Origin: Prasinococcaceae sp. CCMP 1430
Lineage: Eukaryota; Plantae; Prasinodermophyta
Length of the DNA: 64,000 nt
Direction: 5' to 3'
Assembly: GCA_013416795.1 (NCBI GenBank)
Contig: RQSC01001262.1
Span: 1 to 64,000, forward strand
In this document: positions 1 to 64,000 of the stretch, one piece after another
Numbering within the stretch: position 1 is the stretch's first letter
Layout of the letters: the number at the start of each line of letters is the position of its first letter
Notes under the pieces: generated by a model
The model's input: the letters and a program-made list of their open reading frames with translations, nothing else
What the model was told of the DNA's origin: nothing
Database searches by the model: none
Position numbers and translations under genes: made by a program

Positions 1-196
1 CCCCGCCGCGCGTGCCGCACGCACGCCCGCCGGGGCACCGCTCGGACCCGCATCGCCGAGGCGAGCACCCGGGCCTCAACAGCCCAACCGCAATGCCTTT
101 TGACCTGCGGACAGGCCAAAAAAAAAATCTGCGCGCAATGCGGATCGCCTCGGGCGCTCGCAGCCGAAATCACACGCGCGGGCACGAACAGGAACC

Positions 197-217
197 AAAA
201 AAAAAAAAAAAAAAAGA

Positions 218-272
<55 letters not shown>
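197..272 (+). repeat. poly(A) tract (A19-GACT-A53)
   Basis: Read directly from the sequence. Confidence 0.9.
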
Positions 273-275
<3 letters not shown>

Positions 276-1084
276 CTCACCCGGAACACGTTCCGTTTTT
301 TTTGAATCGCACCCGAAAAAGCTCGCCGACCCGGGGCATTGCTGGTGCTCTGTTCGGCTTCTGTCGCCATCGAATCGCACTCGAGAGAGCCGCAGCCGGA
401 GCGAACCCGGTTTGCTGCTGTCGTCATCATCAAAGTGCGCGTAAGAGGCAATGGGGAGCGACGCACGAGGTCAAAATGCATCTTCGTACGTGCATGGGAG
501 CGCACATCAGGATCAGTCACGTCACGTTCCCGGGAAACAACCAAAAAAAAAAAAAAACGCGAACCCGAGCTGACCCCCGAGCGCACCCGCGGGCGCGGCG
601 CGGTGCGATGCTGGGTGGGGGGGGCAGACCGCGCCGCCATAGTAGTCAAGTATGAACGCAAGCATGCACGCACAAAAAGCATAAGTAAGGCTGCGCCCCC
701 TCCGCTCCCTCGTTCCGCGGCTCCGCCCGGGCTGTCCTCCCGCCCTCCCTCCCGCGGGGCGCCGCGGCACCCCGCGCGGGGGGAGCTCGAGACAAGTGAG
801 CGGGCGGCAAGCGGGACGGGGGGAGGGATGCGTGTGCCTGTACCGGGCGCATGCCGCCCACGCCGCGCACAGGCACCGCCCCCACCCACCCACCCACCCC
901 TTCTCCGCGCGCGCACTCGCGCTGACCTGGCGCGCTCGCTCGCGCGCGCGCCCGTTCTTCTTTTTCGGACCGTGTTCTTTCTGCGTGCGCGCCTCGCATG
1001 CCCCGGCGATGCCGCGCGGCGTCCCCGTGCGCCTGCGCGCCAATGCCCCCCGGACCCGCGCCGTTCCCCGCCTCGCCGCTCGCA

Positions 1085-1982
1085 GCTCGCACGCATTATA
1101 GCGCTGCTGTGCTGCGAGCCCTCGCACGACGACGACTATGACTACGACGACGACTTCGACCCGGCGCCGCTGCATCGCGACCACCATCGCGTGGCGGCAG
1201 GCGCGGGCGGCGGCAGCCCCATGGGCACCGCGCTCGCGACCTACGAGAGCCCGTCGCTGCCGCGCGCGCCAGGTTCGCCGGCCCGTCCACCGCTAGCCCA
1301 GCACCTCGGCGCGACTGGGAGCAGCGGCGACTTCGATGGGCAGCAGCTCCCAGTCGACCAAGAGCAGCCGCAGGAGTCGACGCACCTGCTCGACTCGAAC
1401 CTGGACTCGGCACTGGGGGTGTCTTCGCGCGTGCGAGCGGTCAGCGGGCTGCGGCCTGGGACGCGGCACGCGCGCAACCTGTCCGAGAGCTCGGCCTTGG
1501 CGCGGGACGTGCGCCTGGCCAGCGCGCACAGGCGTACGGGCTCGCACGGCGCGCCGTACAGCTCGGACACCGGCGCGCTGCTGCGCGGGGCGACCGGGGA
1601 TGGCATCAGGCGCGCGGGAAGCTCGAGCGGCGCGGAGCTCGGCAGTCTGCCGCTGTCGCTCCCGCCCGCGACGCGCGAGCAGCGCGAGGAGGCGCGGCTC
1701 AAACGCTCCGCCGGCGCAGCCTCCGGTGCGGCGTCCGCGCCTGTGGGGGCATCCGTCTCGGGGCCTGGCCGGGCGTTCCTCGAGCGCTACGGAAAGGGCG
1801 ACAGCGTCGACTTCGACGCCGACTGCTGCCCGACGTGCCTGGAGGAGTACACCGCCGAGAATCCGGCGATCGAGACGGCGTGCGGGCACAGGTTCCACTT
1901 GTCGTGCATATACGAATGGAGCAACAGGAGCGATGCCTGTCCCATCTGCGCGTCCGCCATCTCATTCTCGGAGAGCGCGTGA
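1085..1982 (+). CDS. RING-H2 zinc-finger protein, probable E3 ubiquitin ligase; main/last exon, 5' structure uncertain
   Basis: C-terminal CPTCLEEY...CGHRFHLSCIYEW...CPIC is a C3H2C3 RING-H2; candidate acceptor gcag at 1081-1084. Confidence 0.8.
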
Positions 1983-2374
1983 CCGCGCGGGGGCTCCCCT
2001 CCCCGCTCGCGCCGCTCGCGCAAACCGCGCGAGAAGCCCCCTTTTCCACTGCACGCGCACCGAGCGCTGCGGTGGGGGCGGCCCCGCGGCCTGTACCATA
2101 CATCTCAACTCGCGGCGGCACAACACGGCGTGACCTCATTGCATTTCTCATTTTGTCCGGATGTTACAGTATGTAAGTTCGAAGGTGGCTCAGAGGTGGC
2201 CTCATGCACACACACCTGAAATCCGCCCCCCCCCCCGCGCCTCTCTCGCTCGCTCGCTCGCGCGCGCGCGGGCCCTCGCCCTCGCTCCCCCGCGCTCTCG
2301 CGCCCGCCGCGCGGCGCGGGCACCAGTTGCACTACAAAAATATATATGTACATCTTACTCGACTCGAAGTGGGG

Positions 2375-3466
2375 TTACGCCGACGGGGACGGCGAGTGCC
2401 CTTCCCGGGGCGCGCGCTTACCCGCGTCGTATTTGACGGGCTTGAAGGGCGTGCCTGGTAGGGTTGCCGCGGCCCCGAGCGCCTCGACAACGCCCTGGTC
2501 GCCGTTTTCGCACCACCGCGCCCACAGCGGCGAGAGGGCCACCACGTTGCCCACCACCACCAGCGTGGGGCTTTGGAGCTCGGCACTCGCCACGCGCTCG
2601 GGCAGCTCGCCGAGTGTGGAGAACACCGTGCGCTGCTGCGGCGTCGTGCCGCGCTCGACGGCCACCGCCGGGGTGTCGGCGCCGAGGCCGCTGCCGACCA
2701 TCGCGGACACGACCTCTGGCAGCGTCTGCAGGCCCATGTACACGCACGTGGTGGTGTCCGGGTCGGCGTGGCGGGCGGCGAGCTCGGCGGGCGAGTCGCC
2801 GTCGGCGCGCGTGTGGCCCGTCAGGAAGCGAACCGAGGTGGCCACCCCGCGGTGCGTCTGCGGGATGCCCAGCGCCGCGCAGATGCCCGCAGCGGCCGTC
2901 ACTCCGGGCACGCAGTTGATCTCGAGGCCGCGCGCGGCGAGGTACTCCATCTCCTCGCCGCCGCGCCCGAAGACGAACGGATCGCCGCCCTTGAGCCGCA
3001 CGATGGTCTGGCCCGACGCGGCGAAGTGCCCCAGCAGTGTGTGGATCTCCTCCTGCGTGCGCGTGTGCTGGCCGCTGGCCTTGCCGACGTACACCATGCG
3101 CGCGCCCGCGTGGACCATTTGGAGGATCTCGGGCGAGACGAGGCGGTCGTACAGCACGATGTCCGCCGTTTGCATGAGGCGCAGCGCCTTGAGCGTCAGC
3201 AGCTCAGGGTCGCCCGGTCCCGTGCCGACGAGCCACACCGACGCGTCGACTAGGCCGCCGCCCCCCCCGCGCGCGCGACCGACGTCGCCTTTCTCTTGTT
3301 TTCTCCCCCCAGCCCTTTTCAAACTCCGTTGGCGGCGGGAGCGCCCGCGAGCCCGCCGTGCCACATCCACATCCACAGACAGGGCTACGCGTGCGCCCCC
3401 CGGCCAACCAACCAACCCTCCGCACGCCCGTCCGGGTCGTTTCCCCGCACACCAGGGACCAGGCAC
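2375..3466 (-). CDS. UPM1: uroporphyrinogen-III C-methyltransferase (SUMT, CobA/CysG-A family), probably plastid-targeted; start/first exon uncertain
   Basis: VWLVGTGPGDPELLTLKA, VLYDRLV, RLKGGDPFVFGRGGEE and PGVTAA motifs of tetrapyrrole methylases. Confidence 0.9.
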   Translation of the reverse strand: MPGPWCAGKRPGRACGGLVGWPGGARVALSVDVDVARRARGRSRRQRSLKRAGGRKQEKGDVGRARGGGGGLVDASVWLVGTGPGDPELLTLKALRLMQTADIVLYDRLVSPEILQMVHAGARMVYVGKASGQHTRTQEEIHTLLGHFAASGQTIVRLKGGDPFVFGRGGEEMEYLAARGLEINCVPGVTAAAGICAALGIPQTHRGVATSVRFLTGHTRADGDSPAELAARHADPDTTTCVYMGLQTLPEVVSAMVGSGLGADTPAVAVERGTTPQQRTVFSTLGELPERVASAELQSPTLVVVGNVVALSPLWARWCENGDQGVVEALGAAATLPGTPFKPVKYDAGKRAPREGHSPSPSA

Positions 3467-3666
3467 GCGGACCCCGAACGGTCACCTCCGGCACACCATC
3501 GATCGATCCACGCCGCGCCACGACCCGACCGGCCGCGGGGTAACGGTTTGAGTTTAGGGTAAAACCTCTTTAGGGTTATTATTATGGGTGGCGGCGCCGC
3601 GCCGCGCCGCGCCGCGCGCCCGCGGCCGAGCCCCGGCTGGAGCCAGATCAAACCGAACGCATTCGC

Positions 3667-3716
3667 GTTGGTTGGTTGGTTGGTTGGTTGGTTGGTTGGT
3701 TGGTTTGGTTGGTTGG
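3667..3716 (+). repeat. (GGTT)n microsatellite
   Basis: About 12 tandem units read directly. Confidence 0.9.
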
Positions 3717-4743
3717 CGGCCTCGGCCGGGCTCGCGCGCGGCGGCGTGTGCCCGCGCTGAACACACAAACAGACAGACAATCCCGCGACGGGCAGTGCGC
3801 GCGCGGCGATCCTTTCGTCGCCGTCGCTTCCGTTTTCAATCCGCTGCCCCATGACTGAATGAGCTGAACTGACGGCCGACCGAGCGCGCGCGCGCGCGCG
3901 CGGCGCGGCGCCGCGCCGACGCGGCCGGCGCCCCATCGCGCGGAGGTGGGGCAGCGCGGCGCACCCCTACAGCGGCCGGCGGGCACGCACGCGCCGAAAT
4001 CGCCCTTCCGCGCTTTCGCGGGGCCCCCCGGCCACACAAAAAGATCTCCGGTCGCCGCAGAAGCAGCACACCGCGCGCTTTTTTCCAGTTGCATTTGATA
4101 CGACCCAACGCAATGAGGAATGACCTATCGAGGGCACTCCACATGCGCGCTAAAGGCAACCAGAAGTGACGTACCGTGGTCGAAGACCCTTGCTAACAAA
4201 AAAACAAAAAGAATTGAGAGGTCGGAATGCGTGTCGAAGGACCCTTCAAATGAGAATGTGTCGCGCCGTCGCTTTTCCGCCCCGCGGCGCGGAAGCGCGC
4301 GGAGCGTGGCGCGAATGATGGCGAATTCTAATGCGTCTCACACCAAATTAAAAATAAAAATAAAAAAATCAAAATCGCGTAGGGGGTCCGTTGATGTGAC
4401 GCCGCGCGTGCGGCGGCGACGGCGAGGCGTTTTTTTTGCGCGCGTCGCAGCGATTTCGAACGTGCTGTGATGGATGGCGTTTGATTTTCTTTTTTTTTTG
4501 GCGTGCGAACGTCGTCGCGAGCCGTGTGCCGTGGCCGTGCGTGCGACGCGTGCGTTCTGATGGCCATCACAGACAGCAGCCCTTCGCCCCCCCAAAAAAA
4601 AAACGTGAAAAGTCGGGCGGGTTTGGTATCGCGGCTGAGGGCGGGGCGCAAAGAGGGTTTGCGACGCGCCACAGCGCCGCGCGGCGCGCCGCCCCACCCC
4701 ACCCGCCCTCCCTCGCCCGTCCCCCGGCGCTCACACTCGATGG

Positions 4744-6537
4744 GTGGACACGGCGCGCTCGTCGCGGCGCTGCGCAACCCTGAGCGCTCGCGCGCGTGGC
4801 GGCGGGGGGGGGAGGCGCCGCGGCGGGGGAGGAGGCGAGGCCGACGCGGCGGGCTCCTCGCTCGAGGACCTGATGGCGCTGCGCGCGGCCAAGGCGGCGT
4901 CGCTGCGCGACGGAGGGCGCGAGCCGTACGCGTACACCTTCGACCGAAGCCACTCATGCGCCGCCGCGGCTGAAAAGGGCGCGTCCATCGCCGATGGCGA
5001 GGTTGCAGACGTCGCCGACTGCGTGGCCGTCGCCGGGCGCGTCGTGAGCAAGCGTGTGATGGGCAAGCTCTCGTTCATCGGCCTGCAGGACGAGACGGGC
5101 TCGCTGCAGCTGTACGTGGACAAGAAGCGCGTGGGCGCGGCCGAGGCGGCCGCAGCCGGCGGCGAGGACGACGTGGAGAGCGCCTTTGCACGCGTGAAGC
5201 GCACCGTCGACGTCGGCGACATCGTGGGCGCGCGTGGCTCGCTGCGCCGCACCAACAAGGGCGAGCTCAGCGTGGACTGCGACAGCCTCGAGGTGCTCAC
5301 CAAGGCCATCCGGCCGCTGCCCGACAAGTGGCACGGCCTCACCGACACGGAGACGCGGTACCGTAAGCGCTACGTGGACCTCATCGCCAACCGCGCCACC
5401 ATGGACACGCTGCGCAAGCGCGCGCAGTGCGTGTCGGCCATTCGCACCTTCCTGGAGGGGCGCGGCTTCATCGAGGTCGAGACGCCCGTGCTCGAGGCCT
5501 CGGCGGGAGGCGCCGACGCGCGCCCCTTCACCACGCACCACAACACGCTCGACGCCGATCTCACGCTTCGCATCGCCACCGAGCTGCACCTGAAGCGCAT
5601 GGTGGTGGGCGGCTTCGAGCGCGTCTTCGAGCTGGGCCGCGTGTTCCGCAACGAGGGCGTGAGCACGCGCCACAACCCCGAGTTCACTTCGATCGAGCTG
5701 TACCAGGCGTACGCCGACTACGACGACATGATGGAGATCACGGAGGAGATGGTTGCAAACTGCGCGCGCGGCGTCTGCGGCTCGACCTCCATCGAGTACC
5801 AGGGCACTGCCATTGATCTGTCGCCCCCCTTCAGGCGCGCCCCCATGCACGAGCTCGTGCATGAGGCGTGCGGTGTGGACTTTCGCGCGCCCGAGCTGCT
5901 GGGCGATCGCGACGCGTCGGCCGCCGCCGCGGCGGCGGCGCTCGAGGCGGCGGGGTGCGCCGCGCGCGACGTGCGCGCTGCGGCCAGTGCTCCAACAGCC
6001 GGCCACGCGCTCAACGAGGTGTTCGAGGCGCTCGTGGAGCCCACGCTCGTCCAGCCGACCTTCGTCACGTGCCATCCGGTGGAGATCTCCCCGCTGGCCA
6101 AGCCGCACCGCTCGCTCCCGGGTGCCACTGAGAGGTTTGAGCTCTTCGTTGTGGGGCGCGAGCTTGCCAACGCGTTTTCGGAGCTCACCGACCCTGCCGA
6201 GCAGCGCCGGCGCCTCGAGGCACAGGTGGCCTCGCACGCGCAGAAGCGCGAGGCCGCCAAGGGCGATGCGGAGCTGGCGTACGACGTCGAGGTGGACGAG
6301 GACTTCCTCGAGGCGCTCGAGTACGGCATGCCGCCGACTGGTGGCATGGGGCTTGGCGTTGACCGCCTGGTGATGCTTCTCACAGACTCGGCGAGCATCC
6401 GCGATGTTATCGCCTTCCCACTGCTCAAGAAGCCCAAGGGCAATGAGGAGGCGCAGGCGGACGGCCAAGCTGGGAGCGCGGGGGAGGCGGATGGCTCGCA
6501 GAAGGACGACGACGAGGCTGGGGCGGCTACCGCCTGA
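4744..6537 (+). CDS. lysS: lysyl-tRNA synthetase class II, bacterial/organellar type; N-terminus uncertain
   Basis: OB-fold ([16 protein letters not shown]), R..RYVDLI, motif 2 FRNEG...HNPEFT, motif 3 [17 protein letters not shown]; no intron needed. Confidence 0.95.
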
Positions 6538-6893
6538 GTGAGAGGGGCGGGCGCGCAGTCGCCGCGTATTGTGGCGCTGCGTGCATGTGCTGCGATAAAG
6601 ATATGCGGTGCCGACTTCTTGCCTCTTGCGCAGGCCGCGCAGCTCTTTAGCATCGCGCCGCGACTCAGGGCCGTCAGCCGCAGCCGAGTCCGAAACCCCG
6701 CGATGCGCCGGCGTGTAGATCGAGGTGCACTGGTGGATATGAGTGAGGGATCATATAGAATGCGCGGGAAAAATCGTAGCCGCGACGACGCTACGCACAC
6801 CAAATCATGCTGGTATAATTTATCATGTGCCCCAGTTCCTCGGGCACAGCACGTCCGATCGGCGTGCGCGGCCGAGGGATGCCCACTCTACGC

Positions 6894-8266
6894 TCATCCC
6901 GTGCGCGGCGGCGGCACTGCCTGGGCAGGCGCGCGTGCGGGCAGGGCGGGCTCAGAGTCGGCAGCGCCCTTCCTCTGCGCCAGGACCTGGCGGAGCCTAT
7001 CAGCTGCGACTGCGTCCTCCTCCACGGTGGCGGGAATGCGAGTGAAGAAAAGCGCGAGCCGGCTGCTGCCGAGGCGCTCGGCGAGCTTGCGCAGGCGCCC
7101 TTGCAGAGGCGGCGGGGCGCCGCCGACGCCCTCGAGGTGCGGGTACGTGTCGAACAGCCTAAGCGTGGTGAGCACCGAGTCTGTGACGTAGGCGACGGCA
7201 CCACTGGCGAGCGCCAAACCGCCATGTCCACAGACGCCACGAAAGTTCACGCCATGCAAAAAAGACACTGTGCTATCGTTCTCCTCGACCCTGTGCGCGG
7301 GCGCGAATTGCAGAGAGGGTCAGCGATGCATTGGGGTATGCGTAGTCTCGAGGAATGAGGCGAGGGGGCGGGGGGGCTGCCTCTGGCAGTGCGAACGCAC
7401 TTCGGCAGCATGTGTGGAAAGAGCACTATGATCACCGCGACGATAATGGAAATGAACGCCATGTGGTGCAGGCCGCCCCAGCAGCGCCGCTGGGTGGCAC
7501 AGCCGATACAGCACGCGGGTAGGCCGTCGAAGGCGTAGTTGCCTATCAGGTCGATGGAATTGCTGACGTCCTGGGACACGTGCAGGGGCCAAGTCTCCTC
7601 CTTCCCGAGCACGCCAGCGGTGAGTGGCTGTCGCAGCTCGGGCGCACTGACTGCTTGGCGAAGCTTGTGTGCCATTGGCTCAAACGAACCCAGCGGGAGG
7701 CGCGTGCTGCTGTCTTTCTCGTGCCTGGGGGATTGAGGGTGGTGTTTTGGGGGGTAAAGGTGTCAACGAGGACATCGGCTCGTCATGCAAGCGACGATCG
7801 CTGCCCGCGTACCCATGCATCTCGCTCGGTGGGGCGCGCGCGCCGGGCCAAACTCAGTGTTTTTGGGGGGCGGGCTCGTGGATCTTTTTGCGCGTACGCA
7901 CCACGCGGCTTCGCTCACGAGGCTCCCGCAATCGGGGCACCTGTGGCTTGGAGGCTTGGCGTCGCGTGCGAATGGGCAGCGCGCTTCGCCTCCATCGCTC
8001 CCTGCAAGCTGCCAGCGCGCCCAGGGCTTGCACGACAGTGATGCTTCCACGGTGTAGCCGACGAGCGAGTACACGTGCGCGCAGGCGGCGACCGCTGCGA
8101 TGAAGATCGTGACCAGTGCGACGGGATCTTTCTCAAGCACCGAAACTGGCGCGTACATCGCCGACAGCCACACCAGCGGCGCTTGCGCGAGAAACAGGAG
8201 CATGACGCGCTTGCTTCCGAAGTATTTCAGCAAGCCCGAGAGGGACATCATCACTTGAAGAAGCAT
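6894..8266 (-). CDS. multi-exon hypothetical membrane protein
   Basis: Three successive minus-strand ORFs with hydrophobic stretches and plausible GT-AG sites; exon borders not resolved. Confidence 0.45.
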
Positions 8267-8479
8267 GACGAGGCGTGCGCGTCGGCCGGTGCGCGACGCA
8301 GTGCCAGTCCCCCCGTCCTGTGCTACCGCGCGGAGATCGATACGCGCACGCGCACGTGCCGAGCCGCTGGCGCGGGGTCCCGGCGGTCAGTCGCCGCGTG
8401 CGTGTCGCGCAGTTGAGGGGGGCGGCGCGGGCAACCTTCATAGATAGGGTTAACCGGGTTTATAGAGGAAGTCTCCTGT

Positions 8480-8552
8480 GGTGGGTATAGCTCAGTGGTT
8501 AGAGCGTCTGTTTGTGGTATAGAAAGCGCGGGTTCGATTCCCGCTATCCGCC
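8480..8552 (+). tRNA. trnH: tRNA-His(GUG)
   Basis: Cloverleaf, loop ttGTGgt, G-1 present. Confidence 0.9.
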
Positions 8553-8565
8553 CTTCCTTCAAGGT

Positions 8566-8636
8566 GGTCGTGTGGTCCAGGGGTAAGACAGGAGCCTGCA
8601 AAGCTCTTAACGGCGGTTCGACTCCGCCCACGGCCT
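8566..8636 (+). tRNA. trnC: tRNA-Cys(GCA)
   Basis: Cloverleaf, loop ctGCAaa. Confidence 0.9.
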
Positions 8637-8839
8637 TTCTTTCGATCACCCAAACCCTCTTTCAGAAAATCCTGGTGGTCGAGAGAAAGGGTCTTCTAAA
8701 AAAAAAACATACTTGACCGCCTTTTCGGAAGCCCTTTTTTCTTGGAAAAGGTTTTTGTTTTTTCTTTCTGACAAGGAAACCCTTCGTCTGACCAACAAAG
8801 AAAATCCTTCATCTTTGTTTTTCCTTTGTTTTTTTGTTT

Positions 8840-9469
8840 ATGCCATCTACTCTTCCAATCGCTGGATTCGACCGACTTCTTTCAAAACTTTCTCCTAAGG
8901 CAGCCCAAGAACTTGCGGGTGGACCTGGTCTTACCCTTGCCTATGCTCTTCCAACCTCAGTGGACGGAATCCTTCTTCAGGATACCCACCTTCAGATTCA
9001 CCTTCGACCAAGTCAGTTGAAGGTTGTTCTTCGGTACCTTCGAGATGAGGAAAGTCTTCAGTACACAACGTTGACTGCGATAAACGTGGTTGATCGACCA
9101 ACTGCAGCCCTCCGGTTTGGTGTGGTCTACCAACTCCTTTCCTATACCTTGGAACACCGCCTTCAAGTGATCTGTCTTGTGAATGACCATGAGTCTCTTC
9201 CGAGTGTGGTTGATTTGTATCCGAGTGCCCAATGGTCCGAGTGTGAGAACTGGGATATGTTTGGAATCCATACCTTGGATCACCCAAACCTGTATCGCCT
9301 TCTCACAGACTATGGGTTTGAGGGCCATCCCTTGCGAAAGGATTACCCTCTCTCTGGGTTTACTGAGGTTCGATACGACGAAGACCTTCAACAAGTTGTG
9401 AGCACTCCTGTCGAACTCGCTCAGGAATATCGAGTCTTTGATTATGCTTCTCCTTGGAAAACCTTTTGA
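8840..9469 (+). CDS. nad9: NADH dehydrogenase subunit 9, copy 1
   Basis: WSECENWDMFGI and RLLTDYGFEGHPLRKDYPLSG motifs. Confidence 0.95.
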   Translation: MPSTLPIAGFDRLLSKLSPKAAQELAGGPGLTLAYALPTSVDGILLQDTHLQIHLRPSQLKVVLRYLRDEESLQYTTLTAINVVDRPTAALRFGVVYQLLSYTLEHRLQVICLVNDHESLPSVVDLYPSAQWSECENWDMFGIHTLDHPNLYRLLTDYGFEGHPLRKDYPLSGFTEVRYDEDLQQVVSTPVELAQEYRVFDYASPWKTF

Positions 9470-9622
9470 AAGAGAGAACCCTTCCTGAAAACAACCTTCT
9501 CAAAAAGAATTCTTGTATGGTTTTTTCCAAAAAAAAGACACATACTTGAAAATACGCGAAAGGATAGATATACTTGACTGTATGGGAAAGGATGAACATA
9601 CTTGAGAATAAGCGAAAGGGGT

Positions 9623-9711
9623 GGAAAAGTGGCTGAGTGGACGATAGCGCTGGTTTGCTAAATCAGTATACCGAGTCTTCGGTATCATGGGTTCGAATCC
9701 CATCTTTTCCG
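9623..9711 (+). tRNA. trnS: tRNA-Ser(GCU)
   Basis: Cloverleaf with long variable arm, loop ttGCTaa. Confidence 0.9.
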
Positions 9712-9738
9712 GCACCCTTTCTCTTTGACAGAGAAGGC

Positions 9739-9811
9739 GGGGGTATAACTCAGTTGGTAGAGTGTTTGCTTTGCACGCAAGAAGCCATCGGTTCGAATCC
9801 GGTTATCTCCA
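9739..9811 (+). tRNA. trnA: tRNA-Ala(UGC)
   Basis: Cloverleaf, loop ttTGCac. Confidence 0.9.
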
Positions 9812-9909
9812 CTTTGGTTTCTCGGAACCGAAGGGTTTGTTTCTGAGAGACTTTTTTCAACCAAGACCTTCTTTCTCAGGGTGTACACAGGTGAGCGTCT
9901 GCGAAAAAG

Positions 9910-9981
9910 GCCCTTATGGCTCAGTGGTAGAGCGCACCCATGGTAAGGGTGAGGCCCCGAGTTCGATCCTCGGTAAGGGCT
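9910..9981 (+). tRNA. trnT: tRNA-Thr(GGU)
   Basis: Cloverleaf, stem caccc/gggtg, loop atGGTaa. Confidence 0.85.
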
Positions 9982-10141
9982 CCCCCTTCTTGAAATCTTT
10001 TCTTGGGTTCAAAGGTGGATCAAAAAAGTCTTTTCTTTTAAAGACAGGGTGACTGACCTTTTCTTTGGTTTCTAAGAACCGAAAAAGACACAGACTTGAG
10101 GGTCTGCGCGAAGGATGGACATACTTGAGCGTCTGCGAAAA

Positions 10142-10214
10142 GGGTGCTTAGCTCAGTTGGTAGAGTGTGTCCCTTACAAGGATACTGTCAGCGGTTCGAG
10201 TCCGTTAGCACCTA
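10142..10214 (+). tRNA. trnV: tRNA-Val(UAC)
   Basis: Cloverleaf, loop ctTACaa. Confidence 0.9.
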
Positions 10215-10384
10215 CAAAAAACCTTCTTTCTCGGGAAAAAAGAAAAAAGACAGATTTTTGACCCTCTGGGAAAGGATGGGTATACTTGAGGGTCTGCGAG
10301 AAGGGTATCCATCCTTGAGCGTTTGCGAGAAGGGAAGAAGGTGAAAGAGTCTTCCCTTTTGTTTTTTCCTCTCTCCTTTTTTTT

Positions 10385-10775
10385 CATCTTTTTTATGGAT
10401 TTTGGTTCTGTTTTTGTTCTTCTCTTGATTGCCGCTGTTCTTGCCCTTGCTATTCTTGCTGCCTCCCTTCTTGTGGGTCAACCTCGACGAGCAGACATTG
10501 ATACCGAAGCTGCCTATGAGTGTGGGTTCGAGCCCTTTGATGATGCTCGAGGCCGGTTTGATATTAAGTTTTACTTGGTCGCCATTCTTTTCATTATCTT
10601 TGATTTGGAGGTTTCCTTCCTTTTCCCTTGGGCTCTTTCTCTCAGTCACACAGGAATCTTTGGGTTTTATGTGATGATGGTCTTTCTCGGTGTGCTGACC
10701 GTGGGATTCGTCTACGAGTGGACCAAAGGTGCCCTTGATTGGTGAAGATTCTTTTTCCTTTCTTTTTTTGCTCGG
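10385..10775. repeat. inverted repeat arm A2, 391 bp, pairs with 25175-25565
   Basis: Ends aligned by hand, same offset (sum 35950) as arm A1. Confidence 0.95.
10395..10745 (+). CDS. nad3: NADH dehydrogenase subunit 3, copy 1
   Basis: [37 protein letters not shown]. Confidence 0.95.
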
Positions 10776-10846
10776 GAGACGTACTTCAGTGGTAGAAGGC
10801 CCGCCTGTCACGCGGGAGGCCGCCGGTTCGAATCCGGTCGTTTCCG
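10775..10846 (+). tRNA. trnD: tRNA-Asp(GUC)
   Basis: Cloverleaf, loop ctGTCac. Confidence 0.9.
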
Positions 10847-10878
10847 GATGCTATAAAAAATAGAATAAAATCAAAGAA

Positions 10879-11382
10879 TCACTTCTTTTTTCCTTTTGAT
10901 TTTTTGGACCCATTTGACTTTCCACTCAGGCTCTGGGCTGCGGTTTGAAAGTAAAGACTTTCAGGAAAGGTCTGTACCCCTGCGTCTGACCCGTAGGCCC
11001 CAGAAACTGCAATCGATGCTTGAAGAGGAGCTTGTCCTGCTTGTTCGAAAATTTCCTTTTGGAAAGCCTTTTTCCAAACCGCATCAATGTCAACAATTTG
11101 AAGCTGGAAGGTGTCAAAAGCGGTTGCCAAAGCATGAACAGACTTTTGTGCATGATCCGTATGGGCTTCAAGGCTTTGTGTAAAGGTATTCATGCTGGTA
11201 AGGTCTGAACCAAGGGATTCAACTTCCAAAAGAGAAGAATCAACCTCTTGGGCAGCTCGAGTTTTCAAAAGAGTTCCAGTTGTTGGAAGAAGAGAGTGGA
11301 CAGAAAATACGTAGTAGGTTCCTACCACAAGGGTAAGCCACATAAATTGGGCAGCGTACGACACAAGATCGAGTTGAGGCAT
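10879..11382 (-). CDS. atp8: ATP synthase subunit 8
   Basis: Diagnostic MPQLD N-terminus followed by one hydrophobic helix. Confidence 0.85.
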   Translation of the reverse strand: MPQLDLVSYAAQFMWLTLVVGTYYVFSVHSLLPTTGTLLKTRAAQEVDSSLLEVESLGSDLTSMNTFTQSLEAHTDHAQKSVHALATAFDTFQLQIVDIDAVWKKAFQKEIFEQAGQAPLQASIAVSGAYGSDAGVQTFPESLYFQTAAQSLSGKSNGSKKSKGKKK

Positions 11383-11518
11383 AAGAAAAACAAAGAAAAG
11401 GGAGAAAAAACACACAAGGGGTAAAACCAGGACCCTCTTGGTCTCTGCCTTCTCGAAAGGAAAGAAGGCGCCCTCCAACGAAGCCCATACACACGGTTTT
11501 CTTGGGCCGAAGGGTGTG

Positions 11519-11601
11519 TGAGAAGAGTAGGATTCGAACCTACGAAGACTTTCGTCCGCGGATTTACAATCAGCTCCAATTGACCACTCTGGCACCTTCT
11601 C
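11519..11601 (-). tRNA. trnY: tRNA-Tyr(GUA)
   Basis: Cloverleaf with variable arm, loop ttGTAaa. Confidence 0.85.
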
Positions 11602-11624
11602 GGGTGGGAAAAAAGAAAACCTTC

Positions 11625-11930
11625 TCAATCTCGCAAAAGGTTCATGTACTCTCCTCCAATAGTTCCCATCAATCGATAGTACACCACAAGGATTGCAAGG
11701 CCAATCGCTGATTCTGCGGCAGCGACAGTCAAGACAAAGAAAGCAAAGACTTGACCTTCGACGTCATGAAGAAGGGAAGAAAGAGAAAGGAGTTGCAAAT
11801 TGACTGCAAGAAGGATCAATTCAAGACAGAGAAGAACCAAAAGAATGGACTTTCGATTGAAAACAACCCCCATAACACCGATAACAAAAAAACAAAGGGC
11901 AAGGTTCAATGCAAAAACCGGATGAAGCAT
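11625..11930 (-). CDS. nad4L: NADH dehydrogenase subunit 4L
   Basis: LLCLELILLAVN and LTVAAAESAIGLAILV motifs. Confidence 0.95.
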   Translation of the reverse strand: MLHPVFALNLALCFFVIGVMGVVFNRKSILLVLLCLELILLAVNLQLLSLSSLLHDVEGQVFAFFVLTVAAAESAIGLAILVVYYRLMGTIGGEYMNLLRD

Positions 11931-11958
11931 AGAAGAAAAAAATGGAAAAAGAAAGAAA

Positions 11959-12612
11959 TCAGACCAACGGAGAGGGTCCAGTGTACGCAGCCCAATCCAT
12001 ATACACACAAAGGCCCTCGACACTTGGGACGAGAAGGCCCAGCAAAAGAAGGCGAAAACACCAGGTCAATCCTTCTCGCAAAGGACGTTGTTGAATACTC
12101 ATATAATCCAAAGCGATTCCTGTGAAGGATTGTTCCAAATGAAGGGCCAAAAGAGGGTAGACCAAAAGAAAGAGCATTCCAACCAAAGGGCCAAACTTGA
12201 ATCCAACAAGCCAATACAGTCCAAAAAAGAGAACCATCAAGGTCCACCCAACAAGGCCTGTCTTCGCTTGGGTATGCATCCGATCAATTTGGCGGATTTC
12301 CCCTGGGTGGGTTGAGAGAGAAGAAGAAACCAACACAAGACCTTGGTGTGGAAGGGCCCACCAAAGAAGAAGGGCTTCAAGATAAGGAACAACCAGGGTT
12401 GGATCAAGGGTTTTGGGTTGGGCAAGAAAAAACATGTACAGGTTGACCAAGAAAATGGGAACGCTTGAGGCAACCACCGTTCGATGCGCAAGATTCCACC
12501 ACTGGCTCCGAAGGTAGGACCCATACATAAAGAGAGGACGCCAAACACTCAGTTGAGAAGATGCAACACTCTCTCGATAGGGAAGAAAAACTGGACGTAG
12601 AAAATGAGACAT
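11959..12612 (-). CDS. sdh4: probable succinate dehydrogenase subunit 4, divergent and expanded
   Basis: WWNLAHRT and ALH...ALDY resemble SdhD motifs; directly downstream of sdh3. Confidence 0.6.
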   Translation of the reverse strand: MSHFLRPVFLPYRESVASSQLSVWRPLFMYGSYLRSQWWNLAHRTVVASSVPIFLVNLYMFFLAQPKTLDPTLVVPYLEALLLWWALPHQGLVLVSSSLSTHPGEIRQIDRMHTQAKTGLVGWTLMVLFFGLYWLVGFKFGPLVGMLFLLVYPLLALHLEQSFTGIALDYMSIQQRPLREGLTWCFRLLLLGLLVPSVEGLCVYMDWAAYTGPSPLV

Positions 12613-12634
12613 AGAAAAAAGAAAGAAAAAACCT

Positions 12635-13207
12635 TCAGTGAGACTTTCGATCAAAGGCTGGGCCAAGGTCGTCCTGAACCATACATCCAGCATAGTCTGC
12701 ATAGGCGTCTGAAAGTTCAAGAAGAAAGTCCAACCAGGTTCCAATCCCCACACCAAGACCAAAAAGAAAAAGACCAACACAGAGAATATACTGGGTTTTC
12801 CAAAAGTCTGGACTAAACTGGTAGGGAGTATTGAGGTACCAGTCCTCCATAAGAGAGTCGACCAGTGGGTGAATACAATGGTAGACACAAAGGGTCCAGA
12901 GAAGGAAAACAAAGAAAGTCCCGCATACAAGACTCCCTTGGGTTGAAAGATCAAAGGAAGAAGAAAGGGTTTGAAGACTTGTACTCTCTCGAAGACTTTC
13001 CAACCCAAAAAGAAGAGGGTTCAAAGAGGATTGAAGAACATTCGGAAGGGTCGCCCATCCAGTACTGAGAAAAAGAGGTGCCAATCCACCGTAAAGAAAG
13101 GGAAGAAGAAGAATCACTCCCGAAATACGCATGGAAATTGAAAGAACAGACCCACGTTGGGGACTGTACACAGTAAGGTGAGGAGACAAAGGTCGTTGAA
13201 GCTTCAT
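12635..13207 (-). CDS. sdh3: succinate dehydrogenase subunit 3
   Basis: RPLSPHLTVY...SISMRISG N-terminal signature. Confidence 0.9.
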   Translation of the reverse strand: MKLQRPLSPHLTVYSPQRGSVLSISMRISGVILLLPFLYGGLAPLFLSTGWATLPNVLQSSLNPLLFGLESLRESTSLQTLSSSFDLSTQGSLVCGTFFVFLLWTLCVYHCIHPLVDSLMEDWYLNTPYQFSPDFWKTQYILCVGLFLFGLGVGIGTWLDFLLELSDAYADYAGCMVQDDLGPAFDRKSH

Positions 13208-13265
13208 ACAAAGAAAAAACGAAAAAAGGCTGACCGCCTATAGGGAAAGAAAGGGTCTTCTGGGT

Positions 13266-13338
13266 TCAGAGTGACAGGACTCGAACCTGCGACCACTCGG
13301 TCCCAAACCGAGCACGCTACCAACTGCGCCACACTCTG
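13266..13338 (-). tRNA. trnP: tRNA-Pro(UGG)
   Basis: Cloverleaf, loop ttTGGga. Confidence 0.9.
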
Positions 13339-13376
13339 AAAACACATTGGTTTCCCAAGAAGGAGGTAAGACATTC

Positions 13377-13448
13377 GCGGGCATAGATCAAGGGCTAGAT
13401 TATCAGCCTTCCAAGCTGAAGATATGGGTTCGAATCCCATTGCCCGTA
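13377..13448 (+). tRNA. trnG: tRNA-Gly(UCC)
   Basis: Cloverleaf, loop ctTCCaa. Confidence 0.9.
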
Positions 13449-13535
13449 GACTCCTTTCATTTTCACACCCACTCTTCTTTCTTTTTGAGTTTCTTTAAAC
13501 ACTCAAAAAAGGTCAAAAACTGAAGAAAAAACCTT

Positions 13536-13621
13536 GCTTTCCTGGTGGAATTGGTAGACACGGTAGATTCAAACTCTGCTCCCAAGTCTTTGGGGTATCG
13601 GTTCGACTCCGATGGGAAGCA
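13536..13621 (+). tRNA. trnL: tRNA-Leu(CAA)
   Basis: Cloverleaf with variable arm, loop ttCAAac. Confidence 0.85.
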
Positions 13622-13715
13622 CTTCTCTCTCAAAAATCCTTCGATTCTTTTTTCTTGAAACCGAGTCAAAAGACTCTTTTTTTCTTTCTTTGGATCTTTA
13701 CATTTTTTTTCTTCT

Positions 13716-14666
13716 ATGACTCTTCCTTACCCTCGTTTGCGAACCCTTCGATCTCGATCTGCTCCTGTCTTCCACACAAAAAAGCTTTCTGCAAAACTTG
13801 CACGGTTGGTTGAAAGTAAGCGTCTCGGTCGCCCACAACCATCCTTTCGAAAGCTCTCTTGGTATAAAGAGCGACTTCAAGCACGTCAAAATGTTCGAGC
13901 CTTTTACGGGTGGATGCCAGCAACCTCTCTTGGTCGATTGATGAAAAAGGCCCGAGCACATCGACCAACCGCAGGGCCTACCTTTCTTCAAAGTCTTGAA
14001 CGAATGGCCTTCATGGTTGTATATCGAGCTGGGTTTGCTCCAACACCTCGAAGTGCGCGCACCCAAGTTCGTCAGGGGTGGTATACTTTGAATGGAAAGG
14101 TATTGACCGCTGCGACCCGTATGCTTGATCTTGGGGATACCCTCCTTCTTCAGTCCTCCTATCATTCTGCAGCCCACGCCCACCTTCAGTGTACAAAGTA
14201 TACACATACGACACAGTGGAAGGAGACCGAAAAGTCCGGCTTTCATACTGGGCTTCAACTCAGTCTTCTTGGAAATGGAGACGGAATGGTGGACCCTTCC
14301 TCTTTGGTGTGGCGTCTTCGAATGCTCAGTCTTCAAAAAAGTACACACCTTTCTTCCGGAAAGAAAGAAGGGTTTTCTCGTCTCCATACTGAAATTGGTC
14401 TTCATCAGACCTTTGTTTTGAAAGGAGATACAAGTCTTCTTCATGACAGCTGGGCTTCTCTCAAAAATCAGTCAAGCTTTTCTCCTCTTTGGTCAAAAAA
14501 AGATCGATCAACTGTTGAAAAAATCCTTCCAGGCCGATACCTTTCAGGCCACTTGGAAACCAATCCTCGGATTTTTGGACTGACCTTGGTAAGTCCACCA
14601 TCTCATTTGGTCTACCCAATGAAAGTAAACGAACGAACATTGGATCGACTCTATCACAGAAAGTGA
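13716..14666 (+). CDS. rps4: ribosomal protein S4 with internal insertion
   Basis: LQARQNVRAFYG; LERM...VYRAGFA...ARTQVRQG S4-domain pattern. Confidence 0.8.
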   Translation: MTLPYPRLRTLRSRSAPVFHTKKLSAKLARLVESKRLGRPQPSFRKLSWYKERLQARQNVRAFYGWMPATSLGRLMKKARAHRPTAGPTFLQSLERMAFMVVYRAGFAPTPRSARTQVRQGWYTLNGKVLTAATRMLDLGDTLLLQSSYHSAAHAHLQCTKYTHTTQWKETEKSGFHTGLQLSLLGNGDGMVDPSSLVWRLRMLSLQKSTHLSSGKKEGFSRLHTEIGLHQTFVLKGDTSLLHDSWASLKNQSSFSPLWSKKDRSTVEKILPGRYLSGHLETNPRIFGLTLVSPPSHLVYPMKVNERTLDRLYHRK

Positions 14667-14730
14667 AAGATTCTTCAGTTTTCTTTTTTCACACTTTCAA
14701 AACCATTCTTTGTCTATAAAAAAATCTTTT

Positions 14731-15543
14731 ATGTCTTTGTCTCTTCTTCATGCGAAAGAGAGTTTTTCACGATTGGGATGGGCAGGGTGCACCTTTGGAA
14801 CAAGTCTTTGGTGTGGAACCTTCTATGTGCATGACTTTGTTGACAGTCTTTTGCTCTTTCCTTCTTTGAGCGGGACTTCTTTTGGGTTTACTGCCCACGC
14901 ACCAACTGACCTTTTTGAAGTTCTTTTCCGAGTCCTTTTTTTCTCAACTTTGTGCACCTGCCTTCCAACTCTGATCTGCTTTTTTCTTGAAGCCGCTCAC
15001 CCTGGGTTGGATCAAAGTGAAACTTGGACTCTTCATTCCTTTCTTTTTTTCTTTGTTTTTGGGTTTCTTTTTCTTCTTTGGGTGGGAAAAATCCTTCTTT
15101 TGAGTACAATCTCTGGATTGGTTTTTTTGTATGGAGTGGACCAGAACCATCAAGACATACATACAGGTCTCCTTCCCCTTCTTCGAGGACTTGGGTGGAT
15201 CCGTTTTCTCACGCACACCCTTTCTTTGGGCTTTTTCATCTTTCTTCTTTGTGTGTGTCTTCCCTTTCTTTTGAAAAAAACAGGATACACAGTGATTGAT
15301 GGAAAGAGTCTTCGAAAACTTTGGGCACTTGGAACCCTTGGATGTTTGAGTTTGGCTCTCCCAACCCCAGACGTTTTTCTCGGTCTTTTGGGAATCTGGA
15401 TAGGCTTTCTCTTTCTCTTTGAAATCAGTCTGGGTTTTCTTTTGTACACACAGATCCGTCAGACTGTCCGAAAGACTTTCTCTTTCCAAGAAAGTAGTTT
15501 ATTTATATATTTTTTATATAAGTGGGTTTCTTCTTTCGGATGA
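14731..15543 (+). CDS. tatC: probable TatC/MttB translocase subunit
   Basis: Multi-pass hydrophobic ORF with P.D.F and PGL..E TatC-like motifs; gene common in green-algal mtDNA. Confidence 0.65.
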   Translation: MSLSLLHAKESFSRLGWAGCTFGTSLWCGTFYVHDFVDSLLLFPSLSGTSFGFTAHAPTDLFEVLFRVLFFSTLCTCLPTLICFFLEAAHPGLDQSETWTLHSFLFFFVFGFLFLLWVGKILLLSTISGLVFLYGVDQNHQDIHTGLLPLLRGLGWIRFLTHTLSLGFFIFLLCVCLPFLLKKTGYTVIDGKSLRKLWALGTLGCLSLALPTPDVFLGLLGIWIGFLFLFEISLGFLLYTQIRQTVRKTFSFQESSLFIYFLYKWVSSFG

Positions 15544-15619
15544 AGAGGGATTCGAACCCCCGATACTTCCGTATGTCAGTTTTCAAAACTGATGCCTTCG
15601 ACCACTCGGCCATTCATCC
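15537..15619 (-). tRNA. trnS: tRNA-Ser(UGA)
   Basis: Cloverleaf with variable arm, loop ttTGAaa. Confidence 0.9.
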
Positions 15620-15628
15620 AAATCAAGG

Positions 15629-15700
15629 TGGGTTCAGTAGGACTCGAACCTACGGCCTGTCGGTTAAAAGCCGATTGCTCTCCCACTGAGCTATGAACCC
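15629..15700 (-). tRNA. trnK: tRNA-Lys(UUU)
   Basis: Cloverleaf, loop ctTTTaa. Confidence 0.9.
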
Positions 15701-15775
15701 TCAATAAGAGTACAATCTTTCTTTGAAGAAAGGATGGTTTTGCTTGTATGTGTACAAAAAAGAAGGAAGAAAAAC

Positions 15776-15857
15776 TACGAATAGAGGGACTCGAACCCCC
15801 AAGGCGCAAGCCACTGGTTCCTAAAACCAGCGTGTCTACCGATTTCACCATATTCGC
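15776..15857 (-). tRNA. trnL: tRNA-Leu(UAG)
   Basis: Cloverleaf with variable arm, loop ttTAGga. Confidence 0.9.
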
Positions 15858-15909
15858 ATCCGGAAACTCCGGTGTCTTTGTACAAAGACAGATCCATCTT
15901 CTGAAGAAA

Positions 15910-16140
<231 letters not shown>

Positions 16141-16327
16141 TCAAAAAAAAGGTCAAGAAAGTCTCCTTCCTTAGGAAACGCCGTACAGAAAGGGTAGAGG
16201 GTTTCTTTTCACACGAATACAAAAAAAAAGAAGAAAGACTTCTTTTCAAAAAATCATTTTTTCTCTATTAGGCGGTTACAAAAGAAAAAACCTTCTTTTC
16301 AAATCTTTCTGTTTTTTACCTTGGTTT

Positions 16328-17227
16328 TCACATTCCAAGTCGAAGAGGTCGAACCTTGGTTTTTCGCCGCTTTCGTCGTTGAGCGGGAAGACGACATCCA
16401 TTATGGGGTGTTTTCTTGACAAAAAGGGTTCCAACCTTTTTAAAAGTCGGATGACTTCCTTCCTTTCGGGAAGCCTTCCAATGACGTTGAACAACCTTCA
16501 TAATCCCTGCTTGGGCTGCAGACCCAGATCGACCCGAACCAGAGAGAACCAAAAGGAAGGATTTCATTCCACCTTGAAAGGCTTCCTTGGCCATTTTCAT
16601 TCCAAGAGCAAAGGCTGGGTGTGTCAGTCGTTGTTTTTGGATGAACCCAAGACTTCCAGTTGATGCATGGGAAAAGGATCGCCCCCAAATGTCGGTAATT
16701 CCAAGAAAACAGTTATTATAGACGGTTGTCACATGGAGACACCCATACGCAGGAAACCGGGTTTTTTGGTCCGGATAAAAGCGAGCGTGAAACCGGGCTT
16801 GTTCTTTATGCAAAAGATAGGTTTTTTTTCCTTCCTGTCCTTCCAAAGTAGGAAGGTTTTCTGAAAACTGAGGGTTTTGAACTCGAGCTTGTGCACTCAG
16901 AAGGATTGGAAAAACATCCTTCTTTCCCTCTGCCAAACTTTGGTTTTTCTCCGAAACAGAACCAAGAAGATTCACAGACTCTGTGTACAAGGTTTGAAGA
17001 TTGGTTTGGTAGGAAGTATATGGTTTCTGGAAAGAAACCCCATACCAAGAATTCAAACGAGAGGAAGAAAGACTTCCTGAGGGTGACCATCGACGACGAA
17101 GCAAAAATCGGCGAGCCTTTTTCGCTCGGAGCCGGAGACTTTGAAAAGCAAAGAATCGAAGGTTTGCATGGTTCGAACCCTGGGCTTGGAATTTTTTTTG
17201 AAAGGATAGGTCTGAAGAAAAAGACAT
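16328..17227 (-). CDS. rps11: ribosomal protein S11 with long N-terminal extension; start uncertain
   Basis: HVTTVYNN.FLGITD.WG...STGSLGF and TPHNGCRLP..RR. Confidence 0.8.
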   Translation of the reverse strand: MSFSSDLSFQKKFQAQGSNHANLRFFAFQSLRLRAKKARRFLLRRRWSPSGSLSSSRLNSWYGVSFQKPYTSYQTNLQTLYTESVNLLGSVSEKNQSLAEGKKDVFPILLSAQARVQNPQFSENLPTLEGQEGKKTYLLHKEQARFHARFYPDQKTRFPAYGCLHVTTVYNNCFLGITDIWGRSFSHASTGSLGFIQKQRLTHPAFALGMKMAKEAFQGGMKSFLLVLSGSGRSGSAAQAGIMKVVQRHWKASRKEGSHPTFKKVGTLFVKKTPHNGCRLPAQRRKRRKTKVRPLRLGM

Positions 17228-17262
17228 GAAAGAAAAAAATCAAAAACAAAGAGAAAAAACCT

Positions 17263-17643
17263 TTATTTACTCACTTTTTTTCGAAAAAGATTTGTTTTCC
17301 GAAAGGTTCGAGCATTTGATCGTGTTCGTTGACCACGACAGGGAAGCCCACTTCGGTGTCGAAATCCTCGATATGAGGAGGTTTCCACAAGAGTTTGAAG
17401 GTTTTTAAAATGGGCCCGCTTCAAAGCATAGGCCCCCGGATAGAGTGCTTCTCCAAGGGCTGTCAATTGCATGGAATGTTCTTTGGAAAGTGCAGACAAA
17501 GGGAGGGTTGGAAGAACACCGAGAACTGCACAATATTTTTGTACACTTTGATGGCCGATCCCATAAAGAGATCGAAGGGCATGGTCAAGAGAGGTTGAAG
17601 AGGGAAAAGACTGGCCCAAAAGATTTGTTGTAGGTGTTGGCAT
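17263..17643 (-). CDS. rps13: ribosomal protein S13
   Basis: ALRSLYGIG; YRGFRHRSGLPCRGQRTRSNART. Confidence 0.95.
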   Translation of the reverse strand: MPTPTTNLLGQSFPSSTSLDHALRSLYGIGHQSVQKYCAVLGVLPTLPLSALSKEHSMQLTALGEALYPGAYALKRAHFKNLQTLVETSSYRGFRHRSGLPCRGQRTRSNARTFRKTNLFRKKVSK

Positions 17644-17725
17644 ACAGCGAAAAAAGAAAGACTCACCTTTCCATAAAAGGAAAGAATTTTTTTGAAAGTT
17701 TTTTAAAGTGTAGAAAGAAAGAGAA

Positions 17726-18214
17726 TTATTTCTTTTTCCCTTCACGAAGGGTATACAAAACGCCTTCAACACGAACACCCTTTGCTTTATAAGGATCGGG
17801 TCGACGAAGGTCCCGAAGGTGAGCGCCCACAGATCCAACAATACCTGGGTGAAGACCATACAAAACAAGGGTTGTTGGACTTTCAATATGAAGCATCCAA
17901 TCTTCTCCATGGGGAAGAAGAGTATCGTGAGAGTATCCAACCTTTACCCGAGTCGAACAAGGGGTTTGATCAGCTTTAAACCCAGTTCCAACAAGGTCAA
18001 AGGCTTTTCGACTTCCAACCTGAAGATGGTGAATGCTTGTTTCAAGAACACGAAGGCTTCGTGGATTGGTACACAAAAGGTTTCGCCCAGAAAGTGTAAT
18101 CTCTCCTTCACAATCGACAAGAAGGGACCCGAGAGGTCCAGTGAGAAGACCATGGTGAGATCCAAACATATGAAGGCTTACATCAGGCGGAAGACTAAAC
18201 ACAAAGGGAGGCAT
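17726..18214 (-). CDS. rpl6: ribosomal protein L6
   Basis: LVGTGFKA, KVGYSH, RRPDPYKAKGV. Confidence 0.9.
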   Translation of the reverse strand: MPPFVFSLPPDVSLHMFGSHHGLLTGPLGSLLVDCEGEITLSGRNLLCTNPRSLRVLETSIHHLQVGSRKAFDLVGTGFKADQTPCSTRVKVGYSHDTLLPHGEDWMLHIESPTTLVLYGLHPGIVGSVGAHLRDLRRPDPYKAKGVRVEGVLYTLREGKKK

Positions 18215-18368
18215 ACGAAAGACGAAGGGTTCTCTTTGTCGGTCAGACAAAGGAGGAAAAAGAGGTCTACAAAGAATGTGTAAAAGAAAGAAAGGTTTTT
18301 TCTCTCATGCAAAAAAACAAAAATATATGAAGGTCAGAATCAAAGACCTTTCAAAGAAGAAAAGAATC

Positions 18369-18764
18369 TTATGATCCATTCACTTCAAGAAGGTGCTCCC
18401 CTCCTAGGTTCAAGATCCAAGCTTCTGTATGTGAAAGAATCCCCTGGTCAGTCGAAAGAACCTTCAGATTCCAATAGGGTGTTCCCTGATCGAGTTGGCG
18501 TGCTCGAAGGTACACTCGTTTTTGGGATTTAGAGATCCGACGAATAGTACGCAGAGCAGGTTTCCCATCCACATATCGAAGGGTTGCCACACAAAGGTTT
18601 TTTTCAAGGATCCACCCATGAAGAAGACCATGAGAGGAAAGAAGACTGAGGATTGCAGAATTTTGAGCAGTGTGCGGAAGAGAGACCTTTGTTTGTTTCA
18701 AGGTTGCTCCTGTGCTCAGTGCGGTGACAAGAGCATCCAAAGGTTGGTGTCCAAAGTACTTCAT
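18369..18764 (-). CDS. rps8: ribosomal protein S8
   Basis: RRISKSQKRVY; VLSTDQGILSHTEA...LGGE. Confidence 0.9.
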   Translation of the reverse strand: MKYFGHQPLDALVTALSTGATLKQTKVSLPHTAQNSAILSLLSSHGLLHGWILEKNLCVATLRYVDGKPALRTIRRISKSQKRVYLRARQLDQGTPYWNLKVLSTDQGILSHTEAWILNLGGEHLLEVNGS

Positions 18765-18863
18765 AAAGAGAAAAGAGAGTCTGCTTCTTTGAGGGTTCAG
18801 ACGAAAAAAAAAGAAAAATATGAAAAAGAAGAAAGAAAGATCAACCCAAGAAAAAGGTCTCAC

Positions 18864-19205
18864 TCAGTTTCGCTTCAAGAACCCTGGAATCTGGCCACGA
18901 TTGGCAAGGCGACGAAGGCTGTGTCGACTCAACCGAGTTTTTGAAAAAACTCCACGTCCTCGACCCGTGAGTGTACATCGGTTTCGCACACGGGTTGCTG
19001 AAGTGTTGCGATCCAGAGAAGCAAGGTAAAGGCCAACCCCGTATCGATAGTCCGCTGGAAGACGAAGGTTCTTCATCAAAGACCGGAGAAGTCGACGGAA
19101 GAACCCCTGTGTACGAACCTTTTCTCGACGAAGACGGTCAGTGGTGACCTTTCCTTTTCCCGGAAGTCGAGCAATTTCATAGAGATGAAAGCCTTTGAGT
19201 GCCAT
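18864..19205 (-). CDS. rps14: ribosomal protein S14
   Basis: [20 protein letters not shown]...LSRH..R.LA..GQIPG. Confidence 0.92.
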
Positions 19206-19843
19206 AGTAGAAAAAATAAAGCCGGAGATTCTTTGAAGATTTTTGAAGGCTTTCTTTGAATGTACCTTTGAACAGCCTTCTCAGGAAGGAGAGGAAATTG
19301 ACGTTCCGTCAAATATCGATACCCCTCTTCCTTTGTTGTTGTTGGTGTGTGAATACACACTTGAAGGTAAAACCCTTCTTCCAAAAGAGGTTTCAAAGGC
19401 TCGAGTTCTGGACAAGAGTCCAAAGAATTCAAAGTAAAAGAAAGGTCGCCCTGAAGGTTCAATCCCGAAAGAGGAATTCCCTGAAAGGTTGGGTCCAAAG
19501 GGAAAAAAGTGTGGATGCATCGGGAAAGAAAGCTTTCAGCATACTCCCCCTTCAAAGAAAGTGTAAATCCAAGAAGGTCGTTTTTTCGAAGATGGAAAGA
19601 AGCATGATGATTTTCTGCTTGCGCACTTTCAGGGTAGATTCCTGTAAGAAAACTCATGAGTTTCAAAAAACGAATCCCTTTTTTTGGATCAGATGCCAAG
19701 GTTTTTTCTGTACAATGAAGAGAAACCTGGAGAGGGCCGGTCACCTTTCCAGTATTCAAAAGACTGTCGTACACGCACACAGTTTTTCCATGTGCATGAA
19801 GGCGAGACATCAAGGGGTAGGGTGTGTAGGCGTAGGGTGTCAT
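19076..19843 (-). CDS. rpl5: ribosomal protein L5; C-terminal tail overlaps rps14
   Basis: [20 protein letters not shown]; position in spc cluster. Confidence 0.8.
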
Positions 19844-19875
19844 AAAAAGCACAAAAAAAGAGAAGGTCAAATCTT

Positions 19876-20250
19876 TCACAAAATTCGGGGTGAAAGACTG
19901 AGAATTTTCGTATGTTCACGCCGAAGTTCAACTCCTGCTTGTGTATGAACTCGGGTGCCCAAAGGCCCGCCTTGAGCATTCAACAACACACAGGCGTTAT
20001 ACCCCTGGGTCACAGAACTTCCATCTGAACGTTGGGATGGTTTCAAAGTATTGACAATAACTGCCTTGTACATTGAACCAAGACGAACTTTAGGGTTCTG
20101 AATCTTTGGACTCAAAGACCGAACACTCACAAGAATGGTGGCACCCACGCTTCCATATCCCTTTGGTTGGACTCCATAGACTTTGAGACACCGAACCTTT
20201 CGGGCTCCAGAGTTATCAACAACGTGTAGTCGACTGCCTGTAATGATCAT
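19876..20250 (-). CDS. rpl14: ribosomal protein L14
   Basis: LHVVDNSGARKVRC; NACVLLN...PLGTRV. Confidence 0.95.
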   Translation of the reverse strand: MIITGSRLHVVDNSGARKVRCLKVYGVQPKGYGSVGATILVSVRSLSPKIQNPKVRLGSMYKAVIVNTLKPSQRSDGSSVTQGYNACVLLNAQGGPLGTRVHTQAGVELRREHTKILSLSPRIL

Positions 20251-20291
20251 AAAGAGAAAAAAGAAAGGAAAAAAAGAAGGAAAAACCCAGG

Positions 20292-20732
20292 TCAGTTTTC
20301 CGTTCCCCACTCGGCTTTTTTCTGAGAACGATCAATAAACCGAAGAGGGACTTTAAACTTTTCTGACAAAAGAGCACAGGCCTCCTGAGCTGCGGTCTTG
20401 GAAACCCGGCTCATTTCGAAAAGAACTTCTCCTTTTCGAACACGAGCAATCCAATGATGAGGGTTCCCTTTTCCCTTTCCCATTCGTACTTCTTGGGGCT
20501 TTCGTGTGACAAGGACGTCTGGAAAGACTCGAATATAGAGTTTTCCTTGACGCTTCAAAGTTCGGGTAATCACACGACGGGCAGCTTCAAGGGAACGAGC
20601 TGGAAGTTTACAAGGGTGGAGTGCTTGAATCCCATAAATCCCAAACATCAAATCTCCTGTGGTTGCAGTTTTCTGAAAGCTTCCCTTCATTTTCTGATAT
20701 TTTCGAAAGGGTGTTCGTTTTGGTTGAAGCAT
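20292..20732 (-). CDS. rpl16: ribosomal protein L16
   Basis: MLQPKRT.FRK; KPQEVRMGKGKG. Confidence 0.95.
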   Translation of the reverse strand: MLQPKRTPFRKYQKMKGSFQKTATTGDLMFGIYGIQALHPCKLPARSLEAARRVITRTLKRQGKLYIRVFPDVLVTRKPQEVRMGKGKGNPHHWIARVRKGEVLFEMSRVSKTAAQEACALLSEKFKVPLRFIDRSQKKAEWGTEN

Positions 20733-20850
20733 ACAAAAGAAAGAAAGGAAAAAGGAGGCAAAAGAAACCACACATACTTTCCCTCCATACGGGGAAAGGG
20801 TGAGAAAGGAAAAACCTTACGTACTAGAATGTTTCAAAAAAACCTTTCTT

Positions 20851-22503
20851 TCAAGAAAAAAATCTACAAAAGATTCTTTGGTGAGAAACAAAGTGGGAGG
20901 AAGGAAAGGAAGTCCAAAGAGAAGAGTCTACCTTTGATTCAAGGCTTTTTAAAAAGGGGTTTTTCTCTGTTGTATCCTTGGTTGGAGCAGTATGAATCCA
21001 TACTTTTACCCCAATTGTTCCTCGTTTGGTATAGGCAAGAGACTGGCTATATCCAATCTGGGCAGACAAAGTACTCAAGGGTGTTGATCCAAACTTTTTG
21101 ACAATGGTTTGTTTTTTCCCTCCACCCTGTTTTCCGAGGGGACCAGACACTCGAAGGCGGAGGCCAAGAATACGGTTTGAAAGAAGACTATCAGACCCGA
21201 TCTGCCCTTTGAAACCTTCCTGAGAAAGGGAAGGTTGGGTTTTTGTGTACAAGGTCCCCAACCGACCTGTAATTGCACGAGGTGAAATTCGATGTTCAAA
21301 GGCAAGAGCGATTCCTTTCGAAAGAAGGTCAGGGTGGGCCAAAAGGTCTTTTGCTTTATGAAATCGAAGGTCCACACGTTGGCCACTATAGGCTTCCAAC
21401 CCTTGAAGGAAGACCCGAAGAGAGGGACCCCCAGAAAGACGACCAAAAGGTCGTCCAAGAACCCCACTTCCCTTTGTTTTTCGGACGGGGTTTTGAGAAC
21501 TCTCCTTCTGAGGCGGGAAAAAAAAGGAAGTATGTTGAAGAAGGGTGGTTTTTTCAGAAAGGGAAGGGTTCAACCCTTTCCAAGTCGATCCAGAGAGAGT
21601 TTCAAGACCAGTGTTTTCCAAAGGTTTCAGACCATGGAAAACCAAAGGTTTTTGAAGACTGGTTCGCATATGTTTCTGAATCCACTGGGATCGATTTTTC
21701 AAAGATTGAAGGTAGGGTGTGTGAAGATTCTTTCCCAAGGTCAAAAGGCCCTGAAGATGAAAGCTTTCTGTTGAAAGAGAAAGGTTCGCCGTTTTTTGGA
21801 CCTTTCCATACCCAAAGAGGTGGGTCGCACTCAAGGTTGAGGAAGGTGTGACAATCCGACGCAACTTACTTTCCTTTCGGTCAGCAAGGGCCGGATGAAG
21901 GGCTGTTTGGGTTGCTCGATATCCAAGACTCATTCGACCTTGTTCAGCGTCTGCAAGACAACTCAAGGCACTCAAAACACGAACCCGGGAAACCAAAGAG
22001 CTTGAAGACTGAAGACTCTGAAGAGAACGATGGTCTTGGACACTTCCCTGTCCAAAAAGAAGAAGGGTTGCAAGTTCTCGATGATTTCGTCCAACGTGGG
22101 CCAAAAGAGAACCTTCCTGACTTCGACGGAAAAGTGTGTGGGCCCAAAAGGTTTTGATTCGCTGGGCAGAAAAAGAGAATCCTTGGGAGTGGATTTGGTT
22201 GGAAGCCTTATTTTGCCGAGGCAACCGCCCTCGCTCTCGATTCTTTCGTCGATTCTTTGGTCGAGTGTCTTCAAAAAGAGTGTTTTTTGTATACAAAGTA
22301 TCAATTCGCACACCGTTTGACCCGCGTCGAATAATCGAAGGTCCCGGAATACATTGAAGAGCCTTCAGATAGGCTTCAATCTGAAAACGAAGGCCTCGAT
22401 CTTGAGCAAGAAGGGACCCAAAACCTTCTTTTCCTGTCCAAAGGGACTCGTGTTTTTGATGCAACCCAAGACGAAGAGAAAGTGGGTGGGTTTTTGATGC
22501 CAT
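20851..22503 (-). CDS. rps3: ribosomal protein S3 with large internal expansion
   Basis: MASKTHPLSLRLG N-terminus; PLSTLSAQIGY...T.RGTIGVKVWI C-terminus. Confidence 0.88.
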   Translation of the reverse strand: MASKTHPLSLRLGLHQKHESLWTGKEGFGSLLAQDRGLRFQIEAYLKALQCIPGPSIIRRGSNGVRIDTLYTKNTLFEDTRPKNRRKNRERGRLPRQNKASNQIHSQGFSFSAQRIKTFWAHTLFRRSQEGSLLAHVGRNHRELATLLLFGQGSVQDHRSLQSLQSSSSLVSRVRVLSALSCLADAEQGRMSLGYRATQTALHPALADRKESKLRRIVTPSSTLSATHLFGYGKVQKTANLSLSTESFHLQGLLTLGKNLHTPYLQSLKNRSQWIQKHMRTSLQKPLVFHGLKPLENTGLETLSGSTWKGLNPSLSEKTTLLQHTSFFFPPQKESSQNPVRKTKGSGVLGRPFGRLSGGPSLRVFLQGLEAYSGQRVDLRFHKAKDLLAHPDLLSKGIALAFEHRISPRAITGRLGTLYTKTQPSLSQEGFKGQIGSDSLLSNRILGLRLRVSGPLGKQGGGKKQTIVKKFGSTPLSTLSAQIGYSQSLAYTKRGTIGVKVWIHTAPTKDTTEKNPFLKSLESKVDSSLWTSFPSSHFVSHQRIFCRFFS

Positions 22504-22554
22504 AGAAGGAAGGAAAAATGGAAAAAAGATGGTTTTTGAAAAAGAAAAGAAGAC

Positions 22555-22848
22555 TCACTTCTTTTTCGACTGCTTTGGATGTGTTCCGGGTTTCCGAGTG
22601 TTTGCATACTCACCAAGGGTATGACCAACCATATTTTCAGTAATCTTTACTTGGAGAAAGGTTCGTCCAGTATACACCTGAAAAAGAGATCCAACAAAGG
22701 ATGGAAGGATGGTTGATTTTCGACTCTGGGTTCGAATACTTTCCTGTTTTGCTTTTTGATCACCGAGACGGATTTTCTCTTCTCGAAGATTGATTGCTTC
22801 GAGAAGGTGAGGGTCCACATAGGGACCTTTCCAGCTTGAGCGTGCCAT
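22555..22848 (-). CDS. rps19: ribosomal protein S19
   Basis: MARSSWKGPYVD; RKSTILP.FVG; MVGHTLGEY..TRK. Confidence 0.95.
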   Translation of the reverse strand: MARSSWKGPYVDPHLLEAINLREEKIRLGDQKAKQESIRTQSRKSTILPSFVGSLFQVYTGRTFLQVKITENMVGHTLGEYANTRKPGTHPKQSKKK

Positions 22849-22856
22849 AGAATGAA

Positions 22857-23270
22857 TTAGACTGTATACAGGGGGGTTGGACTCACAATGGAAAAGGAAA
22901 GTTCAACTCCATTTCCAGGAATATCCAAAGAACCCATCAAAACTTCCTGAAAAGCTTGAACATTGGTTCCAACTGGAAGAGTAAAACTGAGTGTTTGTGT
23001 ATAGGTATGATCCTGCCATTTTTCTTGGGACTTTTTATGAACAAAGGGTCCTCGAAGAAGAGCGTGGGTGTGGAGAGAGTGTGAAGAAAAGCTTTCACAA
23101 AGAGAAAGGCCCAAGACTCCCCCTTGGTGTTCAAGACTTCGAACACAGTATGTGAGAGAAGACCGTGTTTTTGCATGCACGCGGATTGTGCATTGGAAAA
23201 AGCAAGGTTCTTTTGTAGATGGAAGAAGGTCTTGAACCTGACGTTGATACGCTTGAAGACGAAAACTCAT
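22857..23270 (-). CDS. rps10: ribosomal protein S10, divergent
   Basis: LLRGPFVHKKSQE resembles RSPHV.KKSRE; position at head of S10 cluster. Confidence 0.7.
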   Translation of the reverse strand: MSFRLQAYQRQVQDLLPSTKEPCFFQCTIRVHAKTRSSLTYCVRSLEHQGGVLGLSLCESFSSHSLHTHALLRGPFVHKKSQEKWQDHTYTQTLSFTLPVGTNVQAFQEVLMGSLDIPGNGVELSFSIVSPTPLYTV

Positions 23271-23422
23271 AAAAAAACAAAGAAAAAACCCAGATTCAGT
23301 GATCAGGTGTTTGAGAAAAAAAATCAAGAATCAAAAGGTTGATTTTTCTTTTTTCAGCAGAAAAAAAGAAAGACCAAAAAAGACTTATCACGAATACTTG
23401 GAAAAACCAAAGAAAGAAAAAA

Positions 23423-25090
<1,668 letters not shown>

Positions 25091-25204
25091 TCAAAAAGAT
25101 TGCAAACGCAAAAAAAAAGCTGGAAAACTCTCAAAGAAAGAGAAAAAAAATCTTACAGAAAAAAGAAGGAAAAACCGAGCAAAAAAAGAAAGGAAAAAGA
25201 ATCT

Positions 25205-25555
25205 TCACCAATCAAGGGCACCTTTGGTCCACTCGTAGACGAATCCCACGGTCAGCACACCGAGAAAGACCATCATCACATAAAACCCAAAGATTCCTGT
25301 GTGACTGAGAGAAAGAGCCCAAGGGAAAAGGAAGGAAACCTCCAAATCAAAGATAATGAAAAGAATGGCGACCAAGTAAAACTTAATATCAAACCGGCCT
25401 CGAGCATCATCAAAGGGCTCGAACCCACACTCATAGGCAGCTTCGGTATCAATGTCTGCTCGTCGAGGTTGACCCACAAGAAGGGAGGCAGCAAGAATAG
25501 CAAGGGCAAGAACAGCGGCAATCAAGAGAAGAACAAAAACAGAACCAAAATCCAT
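25205..25555 (-). CDS. nad3: NADH dehydrogenase subunit 3, copy 2 (inverted repeat)
   Basis: Translation identical to copy 1. Confidence 0.95.
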
Positions 25556-25565
25556 AAAAAAGATG

Positions 25566-26465
25566 TTTTTTTTCCTCTCTCCTTTTTTGTTTTCCCTTCT
25601 GAGAAAGTGGAAGAAGGGAAGAGCGTTTGCGAGTTCCTACCTATGGGAAGAGCGTCTGGGAGTTCATATGGGTAGGAAAGGGTCTCCCAGTTTTTAGACA
25701 GAAAAAAGAAAAAAGGGCTCTTTCTTCCAAAAAACATCCACGATTGCCTGAGCTTGGCGACTGTCATAGGAACATTCCCTGTGTGAGATGGTTGACTCGA
25801 TTCGTGGGAAAAGCGTCTGCGAGTTCATACAGGTAGGAAGCGCGTCTGGGAGTTCAGACACAGAAAAAGCCAAGAATCTTTGGTTTCTTTTCCAGTCAGT
25901 GGGACAGAAATTTTCTTTTCTGAAAAAACTAGGTGGAAACTTGGGTTCTTTTCTAAAGTTCTTCCCCCTCGGGAATGGCTCCTAGCTTGAGCCCCGGAGT
26001 GGGAATGGTACCCACGCGAGATGGTGACTCGGTATTCCCGGAAAAAGCGTCTGCGAGTGGACACATGTGGGACTCTTTCTTCCAGAACCAACTTTTTTCA
26101 GAGAGTCTTTGTTTGGGAAGCCAAGGCTCTTTGGTTTCACCTCTATTGGCCTAAGCTTGGCTACCGAAGAACGCACGTTTCGTTTGTGAGATGGTTGACT
26201 CAATATGGGGGCGGAAGAGACAGTTTCTCTTTCCCACGGCCTTTTCTACCCTAAGCTTGGGTACTATGGCTTCTGAGCCATATGACTAAATCGTTTGGTC
26301 GCGATAGCAGGTGAGTCGGTGAAAAGGTGGGGAAAGCGAATAAGAGTTCATACAAGTAGGAAAGGGTATGTCAGTTCATATAGATAGGAAAGCGCATAAA
26401 AGTTCATACACAGAAAAAAAACCTTTTTTGGTATGTTCTTAAGAAAAACTCTTCCAACAAAAGTC
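25566..26465. repeat. 900-nt mirror repeat: reverse, non-complemented copy of 9485-10384
   Basis: Reading 26465 down to 25566 on the + strand without complementing reproduces 9485-10384 (both ends and several internal blocks checked by hand). Confidence 0.95.
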
Positions 26466-26480
26466 GAAGGGTTCTCTCTT

Positions 26481-27110
26481 TCAAAAGGTTTTCCAAGGAG
26501 AAGCATAATCAAAGACTCGATATTCCTGAGCGAGTTCGACAGGAGTGCTCACAACTTGTTGAAGGTCTTCGTCGTATCGAACCTCAGTAAACCCAGAGAG
26601 AGGGTAATCCTTTCGCAAGGGATGGCCCTCAAACCCATAGTCTGTGAGAAGGCGATACAGGTTTGGGTGATCCAAGGTATGGATTCCAAACATATCCCAG
26701 TTCTCACACTCGGACCATTGGGCACTCGGATACAAATCAACCACACTCGGAAGAGACTCATGGTCATTCACAAGACAGATCACTTGAAGGCGGTGTTCCA
26801 AGGTATAGGAAAGGAGTTGGTAGACCACACCAAACCGGAGGGCTGCAGTTGGTCGATCAACCACGTTTATCGCAGTCAACGTTGTGTACTGAAGACTTTC
26901 CTCATCTCGAAGGTACCGAAGAACAACCTTCAACTGACTTGGTCGAAGGTGAATCTGAAGGTGGGTATCCTGAAGAAGGATTCCGTCCACTGAGGTTGGA
27001 AGAGCATAGGCAAGGGTAAGACCAGGTCCACCCGCAAGTTCTTGGGCTGCCTTAGGAGAAAGTTTTGAAAGAAGTCGGTCGAATCCAGCGATTGGAAGAG
27101 TAGATGGCAT
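26481..27110 (-). CDS. nad9: NADH dehydrogenase subunit 9, copy 2 (inverted repeat)
   Basis: Translation identical to copy 1. Confidence 0.95.
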   Translation of the reverse strand: MPSTLPIAGFDRLLSKLSPKAAQELAGGPGLTLAYALPTSVDGILLQDTHLQIHLRPSQLKVVLRYLRDEESLQYTTLTAINVVDRPTAALRFGVVYQLLSYTLEHRLQVICLVNDHESLPSVVDLYPSAQWSECENWDMFGIHTLDHPNLYRLLTDYGFEGHPLRKDYPLSGFTEVRYDEDLQQVVSTPVELAQEYRVFDYASPWKTF

Positions 27111-27313
27111 AAACAAAAAAACAAAGGAAAAACAAAGATGAAGGATTTTCTTTGTTGGTCAGACGAAGGGTTTCCTTGTCAGAAAGAAAAAACAAAAACC
27201 TTTTCCAAGAAAAAAGGGCTTCCGAAAAGGCGGTCAAGTATGTTTTTTTTTTAGAAGACCCTTTCTCTCGACCACCAGGATTTTCTGAAAGAGGGTTTGG
27301 GTGATCGAAAGAA

Positions 27314-27384
27314 AGGCCGTGGGCGGAGTCGAACCGCCGTTAAGAGCTTTGCAGGCTCCTGTCTTACCCCTGGACCACACGACC
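27314..27384 (-). tRNA. trnC: tRNA-Cys(GCA), copy 2
   Basis: Reverse complement of 8566-8636. Confidence 0.9.
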
Positions 27385-27397
27385 ACCTTGAAGGAAG

Positions 27398-27470
27398 GGC
27401 GGATAGCGGGAATCGAACCCGCGCTTTCTATACCACAAACAGACGCTCTAACCACTGAGCTATACCCACC
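27398..27470 (-). tRNA. trnH: tRNA-His(GUG), copy 2
   Basis: Reverse complement of 8480-8552. Confidence 0.9.
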
Positions 27471-27616
27471 ACAGGAGACTTCCTCTATAAACCCGGTTAA
27501 CCCTATCTATGAAGGTTGCCCAGCGACCGCCCTTTGGGAAAGGATACACATACTTGAGTATACAGGAAACCCTTTCTTTGATTTTTTTCCATTTGAAGCA
27601 GAAGAAAATCAAAGAC

Positions 27617-27688
27617 TGGAGTATAGCCAAGTGGTAAGGCATCGGTTTTTGGTACCGACATGCGAAGGTTCGATCCCTTCTACTCCAG
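27617..27688 (+). tRNA. trnQ: tRNA-Gln(UUG)
   Basis: Cloverleaf, loop ttTTGgt. Confidence 0.9.
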
Positions 27689-27731
27689 TTTCTTTCCAGA
27701 AAGGATACTTCAGATATCTTCTCTTCGATCT

Positions 27732-28118
27732 ATGCCCTCTCTTCGTCAACTTTTGAAGACTGCTCCTCGAATGAAAGCCGAGAAAAAGTCTACCGTTCCA
27801 GCCTTTGAAGGGTCTCCCTTTCGGAAAGGAATCTGTCTGAAGGTGTACGTGATCAAACCAAAGAAACCAAACTCGGCCCAACGAAAGATCACCAAGGTAA
27901 AACTTTCCACAGGAAAGACTGTGTTGGCCTATATTCCAGGGATCTTTCATACCCTTCAGGAACACTCCCACGTTCTTCTTCGAGGGGGTCGAGTCAAGGA
28001 CCTTCCAGGAGTGAAATACCATTGCGTCCGAGCAAAGGAAGACTTTCTTCCTGTCTTTGAACGGCGGAAAGGACGGTCGAAGTATGGGTGTCCCCACCCA
28101 AAGAATTATCGGAAATGA
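27732..28118 (+). CDS. rps12: ribosomal protein S12
   Basis: [10 protein letters not shown]; [13 protein letters not shown]. Confidence 0.97.
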
Positions 28119-28139
28119 GGGTCCTTCTTTATCTGAAAG

Positions 28140-28239
28140 ATGGAGGGCTTTCTTTGTCTGTCATAGGCAAAGGGTTTTCTTTCTTTGTCATAAAGGAAGG
28201 GTTTCTCGCAAGGTTCAGTCTTTCTCTTGCACACACACG
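28140..28239 (+). ncRNA. 3' fragment of trans-spliced group I intron at rnl site 2500; left border approximate
   Basis: Ends in omega-G (28239) immediately before exon 3. Confidence 0.7.
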
Positions 28240-28650
28240 CGATGTCGTCTCCCTGTGTCCTCGTGCTGCAGAAGGTGCGAAGGGTTCGGCTGTTCGCCGA
28301 TTAATACAGGACGCGGATGGGTTTAGAACGTCGTAAGACAGTTTGGTTTCTACCTACCGTGAGGGTACACCCTGGACTCAGACTGAGTCCAGACGTATAT
28401 GTGAGAAGCTTTCACTCTAGTACGAGAGGACCGAGTGGAACGGACCTCTGGGGTGTCTGTTGTAGTCCCACTGCAAGGCAGAGAATCTACGTCCGGAAAG
28501 GAGAAGGGCTGAGTGCGTCTGAAGCCCGAAACCAGCTTTGACACGACATATCAGCGCTGGCGGAAGACCACCGCAGAATAGGCAAACCGTGTGTCTCGGG
28601 TACACCGAAAAGCGAGTTTGTACTAAGAAGGCTCTCTACGAGTTTTTAAC
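28240..28650 (+). rRNA. rnl: LSU rRNA exon 3 (3'-terminal part, from E. coli-equivalent 2501)
   Basis: cgatgtcg...ggctgttcgcc...gggtttagaacgtcg; ctagtacgagaggacc sarcin-ricin loop; 3' end approximate. Confidence 0.92.
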
Positions 28651-28962
28651 CCTAAGCAAAAATGTATCTTTTCTTTTTCTTTCTTCCTTTCTCACTCTCT
28701 TTTCCCAGGAAAAAAAAAGTCTCTCTATCTTTCAAAAAAAGAAGAAAAAAAGAGATCTCTTGGGATGATCTTTCCATTCTTTTCATGATTTATGTCAACC
28801 TTTGTGAAACTTTCAGGAACACGGAACAAAACAACCCTTCTTCCTGCGTCTACCGCACCCCTTTCAATGGCCCCTTTGTGGGATGCACCCATCCAAGACA
28901 CAGAAGCCTTTGGAAAAGGAGCCTTCGGACCGATGACTGAAAACCACCGACCGACTCCTTTC

Positions 28963-30120
28963 ATGCGTCGATCAGCCTTGATCACTCAACCAGTCTTGAG
29001 TGTGGTGAATGATCACGTGAGTGATTACCCGACCCCTTCGAATTTGACCTATATGTGGGGATTCGGATCTCTTGCAGGAATCTGCCTTGGGATCCAAATT
29101 GCAAGTGGAATCTTCCTTGCAATGCATTATACTCCCCACGTGGACCTTGCCTTTTCGAGCGTTGAGCATATTATGCGAGATGTTGAAGGAGGGTGGTTCC
29201 TCCGGTATCTTCACGCAAATGGAGCCGGAATGTTTTTCATCGTCGTCTATATTCATATTCTTCGAGGACTCTATTATGGGTCTTACACAAGTCCACGAGA
29301 ACTCGTGTGGGTTCTTGGGGTTGTCCTCCTTCTTTTGATGATTTTGACAGCCTTTATTGGGTATGTCTTGCCTTGGGGGCAGATGTCTCTGTGGGGAGCA
29401 ACGGTGATTACCAGCCTTGCATCCGTTATTCCAATTGTAGGAAATGACGTTGTTGTCTGGCTGTGGGGAGGGTTTTCCGTGGATAACGCAACCTTGAACC
29501 GATTCTTTAGCCTTCACTACCTTCTTCCCTTTGTGATTGCTGGACTTTCTATCCTTCACATTGCAGCCCTTCACCAGTATGGGTCAAACAACCCTGTGGG
29601 AGTTCCCTCACACACAGACAAGCATCCTTTGTACCCTCTTTTCTATGTGAAAGACCTTGTGGCCTGGTTGGTCTTTGCAATTATTTTCTCTTGCTTTGTC
29701 CATTATGCACCCAACTATTTGGGGCATGCGGATAACTACATTCCAGCAAACCCTTTGAGTACCCCTGCACACATTGTTCCAGAGTTCTACGTCCTTCCTT
29801 TTTACGCTGTTCTTCGGTCTATTCCAGACAAACTTCTTGGGGTTGTGGCAATGATTGCAACCTTTGTCTGCCTCGGACTCATGCCTTGGCTTCATACAGC
29901 ATCTGTTCGATCAAACGCCTTCCGACCATTGGCAGCAATGGCGTACTGGTCCTTTGTGGCCACCGCCCTTCTTCTTGGATGGATTGGTGCGATGCCTGTC
30001 GAGTCCCCCTACCTTGAAATCGGTCAAATTTTGACCTTTTACTTCTTTTTCTACTTCCTTGTGCTGACCCCGGTCCTTGGACGCCTTGAAAACCTCCTTC
30101 TTCGATGGAAGGTTCAATGA
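28963..30120 (+). CDS. cob: apocytochrome b; in-frame upstream ATG also at 28792
   Basis: [28 protein letters not shown]. Confidence 0.98.
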
Positions 30121-30129
30121 AAAAGAAAG

Positions 30130-30419
30130 GTAGTAGATATATTTTTTATTTATCCTTCAAAGGAAAAGACAGGGAAAAAAGTCTTTTTTTTGAAAGGATG
30201 TTTTTTCTGTGTGCGTTCGTCTTTGGGTCGACGACCGTTTTTCTTTTTCAAGAAAAGAAAGACTCTCTCTTCTCTCTTTGTGTGTGGGTCACCCCACTTC
30301 AAAGAAAGGAAGGCGTTGAGTCGTTGAGGAAAGACCACTCTTTCCTGCGGATTGTTCGTTCTGAAGGTTCCCGCATTCTGCCTTCATCAAAGAAGGTTTC
30401 TTCTTTGCCCCGATGTGTG
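30130..30419 (-). ncRNA. 5' fragment with complete catalytic core of group I intron at rnl site 2500; far border approximate
   Basis: P aatgcgggaacc (30366-30377), Q aatccgcagg (30344-30353), R ctcaacgactc (30318-30328), S aagagagagtct (30260-30271); P3 gaaggc/gccttc. Confidence 0.85.
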
Positions 30420-30641
30420 AGGTGCCAAACACTTCCGTCGATTCGAGCTCTCGGGAAGTATAAGCCTGTTATCCCCGGGGTACCTTTGATCCGTTGAGCG
30501 AAGCCCCTTCCACAAGGAAACTCCGGTTCAGTATGATCGACTTTCGTCTCTGCTCGATGTGCCCATCTTACAGTCAAGCAGGCATAGGGCATTCTCCCCA
30601 CTCGCCCGGTTGCCGTCCGGGGTGAGCCTACCTTGCATACA

Positions 30642-30681
<40 letters not shown>

Positions 30682-30972
30682 CTCCACCATGCACTGTCCA
30701 CAGGGTGAGAGCGCCGGTGTGTGTGGGTAGTCTCTCACTGATGCGTGTCCTCTAGGCCGCAACCTATGGATACCGCTCCTACCTAGTCTGCGCACACAGG
30801 TCCCGACACTCAATGCAGGGCTTGAGTAAAGGTCCACGGGGTCTTCTCGCCTTACCGTGAGTACCCCGCATCTTCACGGGGACTTCAATTTCACCGAGTC
30901 CATGGTTGAGACAGCTGGCCGGTGGTGACGTGATTCATGCGGGTCGCTACTTATGCGACAAGGAATTTCGCT
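30420..30972 (-). rRNA. rnl: LSU rRNA exon 2 (E. coli-equivalent 1932-2500)
   Basis: Starts agcgaaattccttgtc; ends ggggataacaggct...gtttggcacct. Confidence 0.93.
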
Positions 30973-31140
30973 CGTTGAATGGACGCGCTTTTCCATCTGA
31001 AATCTCGACAGTTTTTCCACCGAAAGACTGTCCTCCTTCATTTTCTAAAGGGGCCAATTCCATAAAGGCGGTCTCAAAAAAAAACCGCCCTTGAAAACGG
31101 ATTTTTCTTGAGAAATCCTTGAGCACACACCCTTTCGCTG
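30973..31140 (-). ncRNA. 3' fragment of group I intron at rnl site 1931 (P8 3' strand, S, P9 hairpins, omega-G)
   Basis: S-like aaggaggacagtct (31025-31038), hairpin atgga/tccat, omega-G at 30973. Confidence 0.7.
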
Positions 31141-31687
31141 AAGCTCAGGTATATTCATCCTTTCCCGTACGGTCAACCATGTCTATCCTTTCCCATAGGG
31201 TCAAGTCTATGTCTTTTTTTCCATATGCTCAAGTATGGACCTCCTTTCTTAAATAAAAAATTTTATCTCTAAGGGGTCAGAAAAGTCTGACCAAAGACTT
31301 GAGTCTCTTTTTTCTGTGGTGTGTATGATTCAAAAAAAAAAACCTTTCCTTTATGACAAACACATGTTTTCTCGCTCGCAAACAAGGGAAACCAGACCGG
31401 AGAACCCAAAGAAGGAAAGAAGCATCCGCCCCCTCCAAGAAAGCGGTCACTCAAAAGAAGAAAAAACCTCCTGAACCCTCTTCTTCTTTGGTTTTAATAA
31501 GAGTACTATAAAAAACCTGCTGTCTTTCGTTAGCATGTATGATGGAAGACTGAAGGTTTAAGGTTTTCAGTCTTTTTTTTCTTTCAAAGACTCTTGTGTT
31601 TTTTTTACGAATCCTTGAAGATTCAAACAAAACCATTTTGCTTTCTCATTCCGAGTGGAGGGTGGTTTTTTCCCTCTCTTTCTGGTC

Positions 31688-33120
31688 ATCTTCCAAGGGC
31701 AGGTTCCCCTACCCTTACCTTGTTACGACTTCACTTCAGTTACTTTTGACAGGGTGGGACAGAGTTCTTTTCTTCCTCGAAAAGAGAAAAAGAAGGATGT
31801 CTGTACTTCACCTGAGAAAAATTTCCAAAGTGTGACGGGCGGTGTGTACAAGGTCCAGGTACGTGTTCACCGCGGCATTCTGATCCGCGATTACTCGCAA
31901 TTCCTCCTTCACGAGGGCGAGTTGCAGCCCCCGATCCGAACTAAGGAAGCCTTTGAGGGTTCTCTCAAGGTTTCCCTTTCGATCACCTATTGAAGCTTCC
32001 ATTGTAGCACAGGTGCAGCCCAACCCATAACGACCATAAGGACTTGACGTCATCCGCGCCTTCCTCCCCCTTCTCGAGGGCAGTCTTTTCAGTCAGAAAG
32101 AATCTGAAAAGGCGGGTTTCGCTCGTTTCTGAAATGAATCATAGGACACAAATCACGAACTGACGACAGCCATGCAGTACGCCTCATCACCAGAACTGGT
32201 GTGATGGAAGGGTTGGTAAGGTTTTGCGCGTATCATCGCATTAAGCCCCATGCTCCACTGCTTGTGTGGACCCCCGTCAATTCCTTTGAGTTTCAGCGCT
32301 GCCGCCGTACTCCCCAGGCGGTGCTCTCCGGCGTACACCTTGATCCCTAAGAATTTTTCAACCCTTAGATGGAGCACAACGTTTTCAGCTGTGGACTACG
32401 AGGGTCTCTAATCCTCTTCGCTCCCCACGCTTTCGTGCGTCAGCGTCGGTGCTGGGCCAGAAAACAGCCTTCGCCCATTGGCCTTCGACTCGAGATCACT
32501 GCATTGCACCGCTTCCTCGAGCCTTCCGTTTTCCTCTCCCAGACCCATGAGTGTGCCTTTCACCGAGCCTTTCCTCGATTCTTCCAGGGCTTTAACCCGA
32601 TGAGTGCACCTCCGCCTAGACACCCTTCACGCCCAGTCATTCCGATGAACACTCGCCCCCTTCGTATTACCGCGGCTGCTGGCACGAAGTTTGCCGGGGC
32701 TTCTCTTTTTTTCCTTCATCATAGGAGAAAGTCTTGAAGTTTACAACAGTGCGCTGTCAACCTCCTTCACGCGGTGTCGCTGCATCAGGGTTTCCCCCAG
32801 TGTGCAAGATTCTTCACTGCTGCCCTGATTTCAGGTCTGAGCCCTTTTCAGTTCCAGTGTGGCTGATCATACTCTCATACCAGCGACGGATCATCGGCTA
32901 GGATGGGCACAAACCACCTACGACCTAATCCGAAACAGGACCCTCCAAAGGCGGATGCTTCCTTTCCAAACATTCGGGGGACTCTCTCCCTTGGTTTTTC
33001 CTTTGGGTAGTCTTCCTGTCTATTACTCACCCGGACGCCCTGAGCATTGCCCAGTCGACTTGCATGTGTTAGACGCACCGCCAGCGTTCCATCTGGGCCA
33101 GGATCAAACCCGTCCTTTCA
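31688..33120 (-). rRNA. rns: SSU rRNA, ends approximate
   Basis: gtttgatcctggc, gtgccagcagccgcggtaatac, gaattgacgggg, gtacacaccgcccgtca, aagtcgtaacaaggta. Confidence 0.97.
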
Positions 33121-33124
33121 CGAA

Positions 33125-33299
33125 TAGTTCTTTTTTCTGGTTTTTTCTCTTTTCTCCTGTGGTCGGAGAAGAAAGAAAGATTCAGAGTGGACCACATAGA
33201 GTCTCTGAGGATCCTACTAGACCTTAAAGGGTCGTTGGTGTCCTGCGGGTGAAGATTCTTTCCCGCATAGAGTGGTCTGTTCGAAGGCAGCTTTGGTGT
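33125..33299 (-). ncRNA. 5' fragment of group I intron at rnl site 1931 (P1 to P8 5' strand)
   Basis: IGS gctgcctt; P tatgcgggaaa; Q cccgcagg; R cctcagagactc (33198-33210); P3 gaccac (33272-33277) pairs gtggtc (33190-33195). Confidence 0.85.
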
Positions 33300-35150
33300 A
33301 CCTTAGTACTGTCAGTGATACAGCAGCCATTGGCCCGGTTTTCGATTTCCGGCAAACACCGGTCCTGTACAACGACGGGCATTGGGCACACGTCAGTCCC
33401 TATACGTCGTCTTTCGACTTTGCAGAGACCTGTGGTTTTAATAACCAGTCCCCGGCCACATTTTTCTGCGACTCCAGTCAGACTGGAGCCCTCCTTCTTG
33501 CGAACGTACGGAGTGAATTTGCCGAGTTCCTTAACCATGGGTCTCTCGACGCCTGAGTCTGTTCGACCCGCGCACCAGTGTCGGTTTAGGTACGGATACA
33601 GGGTTTTTGAACTTTTCCTGGACCTTCTTTTCTCAGACCTTTCTTCCCAAAGAAAAAACCTCAAAGAAAGAAAGCCGTCCTTCAAAAACATCCTCCATCA
33701 AAGTGAGACTTCTCTCATCTTCTTAGGATCCGTGTCTTCCACAGATGGTCAACAGTGCTGTGGAACCCGTGCGCATACGGCGACGGGGATTGGCTCCCCG
33801 AGCCTCGTTACTCATGTCAGCATGCTCACTCCCGAGTCCTCCAGAAAAAGTATCCTTTTTCCTTCAAAGGAACACAGGACGCTCCGCTACCAGAACGAAT
33901 CGTTCTCCGTCGTTTCGGTGGTGCCCTTCAGTCCCGAGTATGGTCGGCGCCAAAAAACTCATTCAGTGCGCTGGTACGCGATCATCATAGAACGGCTGCT
34001 TCCAAGCCCATCTCCTGAATGTCTCTGTTTTCTGACTTCCTTGCGCACTCAGGGCACACTTTGGGACCTTAACGGACGGTCTGGGCTCTTCCCCTCTCGA
34101 CCCTGGACCTTCGCGCCCAGAGTCTGTACAGATACCCACCCTTTGTCGGCCTTCGGAGTTTTCTTGGACTTCGTAAAGGTTTGGGCTCCCGTCATCCAAC
34201 AAGTGCTCTACCTCCGAAAAGGAGTCTGGGTCTAGTCTACCTACATAGATTTCGCGGAGAACCAGCTATCACCAGGCTTGGTAAGCCTTTCACTCCTTTC
34301 CACCCCTCATCCGAGAATTTTGCCACATTCACCGGTTCGGTCCTCCATCGAAAGACTTTCGACTTCAACCTGGAGATGGAAAGCTCGCCTGGCTTCGGGT
34401 CGTACACCCCCTATACACAGAAAAGAAAGAAAAAACCCTTATCGCATACGCTCAAGAGAAAATCCTTTCTTTGAAAACCAAGAAAGAAGCCTTTGTAAAC
34501 TCGGGTTTCCTCCTGCCTCCACCTTTGGGCTCAAGCCTTGGTTTTTTTTTGTACAGGTGAATCTACACTCGCTGACCCATTATGCAAAAGGTACGCCGTC
34601 ACCATGTCTGGCTCCGACCGTTTGATGTGCACCAGGATTCAGGTTCTTTTCAAGTCCTCATTCTTCGGAAGAAGTCTTCCGGATCGGTTCTTTTCACCCT
34701 TCCCTCACGGTACATCCTGCGCTATCGGTTCTTCTAGGTATCCAACCTTCAGAGGGTGGTCCCCCTGTCTTCCATCGGTGTGATCCGATGTACTCATTCT
34801 TTTCTCTGTCGACCCAGTCTTTCCTGTACAGGGCTTTCACCTTCTTTGGCCCGGGATTCCACCACGGTTCAAGAAAAGAAGAAGGTCGACCTTCTTTGGG
34901 GTTTTTCACCAAAAAAAGAGAGGTTTGGTCCGGGGTCGATCACATCTACTGCCGGAGTCTCGGTTGATCAGTCTTCCTCGGGGTACTGAGATGTTTCACT
35001 TCCCCCGGTGTTTGTTCTGTCTGAGCTTGTGCTCTTGGGAAATCAAAACTTTGTCGCGGTGTGCTAAAGTTTTGCCTTTCGTTTTGGTGTACGTCCCTTT
35101 CCTAGAAGACCAGGGCATCCCCCTGGTGCATCCTCTCTCTCTACGATTCC
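33300..35150 (-). rRNA. rnl: LSU rRNA exon 1 (5' part to E. coli-equivalent 1931); 5' end approximate
   Basis: ggatgccctgg, gaaacatctcagtacc, taatgggtcagcgagt, aaggaactcggcaa; ends ctaaggt. Confidence 0.93.
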
Positions 35151-35169
35151 ACGAATACTTTTTCAGCGG

Positions 35170-35242
35170 TAGCAGCGGTGGGGATCGAACCCACGGCCCT
35201 AGGAGTATGAATCCTATGCTCGTACCACTGAGCTACACTGCC
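35170..35242 (-). tRNA. trnM: tRNA with CAU anticodon (elongator Met, or Ile if lysidinylated)
   Basis: Cloverleaf, stem tagga/tccta, loop ttCATac. Confidence 0.85.
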
Positions 35243-35252
35243 AAAGTGGAAA

Positions 35253-35358
35253 GCCCTCCATCGCGGTCCCAGTCTTCCGGTACAGCGAACCTTCAGAAAA
35301 AGACGGGTCGAAAAAGGATCGTGTAGGTTTTTCTGAATGCACTGACTTCCCTAGAGGC
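35253..35358 (-). rRNA. rrn5: probable 5S rRNA
   Basis: acacgatcctttttcgacc resembles the loop C motif of plant mt 5S rRNA; terminal stem possible; length about 106 nt. Confidence 0.55.
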
Positions 35359-35499
35359 GGTCTATGAAGATCTTTCTTTTGTTTTTCTGTCTGCGACCGG
35401 TTTAATGGTGACACTTTGTCCGGTCTCTTGAAAGGATTCTTTCTCTTTCGCTTTTTTCTTTAAAAAAGTCCGGTTTTGATGCTCATCCTGTACACACTT

Positions 35500-36255
35500 A
35501 TGGTTTTCAGTCCTTTGGAACAGTTCGCCATCATTCGACTTCTCACCCTTCGGGTTGGAGGGCTCGATCTTTCCATCACAAACTCCTTCCTCATGACCGT
35601 TTTGGGGTTGAGTCTGCTTTTGGGTGCCTATGTTTACACCCTTCAAGGAACAGGAGGAAAGCTTGTTCCGACCTACACCCAGGTCTGTGTGGAGTCTCAG
35701 TATACCTTTATCAAAGGGTTGGTTGGAGACCAACTTGGAAAGGAAGGGTATCCCTACCTTTCTCTTATCTATGTGGTCTTTACCTTGATTCTGGGATGTA
35801 ACCTTATCGGAATGGTTCCCTATTCCTTTACACCGACCTCCCACTTTATCTTTACCCTTGGATTGTCCCTTTCCCTCTTTATTGGGCTTGTGATTATTGG
35901 GTTCTCACGCCATGGGCTTCACTTCTTTAGCCTCCTTCTTCCTGCAGGAACCCCTCTTGGACTTGCACCCTTCCTTGTTCTTCTTGAACTGATTTCCTAT
36001 GTCTTTAAGGTGATCAGTCTTGGGGTTCGACTCGCAGCAAACATGCTTGCGGGACACTGTCTTTTGAAGATTCTTGCTGGGTTTGTATGGACTATGGTTC
36101 TGAGTGGGTCACCTTTGCTTATGCTTGCGGGAAGTCTTCCCTTTGGAGCCATTGTTATCTTGACCGGAGTGGAATTCGGAATTGCAGGGATTCAGGCATA
36201 CGTGTTTACTATGCTTTTCTGTATCTACCTTCAAGAGGCTTTGAACCTTCACTGA
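35500..36255 (+). CDS. atp6: ATP synthase subunit 6
   Basis: SPLEQF; NLIGMVPYSFTPTSH; SLGVRLAANMLAGH; IQAYVF. Confidence 0.97.
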   Translation: MVFSPLEQFAIIRLLTLRVGGLDLSITNSFLMTVLGLSLLLGAYVYTLQGTGGKLVPTYTQVCVESQYTFIKGLVGDQLGKEGYPYLSLIYVVFTLILGCNLIGMVPYSFTPTSHFIFTLGLSLSLFIGLVIIGFSRHGLHFFSLLLPAGTPLGLAPFLVLLELISYVFKVISLGVRLAANMLAGHCLLKILAGFVWTMVLSGSPLLMLAGSLPFGAIVILTGVEFGIAGIQAYVFTMLFCIYLQEALNLH

Positions 36256-36264
36256 GGATAGAAC

Positions 36265-36337
36265 GCGCCTATAGCTCAATGGATAGGGCGTCGCACTTCG
36301 GATGCGAAGATTGAGGGTTCGAGTCCTTCTAGGCGTA
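36265..36337 (+). tRNA. trnR: tRNA-Arg(UCG)
   Basis: Cloverleaf, stem tcgca/tgcga, loop ctTCGga. Confidence 0.88.
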
Positions 36338-36392
36338 GACTCCTTTCCTTTTCCCAGACCCTCAAGTGTGTGCACCCTTTTCCCAGCCTTTG

Positions 36393-36465
36393 GAGCCTGT
36401 AGCTCAGTCGGGAGAGCGCACCCTTGATAAGGGTGAGGTCCGTTGTTCGAACCAACGTAGGCTCA
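36393..36465 (+). tRNA. trnI: tRNA-Ile(GAU)
   Basis: Cloverleaf, loop ttGATaa. Confidence 0.9.
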
Positions 36466-36470
36466 GATTT

Positions 36471-36542
36471 GGAAGGATAGTTTCAATGGTAAAATGGCGG
36501 TCTCCAAAACCGGCGTTGGGGGTTCGAGCCCCTCTCCTTCTG
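36471..36542 (+). tRNA. trnW: tRNA-Trp(CCA)
   Basis: Cloverleaf, loop ctCCAaa; consistent with UGA used as stop. Confidence 0.88.
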
Positions 36543-36587
36543 AAGAAGGTTCTCAGAAAGAAACCCGTCATCTGACCGAGAAAGAAG

Positions 36588-36659
36588 GCTCCCTTCGTCT
36601 AGGGGTAAGGACATAACCTTTTCGAGGTTGAAACACGGGTTCGAATCCCGTAGGGAGCA
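36588..36659 (+). tRNA. trnE: tRNA-Glu(UUC)
   Basis: Cloverleaf, loop ttTTCga. Confidence 0.88.
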
Positions 36660-36793
36660 GGAAAGAAAGGAAGTCTTTCTTTTTTCAGACTCTTTTTTCT
36701 GAAAAACTCAGTCTTTTTTCTTGTGTTTCCCTTTCTTTTTCTTTTGTACAGAAAGAAAGCTTCCACCAGTCTCCTTTTTCTTTCTTTGACTGA

Positions 36794-37786
36794 ATGACAC
36801 TTCTTACCTTTGTCTTCCAACTTACCCAGATTCTTGGTCTTCTTCTTCCTTTGTTGATTGCGGTTGCCTACCTTACCCTTGCAGAGCGAAAGATTATGGG
36901 GGCCATGCAACGACGAAAGGGGCCGGATGTGGTTGGTCTCTGGGGGCTTTTCCAGCCCCTTGCGGATGCTTTGAAGCTTCTTGTGAAAGAGGCTGCCCTT
37001 CCTACCCTTTCAGATATTCACCTTTTTGTTGCCGCCCCAGTCCTTACCTTTATTTTTGCAATGATGGGGTGGGCTGCTCTTCCTCTTTCAGAGGATGCTG
37101 TTCTTGTGGACCTTGATCTTGGAATTTTGTATATTTTTGCAACAGGGTCTTTGGGGGTGTATGGAATCATTATTGCAGGGTGGGCATCGAACTCAAAGTA
37201 TGCCTTTCTTGGAGCCCTCCGATCGACCGCACAGATGGTTTCCTATGAGGTTTCTATTGGACTTATTTTGATTTCCGTCCTTCTCTGTACAGGGTCTCTT
37301 CAAATTGCTTCTATTGTGAAAGCCCAGGAGGAAGTCTGGCTTGTCCTCCCTCTCTTCCCTATTGCTCTTCTTTTCTTCATTTCTTGTCTTGCGGAAACGA
37401 ATCGAGCACCCTTTGACCTTCCAGAAGCGGAGGCGGAGTTGGTTGCAGGGTACAACGTTGAATACGGGTCTATGGGGTTTGCCCTCTTCTTTCTTGGAGA
37501 GTATGCAAACATGATTCTCATGTCTGCCCTTCTTGTCCTTCTCTTCCTTGGTGGGTGGCACCCTCCTCTTATGGTCTTTCCTTTGACCATGATTCCTGGA
37601 GGGTTCTGGTATGCAGTCAAAACCCTCTTCCTTCTTCTTGGGTATATTTGGGTTCGAGCCAGTCTTCCTCGATACCGATATGACCAACTTATGGCCCTTG
37701 GGTGGAAGGTCTTCCTCCCTCTTTCCCTTGGATGGGTCTGTATGTTGAGTGGTCTTCTTCTTGGATTGAACGCTCTTCCAATGTAA
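36794..37786 (+). CDS. nad1: NADH dehydrogenase subunit 1, copy 1
   Basis: [14 protein letters not shown]; [26 protein letters not shown]. Confidence 0.98.
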
Positions 37787-37872
37787 ACCTTTCTTTTCCC
37801 ATATGGTCAAATATGTGTCTTTTTTCCCATACGGTCAAAGAAAGAGAGGGTTTCTTTCAAAGACTGAGACAC

Positions 37873-37945
37873 GGCAGCATGGGCCAATTGGAAGGCTGCG
37901 AGGCTCATGACCTCGAGTGTCCTGGTTCGAATCCAGGTGCTGCTC
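37873..37945 (+). tRNA. trnM: tRNA-Met(CAU), copy 1, possibly initiator
   Basis: Cloverleaf, loop ctCATga. Confidence 0.85.
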
Positions 37946-37980
37946 TCACCTTCACCCTAGACCACCCACAGATTTTTTGT

Positions 37981-38619
37981 ATGACTACGGTACTCTTCTA
38001 TTTCCTTGGCCTTATCGGTCTTGTCTCAGCATTTTCAGTTGTCTGGGCACACAACCCTGTGCATTCCGTCCTTGCGCTGGTTGCTGCTTTCGCTGGAGGT
38101 GGATGTATCTGTCTTTTGATGGACCTTGACTTTTTTGGACTTACGCTTTTGGTTGTCTATGTAGGAGCAATTAGTGTTCTCTTTCTTTTTGTTATTATGA
38201 TGTTGAATTTGAAAGAAGAAAGCATCAGTTTGAAAACAGCACCCTCTCTTCTTCTCGGATTGACTTTTATTGCTTTGTTTTACTACATTCTTCACTCTGC
38301 CCTTATGCCAACCTTTCCAACTCCAGGAAGCCTTCCCCCTTTGGGCGGGCATATCGGGCCGGACCCACTCGGGTTGATTAACCTTCTTCCAGAAATTGAA
38401 GACCAAACAACCTTGGTCACTGTGGGAATTCAACTCTTCGGGGCAAAGATTGCGGAAGTTATGATTGCAAGTGGTATTCTTTTGGTAGCTATGGTAGGGG
38501 CTATTCACCTTACTCTTGAAAAGAATGCACACACAAAAACGCAAAACCCAGTCTCTCAGATGTTGCGAGATGCGAGTCGATCCACTGTCAAGTATGCATA
38601 TAAACCTTCTCAAGACTGA
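37981..38619 (+). CDS. nad6: NADH dehydrogenase subunit 6
   Basis: NPVHSVLALV; YVGAISVLFLFVIMML; LLVAMVGAI.L. Confidence 0.95.
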   Translation: MTTVLFYFLGLIGLVSAFSVVWAHNPVHSVLALVAAFAGGGCICLLMDLDFFGLTLLVVYVGAISVLFLFVIMMLNLKEESISLKTAPSLLLGLTFIALFYYILHSALMPTFPTPGSLPPLGGHIGPDPLGLINLLPEIEDQTTLVTVGIQLFGAKIAEVMIASGILLVAMVGAIHLTLEKNAHTKTQNPVSQMLRDASRSTVKYAYKPSQD

Positions 38620-38761
38620 TCTCTCTTGAAAAGGAAATAATTAATTTTTTATTTATATTTCAGGGTCGGTTGGCTTTCCAAGAAAACCTTTTTTGTTGAC
38701 CCGAAAAAAGAGAGTGAAAAGAGAAAGTCTTTGGTTTTCTTTGAAAAAAAGACCAATCTTT

Positions 38762-39565
38762 TCAGAGTCCACCCCACCAGTAAATACTTACAAAAAGGAA
38801 GAGCCAGACAACATCGACGAAGTGCCAATACCATGCTGCGGCTTCAAACCCAAAGTGGTGTCGGGGAGTCATGTGGCCTTGAAGCTCTCGCCACATACAA
38901 ACCCCAAGGAAGATAGACCCAATACACACGTGAAATCCGTGGAACCCTGTTGCAAGGAAGAAGACAGACCCGTACACCGAATCAGACATTGAAAAGGTTG
39001 CTTCCATATACTCAAGAGACTGAAGCATAGTAAAGATTGCTCCGAGTGCAAGAGTGTAAGTCAGTCCGTCTTGGGTGTTTTCGTGATCGTTATTCACAAG
39101 GGCATGGTGTGCCCAAGTGACAGAAGCCCCAGAGGTCAAAAGAATCAAGGTGTTCAAAAAGGGAACACCCCAAGGATCCAAAACCTCGATTCCTTTTGGA
39201 GGCCACATAGCTCCAATTTCTACAGTGGGAGCAAGGCTTGAATGGAAGAAAGCCCAGAAAAAGGCCAAGAAAAACATAACCTCACTCACGATGAAAAGAA
39301 GCATTCCCCATCGAAGGCCGGCTTGGACAGTCATAGTATGGTGGCCTTCGTAGGTTGACTCACGAACAATATCTCGCCACCATACGTACATCACGTACAG
39401 AATGATTGCGAATCCGATGAAGAAAAGGTTTGATCCTCCCTCAAACCCGTGCATAGAAAGCACGGCTCCAATGGTGAGACACAAAGCTCCAAGAGAGGCA
39501 AAAAAGGGCCACGGACTTGGGTCCACCAGGTGGTAAGGGTGACGTTGCACTGAAGTTGATGCCAT
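38762..39565 (-). CDS. cox3: cytochrome c oxidase subunit 3
   Basis: [12 protein letters not shown]; TGFHGFHV; [14 protein letters not shown]. Confidence 0.98.
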
Positions 39566-39690
39566 TGTAAAAAGAGAAATACACTCACAGTGTGTGGAAA
39601 AAAAGGAAAGGAAGGTTTTTGAGAAAAGAAGGAAAAGACTTTCAAACTCTCGGTCTGACCGACAAAGAAAACCATCCAAAGAAAAAAAGA

Positions 39691-40434
39691 TCAGATATCT
39701 TCCATCTTTACTCGAAGCCAGTCAACGTACTGAGGCATGGTGACAGACTCCACAGCAATCGGCATAAACCCATGGTTCATTCCACAAATTTCACTACACT
39801 GTCCATAGAAAAGACCGACTCGATCCATGTACAGAGAAACTTGGTTCAGTCGTCCAGGAACAGCATCACACTTCAATGCAAGACTTGGAACAGCCCAGCA
39901 ATGAAGAACGTCTGCACTTGTAATAAGGACGCGAACGTGTGAGTGAACAGGAAGAACAACCCGGTTATCAACCTCAAGCAATCGAAGATCACCTGGAAGA
40001 AGGTCGTCCTCTGCAATCATATACGAATCATATACAATTGAAGTCTCGTTATCCTGAGCATAATCTGAATACTCATAGGTCCAATACCATTGGTGACCAA
40101 CAACTTTCAAAGTAATTGCCGGGTCAACCACCTCATCCATTGAGTAAAGCAATGCAAAAGAAGGCATTGCAATCAACATAAGAATAAGACTTGGGGTCAC
40201 GGTCCAAATAATTTCAAGTTCTGTTCCGTGGGTGGTTGAATCCGCACCGATACTTGTCCCTTTTACGAAGTGCATAAGACATCGAACCATAAGGAAACAA
40301 ACCATAACCACAATTGCGATCAAGAAAAACATAATATCGTGGTGAAGATCATAGATCCCAGCCATTGCTGGAGATGCAGGATCCTGAAACCCATATTGCC
40401 ATGGGATAGCGTGATCAGCGTACACAGTGAACAT
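39691..40434 (-). CDS. cox2: cytochrome c oxidase subunit 2
   Basis: [10 protein letters not shown]; DVLHCW; [15 protein letters not shown] CuA motif. Confidence 0.98.
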
Positions 40435-40646
40435 CAAAAATCGAAAGAAAAAAGAAAGGAAGGTTCCTTTCTGCAAGAAAGAAAAAGAAAAAAGGGTGAC
40501 GGAAGGAAAGATTTTTTGATCGAAGGCTTCCCTATGGAGGGACACACCCTTTAGTTTCAGAAAGAAAAAATCTACTTTTGTGGTCTCTTCCTTTGACACA
40601 AAGAAAGAATGTCCCTTCAAAAAGGAAAAACTCTCTCTCTTTCCTA

Positions 40647-40719
40647 TGATCGACACAGGATTCGAACCTGTGACACCAAGAGCTTCAATCTTGTGCTCTA
40701 CCAACTGAGCTAGTCGATC
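40647..40719 (-). tRNA. trnF: tRNA-Phe(GAA)
   Basis: Cloverleaf, loop ttGAAgc. Confidence 0.88.
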
Positions 40720-40778
40720 CTAAAAAAGAAATCAAAGGGTTTTTGAAGGAAAAAAGGAGGGTTTTCTACGAAAAAACC

Positions 40779-40851
40779 CGACCAAACTGGGATTCGAACC
40801 CAGAACTCCCGCATTAACAGTGCGACGTTCTACCAAATGAACTTTTTGGTC
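40779..40851 (-). tRNA. trnN: tRNA-Asn(GUU)
   Basis: Cloverleaf, loop ctGTTaa. Confidence 0.88.
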
Positions 40852-40960
40852 GTTCTCCAAAAGGGCGGTTAACCTTGAAAAGTCTTCACATACGAAAACT
40901 TTTTCGAAAGAAGAGGAAGAAAACCCTTCGTTTCTGGCAAACAAAGAAAACCAAACCTTC

Positions 40961-42589
40961 TCATCGAAGAACAAGGGAAAGGGCAACATATTTAGCCCCA
41001 GTCAAGAAAGCTTGTGGCCAAAGACCAAACCCAAGAATAAGAAGGGTCATTCCGCCAATCAACCCTGCTTGATAGTCATCAGGGGTTTCCCATTCATGAA
41101 CATCTGTGGGCTGGCCTTCAAAATACATAATACTTACAAGTCGAAGATAATAGAACGTTGAAACAACGGAAGTAAGAAGACCCAAAAGAGCAATCCCATA
41201 GGCGTGGGCTTCAACGGCTGCCATAAGAACAAGAGCCTTTGAAGCAAATCCAGCAAGTGGGGGAATCCCAGCCATGCTAAGAACGCCAACACTGAGGCAG
41301 AAGGCCATCATTGGGTGGGTGTGTCCTAGGCCTTGAAGCTCATGCAATCGAAGAATCCGTCGGCTTTCTCCTGCACTTCGAAGAGAAAGAAGGATTCCGA
41401 ACACCAAGAGAGACATACAAATATACAGACTCATGTACACAAGGGTTGCTGTATACCCGCTTTCTCCAACACAAGAAAGTGAGAGAAGAATCCATCCCAC
41501 ATGTCCAATTGAAGAATAGGCAAAAACCCGCTTCAACTTTGTTTGGGCAAGAGCTCCCCAGGCTCCCACAAGAAAGGAAAGACCAGCACATCCTCCGAAG
41601 AGAATACCCCAGGCTTCATACACGGAAGCTGGTGAAAGACTGAGGATTCGAAGAACCAAACTAAAGAGTGCCATCTTTGGTCCCACCGCAAAGAAGGCTG
41701 TCACTGGTGTTGGTGCACCTTCATACACATCAGGAACCCAAATATGGAAGGGAGCAGCTCCCACTTTAAACATAAGACCGACCCCAAGACAAAGAAGTCC
41801 CATAAGAAGAGGAGTATCAAGAGTGGTCGATTCTGACGCTTGAAGAAAAAGGGAAATATCATCCAATTTTGTAAACCCGGTCAATCCATACAGAAGACTT
41901 GCCCCAAAAAGGAAGATAGCAGATGCAAGGGCTCCAAGAACAAAGTATTTCAACCCAGCTTCAACAGAAAGCACACTCTGACGTTTTGAAGCTGCAAGAA
42001 CATAGAGACACATTGATTGAAACTCAATGCAAAGGTACACCATCAAAAGGTCATTTGCTTGGACAAGAAGAATCATACTCAGTCCCGCGTACAAAATAAG
42101 AGCGTTAATTTCGTACGGAGGAAGGCGATCCAAAAAATGTGTATGGTAGGATCCCGCAAGAAGGATGGTTGCAAGGGTCGCACAAAGCAAAAGAACACTG
42201 AGGTAGGAAGCCAAAGGATCCAAACAAAGCCCTTTATTAAAAATCTCTCGATCGATCCCATCCACTCCATTCATATAAAGAGTGGCAGTCAAAAGAAGAG
42301 TGAACCCTCCAAGCAATCCATAAGGACCGCTCAAAGCCGGATACTTGTAGGATTGCGTGGTTGCAATCCATACAGCCCACATGAGAAGGAAAAGCCCCAT
42401 AAGACTTAGATAGGTCTCTGGAAGGAAGTAGACCCAATCATAGTGAAAGAAAGATTCGGGATGGTCGTACCCGTGCAATCCTGGAAGACTGTGTGTTTCA
42501 GCTTGGGCGCGGGCAATTGCCAAATCTTCGGTCGGGCTCGGAAGAAAGGGGGAGAAAAATGCCAATGGTTGAGAAGAAGGGGAGTGCAT
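40961..42589 (-). CDS. nad2: NADH dehydrogenase subunit 2; start uncertain
   Basis: EAGLKYFVLGALAS; FKVGAAPFHIWVPDVYEG; SMAGIPPLAGF. Confidence 0.95.
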   Translation of the reverse strand: MHSPSSQPLAFFSPFLPSPTEDLAIARAQAETHSLPGLHGYDHPESFFHYDWVYFLPETYLSLMGLFLLMWAVWIATTQSYKYPALSGPYGLLGGFTLLLTATLYMNGVDGIDREIFNKGLCLDPLASYLSVLLLCATLATILLAGSYHTHFLDRLPPYEINALILYAGLSMILLVQANDLLMVYLCIEFQSMCLYVLAASKRQSVLSVEAGLKYFVLGALASAIFLFGASLLYGLTGFTKLDDISLFLQASESTTLDTPLLMGLLCLGVGLMFKVGAAPFHIWVPDVYEGAPTPVTAFFAVGPKMALFSLVLRILSLSPASVYEAWGILFGGCAGLSFLVGAWGALAQTKLKRVFAYSSIGHVGWILLSLSCVGESGYTATLVYMSLYICMSLLVFGILLSLRSAGESRRILRLHELQGLGHTHPMMAFCLSVGVLSMAGIPPLAGFASKALVLMAAVEAHAYGIALLGLLTSVVSTFYYLRLVSIMYFEGQPTDVHEWETPDDYQAGLIGGMTLLILGFGLWPQAFLTGAKYVALSLVLR

Positions 42590-42698
42590 AATCAACAGAA
42601 AGGGTCCACGAAACCCAGGAAAAGAAAAAAAGCCAACAGACCCTGTGTGCCTGTTTTGAAAGTCATTCTTCGGAAGAGAGTTTTTCTTCAAAACTCTC

Positions 42699-44153
42699 TC
42701 AGAGAAGGTGAGCCATCAGATGGGCCAGACTTGCATGCATAGGATTCAAAAGTGCATCTGGATAAATTCCAAAGAAAACAGCCCCACTCAAAAGAGGAAG
42801 GAGAAGAGCAAGTTCCCGCCGATTGACATCCGCATGTGCTTTGAGTGCCCAAGGCTTTGGGAGTCCAAAAATAATTCGGTTACACACCCAGAGTTGGTAT
42901 GCACCACCAAGGATCATTCCAAGAGCACCTCCAAAGGCAAGAACCGAGCTTACACTGAAACACCCGCAGAGCACCAAAAACTCTCCGACAAAGGAAACTG
43001 TTCCTGGGAGACCAATGTTTGCCATAGAAAGAAAGACAAAGATTGCTCCAAAAAGAGGCATTGTAAGGACGAGACCTCCGTAGTAGTGTACCAATCGAGT
43101 CTTATATCGGTCATACAAGGCTCCAATCATCACAAAAAGGGCAGAACTGACAAATCCGTGTCCCAACATGAGGAAAAGAGCTCCTTCAACCCCTGTCTGA
43201 GTCAAACTAAAGATTCCAAGAGTGACAACCCCCATGTGTGCAACCGAGGAATAGGCAATGATTTTCTTCAAGTCAATTTGTCGGATGGTTGTCAAGGAAG
43301 TATACACAATAGCAGCCAAACTCAGGGTACAGACCAAGGGACTGAAGTACACACAGGCGTCTGGCAAAAGGGGAAGAGAGAGTCGAAGGAATCCGTACCC
43401 TCCGAGCTTCAGCATAATTCCAGCAAGAAAGACAGACCCTCCAGTCGGTGCCTCAACGTGGGCCTCGGGCAACCACACATGCATAGGGACCATAGGAATC
43501 TTGACTCCAAAGGCAACAAAAAAGGCCAACCATACAAGAAGCTGGCGTTCAAAGGAGAGTTCACAATTCGCAAGAACAGTAAGGTCGGTTGTTCCCGCCT
43601 CAGTTGCCAGAAGAACAAGGGCAAGAAGCATAAGGACAGACCCAGCCAAGGTGTACAGGAAAAACATGTAGGCTGCTTGAATCTTTCGAGATCGAGATCC
43701 CCAAACCCCGATAATCACATACATTGGAATAAGGACAGCCTCGAAAAAGATATAAAACATCAAAAGATCCAAACTCAGAAAGACTCCCAGAGTAAGGCTT
43801 TCCAAAACAAGGAAAGCAATGAAATAGTCTTTCACACCATAATTCAACGTCCATCCTGCAAGAAGGCAAAGAGGAACCAAAAGGGTGGTCAAAAGAACCA
43901 AAAAGATTGAGATTCCATCGATCCCAAGAATAAAGTTGATCCCGTATTCTTGGAGGTAAGGAAAGGTGGTCACCATTTGGTACTTCGGGGTCGCACTATT
44001 AAATTGGGTGTACACTCCAAGGGAAGCAACCAAGGTTGCACAGGACGCGCTAAGGCCAACAATTTTTTGGGTTTCCACACGGTCTGCGGGAAGAAGGAGG
44101 ATGAGTCCTACACCGAGAAGGGGAAGAAAAAGCAAGACTGGTAGAAGAAACAT
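42699..44153 (-). CDS. nad4: NADH dehydrogenase subunit 4
   Basis: KIPMVPMHVWLPEAHVEAP; KKIIAYSSVAHM. Confidence 0.97.
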   Translation of the reverse strand: MFLLPVLLFLPLLGVGLILLLPADRVETQKIVGLSASCATLVASLGVYTQFNSATPKYQMVTTFPYLQEYGINFILGIDGISIFLVLLTTLLVPLCLLAGWTLNYGVKDYFIAFLVLESLTLGVFLSLDLLMFYIFFEAVLIPMYVIIGVWGSRSRKIQAAYMFFLYTLAGSVLMLLALVLLATEAGTTDLTVLANCELSFERQLLVWLAFFVAFGVKIPMVPMHVWLPEAHVEAPTGGSVFLAGIMLKLGGYGFLRLSLPLLPDACVYFSPLVCTLSLAAIVYTSLTTIRQIDLKKIIAYSSVAHMGVVTLGIFSLTQTGVEGALFLMLGHGFVSSALFVMIGALYDRYKTRLVHYYGGLVLTMPLFGAIFVFLSMANIGLPGTVSFVGEFLVLCGCFSVSSVLAFGGALGMILGGAYQLWVCNRIIFGLPKPWALKAHADVNRRELALLLPLLSGAVFFGIYPDALLNPMHASLAHLMAHLL

Positions 44154-44233
44154 ACAAGAAAGCAAAAAGGAAAGGGTTTCTCAGTGCACCAAAAAAGGTT
44201 TGTTTTTCAAAGAAACCAAAAAAAAAAGAGAAC

Positions 44234-46255
44234 TCAGACTGCAAGTCCAAGAAGACTGATTCCTGCCAACAAAAGAGCAAAACCTTCGTCTGGACCGAAT
44301 CCAAGAGAAAGAACCCCTGAAGCTGGTCCAAGAAGACTCAGAAGAAGAAGAATCAGACAAAAGGCAAGAACAGATGCGTAATGTGGAAGACTTGTCCAGG
44401 ATCGAAGTCGAAGCACTGGAAGAAGAGACCCTGCACTAAACTTTGCACCCGTTGGACCAAAGACTTCAAGAAGACCTTTATCAATGGTCTTGAAGGTCAC
44501 GTGGTATCCGAAGAAAAGAGCAGTCCACCCGAAGACTTCAGCATAAATTTTATCAATAAACCATCGCTTGTTTGTGAAAATATAAAAAGTCCGAACACTC
44601 TGACTTCGAGTAAGGGCTGCCAGTGCCATCTTTCGAAGGGGACCAAGGTGTACAAGGTAGGCCAAGGTTGCGCCAAGGGTGGTTGCAATCAAAGGTGCAA
44701 CCTTCGCTGAAAGCGGAACAAGCTCAGCCTCGAACCCTTGGGTCAGCCCTCCAGCAGCAACCAGAGACCCTCCCCAAAAGGGAGTCCCCAACCCAGTGAA
44801 GGCTTCTTTCAATCCTTCTGCTCCAAAAATCGAACAGGTTGTAAGAACCAACAAAGGAATAAGAATAGTCCAGGATCCTTCATGGGCAAGAAGAATACCA
44901 GCCTTTGAAGTTCGACTCTCTCCCCAGAAAACCATAAAGAGAAGGCGAAAGGAATAGTACGAAGTACAGAAGGCTGCAAAAATTCCAAGAAGGTAGGCCA
45001 GAAGTCCGGTTGCCATCCCACGGGAATAGGCAGCTTCAAGAACAAGGTCCTTTGAATAAAAGGCTCCAAGGTAAGGAAATCCAACCAAAGCGAGACTTCC
45101 AACAACCATACATGCGTAGGTAAGAGGAAGGAGACGGGCGAGTCCTCCCATCTTTCGCATATCTTGTTCTCCTCCAATCGCATGAATCACAGATCCAGCA
45201 CAAAGGAAAAGAAGGGCTTTAAAGAAAGCGTGAATGATCATGTGATAGAGAGCAACCGCGTACGCACCAACTCCTGCTGCAAACACCATATATCCCAGCT
45301 GACTACAGGTTGAGTAGGCAATCACTCGCTTCATATCATTCTGGGTCAGCCCAGTCACGGCTCCAAGAAGGGCGGTGGTTGCCCCTACAACGGTGGCAAC
45401 CTGAAGGGCGATCGGTGCATACGCAAGAAGAGGGCTGACTCGTGCCAAAAGAAAGACCCCAGCAGTAACCATGGTCGCAGCGTGAATCAAGGCTGAAACA
45501 GGGGTCGGTCCTTCCATCGCATCAGGAAGCCAGGTGTGAAGGCCAACCTGTGCGGACTTTCCAATCGCACCAATAAAAAGAAGGCAGCCAATCGCTGTCA
45601 ACGCATGAACCTCGTACCCAAAAAAGATAAGAAGGTCTTCTGCATGAAGGTGTGCAGTGCTGAAAACAGTGGCATAGTCCAAAGACTTGAAAAGGGCATA
45701 AATCCCAAAAATTCCAAGGGCCAAACCAACGTCTCCAACTCGGTTCATAATCATTGCTTTAATCGAAGCCTTATTTGCTTGTGCCCGAGTAAACCAAAAG
45801 TTGATAAGAAGGTAGGATGCAAGACCAACACCTTCCCATCCAAGGAAAAGAATAAGAAAGTTATCCCCTGTGACCAAAAGCATCATAAAGATAGTAAAGG
45901 TCGACAAGTAGGTCATGAAACGTGGAAGGTGGGGATCCGCACTCATATACCCAATAGAATACAAATGAACCAAGCTTGAAACCCCAGTAATCATGCAAAG
46001 CATAACCATTGTAAGGGTGTCAAAAAGGAAGCCCCATTGTGCATCAAAGGCCTCGGAGTGGACCCATCGCCCAAGAGTCAGTGTACAAGGGGACCCACCA
46101 TATCCGACCTCGTACAAACCGATAAAACTGAGAAGAGCAGAAAGGGCGACCGCAGTCGTGGTGAGAAGAGCTGTTCCTCGACCTCCCATGGCTCGTCCAA
46201 AGAAGCAGCCAAAAAGAGTTCCAAGAGTGGGAAGCAAGAGAAGAACCAGATACAT
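44234..46255 (-). CDS. nad5: NADH dehydrogenase subunit 5
   Basis: KSAQVGLHTWLPDAMEGPTPVSALIHAATMVTAG. Confidence 0.97.
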   Translation of the reverse strand: MYLVLLLLPTLGTLFGCFFGRAMGGRGTALLTTTAVALSALLSFIGLYEVGYGGSPCTLTLGRWVHSEAFDAQWGFLFDTLTMVMLCMITGVSSLVHLYSIGYMSADPHLPRFMTYLSTFTIFMMLLVTGDNFLILFLGWEGVGLASYLLINFWFTRAQANKASIKAMIMNRVGDVGLALGIFGIYALFKSLDYATVFSTAHLHAEDLLIFFGYEVHALTAIGCLLFIGAIGKSAQVGLHTWLPDAMEGPTPVSALIHAATMVTAGVFLLARVSPLLAYAPIALQVATVVGATTALLGAVTGLTQNDMKRVIAYSTCSQLGYMVFAAGVGAYAVALYHMIIHAFFKALLFLCAGSVIHAIGGEQDMRKMGGLARLLPLTYACMVVGSLALVGFPYLGAFYSKDLVLEAAYSRGMATGLLAYLLGIFAAFCTSYYSFRLLFMVFWGESRTSKAGILLAHEGSWTILIPLLVLTTCSIFGAEGLKEAFTGLGTPFWGGSLVAAGGLTQGFEAELVPLSAKVAPLIATTLGATLAYLVHLGPLRKMALAALTRSQSVRTFYIFTNKRWFIDKIYAEVFGWTALFFGYHVTFKTIDKGLLEVFGPTGAKFSAGSLLPVLRLRSWTSLPHYASVLAFCLILLLLSLLGPASGVLSLGFGPDEGFALLLAGISLLGLAV

Positions 46256-46344
46256 AGTGAAAAAAAAAATGGTCTCCAAACCATGGTTGGTTTGATTGTG
46301 TGCCACCCTCCAAAAAATCTGTGGGTGGTCTAGGGTGAAGGTGA

Positions 46345-46417
46345 GAGCAGCACCTGGATTCGAACCAGGACACTCGAGGTCATGAGCCTCGCAGCCTTCC
46401 AATTGGCCCATGCTGCC
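46345..46417 (-). tRNA. trnM: tRNA-Met(CAU), copy 2
   Basis: Reverse complement of 37873-37945. Confidence 0.85.
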
Positions 46418-46503
46418 GTGTCTCAGTCTTTGAAAGAAACCCTCTCTTTCTTTGACCGTATGGGAAAAAAGACACATATTTGACCATATGGGAAAAGAAA
46501 GGT

Positions 46504-47496
46504 TTACATTGGAAGAGCGTTCAATCCAAGAAGAAGACCACTCAACATACAGACCCATCCAAGGGAAAGAGGGAGGAAGACCTTCCACCCAAGGGCCATA
46601 AGTTGGTCATATCGGTATCGAGGAAGACTGGCTCGAACCCAAATATACCCAAGAAGAAGGAAGAGGGTTTTGACTGCATACCAGAACCCTCCAGGAATCA
46701 TGGTCAAAGGAAAGACCATAAGAGGAGGGTGCCACCCACCAAGGAAGAGAAGGACAAGAAGGGCAGACATGAGAATCATGTTTGCATACTCTCCAAGAAA
46801 GAAGAGGGCAAACCCCATAGACCCGTATTCAACGTTGTACCCTGCAACCAACTCCGCCTCCGCTTCTGGAAGGTCAAAGGGTGCTCGATTCGTTTCCGCA
46901 AGACAAGAAATGAAGAAAAGAAGAGCAATAGGGAAGAGAGGGAGGACAAGCCAGACTTCCTCCTGGGCTTTCACAATAGAAGCAATTTGAAGAGACCCTG
47001 TACAGAGAAGGACGGAAATCAAAATAAGTCCAATAGAAACCTCATAGGAAACCATCTGTGCGGTCGATCGGAGGGCTCCAAGAAAGGCATACTTTGAGTT
47101 CGATGCCCACCCTGCAATAATGATTCCATACACCCCCAAAGACCCTGTTGCAAAAATATACAAAATTCCAAGATCAAGGTCCACAAGAACAGCATCCTCT
47201 GAAAGAGGAAGAGCAGCCCACCCCATCATTGCAAAAATAAAGGTAAGGACTGGGGCGGCAACAAAAAGGTGAATATCTGAAAGGGTAGGAAGGGCAGCCT
47301 CTTTCACAAGAAGCTTCAAAGCATCCGCAAGGGGCTGGAAAAGCCCCCAGAGACCAACCACATCCGGCCCCTTTCGTCGTTGCATGGCCCCCATAATCTT
47401 TCGCTCTGCAAGGGTAAGGTAGGCAACCGCAATCAACAAAGGAAGAAGAAGACCAAGAATCTGGGTAAGTTGGAAGACAAAGGTAAGAAGTGTCAT
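46504..47496 (-). CDS. nad1: NADH dehydrogenase subunit 1, copy 2
   Basis: Translation identical to copy 1. Confidence 0.97.
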
Positions 47497-47643
47497 TCAG
47501 TCAAAGAAAGAAAAAGGAGACTGGTGGAAGCTTTCTTTCTGTACAAAAGAAAAAGAAAGGGAAACACAAGAAAAAAGACTGAGTTTTTCAGAAAAAAGAG
47601 TCTGAAAAAAGAAAGACTTCCTTTCTTTCCTGCTCCCTACGGG

Positions 47644-47862
47644 ATCAATAAACCATCGCTTGTTTGTGAAAATATAAAAAGTCCGAACACTCTGACTTCG
47701 AGTAAGGGCTGCCAGTGCCATCTTTCGAAGGGGACCAAGGTGTACAAGGTAGGCCAAGGTTGCGCCAAGGGTGGTTGCAATCAAAGGTGCAACCTTCGCT
47801 GAAAGCGGAACAAGCTCAGCCTCGAACCCTTGGGTCAGCCCTCCAGCAGCAACCAGAGACCC
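47644..47862 (-). pseudogene. nad5: 219-bp internal nad5 fragment, direct repeat of 44552-44770
   Basis: Aligned by hand at constant offset 3092. Confidence 0.92.
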
Positions 47863-48220
47863 CCCCCGCTGCTCTCAGGCCCGCCCCGCGCCACCCGCCA
47901 ACCGTTAGGGTCCAAAATAAAACCCTTAATGAGGTCTTAACCCTAACCCCAACGCCGGGCGGGACCCCCTGCGGCGGCCTTTTTTTTTGCGCGCGTTTTT
48001 CTTCGGTATTTTACGCGGCGAGATTTCGTGAGTTTGCATGTGAATTCGCGGCGTCGTTCCGGAAAAAGGCGGAAAATGCGCGAGGAAAAAACGAGCGGAT
48101 AAGACGGCGCTGCGGCGGGGGTGCCACAGGGGCACGCGCTGCGGGCGGGGTGTGTGGGGGGCGAGGGGGGGGGAGGGAGCGAGGGAGGTGTGAGGGGCGC
48201 CCGCCTTTCGCGCGGTGAGG

Positions 48221-49055
48221 ATGGCCGCGCGCGCGGTGCGCGCCGCGGGCGCGGGCGCACGGGGGCGCCGGTCGGCGGCGGGGCGCGGGGACAGCAGGGG
48301 GTGCAGCGTCGCGCAGCGGGCGCGATGGGCGCAGCGGGGGTTGCAATGCTCTCTGCCGCCGCGCCCGCGCGCGCCGACGCGCCCGCGCAAACGCCAGAGG
48401 AGATACGCAAACAGATTGAGGCGCTGCAGAGCCAGCTCGACAGCCTCAAGCAGCAGACGCCCCCTGCGCTCGAGATCGCCGCCGCCGACGCAACCGCGCC
48501 AGCCGTCGAGGTGGACGCGGCCGACGCGGCCGCGCCGGCTTCCGACTCTGTCGTCTACGAGCCGCCAGCGGAGGCGCCGTACGTCGATATGAAGACGTAC
48601 AAGCTCAGCGAGGACTCCGTGGAGATCATTGACGGCGTGCCCAACACCGCGGGTGGCCTCGCCGTGCAGGTGCGTGCGGCTGCGCGGCCTTGACTCGCTG
48701 GGCGTTCCGTGTGCTGCGCGGGGGCGTGCGAGGAGCGCCCGAAGAGAGAGCGCAGCGCACGTGCGCGAGGAATGGGGCTGACAGAGCGCACACCCACGTC
48801 ACCTCTTGCGAACGCGTGCGTGCGCTTCCGCAGGCGGGGCTCGTCCTGGGCTTCCTGCTGCTGATCGGCACCACCGCGGGCGTGGCATACCTAAACTTTC
48901 AGGGCTGGCAGGACGAGAGGGAGATCAAGAAGATGAACGAGCAGTTTCAGTTCGACAAGGCCATCGGCGACGCCGGGCTCAAGGCCGGCGAAGGCGACTC
49001 GCAGAAGAAGCAGCGTTCGATCTCGAAGAAGGGTAGGGGATTCGGTGGGAAGTAA
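48221..49055 (+). CDS. hypothetical single-pass protein, possibly thylakoid-targeted; intron 48670-48833; 5' structure uncertain
   Basis: RR plus hydrophobic stretch plus ARA|D signal-like motif; GT-AG intron restores frame; one TM helix; KKGRGFG tail. Confidence 0.6.
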
Positions 49056-49112
49056 GAGGGTTTTGGCATGTGAGCACACACACAGTTACATCGCGACGCC
49101 CTCCGTACATTA

Positions 49113-49146
<34 letters not shown>

Positions 49147-49227
49147 TGTCTTCGTCTGTTTCTCCGTCCCTGTACCCCCCCGCCCCCCCCCGTCTCTTCC
49201 TCCTCGTCTTTTTGCGTCTACTCTCAC

Positions 49228-50154
49228 TCACTTGCCCCCCTCCGCTGCGAAGCCCCTGCCGGCCCCGAAGAGCCGCGCGTACGCCTCGCCGCTGACCAGG
49301 CTGTTGCCGTCCGGCGGCGCCAGCCGCGGCGCCGACGAGGCGCGCTCCTCGGCGAGGATCGCCGCGGCGTGTGCCTTGATGCGCTCCATCTTGCCGCCGT
49401 ACGCCCAGTCGTACTGGTAAGCCGTCACGAAGCTGGGCGTGCGTGTGTGTGCATGCGCGTGTCCAGGCGTGCCATGTGCGCGCCCAAGTGCATGCACGCG
49501 CAAGCGAGTAAGTGGGAGCGTGAGTGAGTGCGCGTGTGCATGCGTGCGTGTGCACACACGCGCGACACGCGCAAGTGGAGGGTCAGCCTGAGTGGGGGCC
49601 GGGAGACTGTGATGCACTCGCACGAGGTGAGGGCGGCCCAGGCTCGTCGGCCCGTTCTCGCGCAACAGGGCATGCATGGCGCCCCCGTGCCCGCCCGCGC
49701 GCCCTCTAGCACGCGCCCACCGACGCACCTGAGCGGCACGGCCGCCACTCCCCCGCCGGGCCCTTGGCCGCGCGCGATGCCGGCCGCGCCGATGAGCAGC
49801 GCCGTACACAGGCCGCAGCCCAGCCACGGCAGCAGCTCTCGCGCGCCGGCTATCTGCAGCGCCATCTGTTTGTTTTGGCGCGCGCGCGCACGCGTTCGCA
49901 GGTGTCCGCGGCGGCGACAAGCGGTATGTGCGCGTGCGCGCCAGTGTGTCAGTCCGTCACACGCACCGGCACGCGCTCGCGCGAGCTCGCGCGCGAGCAC
50001 GCGGGCGCCGAGGTCACCGGCGCTACGGCGCACGCCTCTCTCTCTCTCTCTTCCCCCCCCCGCGTGCACGCACCTGCGTCTCCCTGACTTTCAGCTGCAT
50101 CTCTCGCTGGCCCTCGATCATGCCCTTGGGGATGGCGCTCAGCGCGTTGCCCAT
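49228..50154 (-). CDS. PLGRKT (plasminogen receptor KT, DUF2368) family protein; exons 50154-50074, 49865-49729, 49432-49228
   Basis: Spliced MGNALSAIPKGMIEGQREMQLKVRETQ-MALQIAGARELLPW...VPLSFVTAYQYDWAYGGKMERIK matches remembered family motifs MQIAWSRE and PLSF..YQYD.GYG..ER; all junctions GT-AG and in frame. Confidence 0.75.
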
Positions 50155-50939
50155 GGCTGGCGTGCGGCGCGGGGCCGCAGTCCACGTGCGCGTGTGCGCG
50201 CGCGCGCGCCTGCGCCGTGTTCAGAGTGTCCACCAGAGTGCCGCACAGCAGTCAATGTCAACGGGTCCTGCGGAGCCGGGCGCGTGCGCGCGCGCGTGAG
50301 AGCGCCAACGTGCGTGAGCGAGCCAAGCAGAGGCGCCAGGCGCGCGGCGCGCGCGCTTGCGCACCCCCGCGCGAGCGCGCTCGCTACGGGCATGCCCAAG
50401 CCGTCCAGCGGGAGGTGGATGGGGTTGGTGCCCAGCCAGCCAGGCCGCACTCGCGCACCCGATCCGAACGCGCGCGCTAAAACGAGTTCGCACCGCCGGC
50501 GCGACCACCCGCTCAGGCTCGAGGCTCGAGTCCCGAGGCTCCCGCCGCGTGCGGCGCGCCGCGCGTTTCCACGCCCACCCATCCGTCCGCCCGCCCTCGG
50601 CGCACGCCGCGCGCGCGCACACCTCTGTCCCTGTACCCAGACAGGACGGCCCGCCGCCGCGCGGTTCGCGTATGGCGCGCGCGCTGCTGGCTGGCGCTGC
50701 CGTCTCATTGAACACATTGGCGGTCTAACACGTGTGTGTGTATGTGCGTGTGTGTGTGTGTTTGTGCATGTGTGTGTGTGTGCATGTGTGTGTGCATGTG
50801 TGTGTGTGTGTATGCGTGTTTGTAGGCGCGCGCGCGTGGCCGACACACTCGAAAAGTGTGCGTGTTCTGTGCGTGCTGTCGTGAGCGTATCGAATTCACA
50901 GAAGCCGAACGTGCGGAACTCTGCGAGTAACGGCACACG

Positions 50940-50945
50940 CACGCA

Positions 50946-51007
<62 letters not shown>

Positions 51008-51021
51008 CACACACACACACA
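50940..51021 (+). repeat. (CA)n microsatellite; degenerate (GT)n also at 50730-50820
   Basis: Read directly. Confidence 0.9.
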
Positions 51022-51162
51022 CGCCGCCGCGCGGTGGGCTCCCACGATGCGGTGCGTTGATGGTTTTATTACACGTCGTTTTGCGGGTTGTATATACAGT
51101 ACATGTACAGATTTTGCGGGGAGGGCACGCGCGCTCTCGCGCAGCCCCCTGCCGACGCTCCG

Positions 51163-54100
51163 CTAGTCGCTGAGGTTGAGCAGCGCGGCGACCCCGCGCA
51201 GCGTCCAGTGGTCCTCGTCCTTGTCGCTGGGGACGCGCATGTCCATGACGAAGTTGGAGCTGTGGCCCGTGGTGGCGAGCACGCCCCGGCGCTCCACCGT
51301 GCGGTAGACGGGCATGGCGTAGTGCGGCGCCGGCTGGATGTCCGCGGCCCTCATGGGCACGAGGCGCACGACGGGCATGGCGGAGAAGAGCACCTTGGCC
51401 TCCGACTCGGCGAGCATCATCGTGGACTTGTCGAAGCGCGCGCCCTCCAGGAAGAGGCCGTTGACGTAGGCGCCGTCGTCGGGCTTCTCCGCGTACGAGT
51501 CCTCGGGCATCATCTCGAAGTCCCACGAGCACGTGTCGATGGGGATGGTGTACTTGCGCGCGTAGTTCTGCATGACGCCGGTGAGGAAGGCCTGCGTGAA
51601 GAAGAAGTTGCTCAGGTTGAACATGGGCGGCGCGCCGTTCTCCAGCCACGCGTCCAGCATCGCCAGGCGCTCCATGAGGTTGGCGAAGTAGGAGCTCAGC
51701 GGCTTGAGGCTCGGGTACGACTTCTTGAGCCACAGCTCGGGCGTCCTGTTGTTGTACATGGCGTTGTACACGCCCTCCATCTCGCTGCTCATCACGCTCA
51801 GCCCCTTGAGCGCCTTCTGAACCTCCCTGAGGCTCGAGCGGATGACGCTCGTCAGCCGGTTGAAGCGCACGAGCTCCTGCACCAGCACCGAGTTCATCGA
51901 CTCCTCGTACAGCACGGGAAACTTGAAGCGCGCGACCTCGAGGTCGAAGTCGGCCGGCAGGCGGCGCTCGAGGTCGGCCGCGAGCTCCCCCACGATCGAC
52001 TCGGGGCTCTGCCCCCCGCCGCCGCTGCTGCTGCCCAGCGTGTTCAGGATGGAGCCGAGCATGAGGTCGACCTCCTGCTGGTCCTTGGTGATGCTCGCGT
52101 TGGCGTGCAGCCCGAACACACCGGGCGTGGGGATCTGCGGCAGCCCGCGGATGAAGCCCAGCACCGACTCGTAGTCGTTCTCGGGCGGCGCGCGATAGAC
52201 GTCCGAGTCGGCCGTCAGCCGGTAGTCGGGGTCAGCGTAGATGCGCTCGGTGAAGAAGATGCGCATGATGGCCATGAGCGTGGTCCTGTCGTGGTCGTCC
52301 GTGACGCGCCCGCCGTAGTTGCACTCGCCCACGAGGTACGACAGCGCCTTCAGCGGCACCTCGTCCTGCTCGTTGATGAACATCTGCAGCTGGCGCATGG
52401 AGATCTTGAGGTCGGGGTCGTTGAAGCCATAGGGGATGTTCCAGCCGAGGGGGCCGTACTTCTTGCGCTCCTGCACGAAGGCGTGGAAGAAGCACAGCCC
52501 GAAGAGCAGCGCGCAGAAGGGGCGCACCTTGGTGCCCTCGCAGCCCAGGTAGAACTCGTCCGTCTTGACGGGGTCGGCGATGTACGACTGCATGATGTTG
52601 GCGCGGAGCCCTGTGGGGGGCTCGTTGGTCATCTTGACGCCGTTCTGCAGAATTGCCACAGGAAAGTGCTCAGACGGGTACGACGTGAGCCACAGCCGGA
52701 AGTCGGGGTTCGTGTTCTCCGCGGTGATGCCCTCGCAGATGCGCTCTAGCGTGGGCATCCACGACACGGCGAGGTGGCAGTTCTGCAGCACCACCCAGCC
52801 GCCGCTCTCCTGCGCCTCCGAAATGAGCTTGGCGGCGATTGGTCCCTGGCCCTGCCCCAGGCTGATGCTCTCCACCTTCTTCTTCTCCTGGTCGGCGAAG
52901 GCGAGCAGCGCGGTCATCGGGTCCGAGCCCGGCGACAGAACGAACACGAGTGGCGTTATGGCCGTCGAATCGCCGTATGACTGGGCGAGGTCGAAAGGCG
53001 GGGGCTCCACGTACTTTTGGCCGAGCTCCTCCTGCACGTAGGCGTGCACCGCGCTGGTGAGCTTGTCCGGCCGCACCGTGCGAAGCACCAGGGCGCGCTC
53101 GAACGCGTTAAGCGAGCTCTGGAGCGGCTCGGGCAGCGGCACCGTGTGCGGCGACGCGCTGTCGTAAATGCGGAAGAAGGCGTCGGGATGCTTCGCGAAC
53201 ACCGCGGGGTACTCGGCAAACGCCGGGAAGGCGGCGAGGCGGTTGATCTCACCCCACGCCTTGTCGGACAGCCACGCGGCGGGCTTGGGCGGCAGCTCCT
53301 TGTCGGTTGGGATGCCACCCGTCACGAAGAAGCGGAACAGGTCGGGTGACATCCTGCCCTTGTACACCTCAATGGTCTTGAGCAGCGTGAACGAGTACAG
53401 CAGCTTGTCCTTCTCGAAGAGCGACCTGCAGATCTGGCAGTACAACGAGTACTGGAAGAACGAGTTCAGCGATGCAATGCGCTCATTCAAGTCATCGCTC
53501 TTGTCGGAGTCCGCGATGGCGTTGACAAAGAGCGCCAGGTACCAAGCCAGCGAGTACTGGTACATTGGCTCGATGTTGGCGAGGTCGGAGATGTTGAAGA
53601 AAAGTTGCGCGCTGTGGAGCGCCACGGGCTCGTAGCGCGCGCGCGTTTCGTCGATGTTCTGCTCGGTCTTGCGCGCCTGCACCTGCTTGGTGGCGATGTC
53701 GTTGGAGAGCGCCTTGGAGCTCGAGATGACGTCAATTGCCGTCTCATCCTCGAGGATGTTACCCTCAGAGCTGGACAGCACGCTGATGATCTGATCCTCG
53801 ATCTCCTTGAGCTGTCGGTTGTTCTCGGCGCTCTGCACGACCAGCTCGCGCTTCTGCTCCTCGAGGTCGGGGCGCTCCTTGGCGACCACCACGCCGAGTA
53901 GCTGTTTGGGGTCGGGGGAAGGGGCGGGGGCCGGGGATGGGGTTGTGTGGGAGGCGTCGCGTCAGTCGCTCGTTCCAAGCCCGGGGCAGCTGTTTTGGCA
54001 CGCGGGCGCGCCGAGGAAGGGCCCTAAGGCCTAGCCCCGAATACGAAACCCTCACCTGATCCTGGAGCCCCTCTGGAGTAATCATGAAGCACAACAGGTT

Positions 54101-57100
54101 GACCTTCACCGACACCTCGGGCAGGTAGTGCGGGTTGCGCAGCTTGGTGGTGACGTAGAAGCGGAAGGACTCGTCGTACTCGATGGTTGAGTCGCCAAGG
54201 CGCATCGAGAGCGCGCCGCCGCTCTTGAAGGTCGCGCGCAGCAGCAGGTTGTCCAGGATCGGGTCGAGCTCCTCGCCGACATTCTCGAGCAGCACCGGGT
54301 AGCCGAAGCTGATCGAGTTCTCGAGGCGGCGCACGAAGTCCGAGTCGCTCAGTTTGATCACCTCCAAATTGTTCTCCTTCTCCATGTTTGTGATCCACTT
54401 GTTCGCCTGGCCCTGCGGGTCGATCATGAGCGGCCAGCGGCGCGAGTTCTGCATCGAGATGGCGTTGTCGATGGAGAACGAATCGTTGGGTAGGCCGAAT
54501 ATGACCCAGTCCTGGACGAGCACCTGGTCCCCCAGCACCTTCTGCAAGCGGAACTGGTCGGCGCAGGGCACCTTCTTCTCCCGGCAAACCCCGGTCCACT
54601 GCGAGAGCGCGTCGTCGCGATACGGCATGGTGAAGGCGCCAAGGTACGCCACGTAGCCCGAGGCCAGCAGCACGTCGCCCGTCAGGCCATTGTAGTCGGC
54701 GGCCAGCTCCTTGACGATCGAGCCCCAGCGCACCTTCTCCCCGCCGAGCCCGCCGATGAGCTTCTCGGCGCGCTGGAGCTTCTTGCCGCAGAGGTCGACG
54801 TCGTCCTCCAGCTTGGCCTTTTTATCCTGCATCTCCTTCAGCTGGTCGTTGAGCGCCTGCAGCTTGGCCTCCACCTCGGCGAGCTCGGCCTTCTTCCCCG
54901 CGAGGGCCGCCTGGAGCAGCGCAAACTCCTCGTTTGCCTGCTTGAGCTTTGCCTTCTTGGGCTGAACCACCTTGGCGACGCGGTCGTAGGCCTCCATGGC
55001 GCGCACCCAGCAGCACAGACCATAGCACGCCTTGGACGCCTTCTTGACGACGTCTGGATCGAAGAGCTCGTGATCGAGGAACGGGCGGACTTTGTCGATG
55101 ATCGCCGGCGGGATGTTGTCCTTGTCGTAGTCCTTGAGAGACTGCAGGAAGCCGGTGTCGCCGAGCAGCTTCTGGCTCGCCTCCCAGTAGTCATTTATCT
55201 TCTTGGAGGGGTTGGAGGGGTCGTTCTTGCGGACGGGCTTGATGCTCTGCATGATGCACACGGTCTCCATCACCACCTTTACGGCGGCTGGGGGATTCTT
55301 CATGGCCTTCACTTCGGTGATGTCCGACTTGGTCAGTGTGTTGAGCGCCTTGAGCGCCGACTCGAGCAGCGGCATGGCCACCGCCAGCTCGCTCTCGCAC
55401 TCGTCCTTGATGGCCTTGGCCTCGTCGGCCTTGACGTTGGCGACGGCCTCATCGGCCTGCACTACCTCCCGGGTCTTCTCGGCCTCCTTTGAGTCGCGCT
55501 CAATGACAACGAGCAGCTCGTCGGTCTCCTTGCCGGTCTGGATCAGCACGGGGCGCAGCTCCTCGAGCTCCTTCTTCATGGTGTTGACCTGCGACTCGGC
55601 GTCCAGGAGCTTTTCGAGGCCCACCTCGTAGCGCGTCTTGAGCGTCTGCACCTCTGTGCGCTTCTTTCCGAGCAGATTCTTGTACGTACCGATGAGCTCC
55701 AGGTAGCTCGTGGGCGTCACGTAGTAGTGCCGGCCTTGTTCAGACAGGAACCGCTTTGAGACGGTGGTTATGCTCTGGTGGAAGGTCATACACATGTCGA
55801 TGACGGATGCGCGGGTGTCTTCCGAGTCCATCTCAATCTCACCCAGGAACTGAGACGCGACGCTCAGCAGCGCGTCGGCGGGCCACTCAGAGAACCAGTC
55901 GATGGTGCAGCAATTCACCAGGCTCGGGAACATGCGCAGGCGCTCGCGGAACGAGCTGCCCACCGGCGACATGCACAACACGAGGTGCATGTTCTCCCGA
56001 CACTGATTGACGAAGAAGCGGTAGAGCTCGGACGTGGTTGGCTCGATGCCCGCACGCTTGGCCCTTGGCCTGATCATCTCGAGGATGGAGATGACCTCGT
56101 CCTTGGGGAACAGGTTAGGCACCTCGCCTGTGTTGAGGACGTTGTTGATGTCCTCGAGCATGCCGTCGTACTTAATCTGCGTGTCGGAGAAGAGGAAAAC
56201 CGTCGGCTGCGCCTCCACGCCCGCCTTGCGCAGGCAGAGCGCGAGGTCCTCGCGCCACTCGACCATGGTGTACGCCTTGGTGATCTCGATCTGGAAGAGC
56301 TCGTACTCAGCCATGAAGGTGGCGATGCGCGTGAGGCTCTGGCGGCCCGAGCCGCCAACGCCCACGAGCAACGCGTTGCCGAACGGCAGCTTGATAATGC
56401 GGCTAATGCGTGCGATGTGTTCACACGCGTACAGGAAGAGCACCAGGTTCATTGGGCTCTTTGACGTGGCGTTGTAGTCCTGCAGCCGCTCGGACAGCAC
56501 CGCCAGCATGTCCTCCTGGGAGGTGACCTCCTCGTACTTTTTGAGCTCTGCATCCGGGCTCATGAAGTCGGCGAACATGAGCCGCCGCAGCTCGTTGCCG
56601 TCCTCGGACTCGCCGAAGACCTCAGCAAAGCTCAGTTTGAAGTGACGCTCAATGGCGCCGCGGATGAAGCCGGCGAACCAGCCGCGGTCGTTGTCGTCGA
56701 CGAGGCGATCGGACATCACGCGCAGGCTCTCGTGCGACCACAGCCTGACGAGCGCGGGGACGCTTGGCACCGCGCCGTGAGCCATCGCGAGTCCCTGGAA
56801 GACCTTGGAGAGGTCGCGCAAGTTGAAGGTATAGTGGCTCTTCGAGGGCGTGGGCAGCAGCGCCTTCTGAATCTCTGTGTACGTCTCGACGGTGGCGTCG
56901 ACCAACGCGCCCGCCAAGTCGCGCACGCTGTCGGCGTTCCTCGAGCGGCGGTTCCACCAGTCGGTGACGTCGCTGAAGATGCGCTTGAGGGTGGCCTCCT
57001 CGAATTCGGTGATGCCCAGCGTGTGAAAGTGTCTGATCAGGCGCGGCGTGACGAAGTTGCGTCCGCCGCCCGGCGGGCCCATGGCCGCCACGAGCTGAAT

Positions 57101-60100
57101 GTCGACGAGGTTGCGGAAGGTGAGGTCCGCACGGTCGTACCAGCCGCCGTGGTCGCAGAACTGGCGCAGCAGCTCGACGGGCGGCGACGCGCCGTATGTC
57201 TCCAGCGCGGGCATGTTGAGGTCGTCGATGAAGAGGCAGCAGCGCGTGCCGAAGGCTGGGCCGAAAATACCCTTGCGGCGCTTGTCGAGCTTGGCGTCGA
57301 TGATGTCCTGGATCATGTTGGCGTTCGTTTGCGCAGAGAAAGTGGAGGAGATGCTCGTCCACTTTGACTTGTCGAGATCATTGTCCAGCTTGGACTTGAT
57401 ATACACCGTCTTGCCCGTGCCCGTGCCACCCGCGAGGAGCACGTGGCGGTGCGACTTGATGAGGACGTCCAGGACGTAGCTGTAGCGCACGGTGTCCACC
57501 GTCTGTATGATGAGCTCGTGGAAGGGCGTCTCGACCTTGGGTGGTTCGGCGACGATGGTGTCCATCCACGGCACCCACTTGTCCTGCAGCCGGTCGAACA
57601 CGTAGTCATAAACGGTGTTCTCCTCGGGAATGGGGAGCGACAGGTCGAAGCCCGGCTTGATCACGTTGACGCCCGGGCCTAGGTCGACGCTCAGCTTCTC
57701 CGGCTGGGCGCAGAGCTCGCGCAGGAACTTGTCGAAGCGCTCGCGGCCGGCGTTGTTGGTCGTGCCGCCGAGCGACCACACCAGCGAGAAGAGCATCATG
57801 CTGTCCACCTGCAGCGCGCTGAGCGCCTCCGGCTCAGCCCCATCCTTGTCGCCGCCGACGTCCTTGCCGTCCGCTCGGCGCTCGGCGAGCGCCACCAGCA
57901 TGTTCATGCAGCTCACGGGCAGGTTGATATCCGACGTCGGATTAATCTCCTTGCACTCGCGGCGCACGAAGCGTACGCAGGGCTCCACGAGCCACAGAAG
58001 CAGCGCGTCGATGCGCTCGCGGTGCTCGAGGAGGTTTGCTGGGAGCGTGTTGAGCCAGCTCTGCTTGAGCGGCACCCAGCCTATGTTCTGCGGCTCGACG
58101 TACACCATGCCGCAGCGGCTGACGGTGGCGGGCGAGGCCACCGCCAGGTCCTGCACCTCGAAGATCATGTTCATCGTGTCGCTCATCTGCACGATCTCGC
58201 CGGACATCAGGCAGAGCTTCTTGTTGTCGTCGAGCACCGTGTTCATGTTCTCGATCCAGATGGCATCCACGGGCCCGTCGAAGATGCACCACTTCCTGTC
58301 GGGCGACGTGTCCGTGGCGGCACCGCGGAAGGTCTTTGCGAGCACGCCGTCCTGCCACTCGTGTGACACCGGGTCGAACTCGCCGTACAGCTGGCCGATG
58401 TAGATGCTCTTTGGGTTCATGGTGAGCATGTGCGTCTTCTGCTCTCCCAGCTGGTCGCGATCGCAGAGCTTGCCGAGGGCGCCGGCGAGCATCTTCAGCA
58501 TGGACGTCTTGGCGCCGTACGAGAAGCCGACGATCATCAGGCCGTGGCGCACCAGGATCATCTCGTACAACTGGTGGATCTTTGTCATGAACACCTCGGT
58601 CGTTTGCAGGTTGAGCTCCTCGGCGGTGTCGCACAGCGCCCTGTCCATCAGCTCGTAATCCTGCGCGGGCAGTTCGACGCCAGGGAACAGGTCGCTCAGG
58701 ATGTTGTTGAACAGCGGAATGTCCTGCTGCAGGAACTTGGGCTCGTTGACGTCCTTGAGAGAGCGAAGCATGAGGATGTCCTCTTTCTCCTCGGGGAACT
58801 TCTGCTTGATCTCGCCGGCGGCGCGCAGCACGGAGATCACCGCGCGCATGCCGTAGTCATAGTGCGTCTGCGAGGACAGCTGCTCAGAGCAGAGGCGATA
58901 GGTCGCCACAAGCTTCCGGGCGAGCGCGCGCGCGTCAAGATAGCCGTTGCTGTACAGCAGGATCTCGGCAATCATCGCGTAGTCGGGCACCATCATCGCC
59001 ACGGTGCGGAAGAGCGCCTTCAGGTTGTCTGGCAGCTCCGACCGTCCGGCGTAGCCGGGGTTCATGGTGATGAACTGCGAGCGAGAGAGCGCAGGGTACG
59101 CAGCGGTCAGCAAGACGGCTTGGAGCGGGGTGGGGTGGGATGGGGGGCGATGCCAAAGGCGCAGGAGGAAGCGCGCTCATGCGCCGCAGGCAACAAGGGG
59201 GGGCGGAAGACAGTGGGGGGGGTGGGGGGCACGGCGCGCTCGCGTGGGCTCGCTGCTGCGTACCACAGAGCATGTGTGGCGGAGCCCGAGGCGCGTCCCC
59301 TCGAACTCGAACATGGAGACGCCCTCAGCTTTCGCGCGCTGGATGGTGAGGATCTGCTGGGCGATGACGCTGAGCACCTCCAAGTCGATGCGGTTGAACT
59401 CGTCGAAGCACGCCCACGCGCCGCTGGACGCCAGCCCCTTGAAGAACTTGCCCATCGCCAAGTAGTCGAGGCCGTCTGAGCAGTTGAAGACCACGCACTG
59501 CATGGCCATCGCCTTCGCGAGGTCCTTTGATGCAATGGTTTAGGGTTGGGGTTCATGGTCTGCGTCAGCAACTGAGTCATACATTTAAGCTTTGCTGACA
59601 CGCACCGCACGCACTCCAGCACACCGCACAACACATCACCGCACCACACCGCACCACACACCACCACCTTCGGACCTTGGTTGTCTCTGTCTTGCCCGTC
59701 CCGGCCGGCCCCTCCGGCGCGCCGCCCAGATTGAGATGCAGCGCGCCCATGAGCGTGCGATAGCAGCGGTCGGTGAGCGGCGTGATCACCAGGCGGCTGC
59801 TGTTGCCCAGGTACTCGTATCCGTATGCCATGCTGCTATTAATCATCTTCACGTTGACGACCTTGTCATCCTCCATGTAGTAGCGCAGCTGGGACTGCCA
59901 GGAGAAGTCGGTGTCGGCGGCGACGCCCTCGTCATGCATCTGCACGACGGTGTCCCTCGCATGCACATCAAGCACGACGAGTGCGCCGAGCGTCTTGCGC
60001 TCGAGCTTGGTGAGCTTGCCCCTCACACGATTCACAATGTCCATGAGATCGGCGTTGGACTTCTCGATGTACGTCTTCAGGGCGCCCTCGCGGATGGACT

Positions 60101-63100
60101 CAGTGACCTCGGCCGTCCAGTACATCTGCGTGCCGCACAGCACGATCTGGCCCGGCCACTGCAAAACCCACTCGATCCTCGGGTCCGTGGCGTATGCCTC
60201 GTAGGAGCGGTAGCACACGTCCTTGAGCGAGTCAGTCATCGCCTGCTCGCACTCGATGAGCCACTTCTCCACCTGACCGTTGGCGGCCGCCGGATTGAAG
60301 CTGCGGACGAAGTCGACCTTCTCCTTCTCCGCAGAGTACATGGCCGTGATGTCGAGGTTCTGCTGGAACTCGAGCTCGGCGATGCCTTCGAAGATCTTCT
60401 TGCAGAACGGCTGCACGCGCAGCGGGTCCTTGGTCTCCGAGAGAATCTCCAGCAGCTCGTCGTTGGACAGGAAGTAGAAGCGCGGGAAGGCGAGGCGCTT
60501 GGTCTCTAGATACTCGGAGAGGCCCTTCTGCACGACGTCGAGCAGCTTGTTGGCCTCGGTGAGGTTCTTGAGCGTCTCCTCCTCCGAGCAAGCAATGAGA
60601 ACCTCCGAGTTGCGCGCGAGCTTGTCCATCATGCGGCGCCAGGTGGCATCCACGGACCGGAACTTGCGGCCCTCGATGGGCATCTGCTGCATGATGTCCT
60701 CCGAGCCGAAGATGGGCTCGAGATAGAGCCACCCCTGCTGCACCTGCAGCCACGCGTCGATGATCTCCTGCATGAGATTGAGCTTCTTATCCCACATCTT
60801 GACGCGCTCCTCGAAGGGCCCGATGAAGGGCGAGGCGCGCATGGACTGCGTCTTGACGATCTGGTCGTCGAGCAGCAGCTGGATGTCGTCCAACCCGCGC
60901 AGAATCGACGTCCCAGTCTCGCGCCACGCCATGTACTCGAACTGCACGCCCGTCCACTCGACGAGCATCTTGTCGAGCGTCTTCTCCAGCGAATACTCCT
61001 TGGAGGCGTTCTCCGACACATCCTCGAGCACCTGCATGTGGTCCTCCAGACCCAGCTGCAGCGCGCGGGTCACGCTGAAGCTCTCGTCCGCTTTGACAGC
61101 AAAGCCCACGTTCTCGCTCATGCGCTTCCAGTGGCGGTCGCGCAGGCCCGGGTTGCGCAGCGCTGCGATCAGCGGCATGTGCGTGGCGAAGGCCGATATG
61201 CGCGTGCGCAGCTCCTCGGCGACTCTCAGAGGCTCCCCGCTGAGCGCCTTGGTGGCCTTGTACGTGACGCGCTGCCACTGCTCCAGCTCCTCGTTCATTT
61301 CCTCCGCGTTAAGGGCGGTGAAGGGCCCGTCCATCCACCCGGGCAACGCGCGGCTGAAGGCGGCGCACGTCTTCCACATGGACGCGTACGGCTCGAAGCT
61401 CTTCGACACTGCCGCGAGCTCGGGGTACTCGGTCAAGGGCATGTCAAAGATCTGCTCGCGCTGGTTGTAGAGCTCGGACAGCTCGCGCAGTTTGGTGAGG
61501 CGCGACTCGAGCTCCGACACGTAGATCATACGGTCCTCGACCTCATCTATGTCGCCCTGCGAGAAGAAGCTCTGGACCTCAGACTCAACCGAGGTGAGGT
61601 CGGACAGCAGCTCGCGTTGGTCCGAGACGAGCTCGTCCATGAAGTGCGTGCGCCCGTCGCGTATGCGCTGCTCGCACCCCGAAATGACCGCCACCACGCG
61701 CTTGGGCCAGTAGAGCGTCGACCAGTACAGGGAGCTGTCGTCGTCCGAGAGGGCGAACCGGTTGGCCTCGAGCATCTCGTAGACCTCGGTAGAGCTCACA
61801 ATCTTCTCCTCGAGCTCCCGCATTTCGACCTGGCACTTCTCTGAGTACTGCCGCAGCTCGTCGAGCTCCTCGGTCGTGGAGGGCACCTTGGATAGCGTCG
61901 CCTCGATGGTCGTGTAGCGCTCGCTGATGTACGCGTTAGACCTACTCGATGCGGCCGCAACCTGCTTGAGCAGCTGGTCGGCGAGCTCGAGCGATTTGCT
62001 GCGCACGAAGTTCTTGGCTGCCGTGCAGTCGACCAGGATCATGTTGAAAGTCACCTCTGAGTCGAAGAGCTCGACGACCTGGTCGGCAAGCGCAATGTGG
62101 CGCTTGATCTCCGCCTCGGTCTCCGCCAGCGCGTGCTCCGCGGCCTCCCACTCGGCGAGGTAGTCGTCGTTGTCGAGTGAGATGAGCTCGTTGAAGGTGG
62201 CGAAGCGCTCGACCAGCCCGCGCGGGCCGCTCATGGTGGAGATGAGGATGCTCACGATGCGCGCGCGCGCGACGACGAGCGCGGGCTCGGCCTTTGGGTC
62301 GGTGACCTTCATTGGCACCGTGGGCGACGAGAGGTCCATCACTGCAGATATATGGCCGTGGATGTCCTCCACACCATCGAGGCACGCGACGATGTTGTCA
62401 AAGCCCTCCAGCGCAGTCTCCTGCAGTTCCTCGAGCGTGGGAGAGAGCACAAGCGCGCCCTCGCGCACCTCGAGCGCGACCTCGAAGAGCGTACTCGCGC
62501 GCGTGACCTCCTCTGCCCCCGCATCATCGCCGCTGCCTGTCTGTTCCTCGGGTGCGCAATCGTACGCGCTCAAGAAATCGAGGTACGCGTGCGCAGACCT
62601 CAGCACGACCGTGTGCACCTGGTCTGCCATCATCAGGCTGACGCTTTTGATGAAGCGGACGAAGAGGGTGCGGTCGAACTCGGTGCGCCCGTCGCCGCCG
62701 GCGTCGTCGATGCCTCGGGGCTCGGCGTACTCCTTGCCGCCGATGTCATCGATGGACGTGGCTACCCTGAACACCCAGTCGTTGCGAAGTTGCTCGGCAA
62801 CGTCAGCGGCGTGGCGACGCTGCCGCGAGCCGAATTCGGCGACGGTGGTGGGCAACGGCACATCACGCAGCTCGGTGTCGACGAGGAGGTGATGGCGAAT
62901 GTCCAAGTTCTCGTAGTACGCCTGCATGTTCGCCAGGAACGAGTCCTCCGCGTAGCACAGGATTCGCTCTGCAACTTCGAGCGTGAAGGCGAACTCGTCC
63001 TCATCGAAGGAAGCCACCGACGGCGTTCCGCGCTCCTGGGGCGGCGAGCGCGGCGACGGCGGGTCGACGTGCGCTGCCAGCAGCCTCGCGCGCTGCATCG

Positions 63101-64000
63101 GGTCCCGAAACATGTGTTCCACGACCCCGCGCTTCACAGCGAGGTGGTAGTCGTCGCGCACCTGCTCCATGTATCGTTCGACCAGCGCGGGCCGCTTGTG
63201 AGAGGCCTGCCAGCCCGCCAGGTACTTGACGCGCTCCGCGAAATTGTCGTCGAGCACGTCCGGATTCGCTTGCGGCTGCGCGGCGACGAAGCGCTCGAAG
63301 CGCGCGGCAGACTCCGCGCGCGCGCGAAAGCGTCGCGCGGCGGCGAGCCGCGCGCGGAATGCCGCTTGCGACTCACAGTCGAGCAGGAGGTTCAGGCGCT
63401 TCACGCGCTTGCGGAGGCCACTGCTTGTCCACTCGATATCGTACAGCTCGGTCTTCGCGTCGAAGCCCACGACTTTGCACGGCGCCCAGGTGAAGTGGCC
63501 TTCGATCGTGTAGAAGCGCGAGCGTGCGGGCACGCCGGGAGCCACGCCGGCCTCCACCTGCTCTGCTACGAGCCGTGCGGGCGACACGAGCTCGTCCCCA
63601 GGGTCGTCGAACAGCTCGAGCGGGAGCAGTGACGCACCCGAGGCGGCGGCCGCGCCCCCCTTCACCGCGCCCTCGGTCGACACAGCGGCAATGGCAGGCC
63701 GCACGAAGCGCCCGCTGTCCTTCTCGCCGTCAGGGACCCAGCTGAGCGGCGAACTCGGCCGCCGCGCGTCATCGGCGGTGGCTTCGGCTCTTGGGTGCTC
63801 GAGGCGCTCCACCATCGCCGCCTCTGCACCGGCAGACCCCAGCGGCCGCGGAGGGAACACCCCACCGATCGTCCGCGGATCGAAGCGGGCGTCCGCGTCG
63901 GAGAGCCGTCCGGCCGCTGGCGCTGCGGTGCTGAAGCCACCGCCGATGCGCGCGCCCGGGGTGCTGCCTCGCCCGGGTGCGGCGTACGAGCCGGACGCGG
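51163..64000 (-). CDS. axonemal dynein heavy chain, single-headed inner-arm type; introns 59675-59525, 59263-59075, 54055-53902; 5' end near or beyond window edge
   Basis: P-loops [32 protein letters not shown]; stalk/MTBD ([13 protein letters not shown]); spliced junctions give KTETTK|DLAKA, TCSV|[20 protein letters not shown]|LLGVVV; C-terminal [11 protein letters not shown]. Confidence 0.95.

Follow-up and report, generated by a model that had tools for sequence, protein, structure and literature searches.

The first 64,000 nt of contig RQSC01001262.1 of Prasinococcaceae sp. CCMP 1430 (assembly GCA_013416795.1), which are referred to as the window in the following, raise the question of how mitochondrial DNA (mtDNA) came to stand between two stretches of nuclear sequence. 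Positions 8429-47862 consist of Prasinoderma coloniale-type mtDNA with nuclear flanks on both sides. An earlier note on this DNA had offered two explanations, an insertion of mtDNA into the nuclear genome (NUMT) or a mis-join of the assembly, and had leaned towards a real repair event.

Identity and layout of the mitochondrial block

The block is set off by a sharp change in composition, with a GC content of 0.41-0.54 inside (about 45% for the block) vs. 0.61-0.73 outside. ARAGORN finds 26 tRNA genes of 23 species, and Rfam matches comprise rns, rnl in three pieces, parts of a group I intron, and tRNAs. Among the 29-30 protein genes, Pfam confirmed nad1-6, nad4L and nad9, cox1-3, cob, atp6, atp8 and atp9, sdh3 and tatC, as well as the ribosomal protein genes rps3, rps4, rps8, rps11, rps12, rps13, rps14, rps19, rpl5, rpl14, and rpl16; rpl6 was assigned from its position only. 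With the exception of rpl6, the about 30 mitochondrial protein genes, the 23 tRNA species and the rRNAs that had been noticed before were recovered by ARAGORN, Rfam and Pfam, and gene set, tRNA set and split rnl identify the block as mitochondrial in origin. Over the 3.2 kb compared (44450-47645) it shows 0 differences to free mtDNA contigs of the same strain, and it is 97-99% identical to wild mitochondrial contigs.

The mitochondrial part represents one linearised genome, namely 39,217 colinear bases of a 48,340-bp circle that is composed of two single-copy regions of 14,399 and 8,331 bp and an inverted repeat of 12,805 bp. Relative to this circle, the block is without 9.1 kb of one inverted-repeat copy and has in addition a 219-nt patch from nad5. 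The linear copy begins and stops within the same inverted-repeat copy (copy B), which is present as two ends only (2,347 + 1,335 nt of 12,805). The description as a near-whole mitogenome is therefore appropriate in that the sequence is near-complete and colinear, but it is not whole. The outer 2,347 nt of copy B (8429-10775, forward strand) carry trnH, trnC, nad9, trnS(gcu), trnA, trnT, trnV, and nad3 (ARAGORN, Pfam), and they are the reverse complement of 25175-27521 except for a corrupted stretch of 900 nt. The large single-copy region (10776-25174, 14,399 nt) is colinear with the wild mitochondrial contigs L018-L027 at 97-99% identity and contains trnD, atp8, trnY, nad4L, sdh3, trnP/G/L, rps4, tatC, trnS/K/L, atp9, the ribosomal cluster from rps11 to rps19, and cox1. 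Copy A of the inverted repeat is complete (25175-37979, 12,805 nt) and has the same length as a double-depth contig of the same-strain run X16. On the basis of Rfam and Pfam matches it harbors nad3, the corrupted tRNA spacer, nad9, trnC, trnH, trnQ, rps12, rnl piece c, cob, rnl piece b, rns, rnl piece a, trnMe, atp6, trnR/I/W/E, nad1, and trnMf, with the LSU rRNA pieces at 33193-35145 (reverse strand), 30386-30881 (reverse) and 28240-28633 (forward), the SSU rRNA at 31681-33119 (reverse), and the group I intron at 30239-30472 placed by Rfam. The small single-copy region (37980-46310, 8,331 nt) contains nad6, cox3, cox2, trnF, trnN, nad2, nad4, and nad5 (Pfam) and corresponds to an X16 contig of 8,391 nt, which is 8,331 nt plus two overlaps of 30 nt. 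Finally, the inner 1,335 nt of copy B (46311-47645, reverse strand) are the 100% reverse complement of 36645-37979 and carry trnMf, nad1 and the last 15 nt of trnE, with the break inside trnE. As a by-product, the mtDNA of the strain can be reconstructed as a circle 6.2 kb below the published CCMP 1220 genome in size.

The duplicated genes had been noted to translate identically, with no nonsense lesion seen. The duplicated stretches are indeed 100% identical, apart from the 900 nt at 25566-26465, and with these the block is not free of lesions. Sequence comparison shows that this stretch matches 9485-10384 at 100% when the latter is merely reversed and not complemented, and at 0% when it is reverse-complemented as expected, i.e., it is the complement of the true sequence without reversal. 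The second copies of trnS(gcu), trnA, trnT, and trnV are destroyed by it, and neither ARAGORN nor Rfam found a tRNA within 25566-26465. The corrupted stretch is separated from nad3 by 10 nt and from nad9 by 15 nt; since it touches no ORF, it escapes notice when translations are read. No wild mitochondrial contig matches 25566-26465, and 9485-10247 is matched in the proper orientation. A complement-only copy is physically impossible and is an in silico error, and therefore this part of the record has been altered in silico. To our knowledge, no assembler is known to make such an error.

The nuclear flanks and the three joints

The left nuclear flank (1-8432, GC 0.62-0.73) contains a RING-finger gene (about 339-1982, forward strand), a tetrapyrrole methylase gene (2375-3466, reverse), a lysyl-tRNA synthetase gene (4873-6537, forward), and an unnamed gene on the reverse strand, the first exon of which starts at 8266. 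In the right nuclear flank (47863-64000, GC 0.61-0.72) there are a promoter-like stretch with telo-box-like motifs, a small two-exon gene starting at 48325 (forward), microsatellites, and a dynein heavy chain gene represented by its 3' part (51163-53892, reverse). Pfam matches to the RING protein, the methylase, the synthetase and the dynein bear out the nuclear genes that had been seen on both sides. A telomere or chromosome end at the right flank was considered and rejected, as only isolated TTAGGG/CCCTAA units and no array are present; these units look like promoter telo-boxes. No coding bias was found in the six frames of 47860-48270.

At the left joint (8429-8432), a 4-nt microhomology (GGGC) lies inside an imperfect match of 13/15 between nuclear and mitochondrial sequence, as judged from an alignment of the window with its own inverted-repeat copy, wild mtDNA and wild nuclear contigs. 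Three wild contigs match the flank up to 8432, with identities of 100% (L001, a Logan contig, over 7447-8432), 97.4% (L016) and 99.3% (L017, a Tara contig), respectively, and all of them depart from the window exactly at 8432 into one common nuclear continuation. L016 and L028 carry this continuation to about 8.2 kb, over which it meets no part of the window. Along it lie a 548-aa ORF, a gene with a TLC domain, a DHHC gene, and another gene of >941 aa, all of them missing from the whole 64-kb window. Walking further via the DHHC gene yielded no new contig, and the identical lysyl-tRNA synthetase protein is known only from EukProt and from ENA contigs of up to 3.9 kb. A spliced 5'UTR as the cause of the divergence of L001 at 8432 was discarded, since the would-be acceptor lacks an AG and the window offers no upstream exon. 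The wild sequence past 8432 thus does not show the contiguous flanks that the empty site of a NUMT would have. A direct joining of 8428 to 47863, which the earlier note had regarded as decisive against an insertion, was not seen either. The two flanks do not meet over at least 8.2 kb, and therefore a join of two unrelated nuclear regions fits better than a simple insertion. Moreover, a query spanning the joint scores 0.99, and never 1.00, in each of the 18 runs that contain the left flank; as the non-nuclear words of this query are only about 3 sampled joint words, these scores count against the left joint in a suggestive way only.

While the evidence at the left joint comes from wild contigs, contigs of the same-strain runs were compared at the right side. 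Here, the patch (47644-47862, forward strand) turned out to be a direct copy of 44552-44770 inside nad5, 3.1 kb away, which bears out the patched right junction of the earlier note, and its two joints have microhomologies of 2 nt (AT) and 3 nt (CCC). No contig bridges 47645/6 or 47862/3 in the same-strain runs X1, X4, X16, and X19, the nuclear and mitochondrial contigs of which otherwise match the window with 0 differences. Inverted-repeat contigs cross 47645 unbranched in X1 (2,552 nt), X16 (12,805 nt), and X19 (6,855 nt), and their loose end beyond this position (TCGAACCCGTG...) is normal inverted-repeat sequence. A 425-nt nuclear contig of X4 and X16 covers 47860-48268 and, beyond its end at 47860, has 13-14 letters that are unlike the patch. 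Among wild contigs, L002 matches 48278-50765 at 94.7%, and a homology search with the first gene of the right flank led to only one contig, which begins some 90 nt before 48278 and does not extend as far as the joint. Exact 26-mers from each flank near the joints had no matches in JGI metagenome contigs, and joint-spanning ORFs are absent from the protein collection, an absence that carries no weight since culture runs apparently have no gene calls there. Spanning support, on which the junctions were to be judged according to the earlier note, is therefore missing at 47645/6 and 47862/3 in four same-strain runs, and at the left side the wild flank continues elsewhere. Joints that are unsupported by independent reads, together with non-syntenic flanks, are what is expected of an assembly chimera.

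Read depth and origin of the block

A nuclear copy in addition to at least one free mtDNA per cell predicts a single-copy mitochondrial/nuclear depth ratio of at least 2 and an inverted-repeat/single-copy ratio below 2. The former is about 1 in X1, X16, and X19, and the latter is 2.0-2.2. In X1, contig depth is 395-482 for single-copy mtDNA vs. 281-604 for nuclear contigs, with 1,064 (2.2x) for the inverted repeat, and in X16 it is 39.2 vs. about 38, with 79.4 (2.03x). In X4, mitochondrial depth is only 2.5-5.4 vs. a nuclear depth of 92-155 (ratio 0.03). By this rough measure, in which contig depth is not copy number and Logan contigs show presence better than absence, the depth differs from that of free mtDNA plus one nuclear copy and cannot accommodate a nuclear copy in X1, X4, X16, and X19. 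Depth inside the block, which had been suggested as a check, is not raised above the level that results from free mtDNA alone.

It is probable that the block is a chimeric contig, in which ordinary mtDNA is threaded between two nuclear regions that are not neighbours, and that there is no heritable insertion. One or two chimeric long molecules may have joined nuclear DNA to mtDNA through template switching or annealing primed by microhomology, and could have arisen either rarely in a few cells or in library preparation. The assembler would then have walked from a nuclear contig end along the mitochondrial path into the other nuclear contig, and polishing with the abundant organelle reads would have made the block identical to the organelle. 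The 900-nt tile could have been corrupted by a half-finished reverse-complement step at a place where the contig holds its own inverted duplicate.

Three observations speak against a chimeric contig and in favour of a real event, namely microhomology at all three joints (4, 2, and 3 nt, respectively), the 219-nt filler, and the divergent-promoter site. In simulations, a random join gives at least 4 nt of microhomology in 1.4% of the cases, and the joint probability of the three microhomologies for random joins is about 1e-4, which argues for an end-joining or template-switching signature on real molecules. Together with the filler, this is the end-joining signature expected of a NUMT. Blunt ligation chimeras or in silico pasting would not yield such microhomology, and filler DNA like the 219-nt patch is typical of real NUMT junctions. 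Furthermore, two divergent genes, starting at 8266 (reverse strand) and 48325 (forward), face the block with their 5' ends, and divergent promoter regions are favoured sites for real insertions. The earlier leaning towards a repair event is thus justified insofar as patch and microhomologies are real and repair- or template-switch-like, but the unsupported joints, the depth and the flanks point away from it.

The same three observations also speak for a nuclear capture private to the clone, although we consider it unlikely that this happened. In the sub-line used for the assembly, linearised mtDNA of 39.2 kb, broken in one inverted-repeat copy, would have entered chromosome breaks through microhomology-mediated end joining or template switching, including the 219-nt templated filler, and too recently for any change to accumulate. 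In line with this, the fragment comes from one circle as a single colinear stretch, and the partner is specifically mtDNA, though mtDNA makes up only about 0.2% of the DNA by depth. However, the capture would bridge breakpoints at least 8.2 kb apart, which implies a large deletion or translocation, and thus needs the loss or relocation of at least 8.2 kb with at least four genes in a presumed haploid alga. Moreover, an insert of 39 kb without any divergence is a priori improbable in a genome as compact as 25 Mb, the joints are found neither in the contigs of the four same-strain runs nor, probably, in any of the 18 runs with the left flank, depth leaves no room for the insert in the four runs, and the block holds a software-made error. 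Another explanation is a concatenation purely in silico by a scaffolder, a gap-filler or manual editing, with no physical joining molecule. The complement-only 900 nt prove that the record was altered by software or by hand, the joints are unsupported in any read set examined, and the flanks are not neighbours in wild relatives. Nevertheless, such an origin seems very improbable, as the joints are free of N gaps, the inverted repeat is broken internally and not at contig-like repeat boundaries, and microhomology at three joints (about 1e-4) plus a 219-nt filler is unlike arbitrary pasting. An established NUMT fixed in the species or strain, for which only the place of the block between nuclear sequences speaks, has practically no probability left and is refuted by the absence of its joints from three wild contigs and the same-strain runs, in addition to zero divergence from free mtDNA over 44450-47645 and 100% identical internal repeats.

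If the insertion were real, the nucleus of this very compact green alga would have taken up a near-whole mitogenome during the life of a culture, and the rate and mechanism of DNA transfer from organelle to nucleus could be observed directly. For the present, and with a chimeric contig as the preferred reading, the locus is mainly a warning that the assembly joins mtDNA to nuclear DNA without support from public same-strain reads. Because of such joins and the complement-only error, gene models, synteny and NUMT counts here and at similar places of the assembly need read checks before they can be trusted. In the literature searched, including the supplement of the genome paper, nothing was found on NUMTs or on the mitochondrial genome size of the strain.

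Comparison with known systems

The mitochondrial genome of P. coloniale strain CCMP 1220 (KF387569) has 54,546 bp and a 14,364-bp repeat (Pombert et al., 2013; PMC3873408). The block shares with it the same 23 tRNA species including trnL(caa), trnR(ucg), and trnT(ggu), the presence of sdh3, the lack of atp1, nad7 and rps2, and a G+C content of about 45%. Common clusters are nad5-nad4-nad2, cox2-cox3, nad1-trnMf, trnS-trnA-trnT, and rps11-to-rps19. In both, a large inverted repeat holds rns and rnl, the three-piece trans-spliced rnl has rns between pieces a and b, and piece c lies on the other strand between cob and rps12. Split-rnl layout, large inverted repeat and gene repertoire hence assign the block to the P. 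coloniale type. In contrast to CCMP 1220, the circle has 48,340 bp and the repeat 12,805 bp (from the window and the X16 contigs), and the window has one inverted-repeat copy shortened and 900 nt corrupted.

Large recent NUMTs are known, such as the roughly 620-kb mtDNA insertion on chromosome 2 of Arabidopsis and near-full-length ones in some human genomes. The block resembles them in that near-full-length organelle DNA stands between nuclear sequences, with microhomology and filler at the joints. However, known NUMTs have spanning reads, nuclear-level depth and an identifiable empty site, whereas here no read set examined has the joints, the depth of an extra copy is lacking, and the flanks are not neighbours. 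Compared to blunt library chimeras, the joints show more microhomology. The block is like organelle-nuclear chimeric long-read contigs in that its organelle part does not differ from the free genome, independent short reads give no support to the joints, and non-syntenic nuclear regions are linked.

Anatomy of the mitochondrial block

The mitochondrial block (8429-47862) lies between two nuclear flanks and stands out by a sharp change in composition, with a G+C content of 0.62-0.73 up to ~8.4 kb, 0.41-0.54 to ~47.9 kb, and 0.61-0.72 beyond. ARAGORN detects 26 tRNA genes of 23 species in the block, and Rfam a bacterial-type SSU rRNA (31681-33119, minus strand), LSU rRNA pieces at 33193-35145 and 30386-30881 (both minus strand) and at 28240-28633 (plus strand), and a group I intron match (30239-30472). 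Pfam confirms the respiratory genes nad1, 2, 3, 4, 4L, 5, 6, and 9, cox1-3, cob, atp6, 8, and 9, and sdh3, as well as tatC, rps3, 4, 8, 11, 12, 13, 14, and 19, and rpl5, 14, and 16; rpl6 is called by position only. An ORF between rps19 and cox1 (22860-23327, minus strand) matches the Pfam family of ribosomal protein S10 weakly, at 19.3 bits (E 0.0014), which is below the cutoff of 21.2; rps10 is listed as absent from Prasinoderma mtDNA (PMC3873408). The flanks carry ordinary nuclear genes, encoding a lysyl-tRNA synthetase, a tetrapyrrole methylase, a RING protein, and a dynein heavy chain. Composition, gene content, and flank genes together therefore bear out the earlier note, which had seen mitochondrial DNA inside nuclear sequence.

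Exact-repeat analysis revealed that 8429-9484, 10385-10775, and 36645-37979 are the reverse complements of 26466-27521, 25175-25565, and 46311-47645, respectively, and that 44552-44770 recurs as a direct repeat at 47644-47862. The block thus reads as the outer end of inverted-repeat copy B (8429-10775, 2,347 nt), the large single-copy region (10776-25174, 14,399 nt), the complete inverted-repeat copy A (25175-37979, 12,805 nt), the small single-copy region (37980-46310, 8,331 nt), the inner end of copy B (46311-47645, 1,335 nt), and a patch copied from within nad5 (47644-47862, 219 nt). In X16, one of the public read runs compared with the window as assembled Logan contigs, a contig at double depth measures exactly 12,805 nt, and one at single depth 8,391 nt, equal to 8,331 nt plus two 30-nt overlaps. 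The mtDNA of the strain therefore reconstructs as a 48,340-bp circle with an inverted repeat of 12,805 bp and single-copy regions of 14,399 and 8,331 bp, and the block represents this circle once, in linear form: 39,217 bases are colinear with it, and 9,123 nt are missing from the middle of one inverted-repeat copy. Gene order is the same in contigs from marine metagenomes (L006-L027, 97-99% identical), in which each end of the repeat occurs in both of its junction contexts: nad1 is followed by nad5 or nad6 (L006 versus L007-L010), and nad3 by atp8 or cox1 (L018/L020 versus L019/L021). The species occurs widely in Tara Oceans data (97-99% identity), with 220 collection blocks listing nad1 and 207 listing nad3.

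A complemented stretch and the junction signatures

The earlier note had reported no nonsense lesion in the block. However, a stretch of exactly 900 nt (25566-26465) matches 9485-10384 at 100% when that segment is simply reversed, but at 0% when it is reverse-complemented; the stretch is the true inverted-repeat sequence complemented in place. As such a stretch is impossible in any DNA molecule, it must be an error of software or handling, be it a reverse complement left half done by a program or an edit. None of the wild mitochondrial contigs matches it, though they match its surroundings and, in proper orientation, 9485-10247. Since its edges lie 10 nt outside nad3 and 15 nt outside nad9, the error destroyed no more than the second copies of trnS(gcu), trnA, trnT, and trnV and touched no ORF, so that it escaped the first reading; a random 900-nt stretch would miss all ORFs in this way in ~6/10,000 placements.

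At the left joint (8429-8432), the nuclear sequence (GGGCGGCGCGGGC, then GGCC) and the mitochondrial sequence (GGGCGGTCGCTGGGC, then AACC) have GGGC in common, inside a 13/15 match. AT is common to both sides of the switch from inverted repeat to patch, and CCC to both sides of that from patch to nuclear DNA. Simulated random joins of the same sequences gave at least 4 nt in 1.4%, at least 2 nt in 16.7%, and at least 3 nt in 4.6% of cases, jointly ~1e-4. The 219-nt filler was copied from 3.1 kb away, and the block is sited between the 5' ends of two divergent genes. Microhomology combined with such a filler is characteristic of end joining, or of a polymerase switching templates, on physical molecules, and is not expected from blunt ligation or in-silico pasting.

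The joints and flanks in other sequence data

On the left side, the Logan contig L001, reached via the ORF of the gene starting at 8266 (minus strand), is 100% identical to 7447-8432. Its cluster relatives L016 and the Tara contig L017 are 97.4 and 99.3% identical to the left flank, respectively. All three depart from the window at exactly 8432 into one common GC-rich nuclear continuation, which reaches ~8.2 kb via L016 and the overlapping Tara contig L028 and carries a 548-aa ORF, a TLC-domain gene, a DHHC gene, and a gene of >941 aa. This continuation has no match anywhere in the 64-kb window, even by sensitive search, and the right flank therefore does not follow the left flank in genomes without the block. 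Judged from these contigs, a simple insertion at 8432 is excluded, which leaves either an insertion accompanied by a translocation or by loss of at least 8.2 kb, or the joining of two nuclear regions unrelated to each other. In all runs, the contigs end at a tract of >50 A in the left flank (220-272).

All 18 public runs that contain the left flank share 0.99 of its sampled words and none shares 1.00, as expected if every run lacked exactly the ~3 joint words among those sampled, although this is suggestive only. For the right side (44450-50400), contigs of four runs (X1, X4, X16, X19) were aligned. Zero differences from the window were seen in the mitochondrial contigs and in most nuclear contigs of these runs, which are therefore from the same strain. 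No contig in any of the four bridges 47645/6 or 47862/3, bearing in mind that Logan contigs may lose rare variants. The inverted-repeat contigs of X1, X16, and X19 cross the 47645 breakpoint unbranched into normal inverted-repeat sequence, and a 425-nt nuclear contig (X4, X16) extends to 47860 and then continues with 13-14 letters unlike the patch.

The data sets disagree with one another on the right flank (47863-49103). X1 has no contig on 47863-48225, yet full depth on 48392-49103; in X4 and X16 the 425-nt contig covers 47860-48268 with three mismatches (X16 also has one extra G after 48164), and 48430-49026 is at just 0-10% of normal depth. This locus may be structurally variable among sub-lines, or partly repeated. 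Telomere-like units (GTTAGGGT, AAACCCTTAA, TTAACCCTAACCCC, and TTTAGGG twice) occur isolated in intergenic DNA upstream of genes (47905-47955; also 3553-3575). A chromosome end was rejected there, as the units form no array and therefore look like telo-box promoter motifs. The contigs of all runs also end at 50730-51024, where long (TG/CA)n-type microsatellite arrays form imperfect inverted repeats.

A nuclear copy besides at least one free mtDNA per cell should put single-copy mitochondrial depth at 2 or more times nuclear depth, and the inverted repeat at less than 2 times the single-copy depth. Neither was observed in depths that are rough, being one figure per contig: for mitochondrial single-copy, inverted-repeat, and nuclear contigs, respectively, these are 395-482, 1,064, and 281-604 in X1, 39, 79, and ~38 in X16, and ~6, 12, and 3.5-6 in X19. 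In X4 all mitochondrial contigs have 2.5-5.4 against 92-155 for nuclear ones (no inverted-repeat value), which rules out a nuclear copy outright. Single-copy mitochondrial depth is about that of nuclear DNA in three data sets and 3% of it in the fourth, which points to cells with very few mtDNA copies in this picoalga, or to losses while the DNA was prepared.

Origin of the block and its known relatives

The earlier note had held that the patched right end favours a real repair event. Patch and microhomology are indeed real and argue that chimeric molecules existed; that these were the strain's chromosome is argued against by four same-strain read sets without the joints and without extra depth, by flanks that are not neighbours, and by the in-silico corruption of the record. 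We therefore consider it probable that the block is a chimeric contig. Nuclear-mtDNA chimeric molecules, rare or library-made, would have arisen and allowed the assembler to route the organelle sequence from one nuclear contig end to another; organelle reads used in polishing would then have removed every difference from the block, and an incomplete reverse complement may have damaged one tile. A real capture of mtDNA private to the sequenced clone, with a large rearrangement, would account for the microhomology, the filler, and the site between divergent 5' ends, but it has to face the same four objections and is rather unlikely. Pure in-silico pasting of mtDNA between nuclear contigs is very improbable, given the joint microhomology and filler. 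A fixed NUMT is refuted. The block resembles a NUMT in sequence origin and junction signature, but not in spanning reads, depth, and empty site, the three that make a NUMT real. Most likely, the block is thus not a real genome feature.

The sequence of the block itself belongs to the published mitochondrial genome type of Prasinoderma coloniale (PMC3873408), with which it shares the gene set, the gene clusters, the peculiar trans-spliced rnl in three pieces, and the tRNA species, trnL(caa), trnR(ucg), and trnT(ggu) among them. The mtDNA of P. coloniale CCMP 1220 is 6.2 kb larger (54,546 versus 48,340 bp), and its inverted repeat measures 14,364 bp compared to 12,805 bp here.

What the first reader, a model, noticed from the sequence alone, without database searches (positions are those of the whole stretch)
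25566..26465. Exact 900-nt mirror copy (reversed but NOT complemented) embedded in register inside an inverted repeat
Seen: 8429-10775 and 25175-27521 are two 2347-bp arms of one inverted repeat (partner = 35950 minus position). The outer parts (1056 and 391 bp) are true reverse complements. The middle 900 nt are not: + strand 26465->25566 read backwards without complementing equals 9485-10384. Example: trnS begins ggaaaagtggctgagtggacgatagcgc at 9623, and 26300-26327 reads cgcgatagcaggtgagtcggtgaaaagg. Every base checked is the complement of what the repeat predicts, switching sharply at 25565/25566 and 26465/26466 with no indel. So this arm carries unreadable mirror ghosts of trnS, trnA, trnT and trnV. 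Established: 5'->3' antiparallel templating cannot make a long mirror copy by inversion, duplication or template switching. Inference: the round length and base-exact register point to an in-silico event (a segment complemented in place by gap filling, editing or deliberate alteration). If it is real in the cell it would imply an undescribed parallel or reverse-direction copying mechanism.
Basis: partly seen in the sequence, partly recalled or inferred. Interest (0 to 1): 0.92.

Follow-up and report, generated by a model that had tools for sequence, protein, structure and literature searches.

The report
In-place complemented block: sequence-handling artefact
A 900-base stretch of this alga's mitochondrial DNA has every base swapped for its pairing partner without being reversed; no cell process is known to do that and the closest wild relatives lack it, so it is almost certainly a computer error or edit in the sequence file.

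Summary
Window 25566-26465 read backwards equals 9485-10384 at 900/900 bases, with 0/900 as a reverse complement. The flanking 1056 and 391 nt are perfect reverse complements.

Complementing the block in place restores trnV, trnT, trnA and trnS on the minus strand. It then lines up end to end with the closest natural relatives.

Fifteen independent marine-metagenome mitochondrial contigs of Prasinoderma-like algae span the nad9-nad3 spacer. All carry the ordinary tRNA-bearing sequence. Three of them are 99.6% identical to the window. The block as written matches none of them.

The block is complex DNA, not a simple repeat. Its length is a round number and it has not diverged from its partner by a single base.

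My reading is an in-silico event: a routine that complemented, or reversed, without doing both, or a deliberate edit. I put a real mirror copy below 1%.

The scan noted the same kind of block before on other DNA of this genome: blocks of about 52-126 nt inside nuclear genes. I could not test those notes, and I found no such block in this window's nuclear genes.

The "2347-bp repeat" is the cut end of a 12.8-kb mitochondrial inverted repeat, on a contig that joins mitochondrial DNA to nuclear-like DNA.

The parts
25566..26465 (.). The altered block. It is the exact in-place complement of the expected repeat sequence, which equals 9485-10384 reversed without complementing. It has no detectable gene on either strand.
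   Evidence: 900/900 reversed, 0/900 reverse complement. (no tRNA). (no BLAST hit to any related contig as written).
9485..10384 (+). The ordinary partner block in repeat copy A. It is the nad9-nad3 spacer with trnS(gcu) 9622-9713, trnA(ugc) 9739-9812, trnT(ggu) 9909-9984 and trnV(uac) 10142-10215, plus short dispersed repeats.
   Evidence: It matches the related contigs directly at 86-99.6%.
8429..10775 (+). Repeat copy A, proximal 2347 nt only: trnH, trnC, nad9 (8834-9469), the tRNA spacer, and nad3 (ATG at 10395, ORF end 10745). It is cut off at about 8420-8429, where GC-rich nuclear-like DNA begins.
25175..27521 (-). The matching 2347 nt of repeat copy B: nad3 25205-25555(-), the altered block, nad9 26481-27116(-), trnC 27314-27384(-) and trnH 27397-27469(-).
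25175..37979 (.). Full copy B of the large mitochondrial inverted repeat (12,805 nt): nad3, nad9, trnC, trnH, trnQ, rps12, split rnl pieces, cob, rns, atp6, a tRNA cluster and nad1. Its distal 1335 nt (36645-37979) pair with 46311-47645.
   Evidence: (I1, I2, I3). Related contigs carry trnQ-rps12-cob next to both single-copy borders. The extent of the large repeat is an inference.
46311..47645 (.). Distal 1335 nt of repeat copy A, holding a second nad1 and trnM. The middle of copy A, about 9.1 kb, is absent from the contig.

Best explanation
The block is an in-silico artefact in the sequence record, not a feature of the cell's DNA. The true sequence of repeat copy B at 25566-26465 is the ordinary reverse complement of 9485-10384, carrying second copies of trnS, trnA, trnT and trnV on the minus strand. 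At some step the 900 bases were either complemented without being reversed, or copied from the other repeat arm with reversal but no complementation. The two errors give the same string. Candidate steps are assembly-graph traversal, polishing or gap filling across an inverted repeat, format conversion, and manual or scripted editing. What is shown: the string relation, the restoration of the genes on complementing, and the ordinary state in all natural relatives. What is inferred: which step made the error. I cannot tell a bug in the source assembly's pipeline from a deliberate edit made later.
For: (1) The relation is exact: 900/900 reversed and 0/900 reverse complement, with no indel and borders sharp to the base. 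(2) Complementing in place brings back four tRNA genes in the order and on the strand that the repeat predicts. (3) The closest natural contigs are L013, L014/L019 and L020, at 99.3-100% identity in the flanks. They align to the block at 99.6% only after in-place complementing, and then run straight through both borders. (4) All 15 independent contigs that span the nad9-nad3 spacer (L001-L011, L013-L015, L020) carry the ordinary form, next to cox1 and next to atp8/ymf19 alike. They share 306-850 20-mers with the ordinary block and at most 2 with the mirror block, and I did not inspect those two. (5) There is zero divergence between the block and the mirrored partner, although this spacer is the most variable part of the arm among relatives: per 50-nt window, 21-100% of the relatives' bases match the window's inside the spacer against 96-100% in the genes. 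Repeat-copy correction needs homology and so cannot keep a mirrored copy identical. (6) The length is exactly 900. (7) Established knowledge: all known DNA synthesis is antiparallel. In the complete (telomere-to-telomere) human genome, long mirror repeats come only from simple tandem repeats, and mechanisms that create mirror symmetry as such 'do not seem to exist' (PMC12214015). Reverse-without-complement matches are used as a null control for template switching (10.1101/038380). (8) A lead I did not test: other readers of this scan noted many complemented-not-reversed blocks inside essential nuclear genes of the same genome.
Against: No raw reads and no deposited record of this assembly could be reached, so the artefact is inferred from relatives at 99.6% identity, not from the organism itself. 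I found no second such block in this window. The block sits almost exactly inside the 925-nt intergenic spacer, 15 nt after the nad9 stop and 10 nt before the nad3 start. A randomly placed 900-nt block would do that in about 2% of positions within the arm, so something non-random chose the place, and I cannot name it. I found no documented software bug of this kind in the literature searches.
Confidence: 0.96

Rival explanations
1. This is a sub-case of the main explanation. The error comes from the pipeline that built the source assembly and is systematic. The two arms of an inverted repeat are one graph segment walked in both directions, or one arm served as template for the other. One segment, the variable spacer, was then written out for the reverse walk with reversal but without complementing.
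For: It explains the perfect register, the 100% identity to the partner and the sharp borders. The block borders lie within 6-12 nt of where variation among strains begins and ends, as a graph bubble would. Other readers report many complemented-not-reversed blocks in this genome, often in repeated or paralogous genes (untested). In the other window that covers this stretch, the unaltered partner sits at 901-1800, which hints at fixed-size chunking.
Against: The neighbouring repeat segments (1056 and 391 nt) were written correctly. No such bug is documented in what I could search. No second block turned up in this window's lysyl-tRNA synthetase and dynein genes. Under this reading the round length would be a coincidence.
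Confidence: 0.5
2. This is also a sub-case of the main explanation. Someone edited the sequence deliberately or by hand after assembly. Examples are a test alteration or decoy, or a 'complement' command used in a sequence editor in place of 'reverse complement'.
For: The length is exactly 900. The block is the largest multiple of 100 that fits the 925-nt spacer, and it spares both protein genes. Its partner sits at the round coordinates 901-1800 in another window of the scan. Reversal without complementing is a standard way to make null sequences (10.1101/038380).
Against: Nothing in the data identifies an editor. The other blocks noted in this genome have irregular lengths (52-126 nt) and cluster in some loci, which looks more like a pipeline fault.
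Confidence: 0.45
3. The block is real DNA in the cell: a 900-nt mirror copy made by an unknown parallel-strand or reverse-direction copying process, or by an unknown repair route.
For: Only that the string is present in the window given to me.
Against: No polymerase or recombination route is known to yield a mirror copy of complex sequence (PMC12214015; 10.1101/038380). Natural populations 99.6% identical to the window have the ordinary sequence, and their contigs run through the block without the break a mixed population would cause. The block differs from its partner at zero bases in the arm's most variable stretch. The length is a round number.
Confidence: 0.005
4. The block is an ordinary biological rearrangement that was misread. 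Either it is an inversion of the spacer inside one repeat arm, which would give a direct copy of 9485-10384, or it is a diverged or replaced spacer.
For: Inversions between short dispersed repeats are common in this kind of mitochondrial DNA, and the spacer holds such repeats (families D4 and D5).
Against: An inversion predicts direct identity, and the observed direct identity is 236/900, the random level. A replaced spacer predicts no exact relation to the partner, and the observed reversed identity is 900/900.
Confidence: 0.001

Closest known systems
Large inverted repeat of the Prasinoderma coloniale mitochondrial genome (KF387569; PMC3873408)
   Same: The gene set and layout match. nad3, nad9, rps12, cob, the rRNA genes and a split rnl with trans-arranged group I intron pieces all lie in a large inverted repeat, and an rnl piece sits on the opposite strand between rps12 and cob. 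G+C is about 45%. The cob protein is 94% identical.
   Different: Here the repeat is about 12.8 kb, against 14.4 kb in P. coloniale. One copy is cut and joined to nuclear-like DNA. One copy also carries the 900-nt block, which is the complement, base for base, of the true repeat sequence.
Mirror repeats and H-DNA motifs
   Same: The same strand reads alike in both directions.
   Different: Natural long mirror repeats are expanded simple tandem repeats, mostly homopurine-homopyrimidine, with adjacent arms (PMC12214015). This block is complex tRNA-bearing sequence. Its partner begins 15,181 nt before it. It is a mirror of a distant copy and is not internally symmetric: its identity to its own mirror image is 236/900.
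Reverse-without-complement sequences used as null controls
   Same: The string operation is identical.
   Different: [quoted passage not shown] Here the operation has ended up inside a genome sequence.
Orientation errors in sequence records (complement or reverse applied alone)
   Same: Sharp borders, no indel, and every base the Watson-Crick partner of the expected one.
   Different: From my own knowledge, such errors usually affect whole records or whole reads. A block inside a contig is unusual, and I found no published description of one.

Membership tests
In-silico complement-without-reverse error | Every base in the block is the Watson-Crick complement of the expected base at the same position, with no indel and with sharp borders | tested here: met
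   0/900 reverse-complement identity, 900/900 reversed identity, and flanks 1056/1056 and 391/391.
In-silico complement-without-reverse error | Undoing the operation restores the genes and colinearity with relatives | tested here: met
   trnV, trnT, trnA and trnS reappear; 99.6% colinear with L013, L014 and L020.
In-silico complement-without-reverse error | The organism's own reads do not support the junctions | not testable with these tools
   The window's assembly and its reads are not in the reachable collections. The longest contigs carrying the window's own proteins are 1.9-35.6 kb metagenome contigs. Exact scans of the JGI metagenomes for the mirror junction and for the normal junction both returned nothing, so that test had no power.
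Organelle inverted repeat | The two copies are reverse complements kept identical by copy correction | tested here: met
   Met for 1447 of the 2347 nt here and for the distal 1335 nt. Not met inside the block.
Inversion or template-switch product | The new segment is the reverse complement of its template, or a direct copy after inversion inside an inverted repeat | tested here: not met
   direct identity 236/900 and reverse-complement identity 0/900.
Natural mirror repeat (H-DNA type) | Derived from a simple tandem repeat or a homopurine-homopyrimidine tract, with adjacent arms | tested here: not met
   all four bases are near-even (T 255, A 239, G 230, C 176) and there are 638 distinct hexamers. 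The arms are 15,181 nt apart. The criterion comes from PMC12214015.

The most novel reading that the evidence does not exclude
The mirror block exists in the alga's mitochondrial DNA (or in a nuclear copy of it). It would then have been made by an undescribed process that copies a strand in parallel polarity.
Probability: 0.005. Interest if true: 0.98.

Novelty: not a real feature. Interest (0 to 1): 0.06.

Why it matters
The block has no biological meaning. Its practical meaning is data quality. Second copies of four tRNA genes are hidden in this record. If the other readers' notes hold, the same fault breaks essential nuclear genes elsewhere in this genome (tubulin, histones, EFL), and that would corrupt gene models, protein sets and any comparative work built on the assembly. 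A whole-assembly screen for in-place complemented blocks would be cheap and would say whether the assembly should be corrected or set aside. For the scan itself, mirror findings in this genome should be treated as one shared artefact and not as separate discoveries.

Tried and rejected
(1) I scanned the JGI metagenome contigs for an exact 24-mer across the right mirror junction and got 0 hits. The control 24-mer across the normal junction also gave 0 hits, so the test had no power.

(2) I looked up six ORFs lying in or across the block by exact sequence, to see whether a public record contains them. None is in the collection. Two of the four control ORFs (my nad9 and rps3-like translations) were not found either, so this result is uninformative.

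(3) I looked for further in-place complemented blocks in this window.
- The mirror self-scan found only this block.
- The gap in the dynein AAA1 domain between ORFs 59577-63860 and 53765-59113 is two ordinary introns around a normal exon, not a mirrored exon.
- A codon-usage likelihood scan, native against complemented in 18-codon windows, over 4.7k codons of dynein and lysyl-tRNA synthetase gave no clearly negative window. The minimum was -5.9 against window means of +6.5 to +8.0 (SD 4-5), and the lowest windows I recognised translate to ordinary conserved sequence.

(4) An inversion or a replaced spacer is rejected by the identity figures.

(5) I considered a colour-space (SOLiD) decoding error, where one wrong colour complements all later bases. 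It would also predict blocks with the other two base swaps. None is seen in the mitochondrial part: relatives cover 8420-35837 except for the block and the 86-nt variable stretch 10248-10333. I did not pursue it further.

(6) Literature searches for a documented assembler or polisher bug of this kind found nothing relevant.

(7) This is not the published P. coloniale CCMP1413 assembly, which has 22 chromosomes (PMC7455551). This genome has at least 184 pieces, and its cob protein is only 94% identical to KF387569.

Full report
**Observation**

I compared 8429-10775 base by base with the reverse complement of 25175-27521. There are exactly three runs: 1056 matches, 900 mismatches (9485-10384) and 391 matches, with no indel. 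The two 900-nt blocks are identical at 236 positions when read directly, 900 when one is reversed only, 224 when complemented only, and 0 when reverse-complemented. So 25566-26465 is the base-for-base complement of what the repeat predicts.

Because no base equals its own complement, the borders are fixed to the base. The repeat finder reports the two flanks as separate 100% inverted repeats (I2 and I3). The block is complex sequence: near-even base composition, 638 distinct hexamers out of 895, and no internal mirror symmetry. Chance is not an explanation. A mirror scan of the whole window against itself found only this block and echoes of it, apart from one 37-nt self-match at 34498-34534.

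**What the region is**

Window 8420-47867 has about 45% G+C. It carries a mitochondrial gene set:
- nad9, nad3, atp8/ymf19, nad4L, sdh3, rps4, tatC, atp9 and ribosomal protein genes;
- cox1, rps12 and cob;
- a split rnl with a group I intron, and rns;
- atp6, nad1, cox3, cox2 and three Proton_antipo_M genes, including nad5;
- 26 tRNA genes.

The cob protein is 94% identical to that of Prasinoderma coloniale. [quoted passage not shown]

The flanks, 1-8420 and 47868-64000, have 62-70% G+C. They hold nuclear genes: a RING-finger protein, a lysyl-tRNA synthetase, and a dynein heavy chain with ordinary introns. The synthetase gene is 99.57% identical in DNA to a Tara Oceans metagenome scaffold. The organism is therefore a wild marine Prasinoderma-like alga. 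It is not the 22-chromosome P. coloniale CCMP1413 assembly (PMC7455551; one search shows at least 184 pieces).

**The repeat is larger than described**

In related contigs, the repeat copy next to atp8/ymf19 and the copy next to cox1 both continue through trnC, trnH, trnQ, rps12 and cob. In the window, a second perfect inverted repeat pairs 36645-37979 with 46311-47645 (I1).

The simplest reading is one large inverted repeat. Copy B is complete at 25175-37979 (12.8 kb). Copy A is present only as its two ends, 8429-10775 and 46311-47645, because the mitochondrial segment on this contig is cut inside copy A and joined to nuclear-like DNA. This reading is an inference from the layout.

**Test against natural relatives**

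Exact-protein look-ups with nad3, cob and nad9 returned 20 loci from ENA, Tara and Logan assemblies of marine metagenomes. Fifteen distinct contigs span the nad9-nad3 spacer.
- As written, the mirror block has no BLAST hit in any of them. Complemented in place, it hits all of them.
- At the 20-mer level, they share 306-850 words with the ordinary block and 0-2 with the mirror block. I did not inspect the two shared words.
- BLAST coverage of the window by the first ten loci is continuous from 8420 to 35837, except for exactly 25566-26465 and an 86-nt variable stretch at 10248-10333.
- The closest contigs are L013 (SRR22824340), L014/L019 (SRR22824283) and L020 (SRR22824326). They are 99.3-100% identical to the window in the flanks. 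The complemented block aligns to them at 99.6%, contiguously with the flanks: L013 2216-2606, 2607-3506, 3507-7694. L020 matches 2024 nt of arm A at 99.6%.
- L013 runs from nad4L and atp8/ymf19 (in the single-copy region) through nad3, the spacer, nad9 and rps12 into cob. L014 and L015 start at the repeat border and run through the block to cob.
- Those Logan contigs do not break at the block borders. If a mirror variant co-existed in those populations, I would expect a break there. This last point is an inference.

**Effect of undoing the operation**

With the block complemented in place, ARAGORN finds trnV(uac), trnT(ggu), trnA(ugc) and trnS(gcu) on the minus strand of arm B, in the order the repeat predicts. 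As written, it finds only trnC and trnH.

**Why this is not biology**

All known replication, repair and recombination pair strands antiparallel. Their products are direct or reverse-complement copies.

A study of the complete human genome concludes that long mirror repeats come only from simple tandem repeats. It adds that mechanisms creating mirror symmetry as such do not seem to exist (PMC12214015). Work on template switching uses reverse-without-complement matches as its null control because no biology is known for them (10.1101/038380).

The spacer is also the most variable part of the arm among relatives. Per 50-nt window, agreement of relatives with the window drops to 21-41% at 10250-10349, against 96-100% in nad9 and nad3. 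Yet the block is identical to its mirrored partner at all 900 bases. Copy correction between repeat arms needs homology and could not maintain that identity.

**Which in-silico step**

This is not settled. Three oddities stand out.
- The length is exactly 900.
- The block lies almost wholly within the 925-nt spacer, 15 nt past the nad9 stop and 10 nt before the nad3 start. About 2% of possible positions within the arm would do that.
- In another window of this scan that starts 8584 nt later, the unaltered partner sits at 901-1800.

These facts fit a routine working on fixed-size chunks or graph segments. For a reverse-strand match across the inverted repeat, such a routine would flip the order of the bases but not the bases themselves. 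The same facts also fit a scripted or manual edit.

Other first-stage readers noted many complemented-not-reversed blocks (52, 55, about 56, 66, 74, 87, 95 and about 126 nt) inside nuclear genes on other pieces of this genome. The genes include beta-tubulin, EFL, the H2A-H2B pair, EHD, an RCC1 repeat and a SUMO protease. I could not read those pieces, so these notes are leads only. If true, they point to a systematic fault.

In my own window I found no further block, either in the mirror self-scan or in 4.7k codons of dynein and lysyl-tRNA synthetase.

**Limits**

The assembly's own reads and the deposited record could not be reached. ORFs crossing the block are not in the protein collection, but two of my four control ORFs were not either. 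The exact-pattern scans of the JGI metagenomes returned nothing for the mirror junction and nothing for the normal junction, so they had no power. The verdict therefore rests on the string relation, the restored genes, 15 natural contigs (three at 99.6%), and established enzymology.

**Verdict**

This is not a real feature: confidence 0.96 for an artefact or edit, about 0.005 for a real mirror copy. Interest is low, except as a warning about this assembly.

Noticed in passing
window 8420-8429 and 47645-47870: A 39.4-kb mitochondrial segment lies between GC-rich nuclear-like flanks with no gap. [quoted passage not shown] At the right end, 47644-47867 is a 224-nt direct copy of 44552-44775 (inside nad5). 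Telomere-like motifs (TTAGGG, CCCTAA) follow at about 47895-47950. This is either a chimeric contig or a very recent nuclear insertion of mitochondrial DNA.
   Followed up: partly
window 25175-37979 with 8429-10775 and 46311-47645: The two small inverted repeats in the window are best read as the two ends of one 12.8-kb mitochondrial inverted repeat, like the 14.4-kb repeat of P. coloniale. The implied genome size is about 48.3 kb.
   Followed up: partly
window 9485-10384 and homologous parts of L001-L020: The nad9-nad3 tRNA spacer is a hot spot of strain variation, with indels and 28-51-nt dispersed repeats (families D4 and D5), while the flanking genes are 96-100% conserved across marine metagenomes. 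L007 lacks trnV in this spacer.
   Followed up: partly
window 28240-28633 (+), 30239-30881 (-), 33193-35145 (-): The large-subunit rRNA gene is in pieces on both strands, with a group I intron match at 30239-30472. This is as described for the trans-spliced rnl of P. coloniale (PMC3873408). Other readers of the scan have already noted it.
   Followed up: no
window 51163-63860 (-): A dynein heavy chain gene, of which all but the N-terminal end lies in the window, appears intact. That is of some note for an alga described as non-flagellate. The AAA1 domain is split by two introns at about 59113-59577.
   Followed up: partly
another window of this genome (starts at 8585 of this window): In that window the unaltered partner of the block occupies exactly 901-1800. 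This is a second round-number coincidence, and I could not explain it.
   Followed up: no
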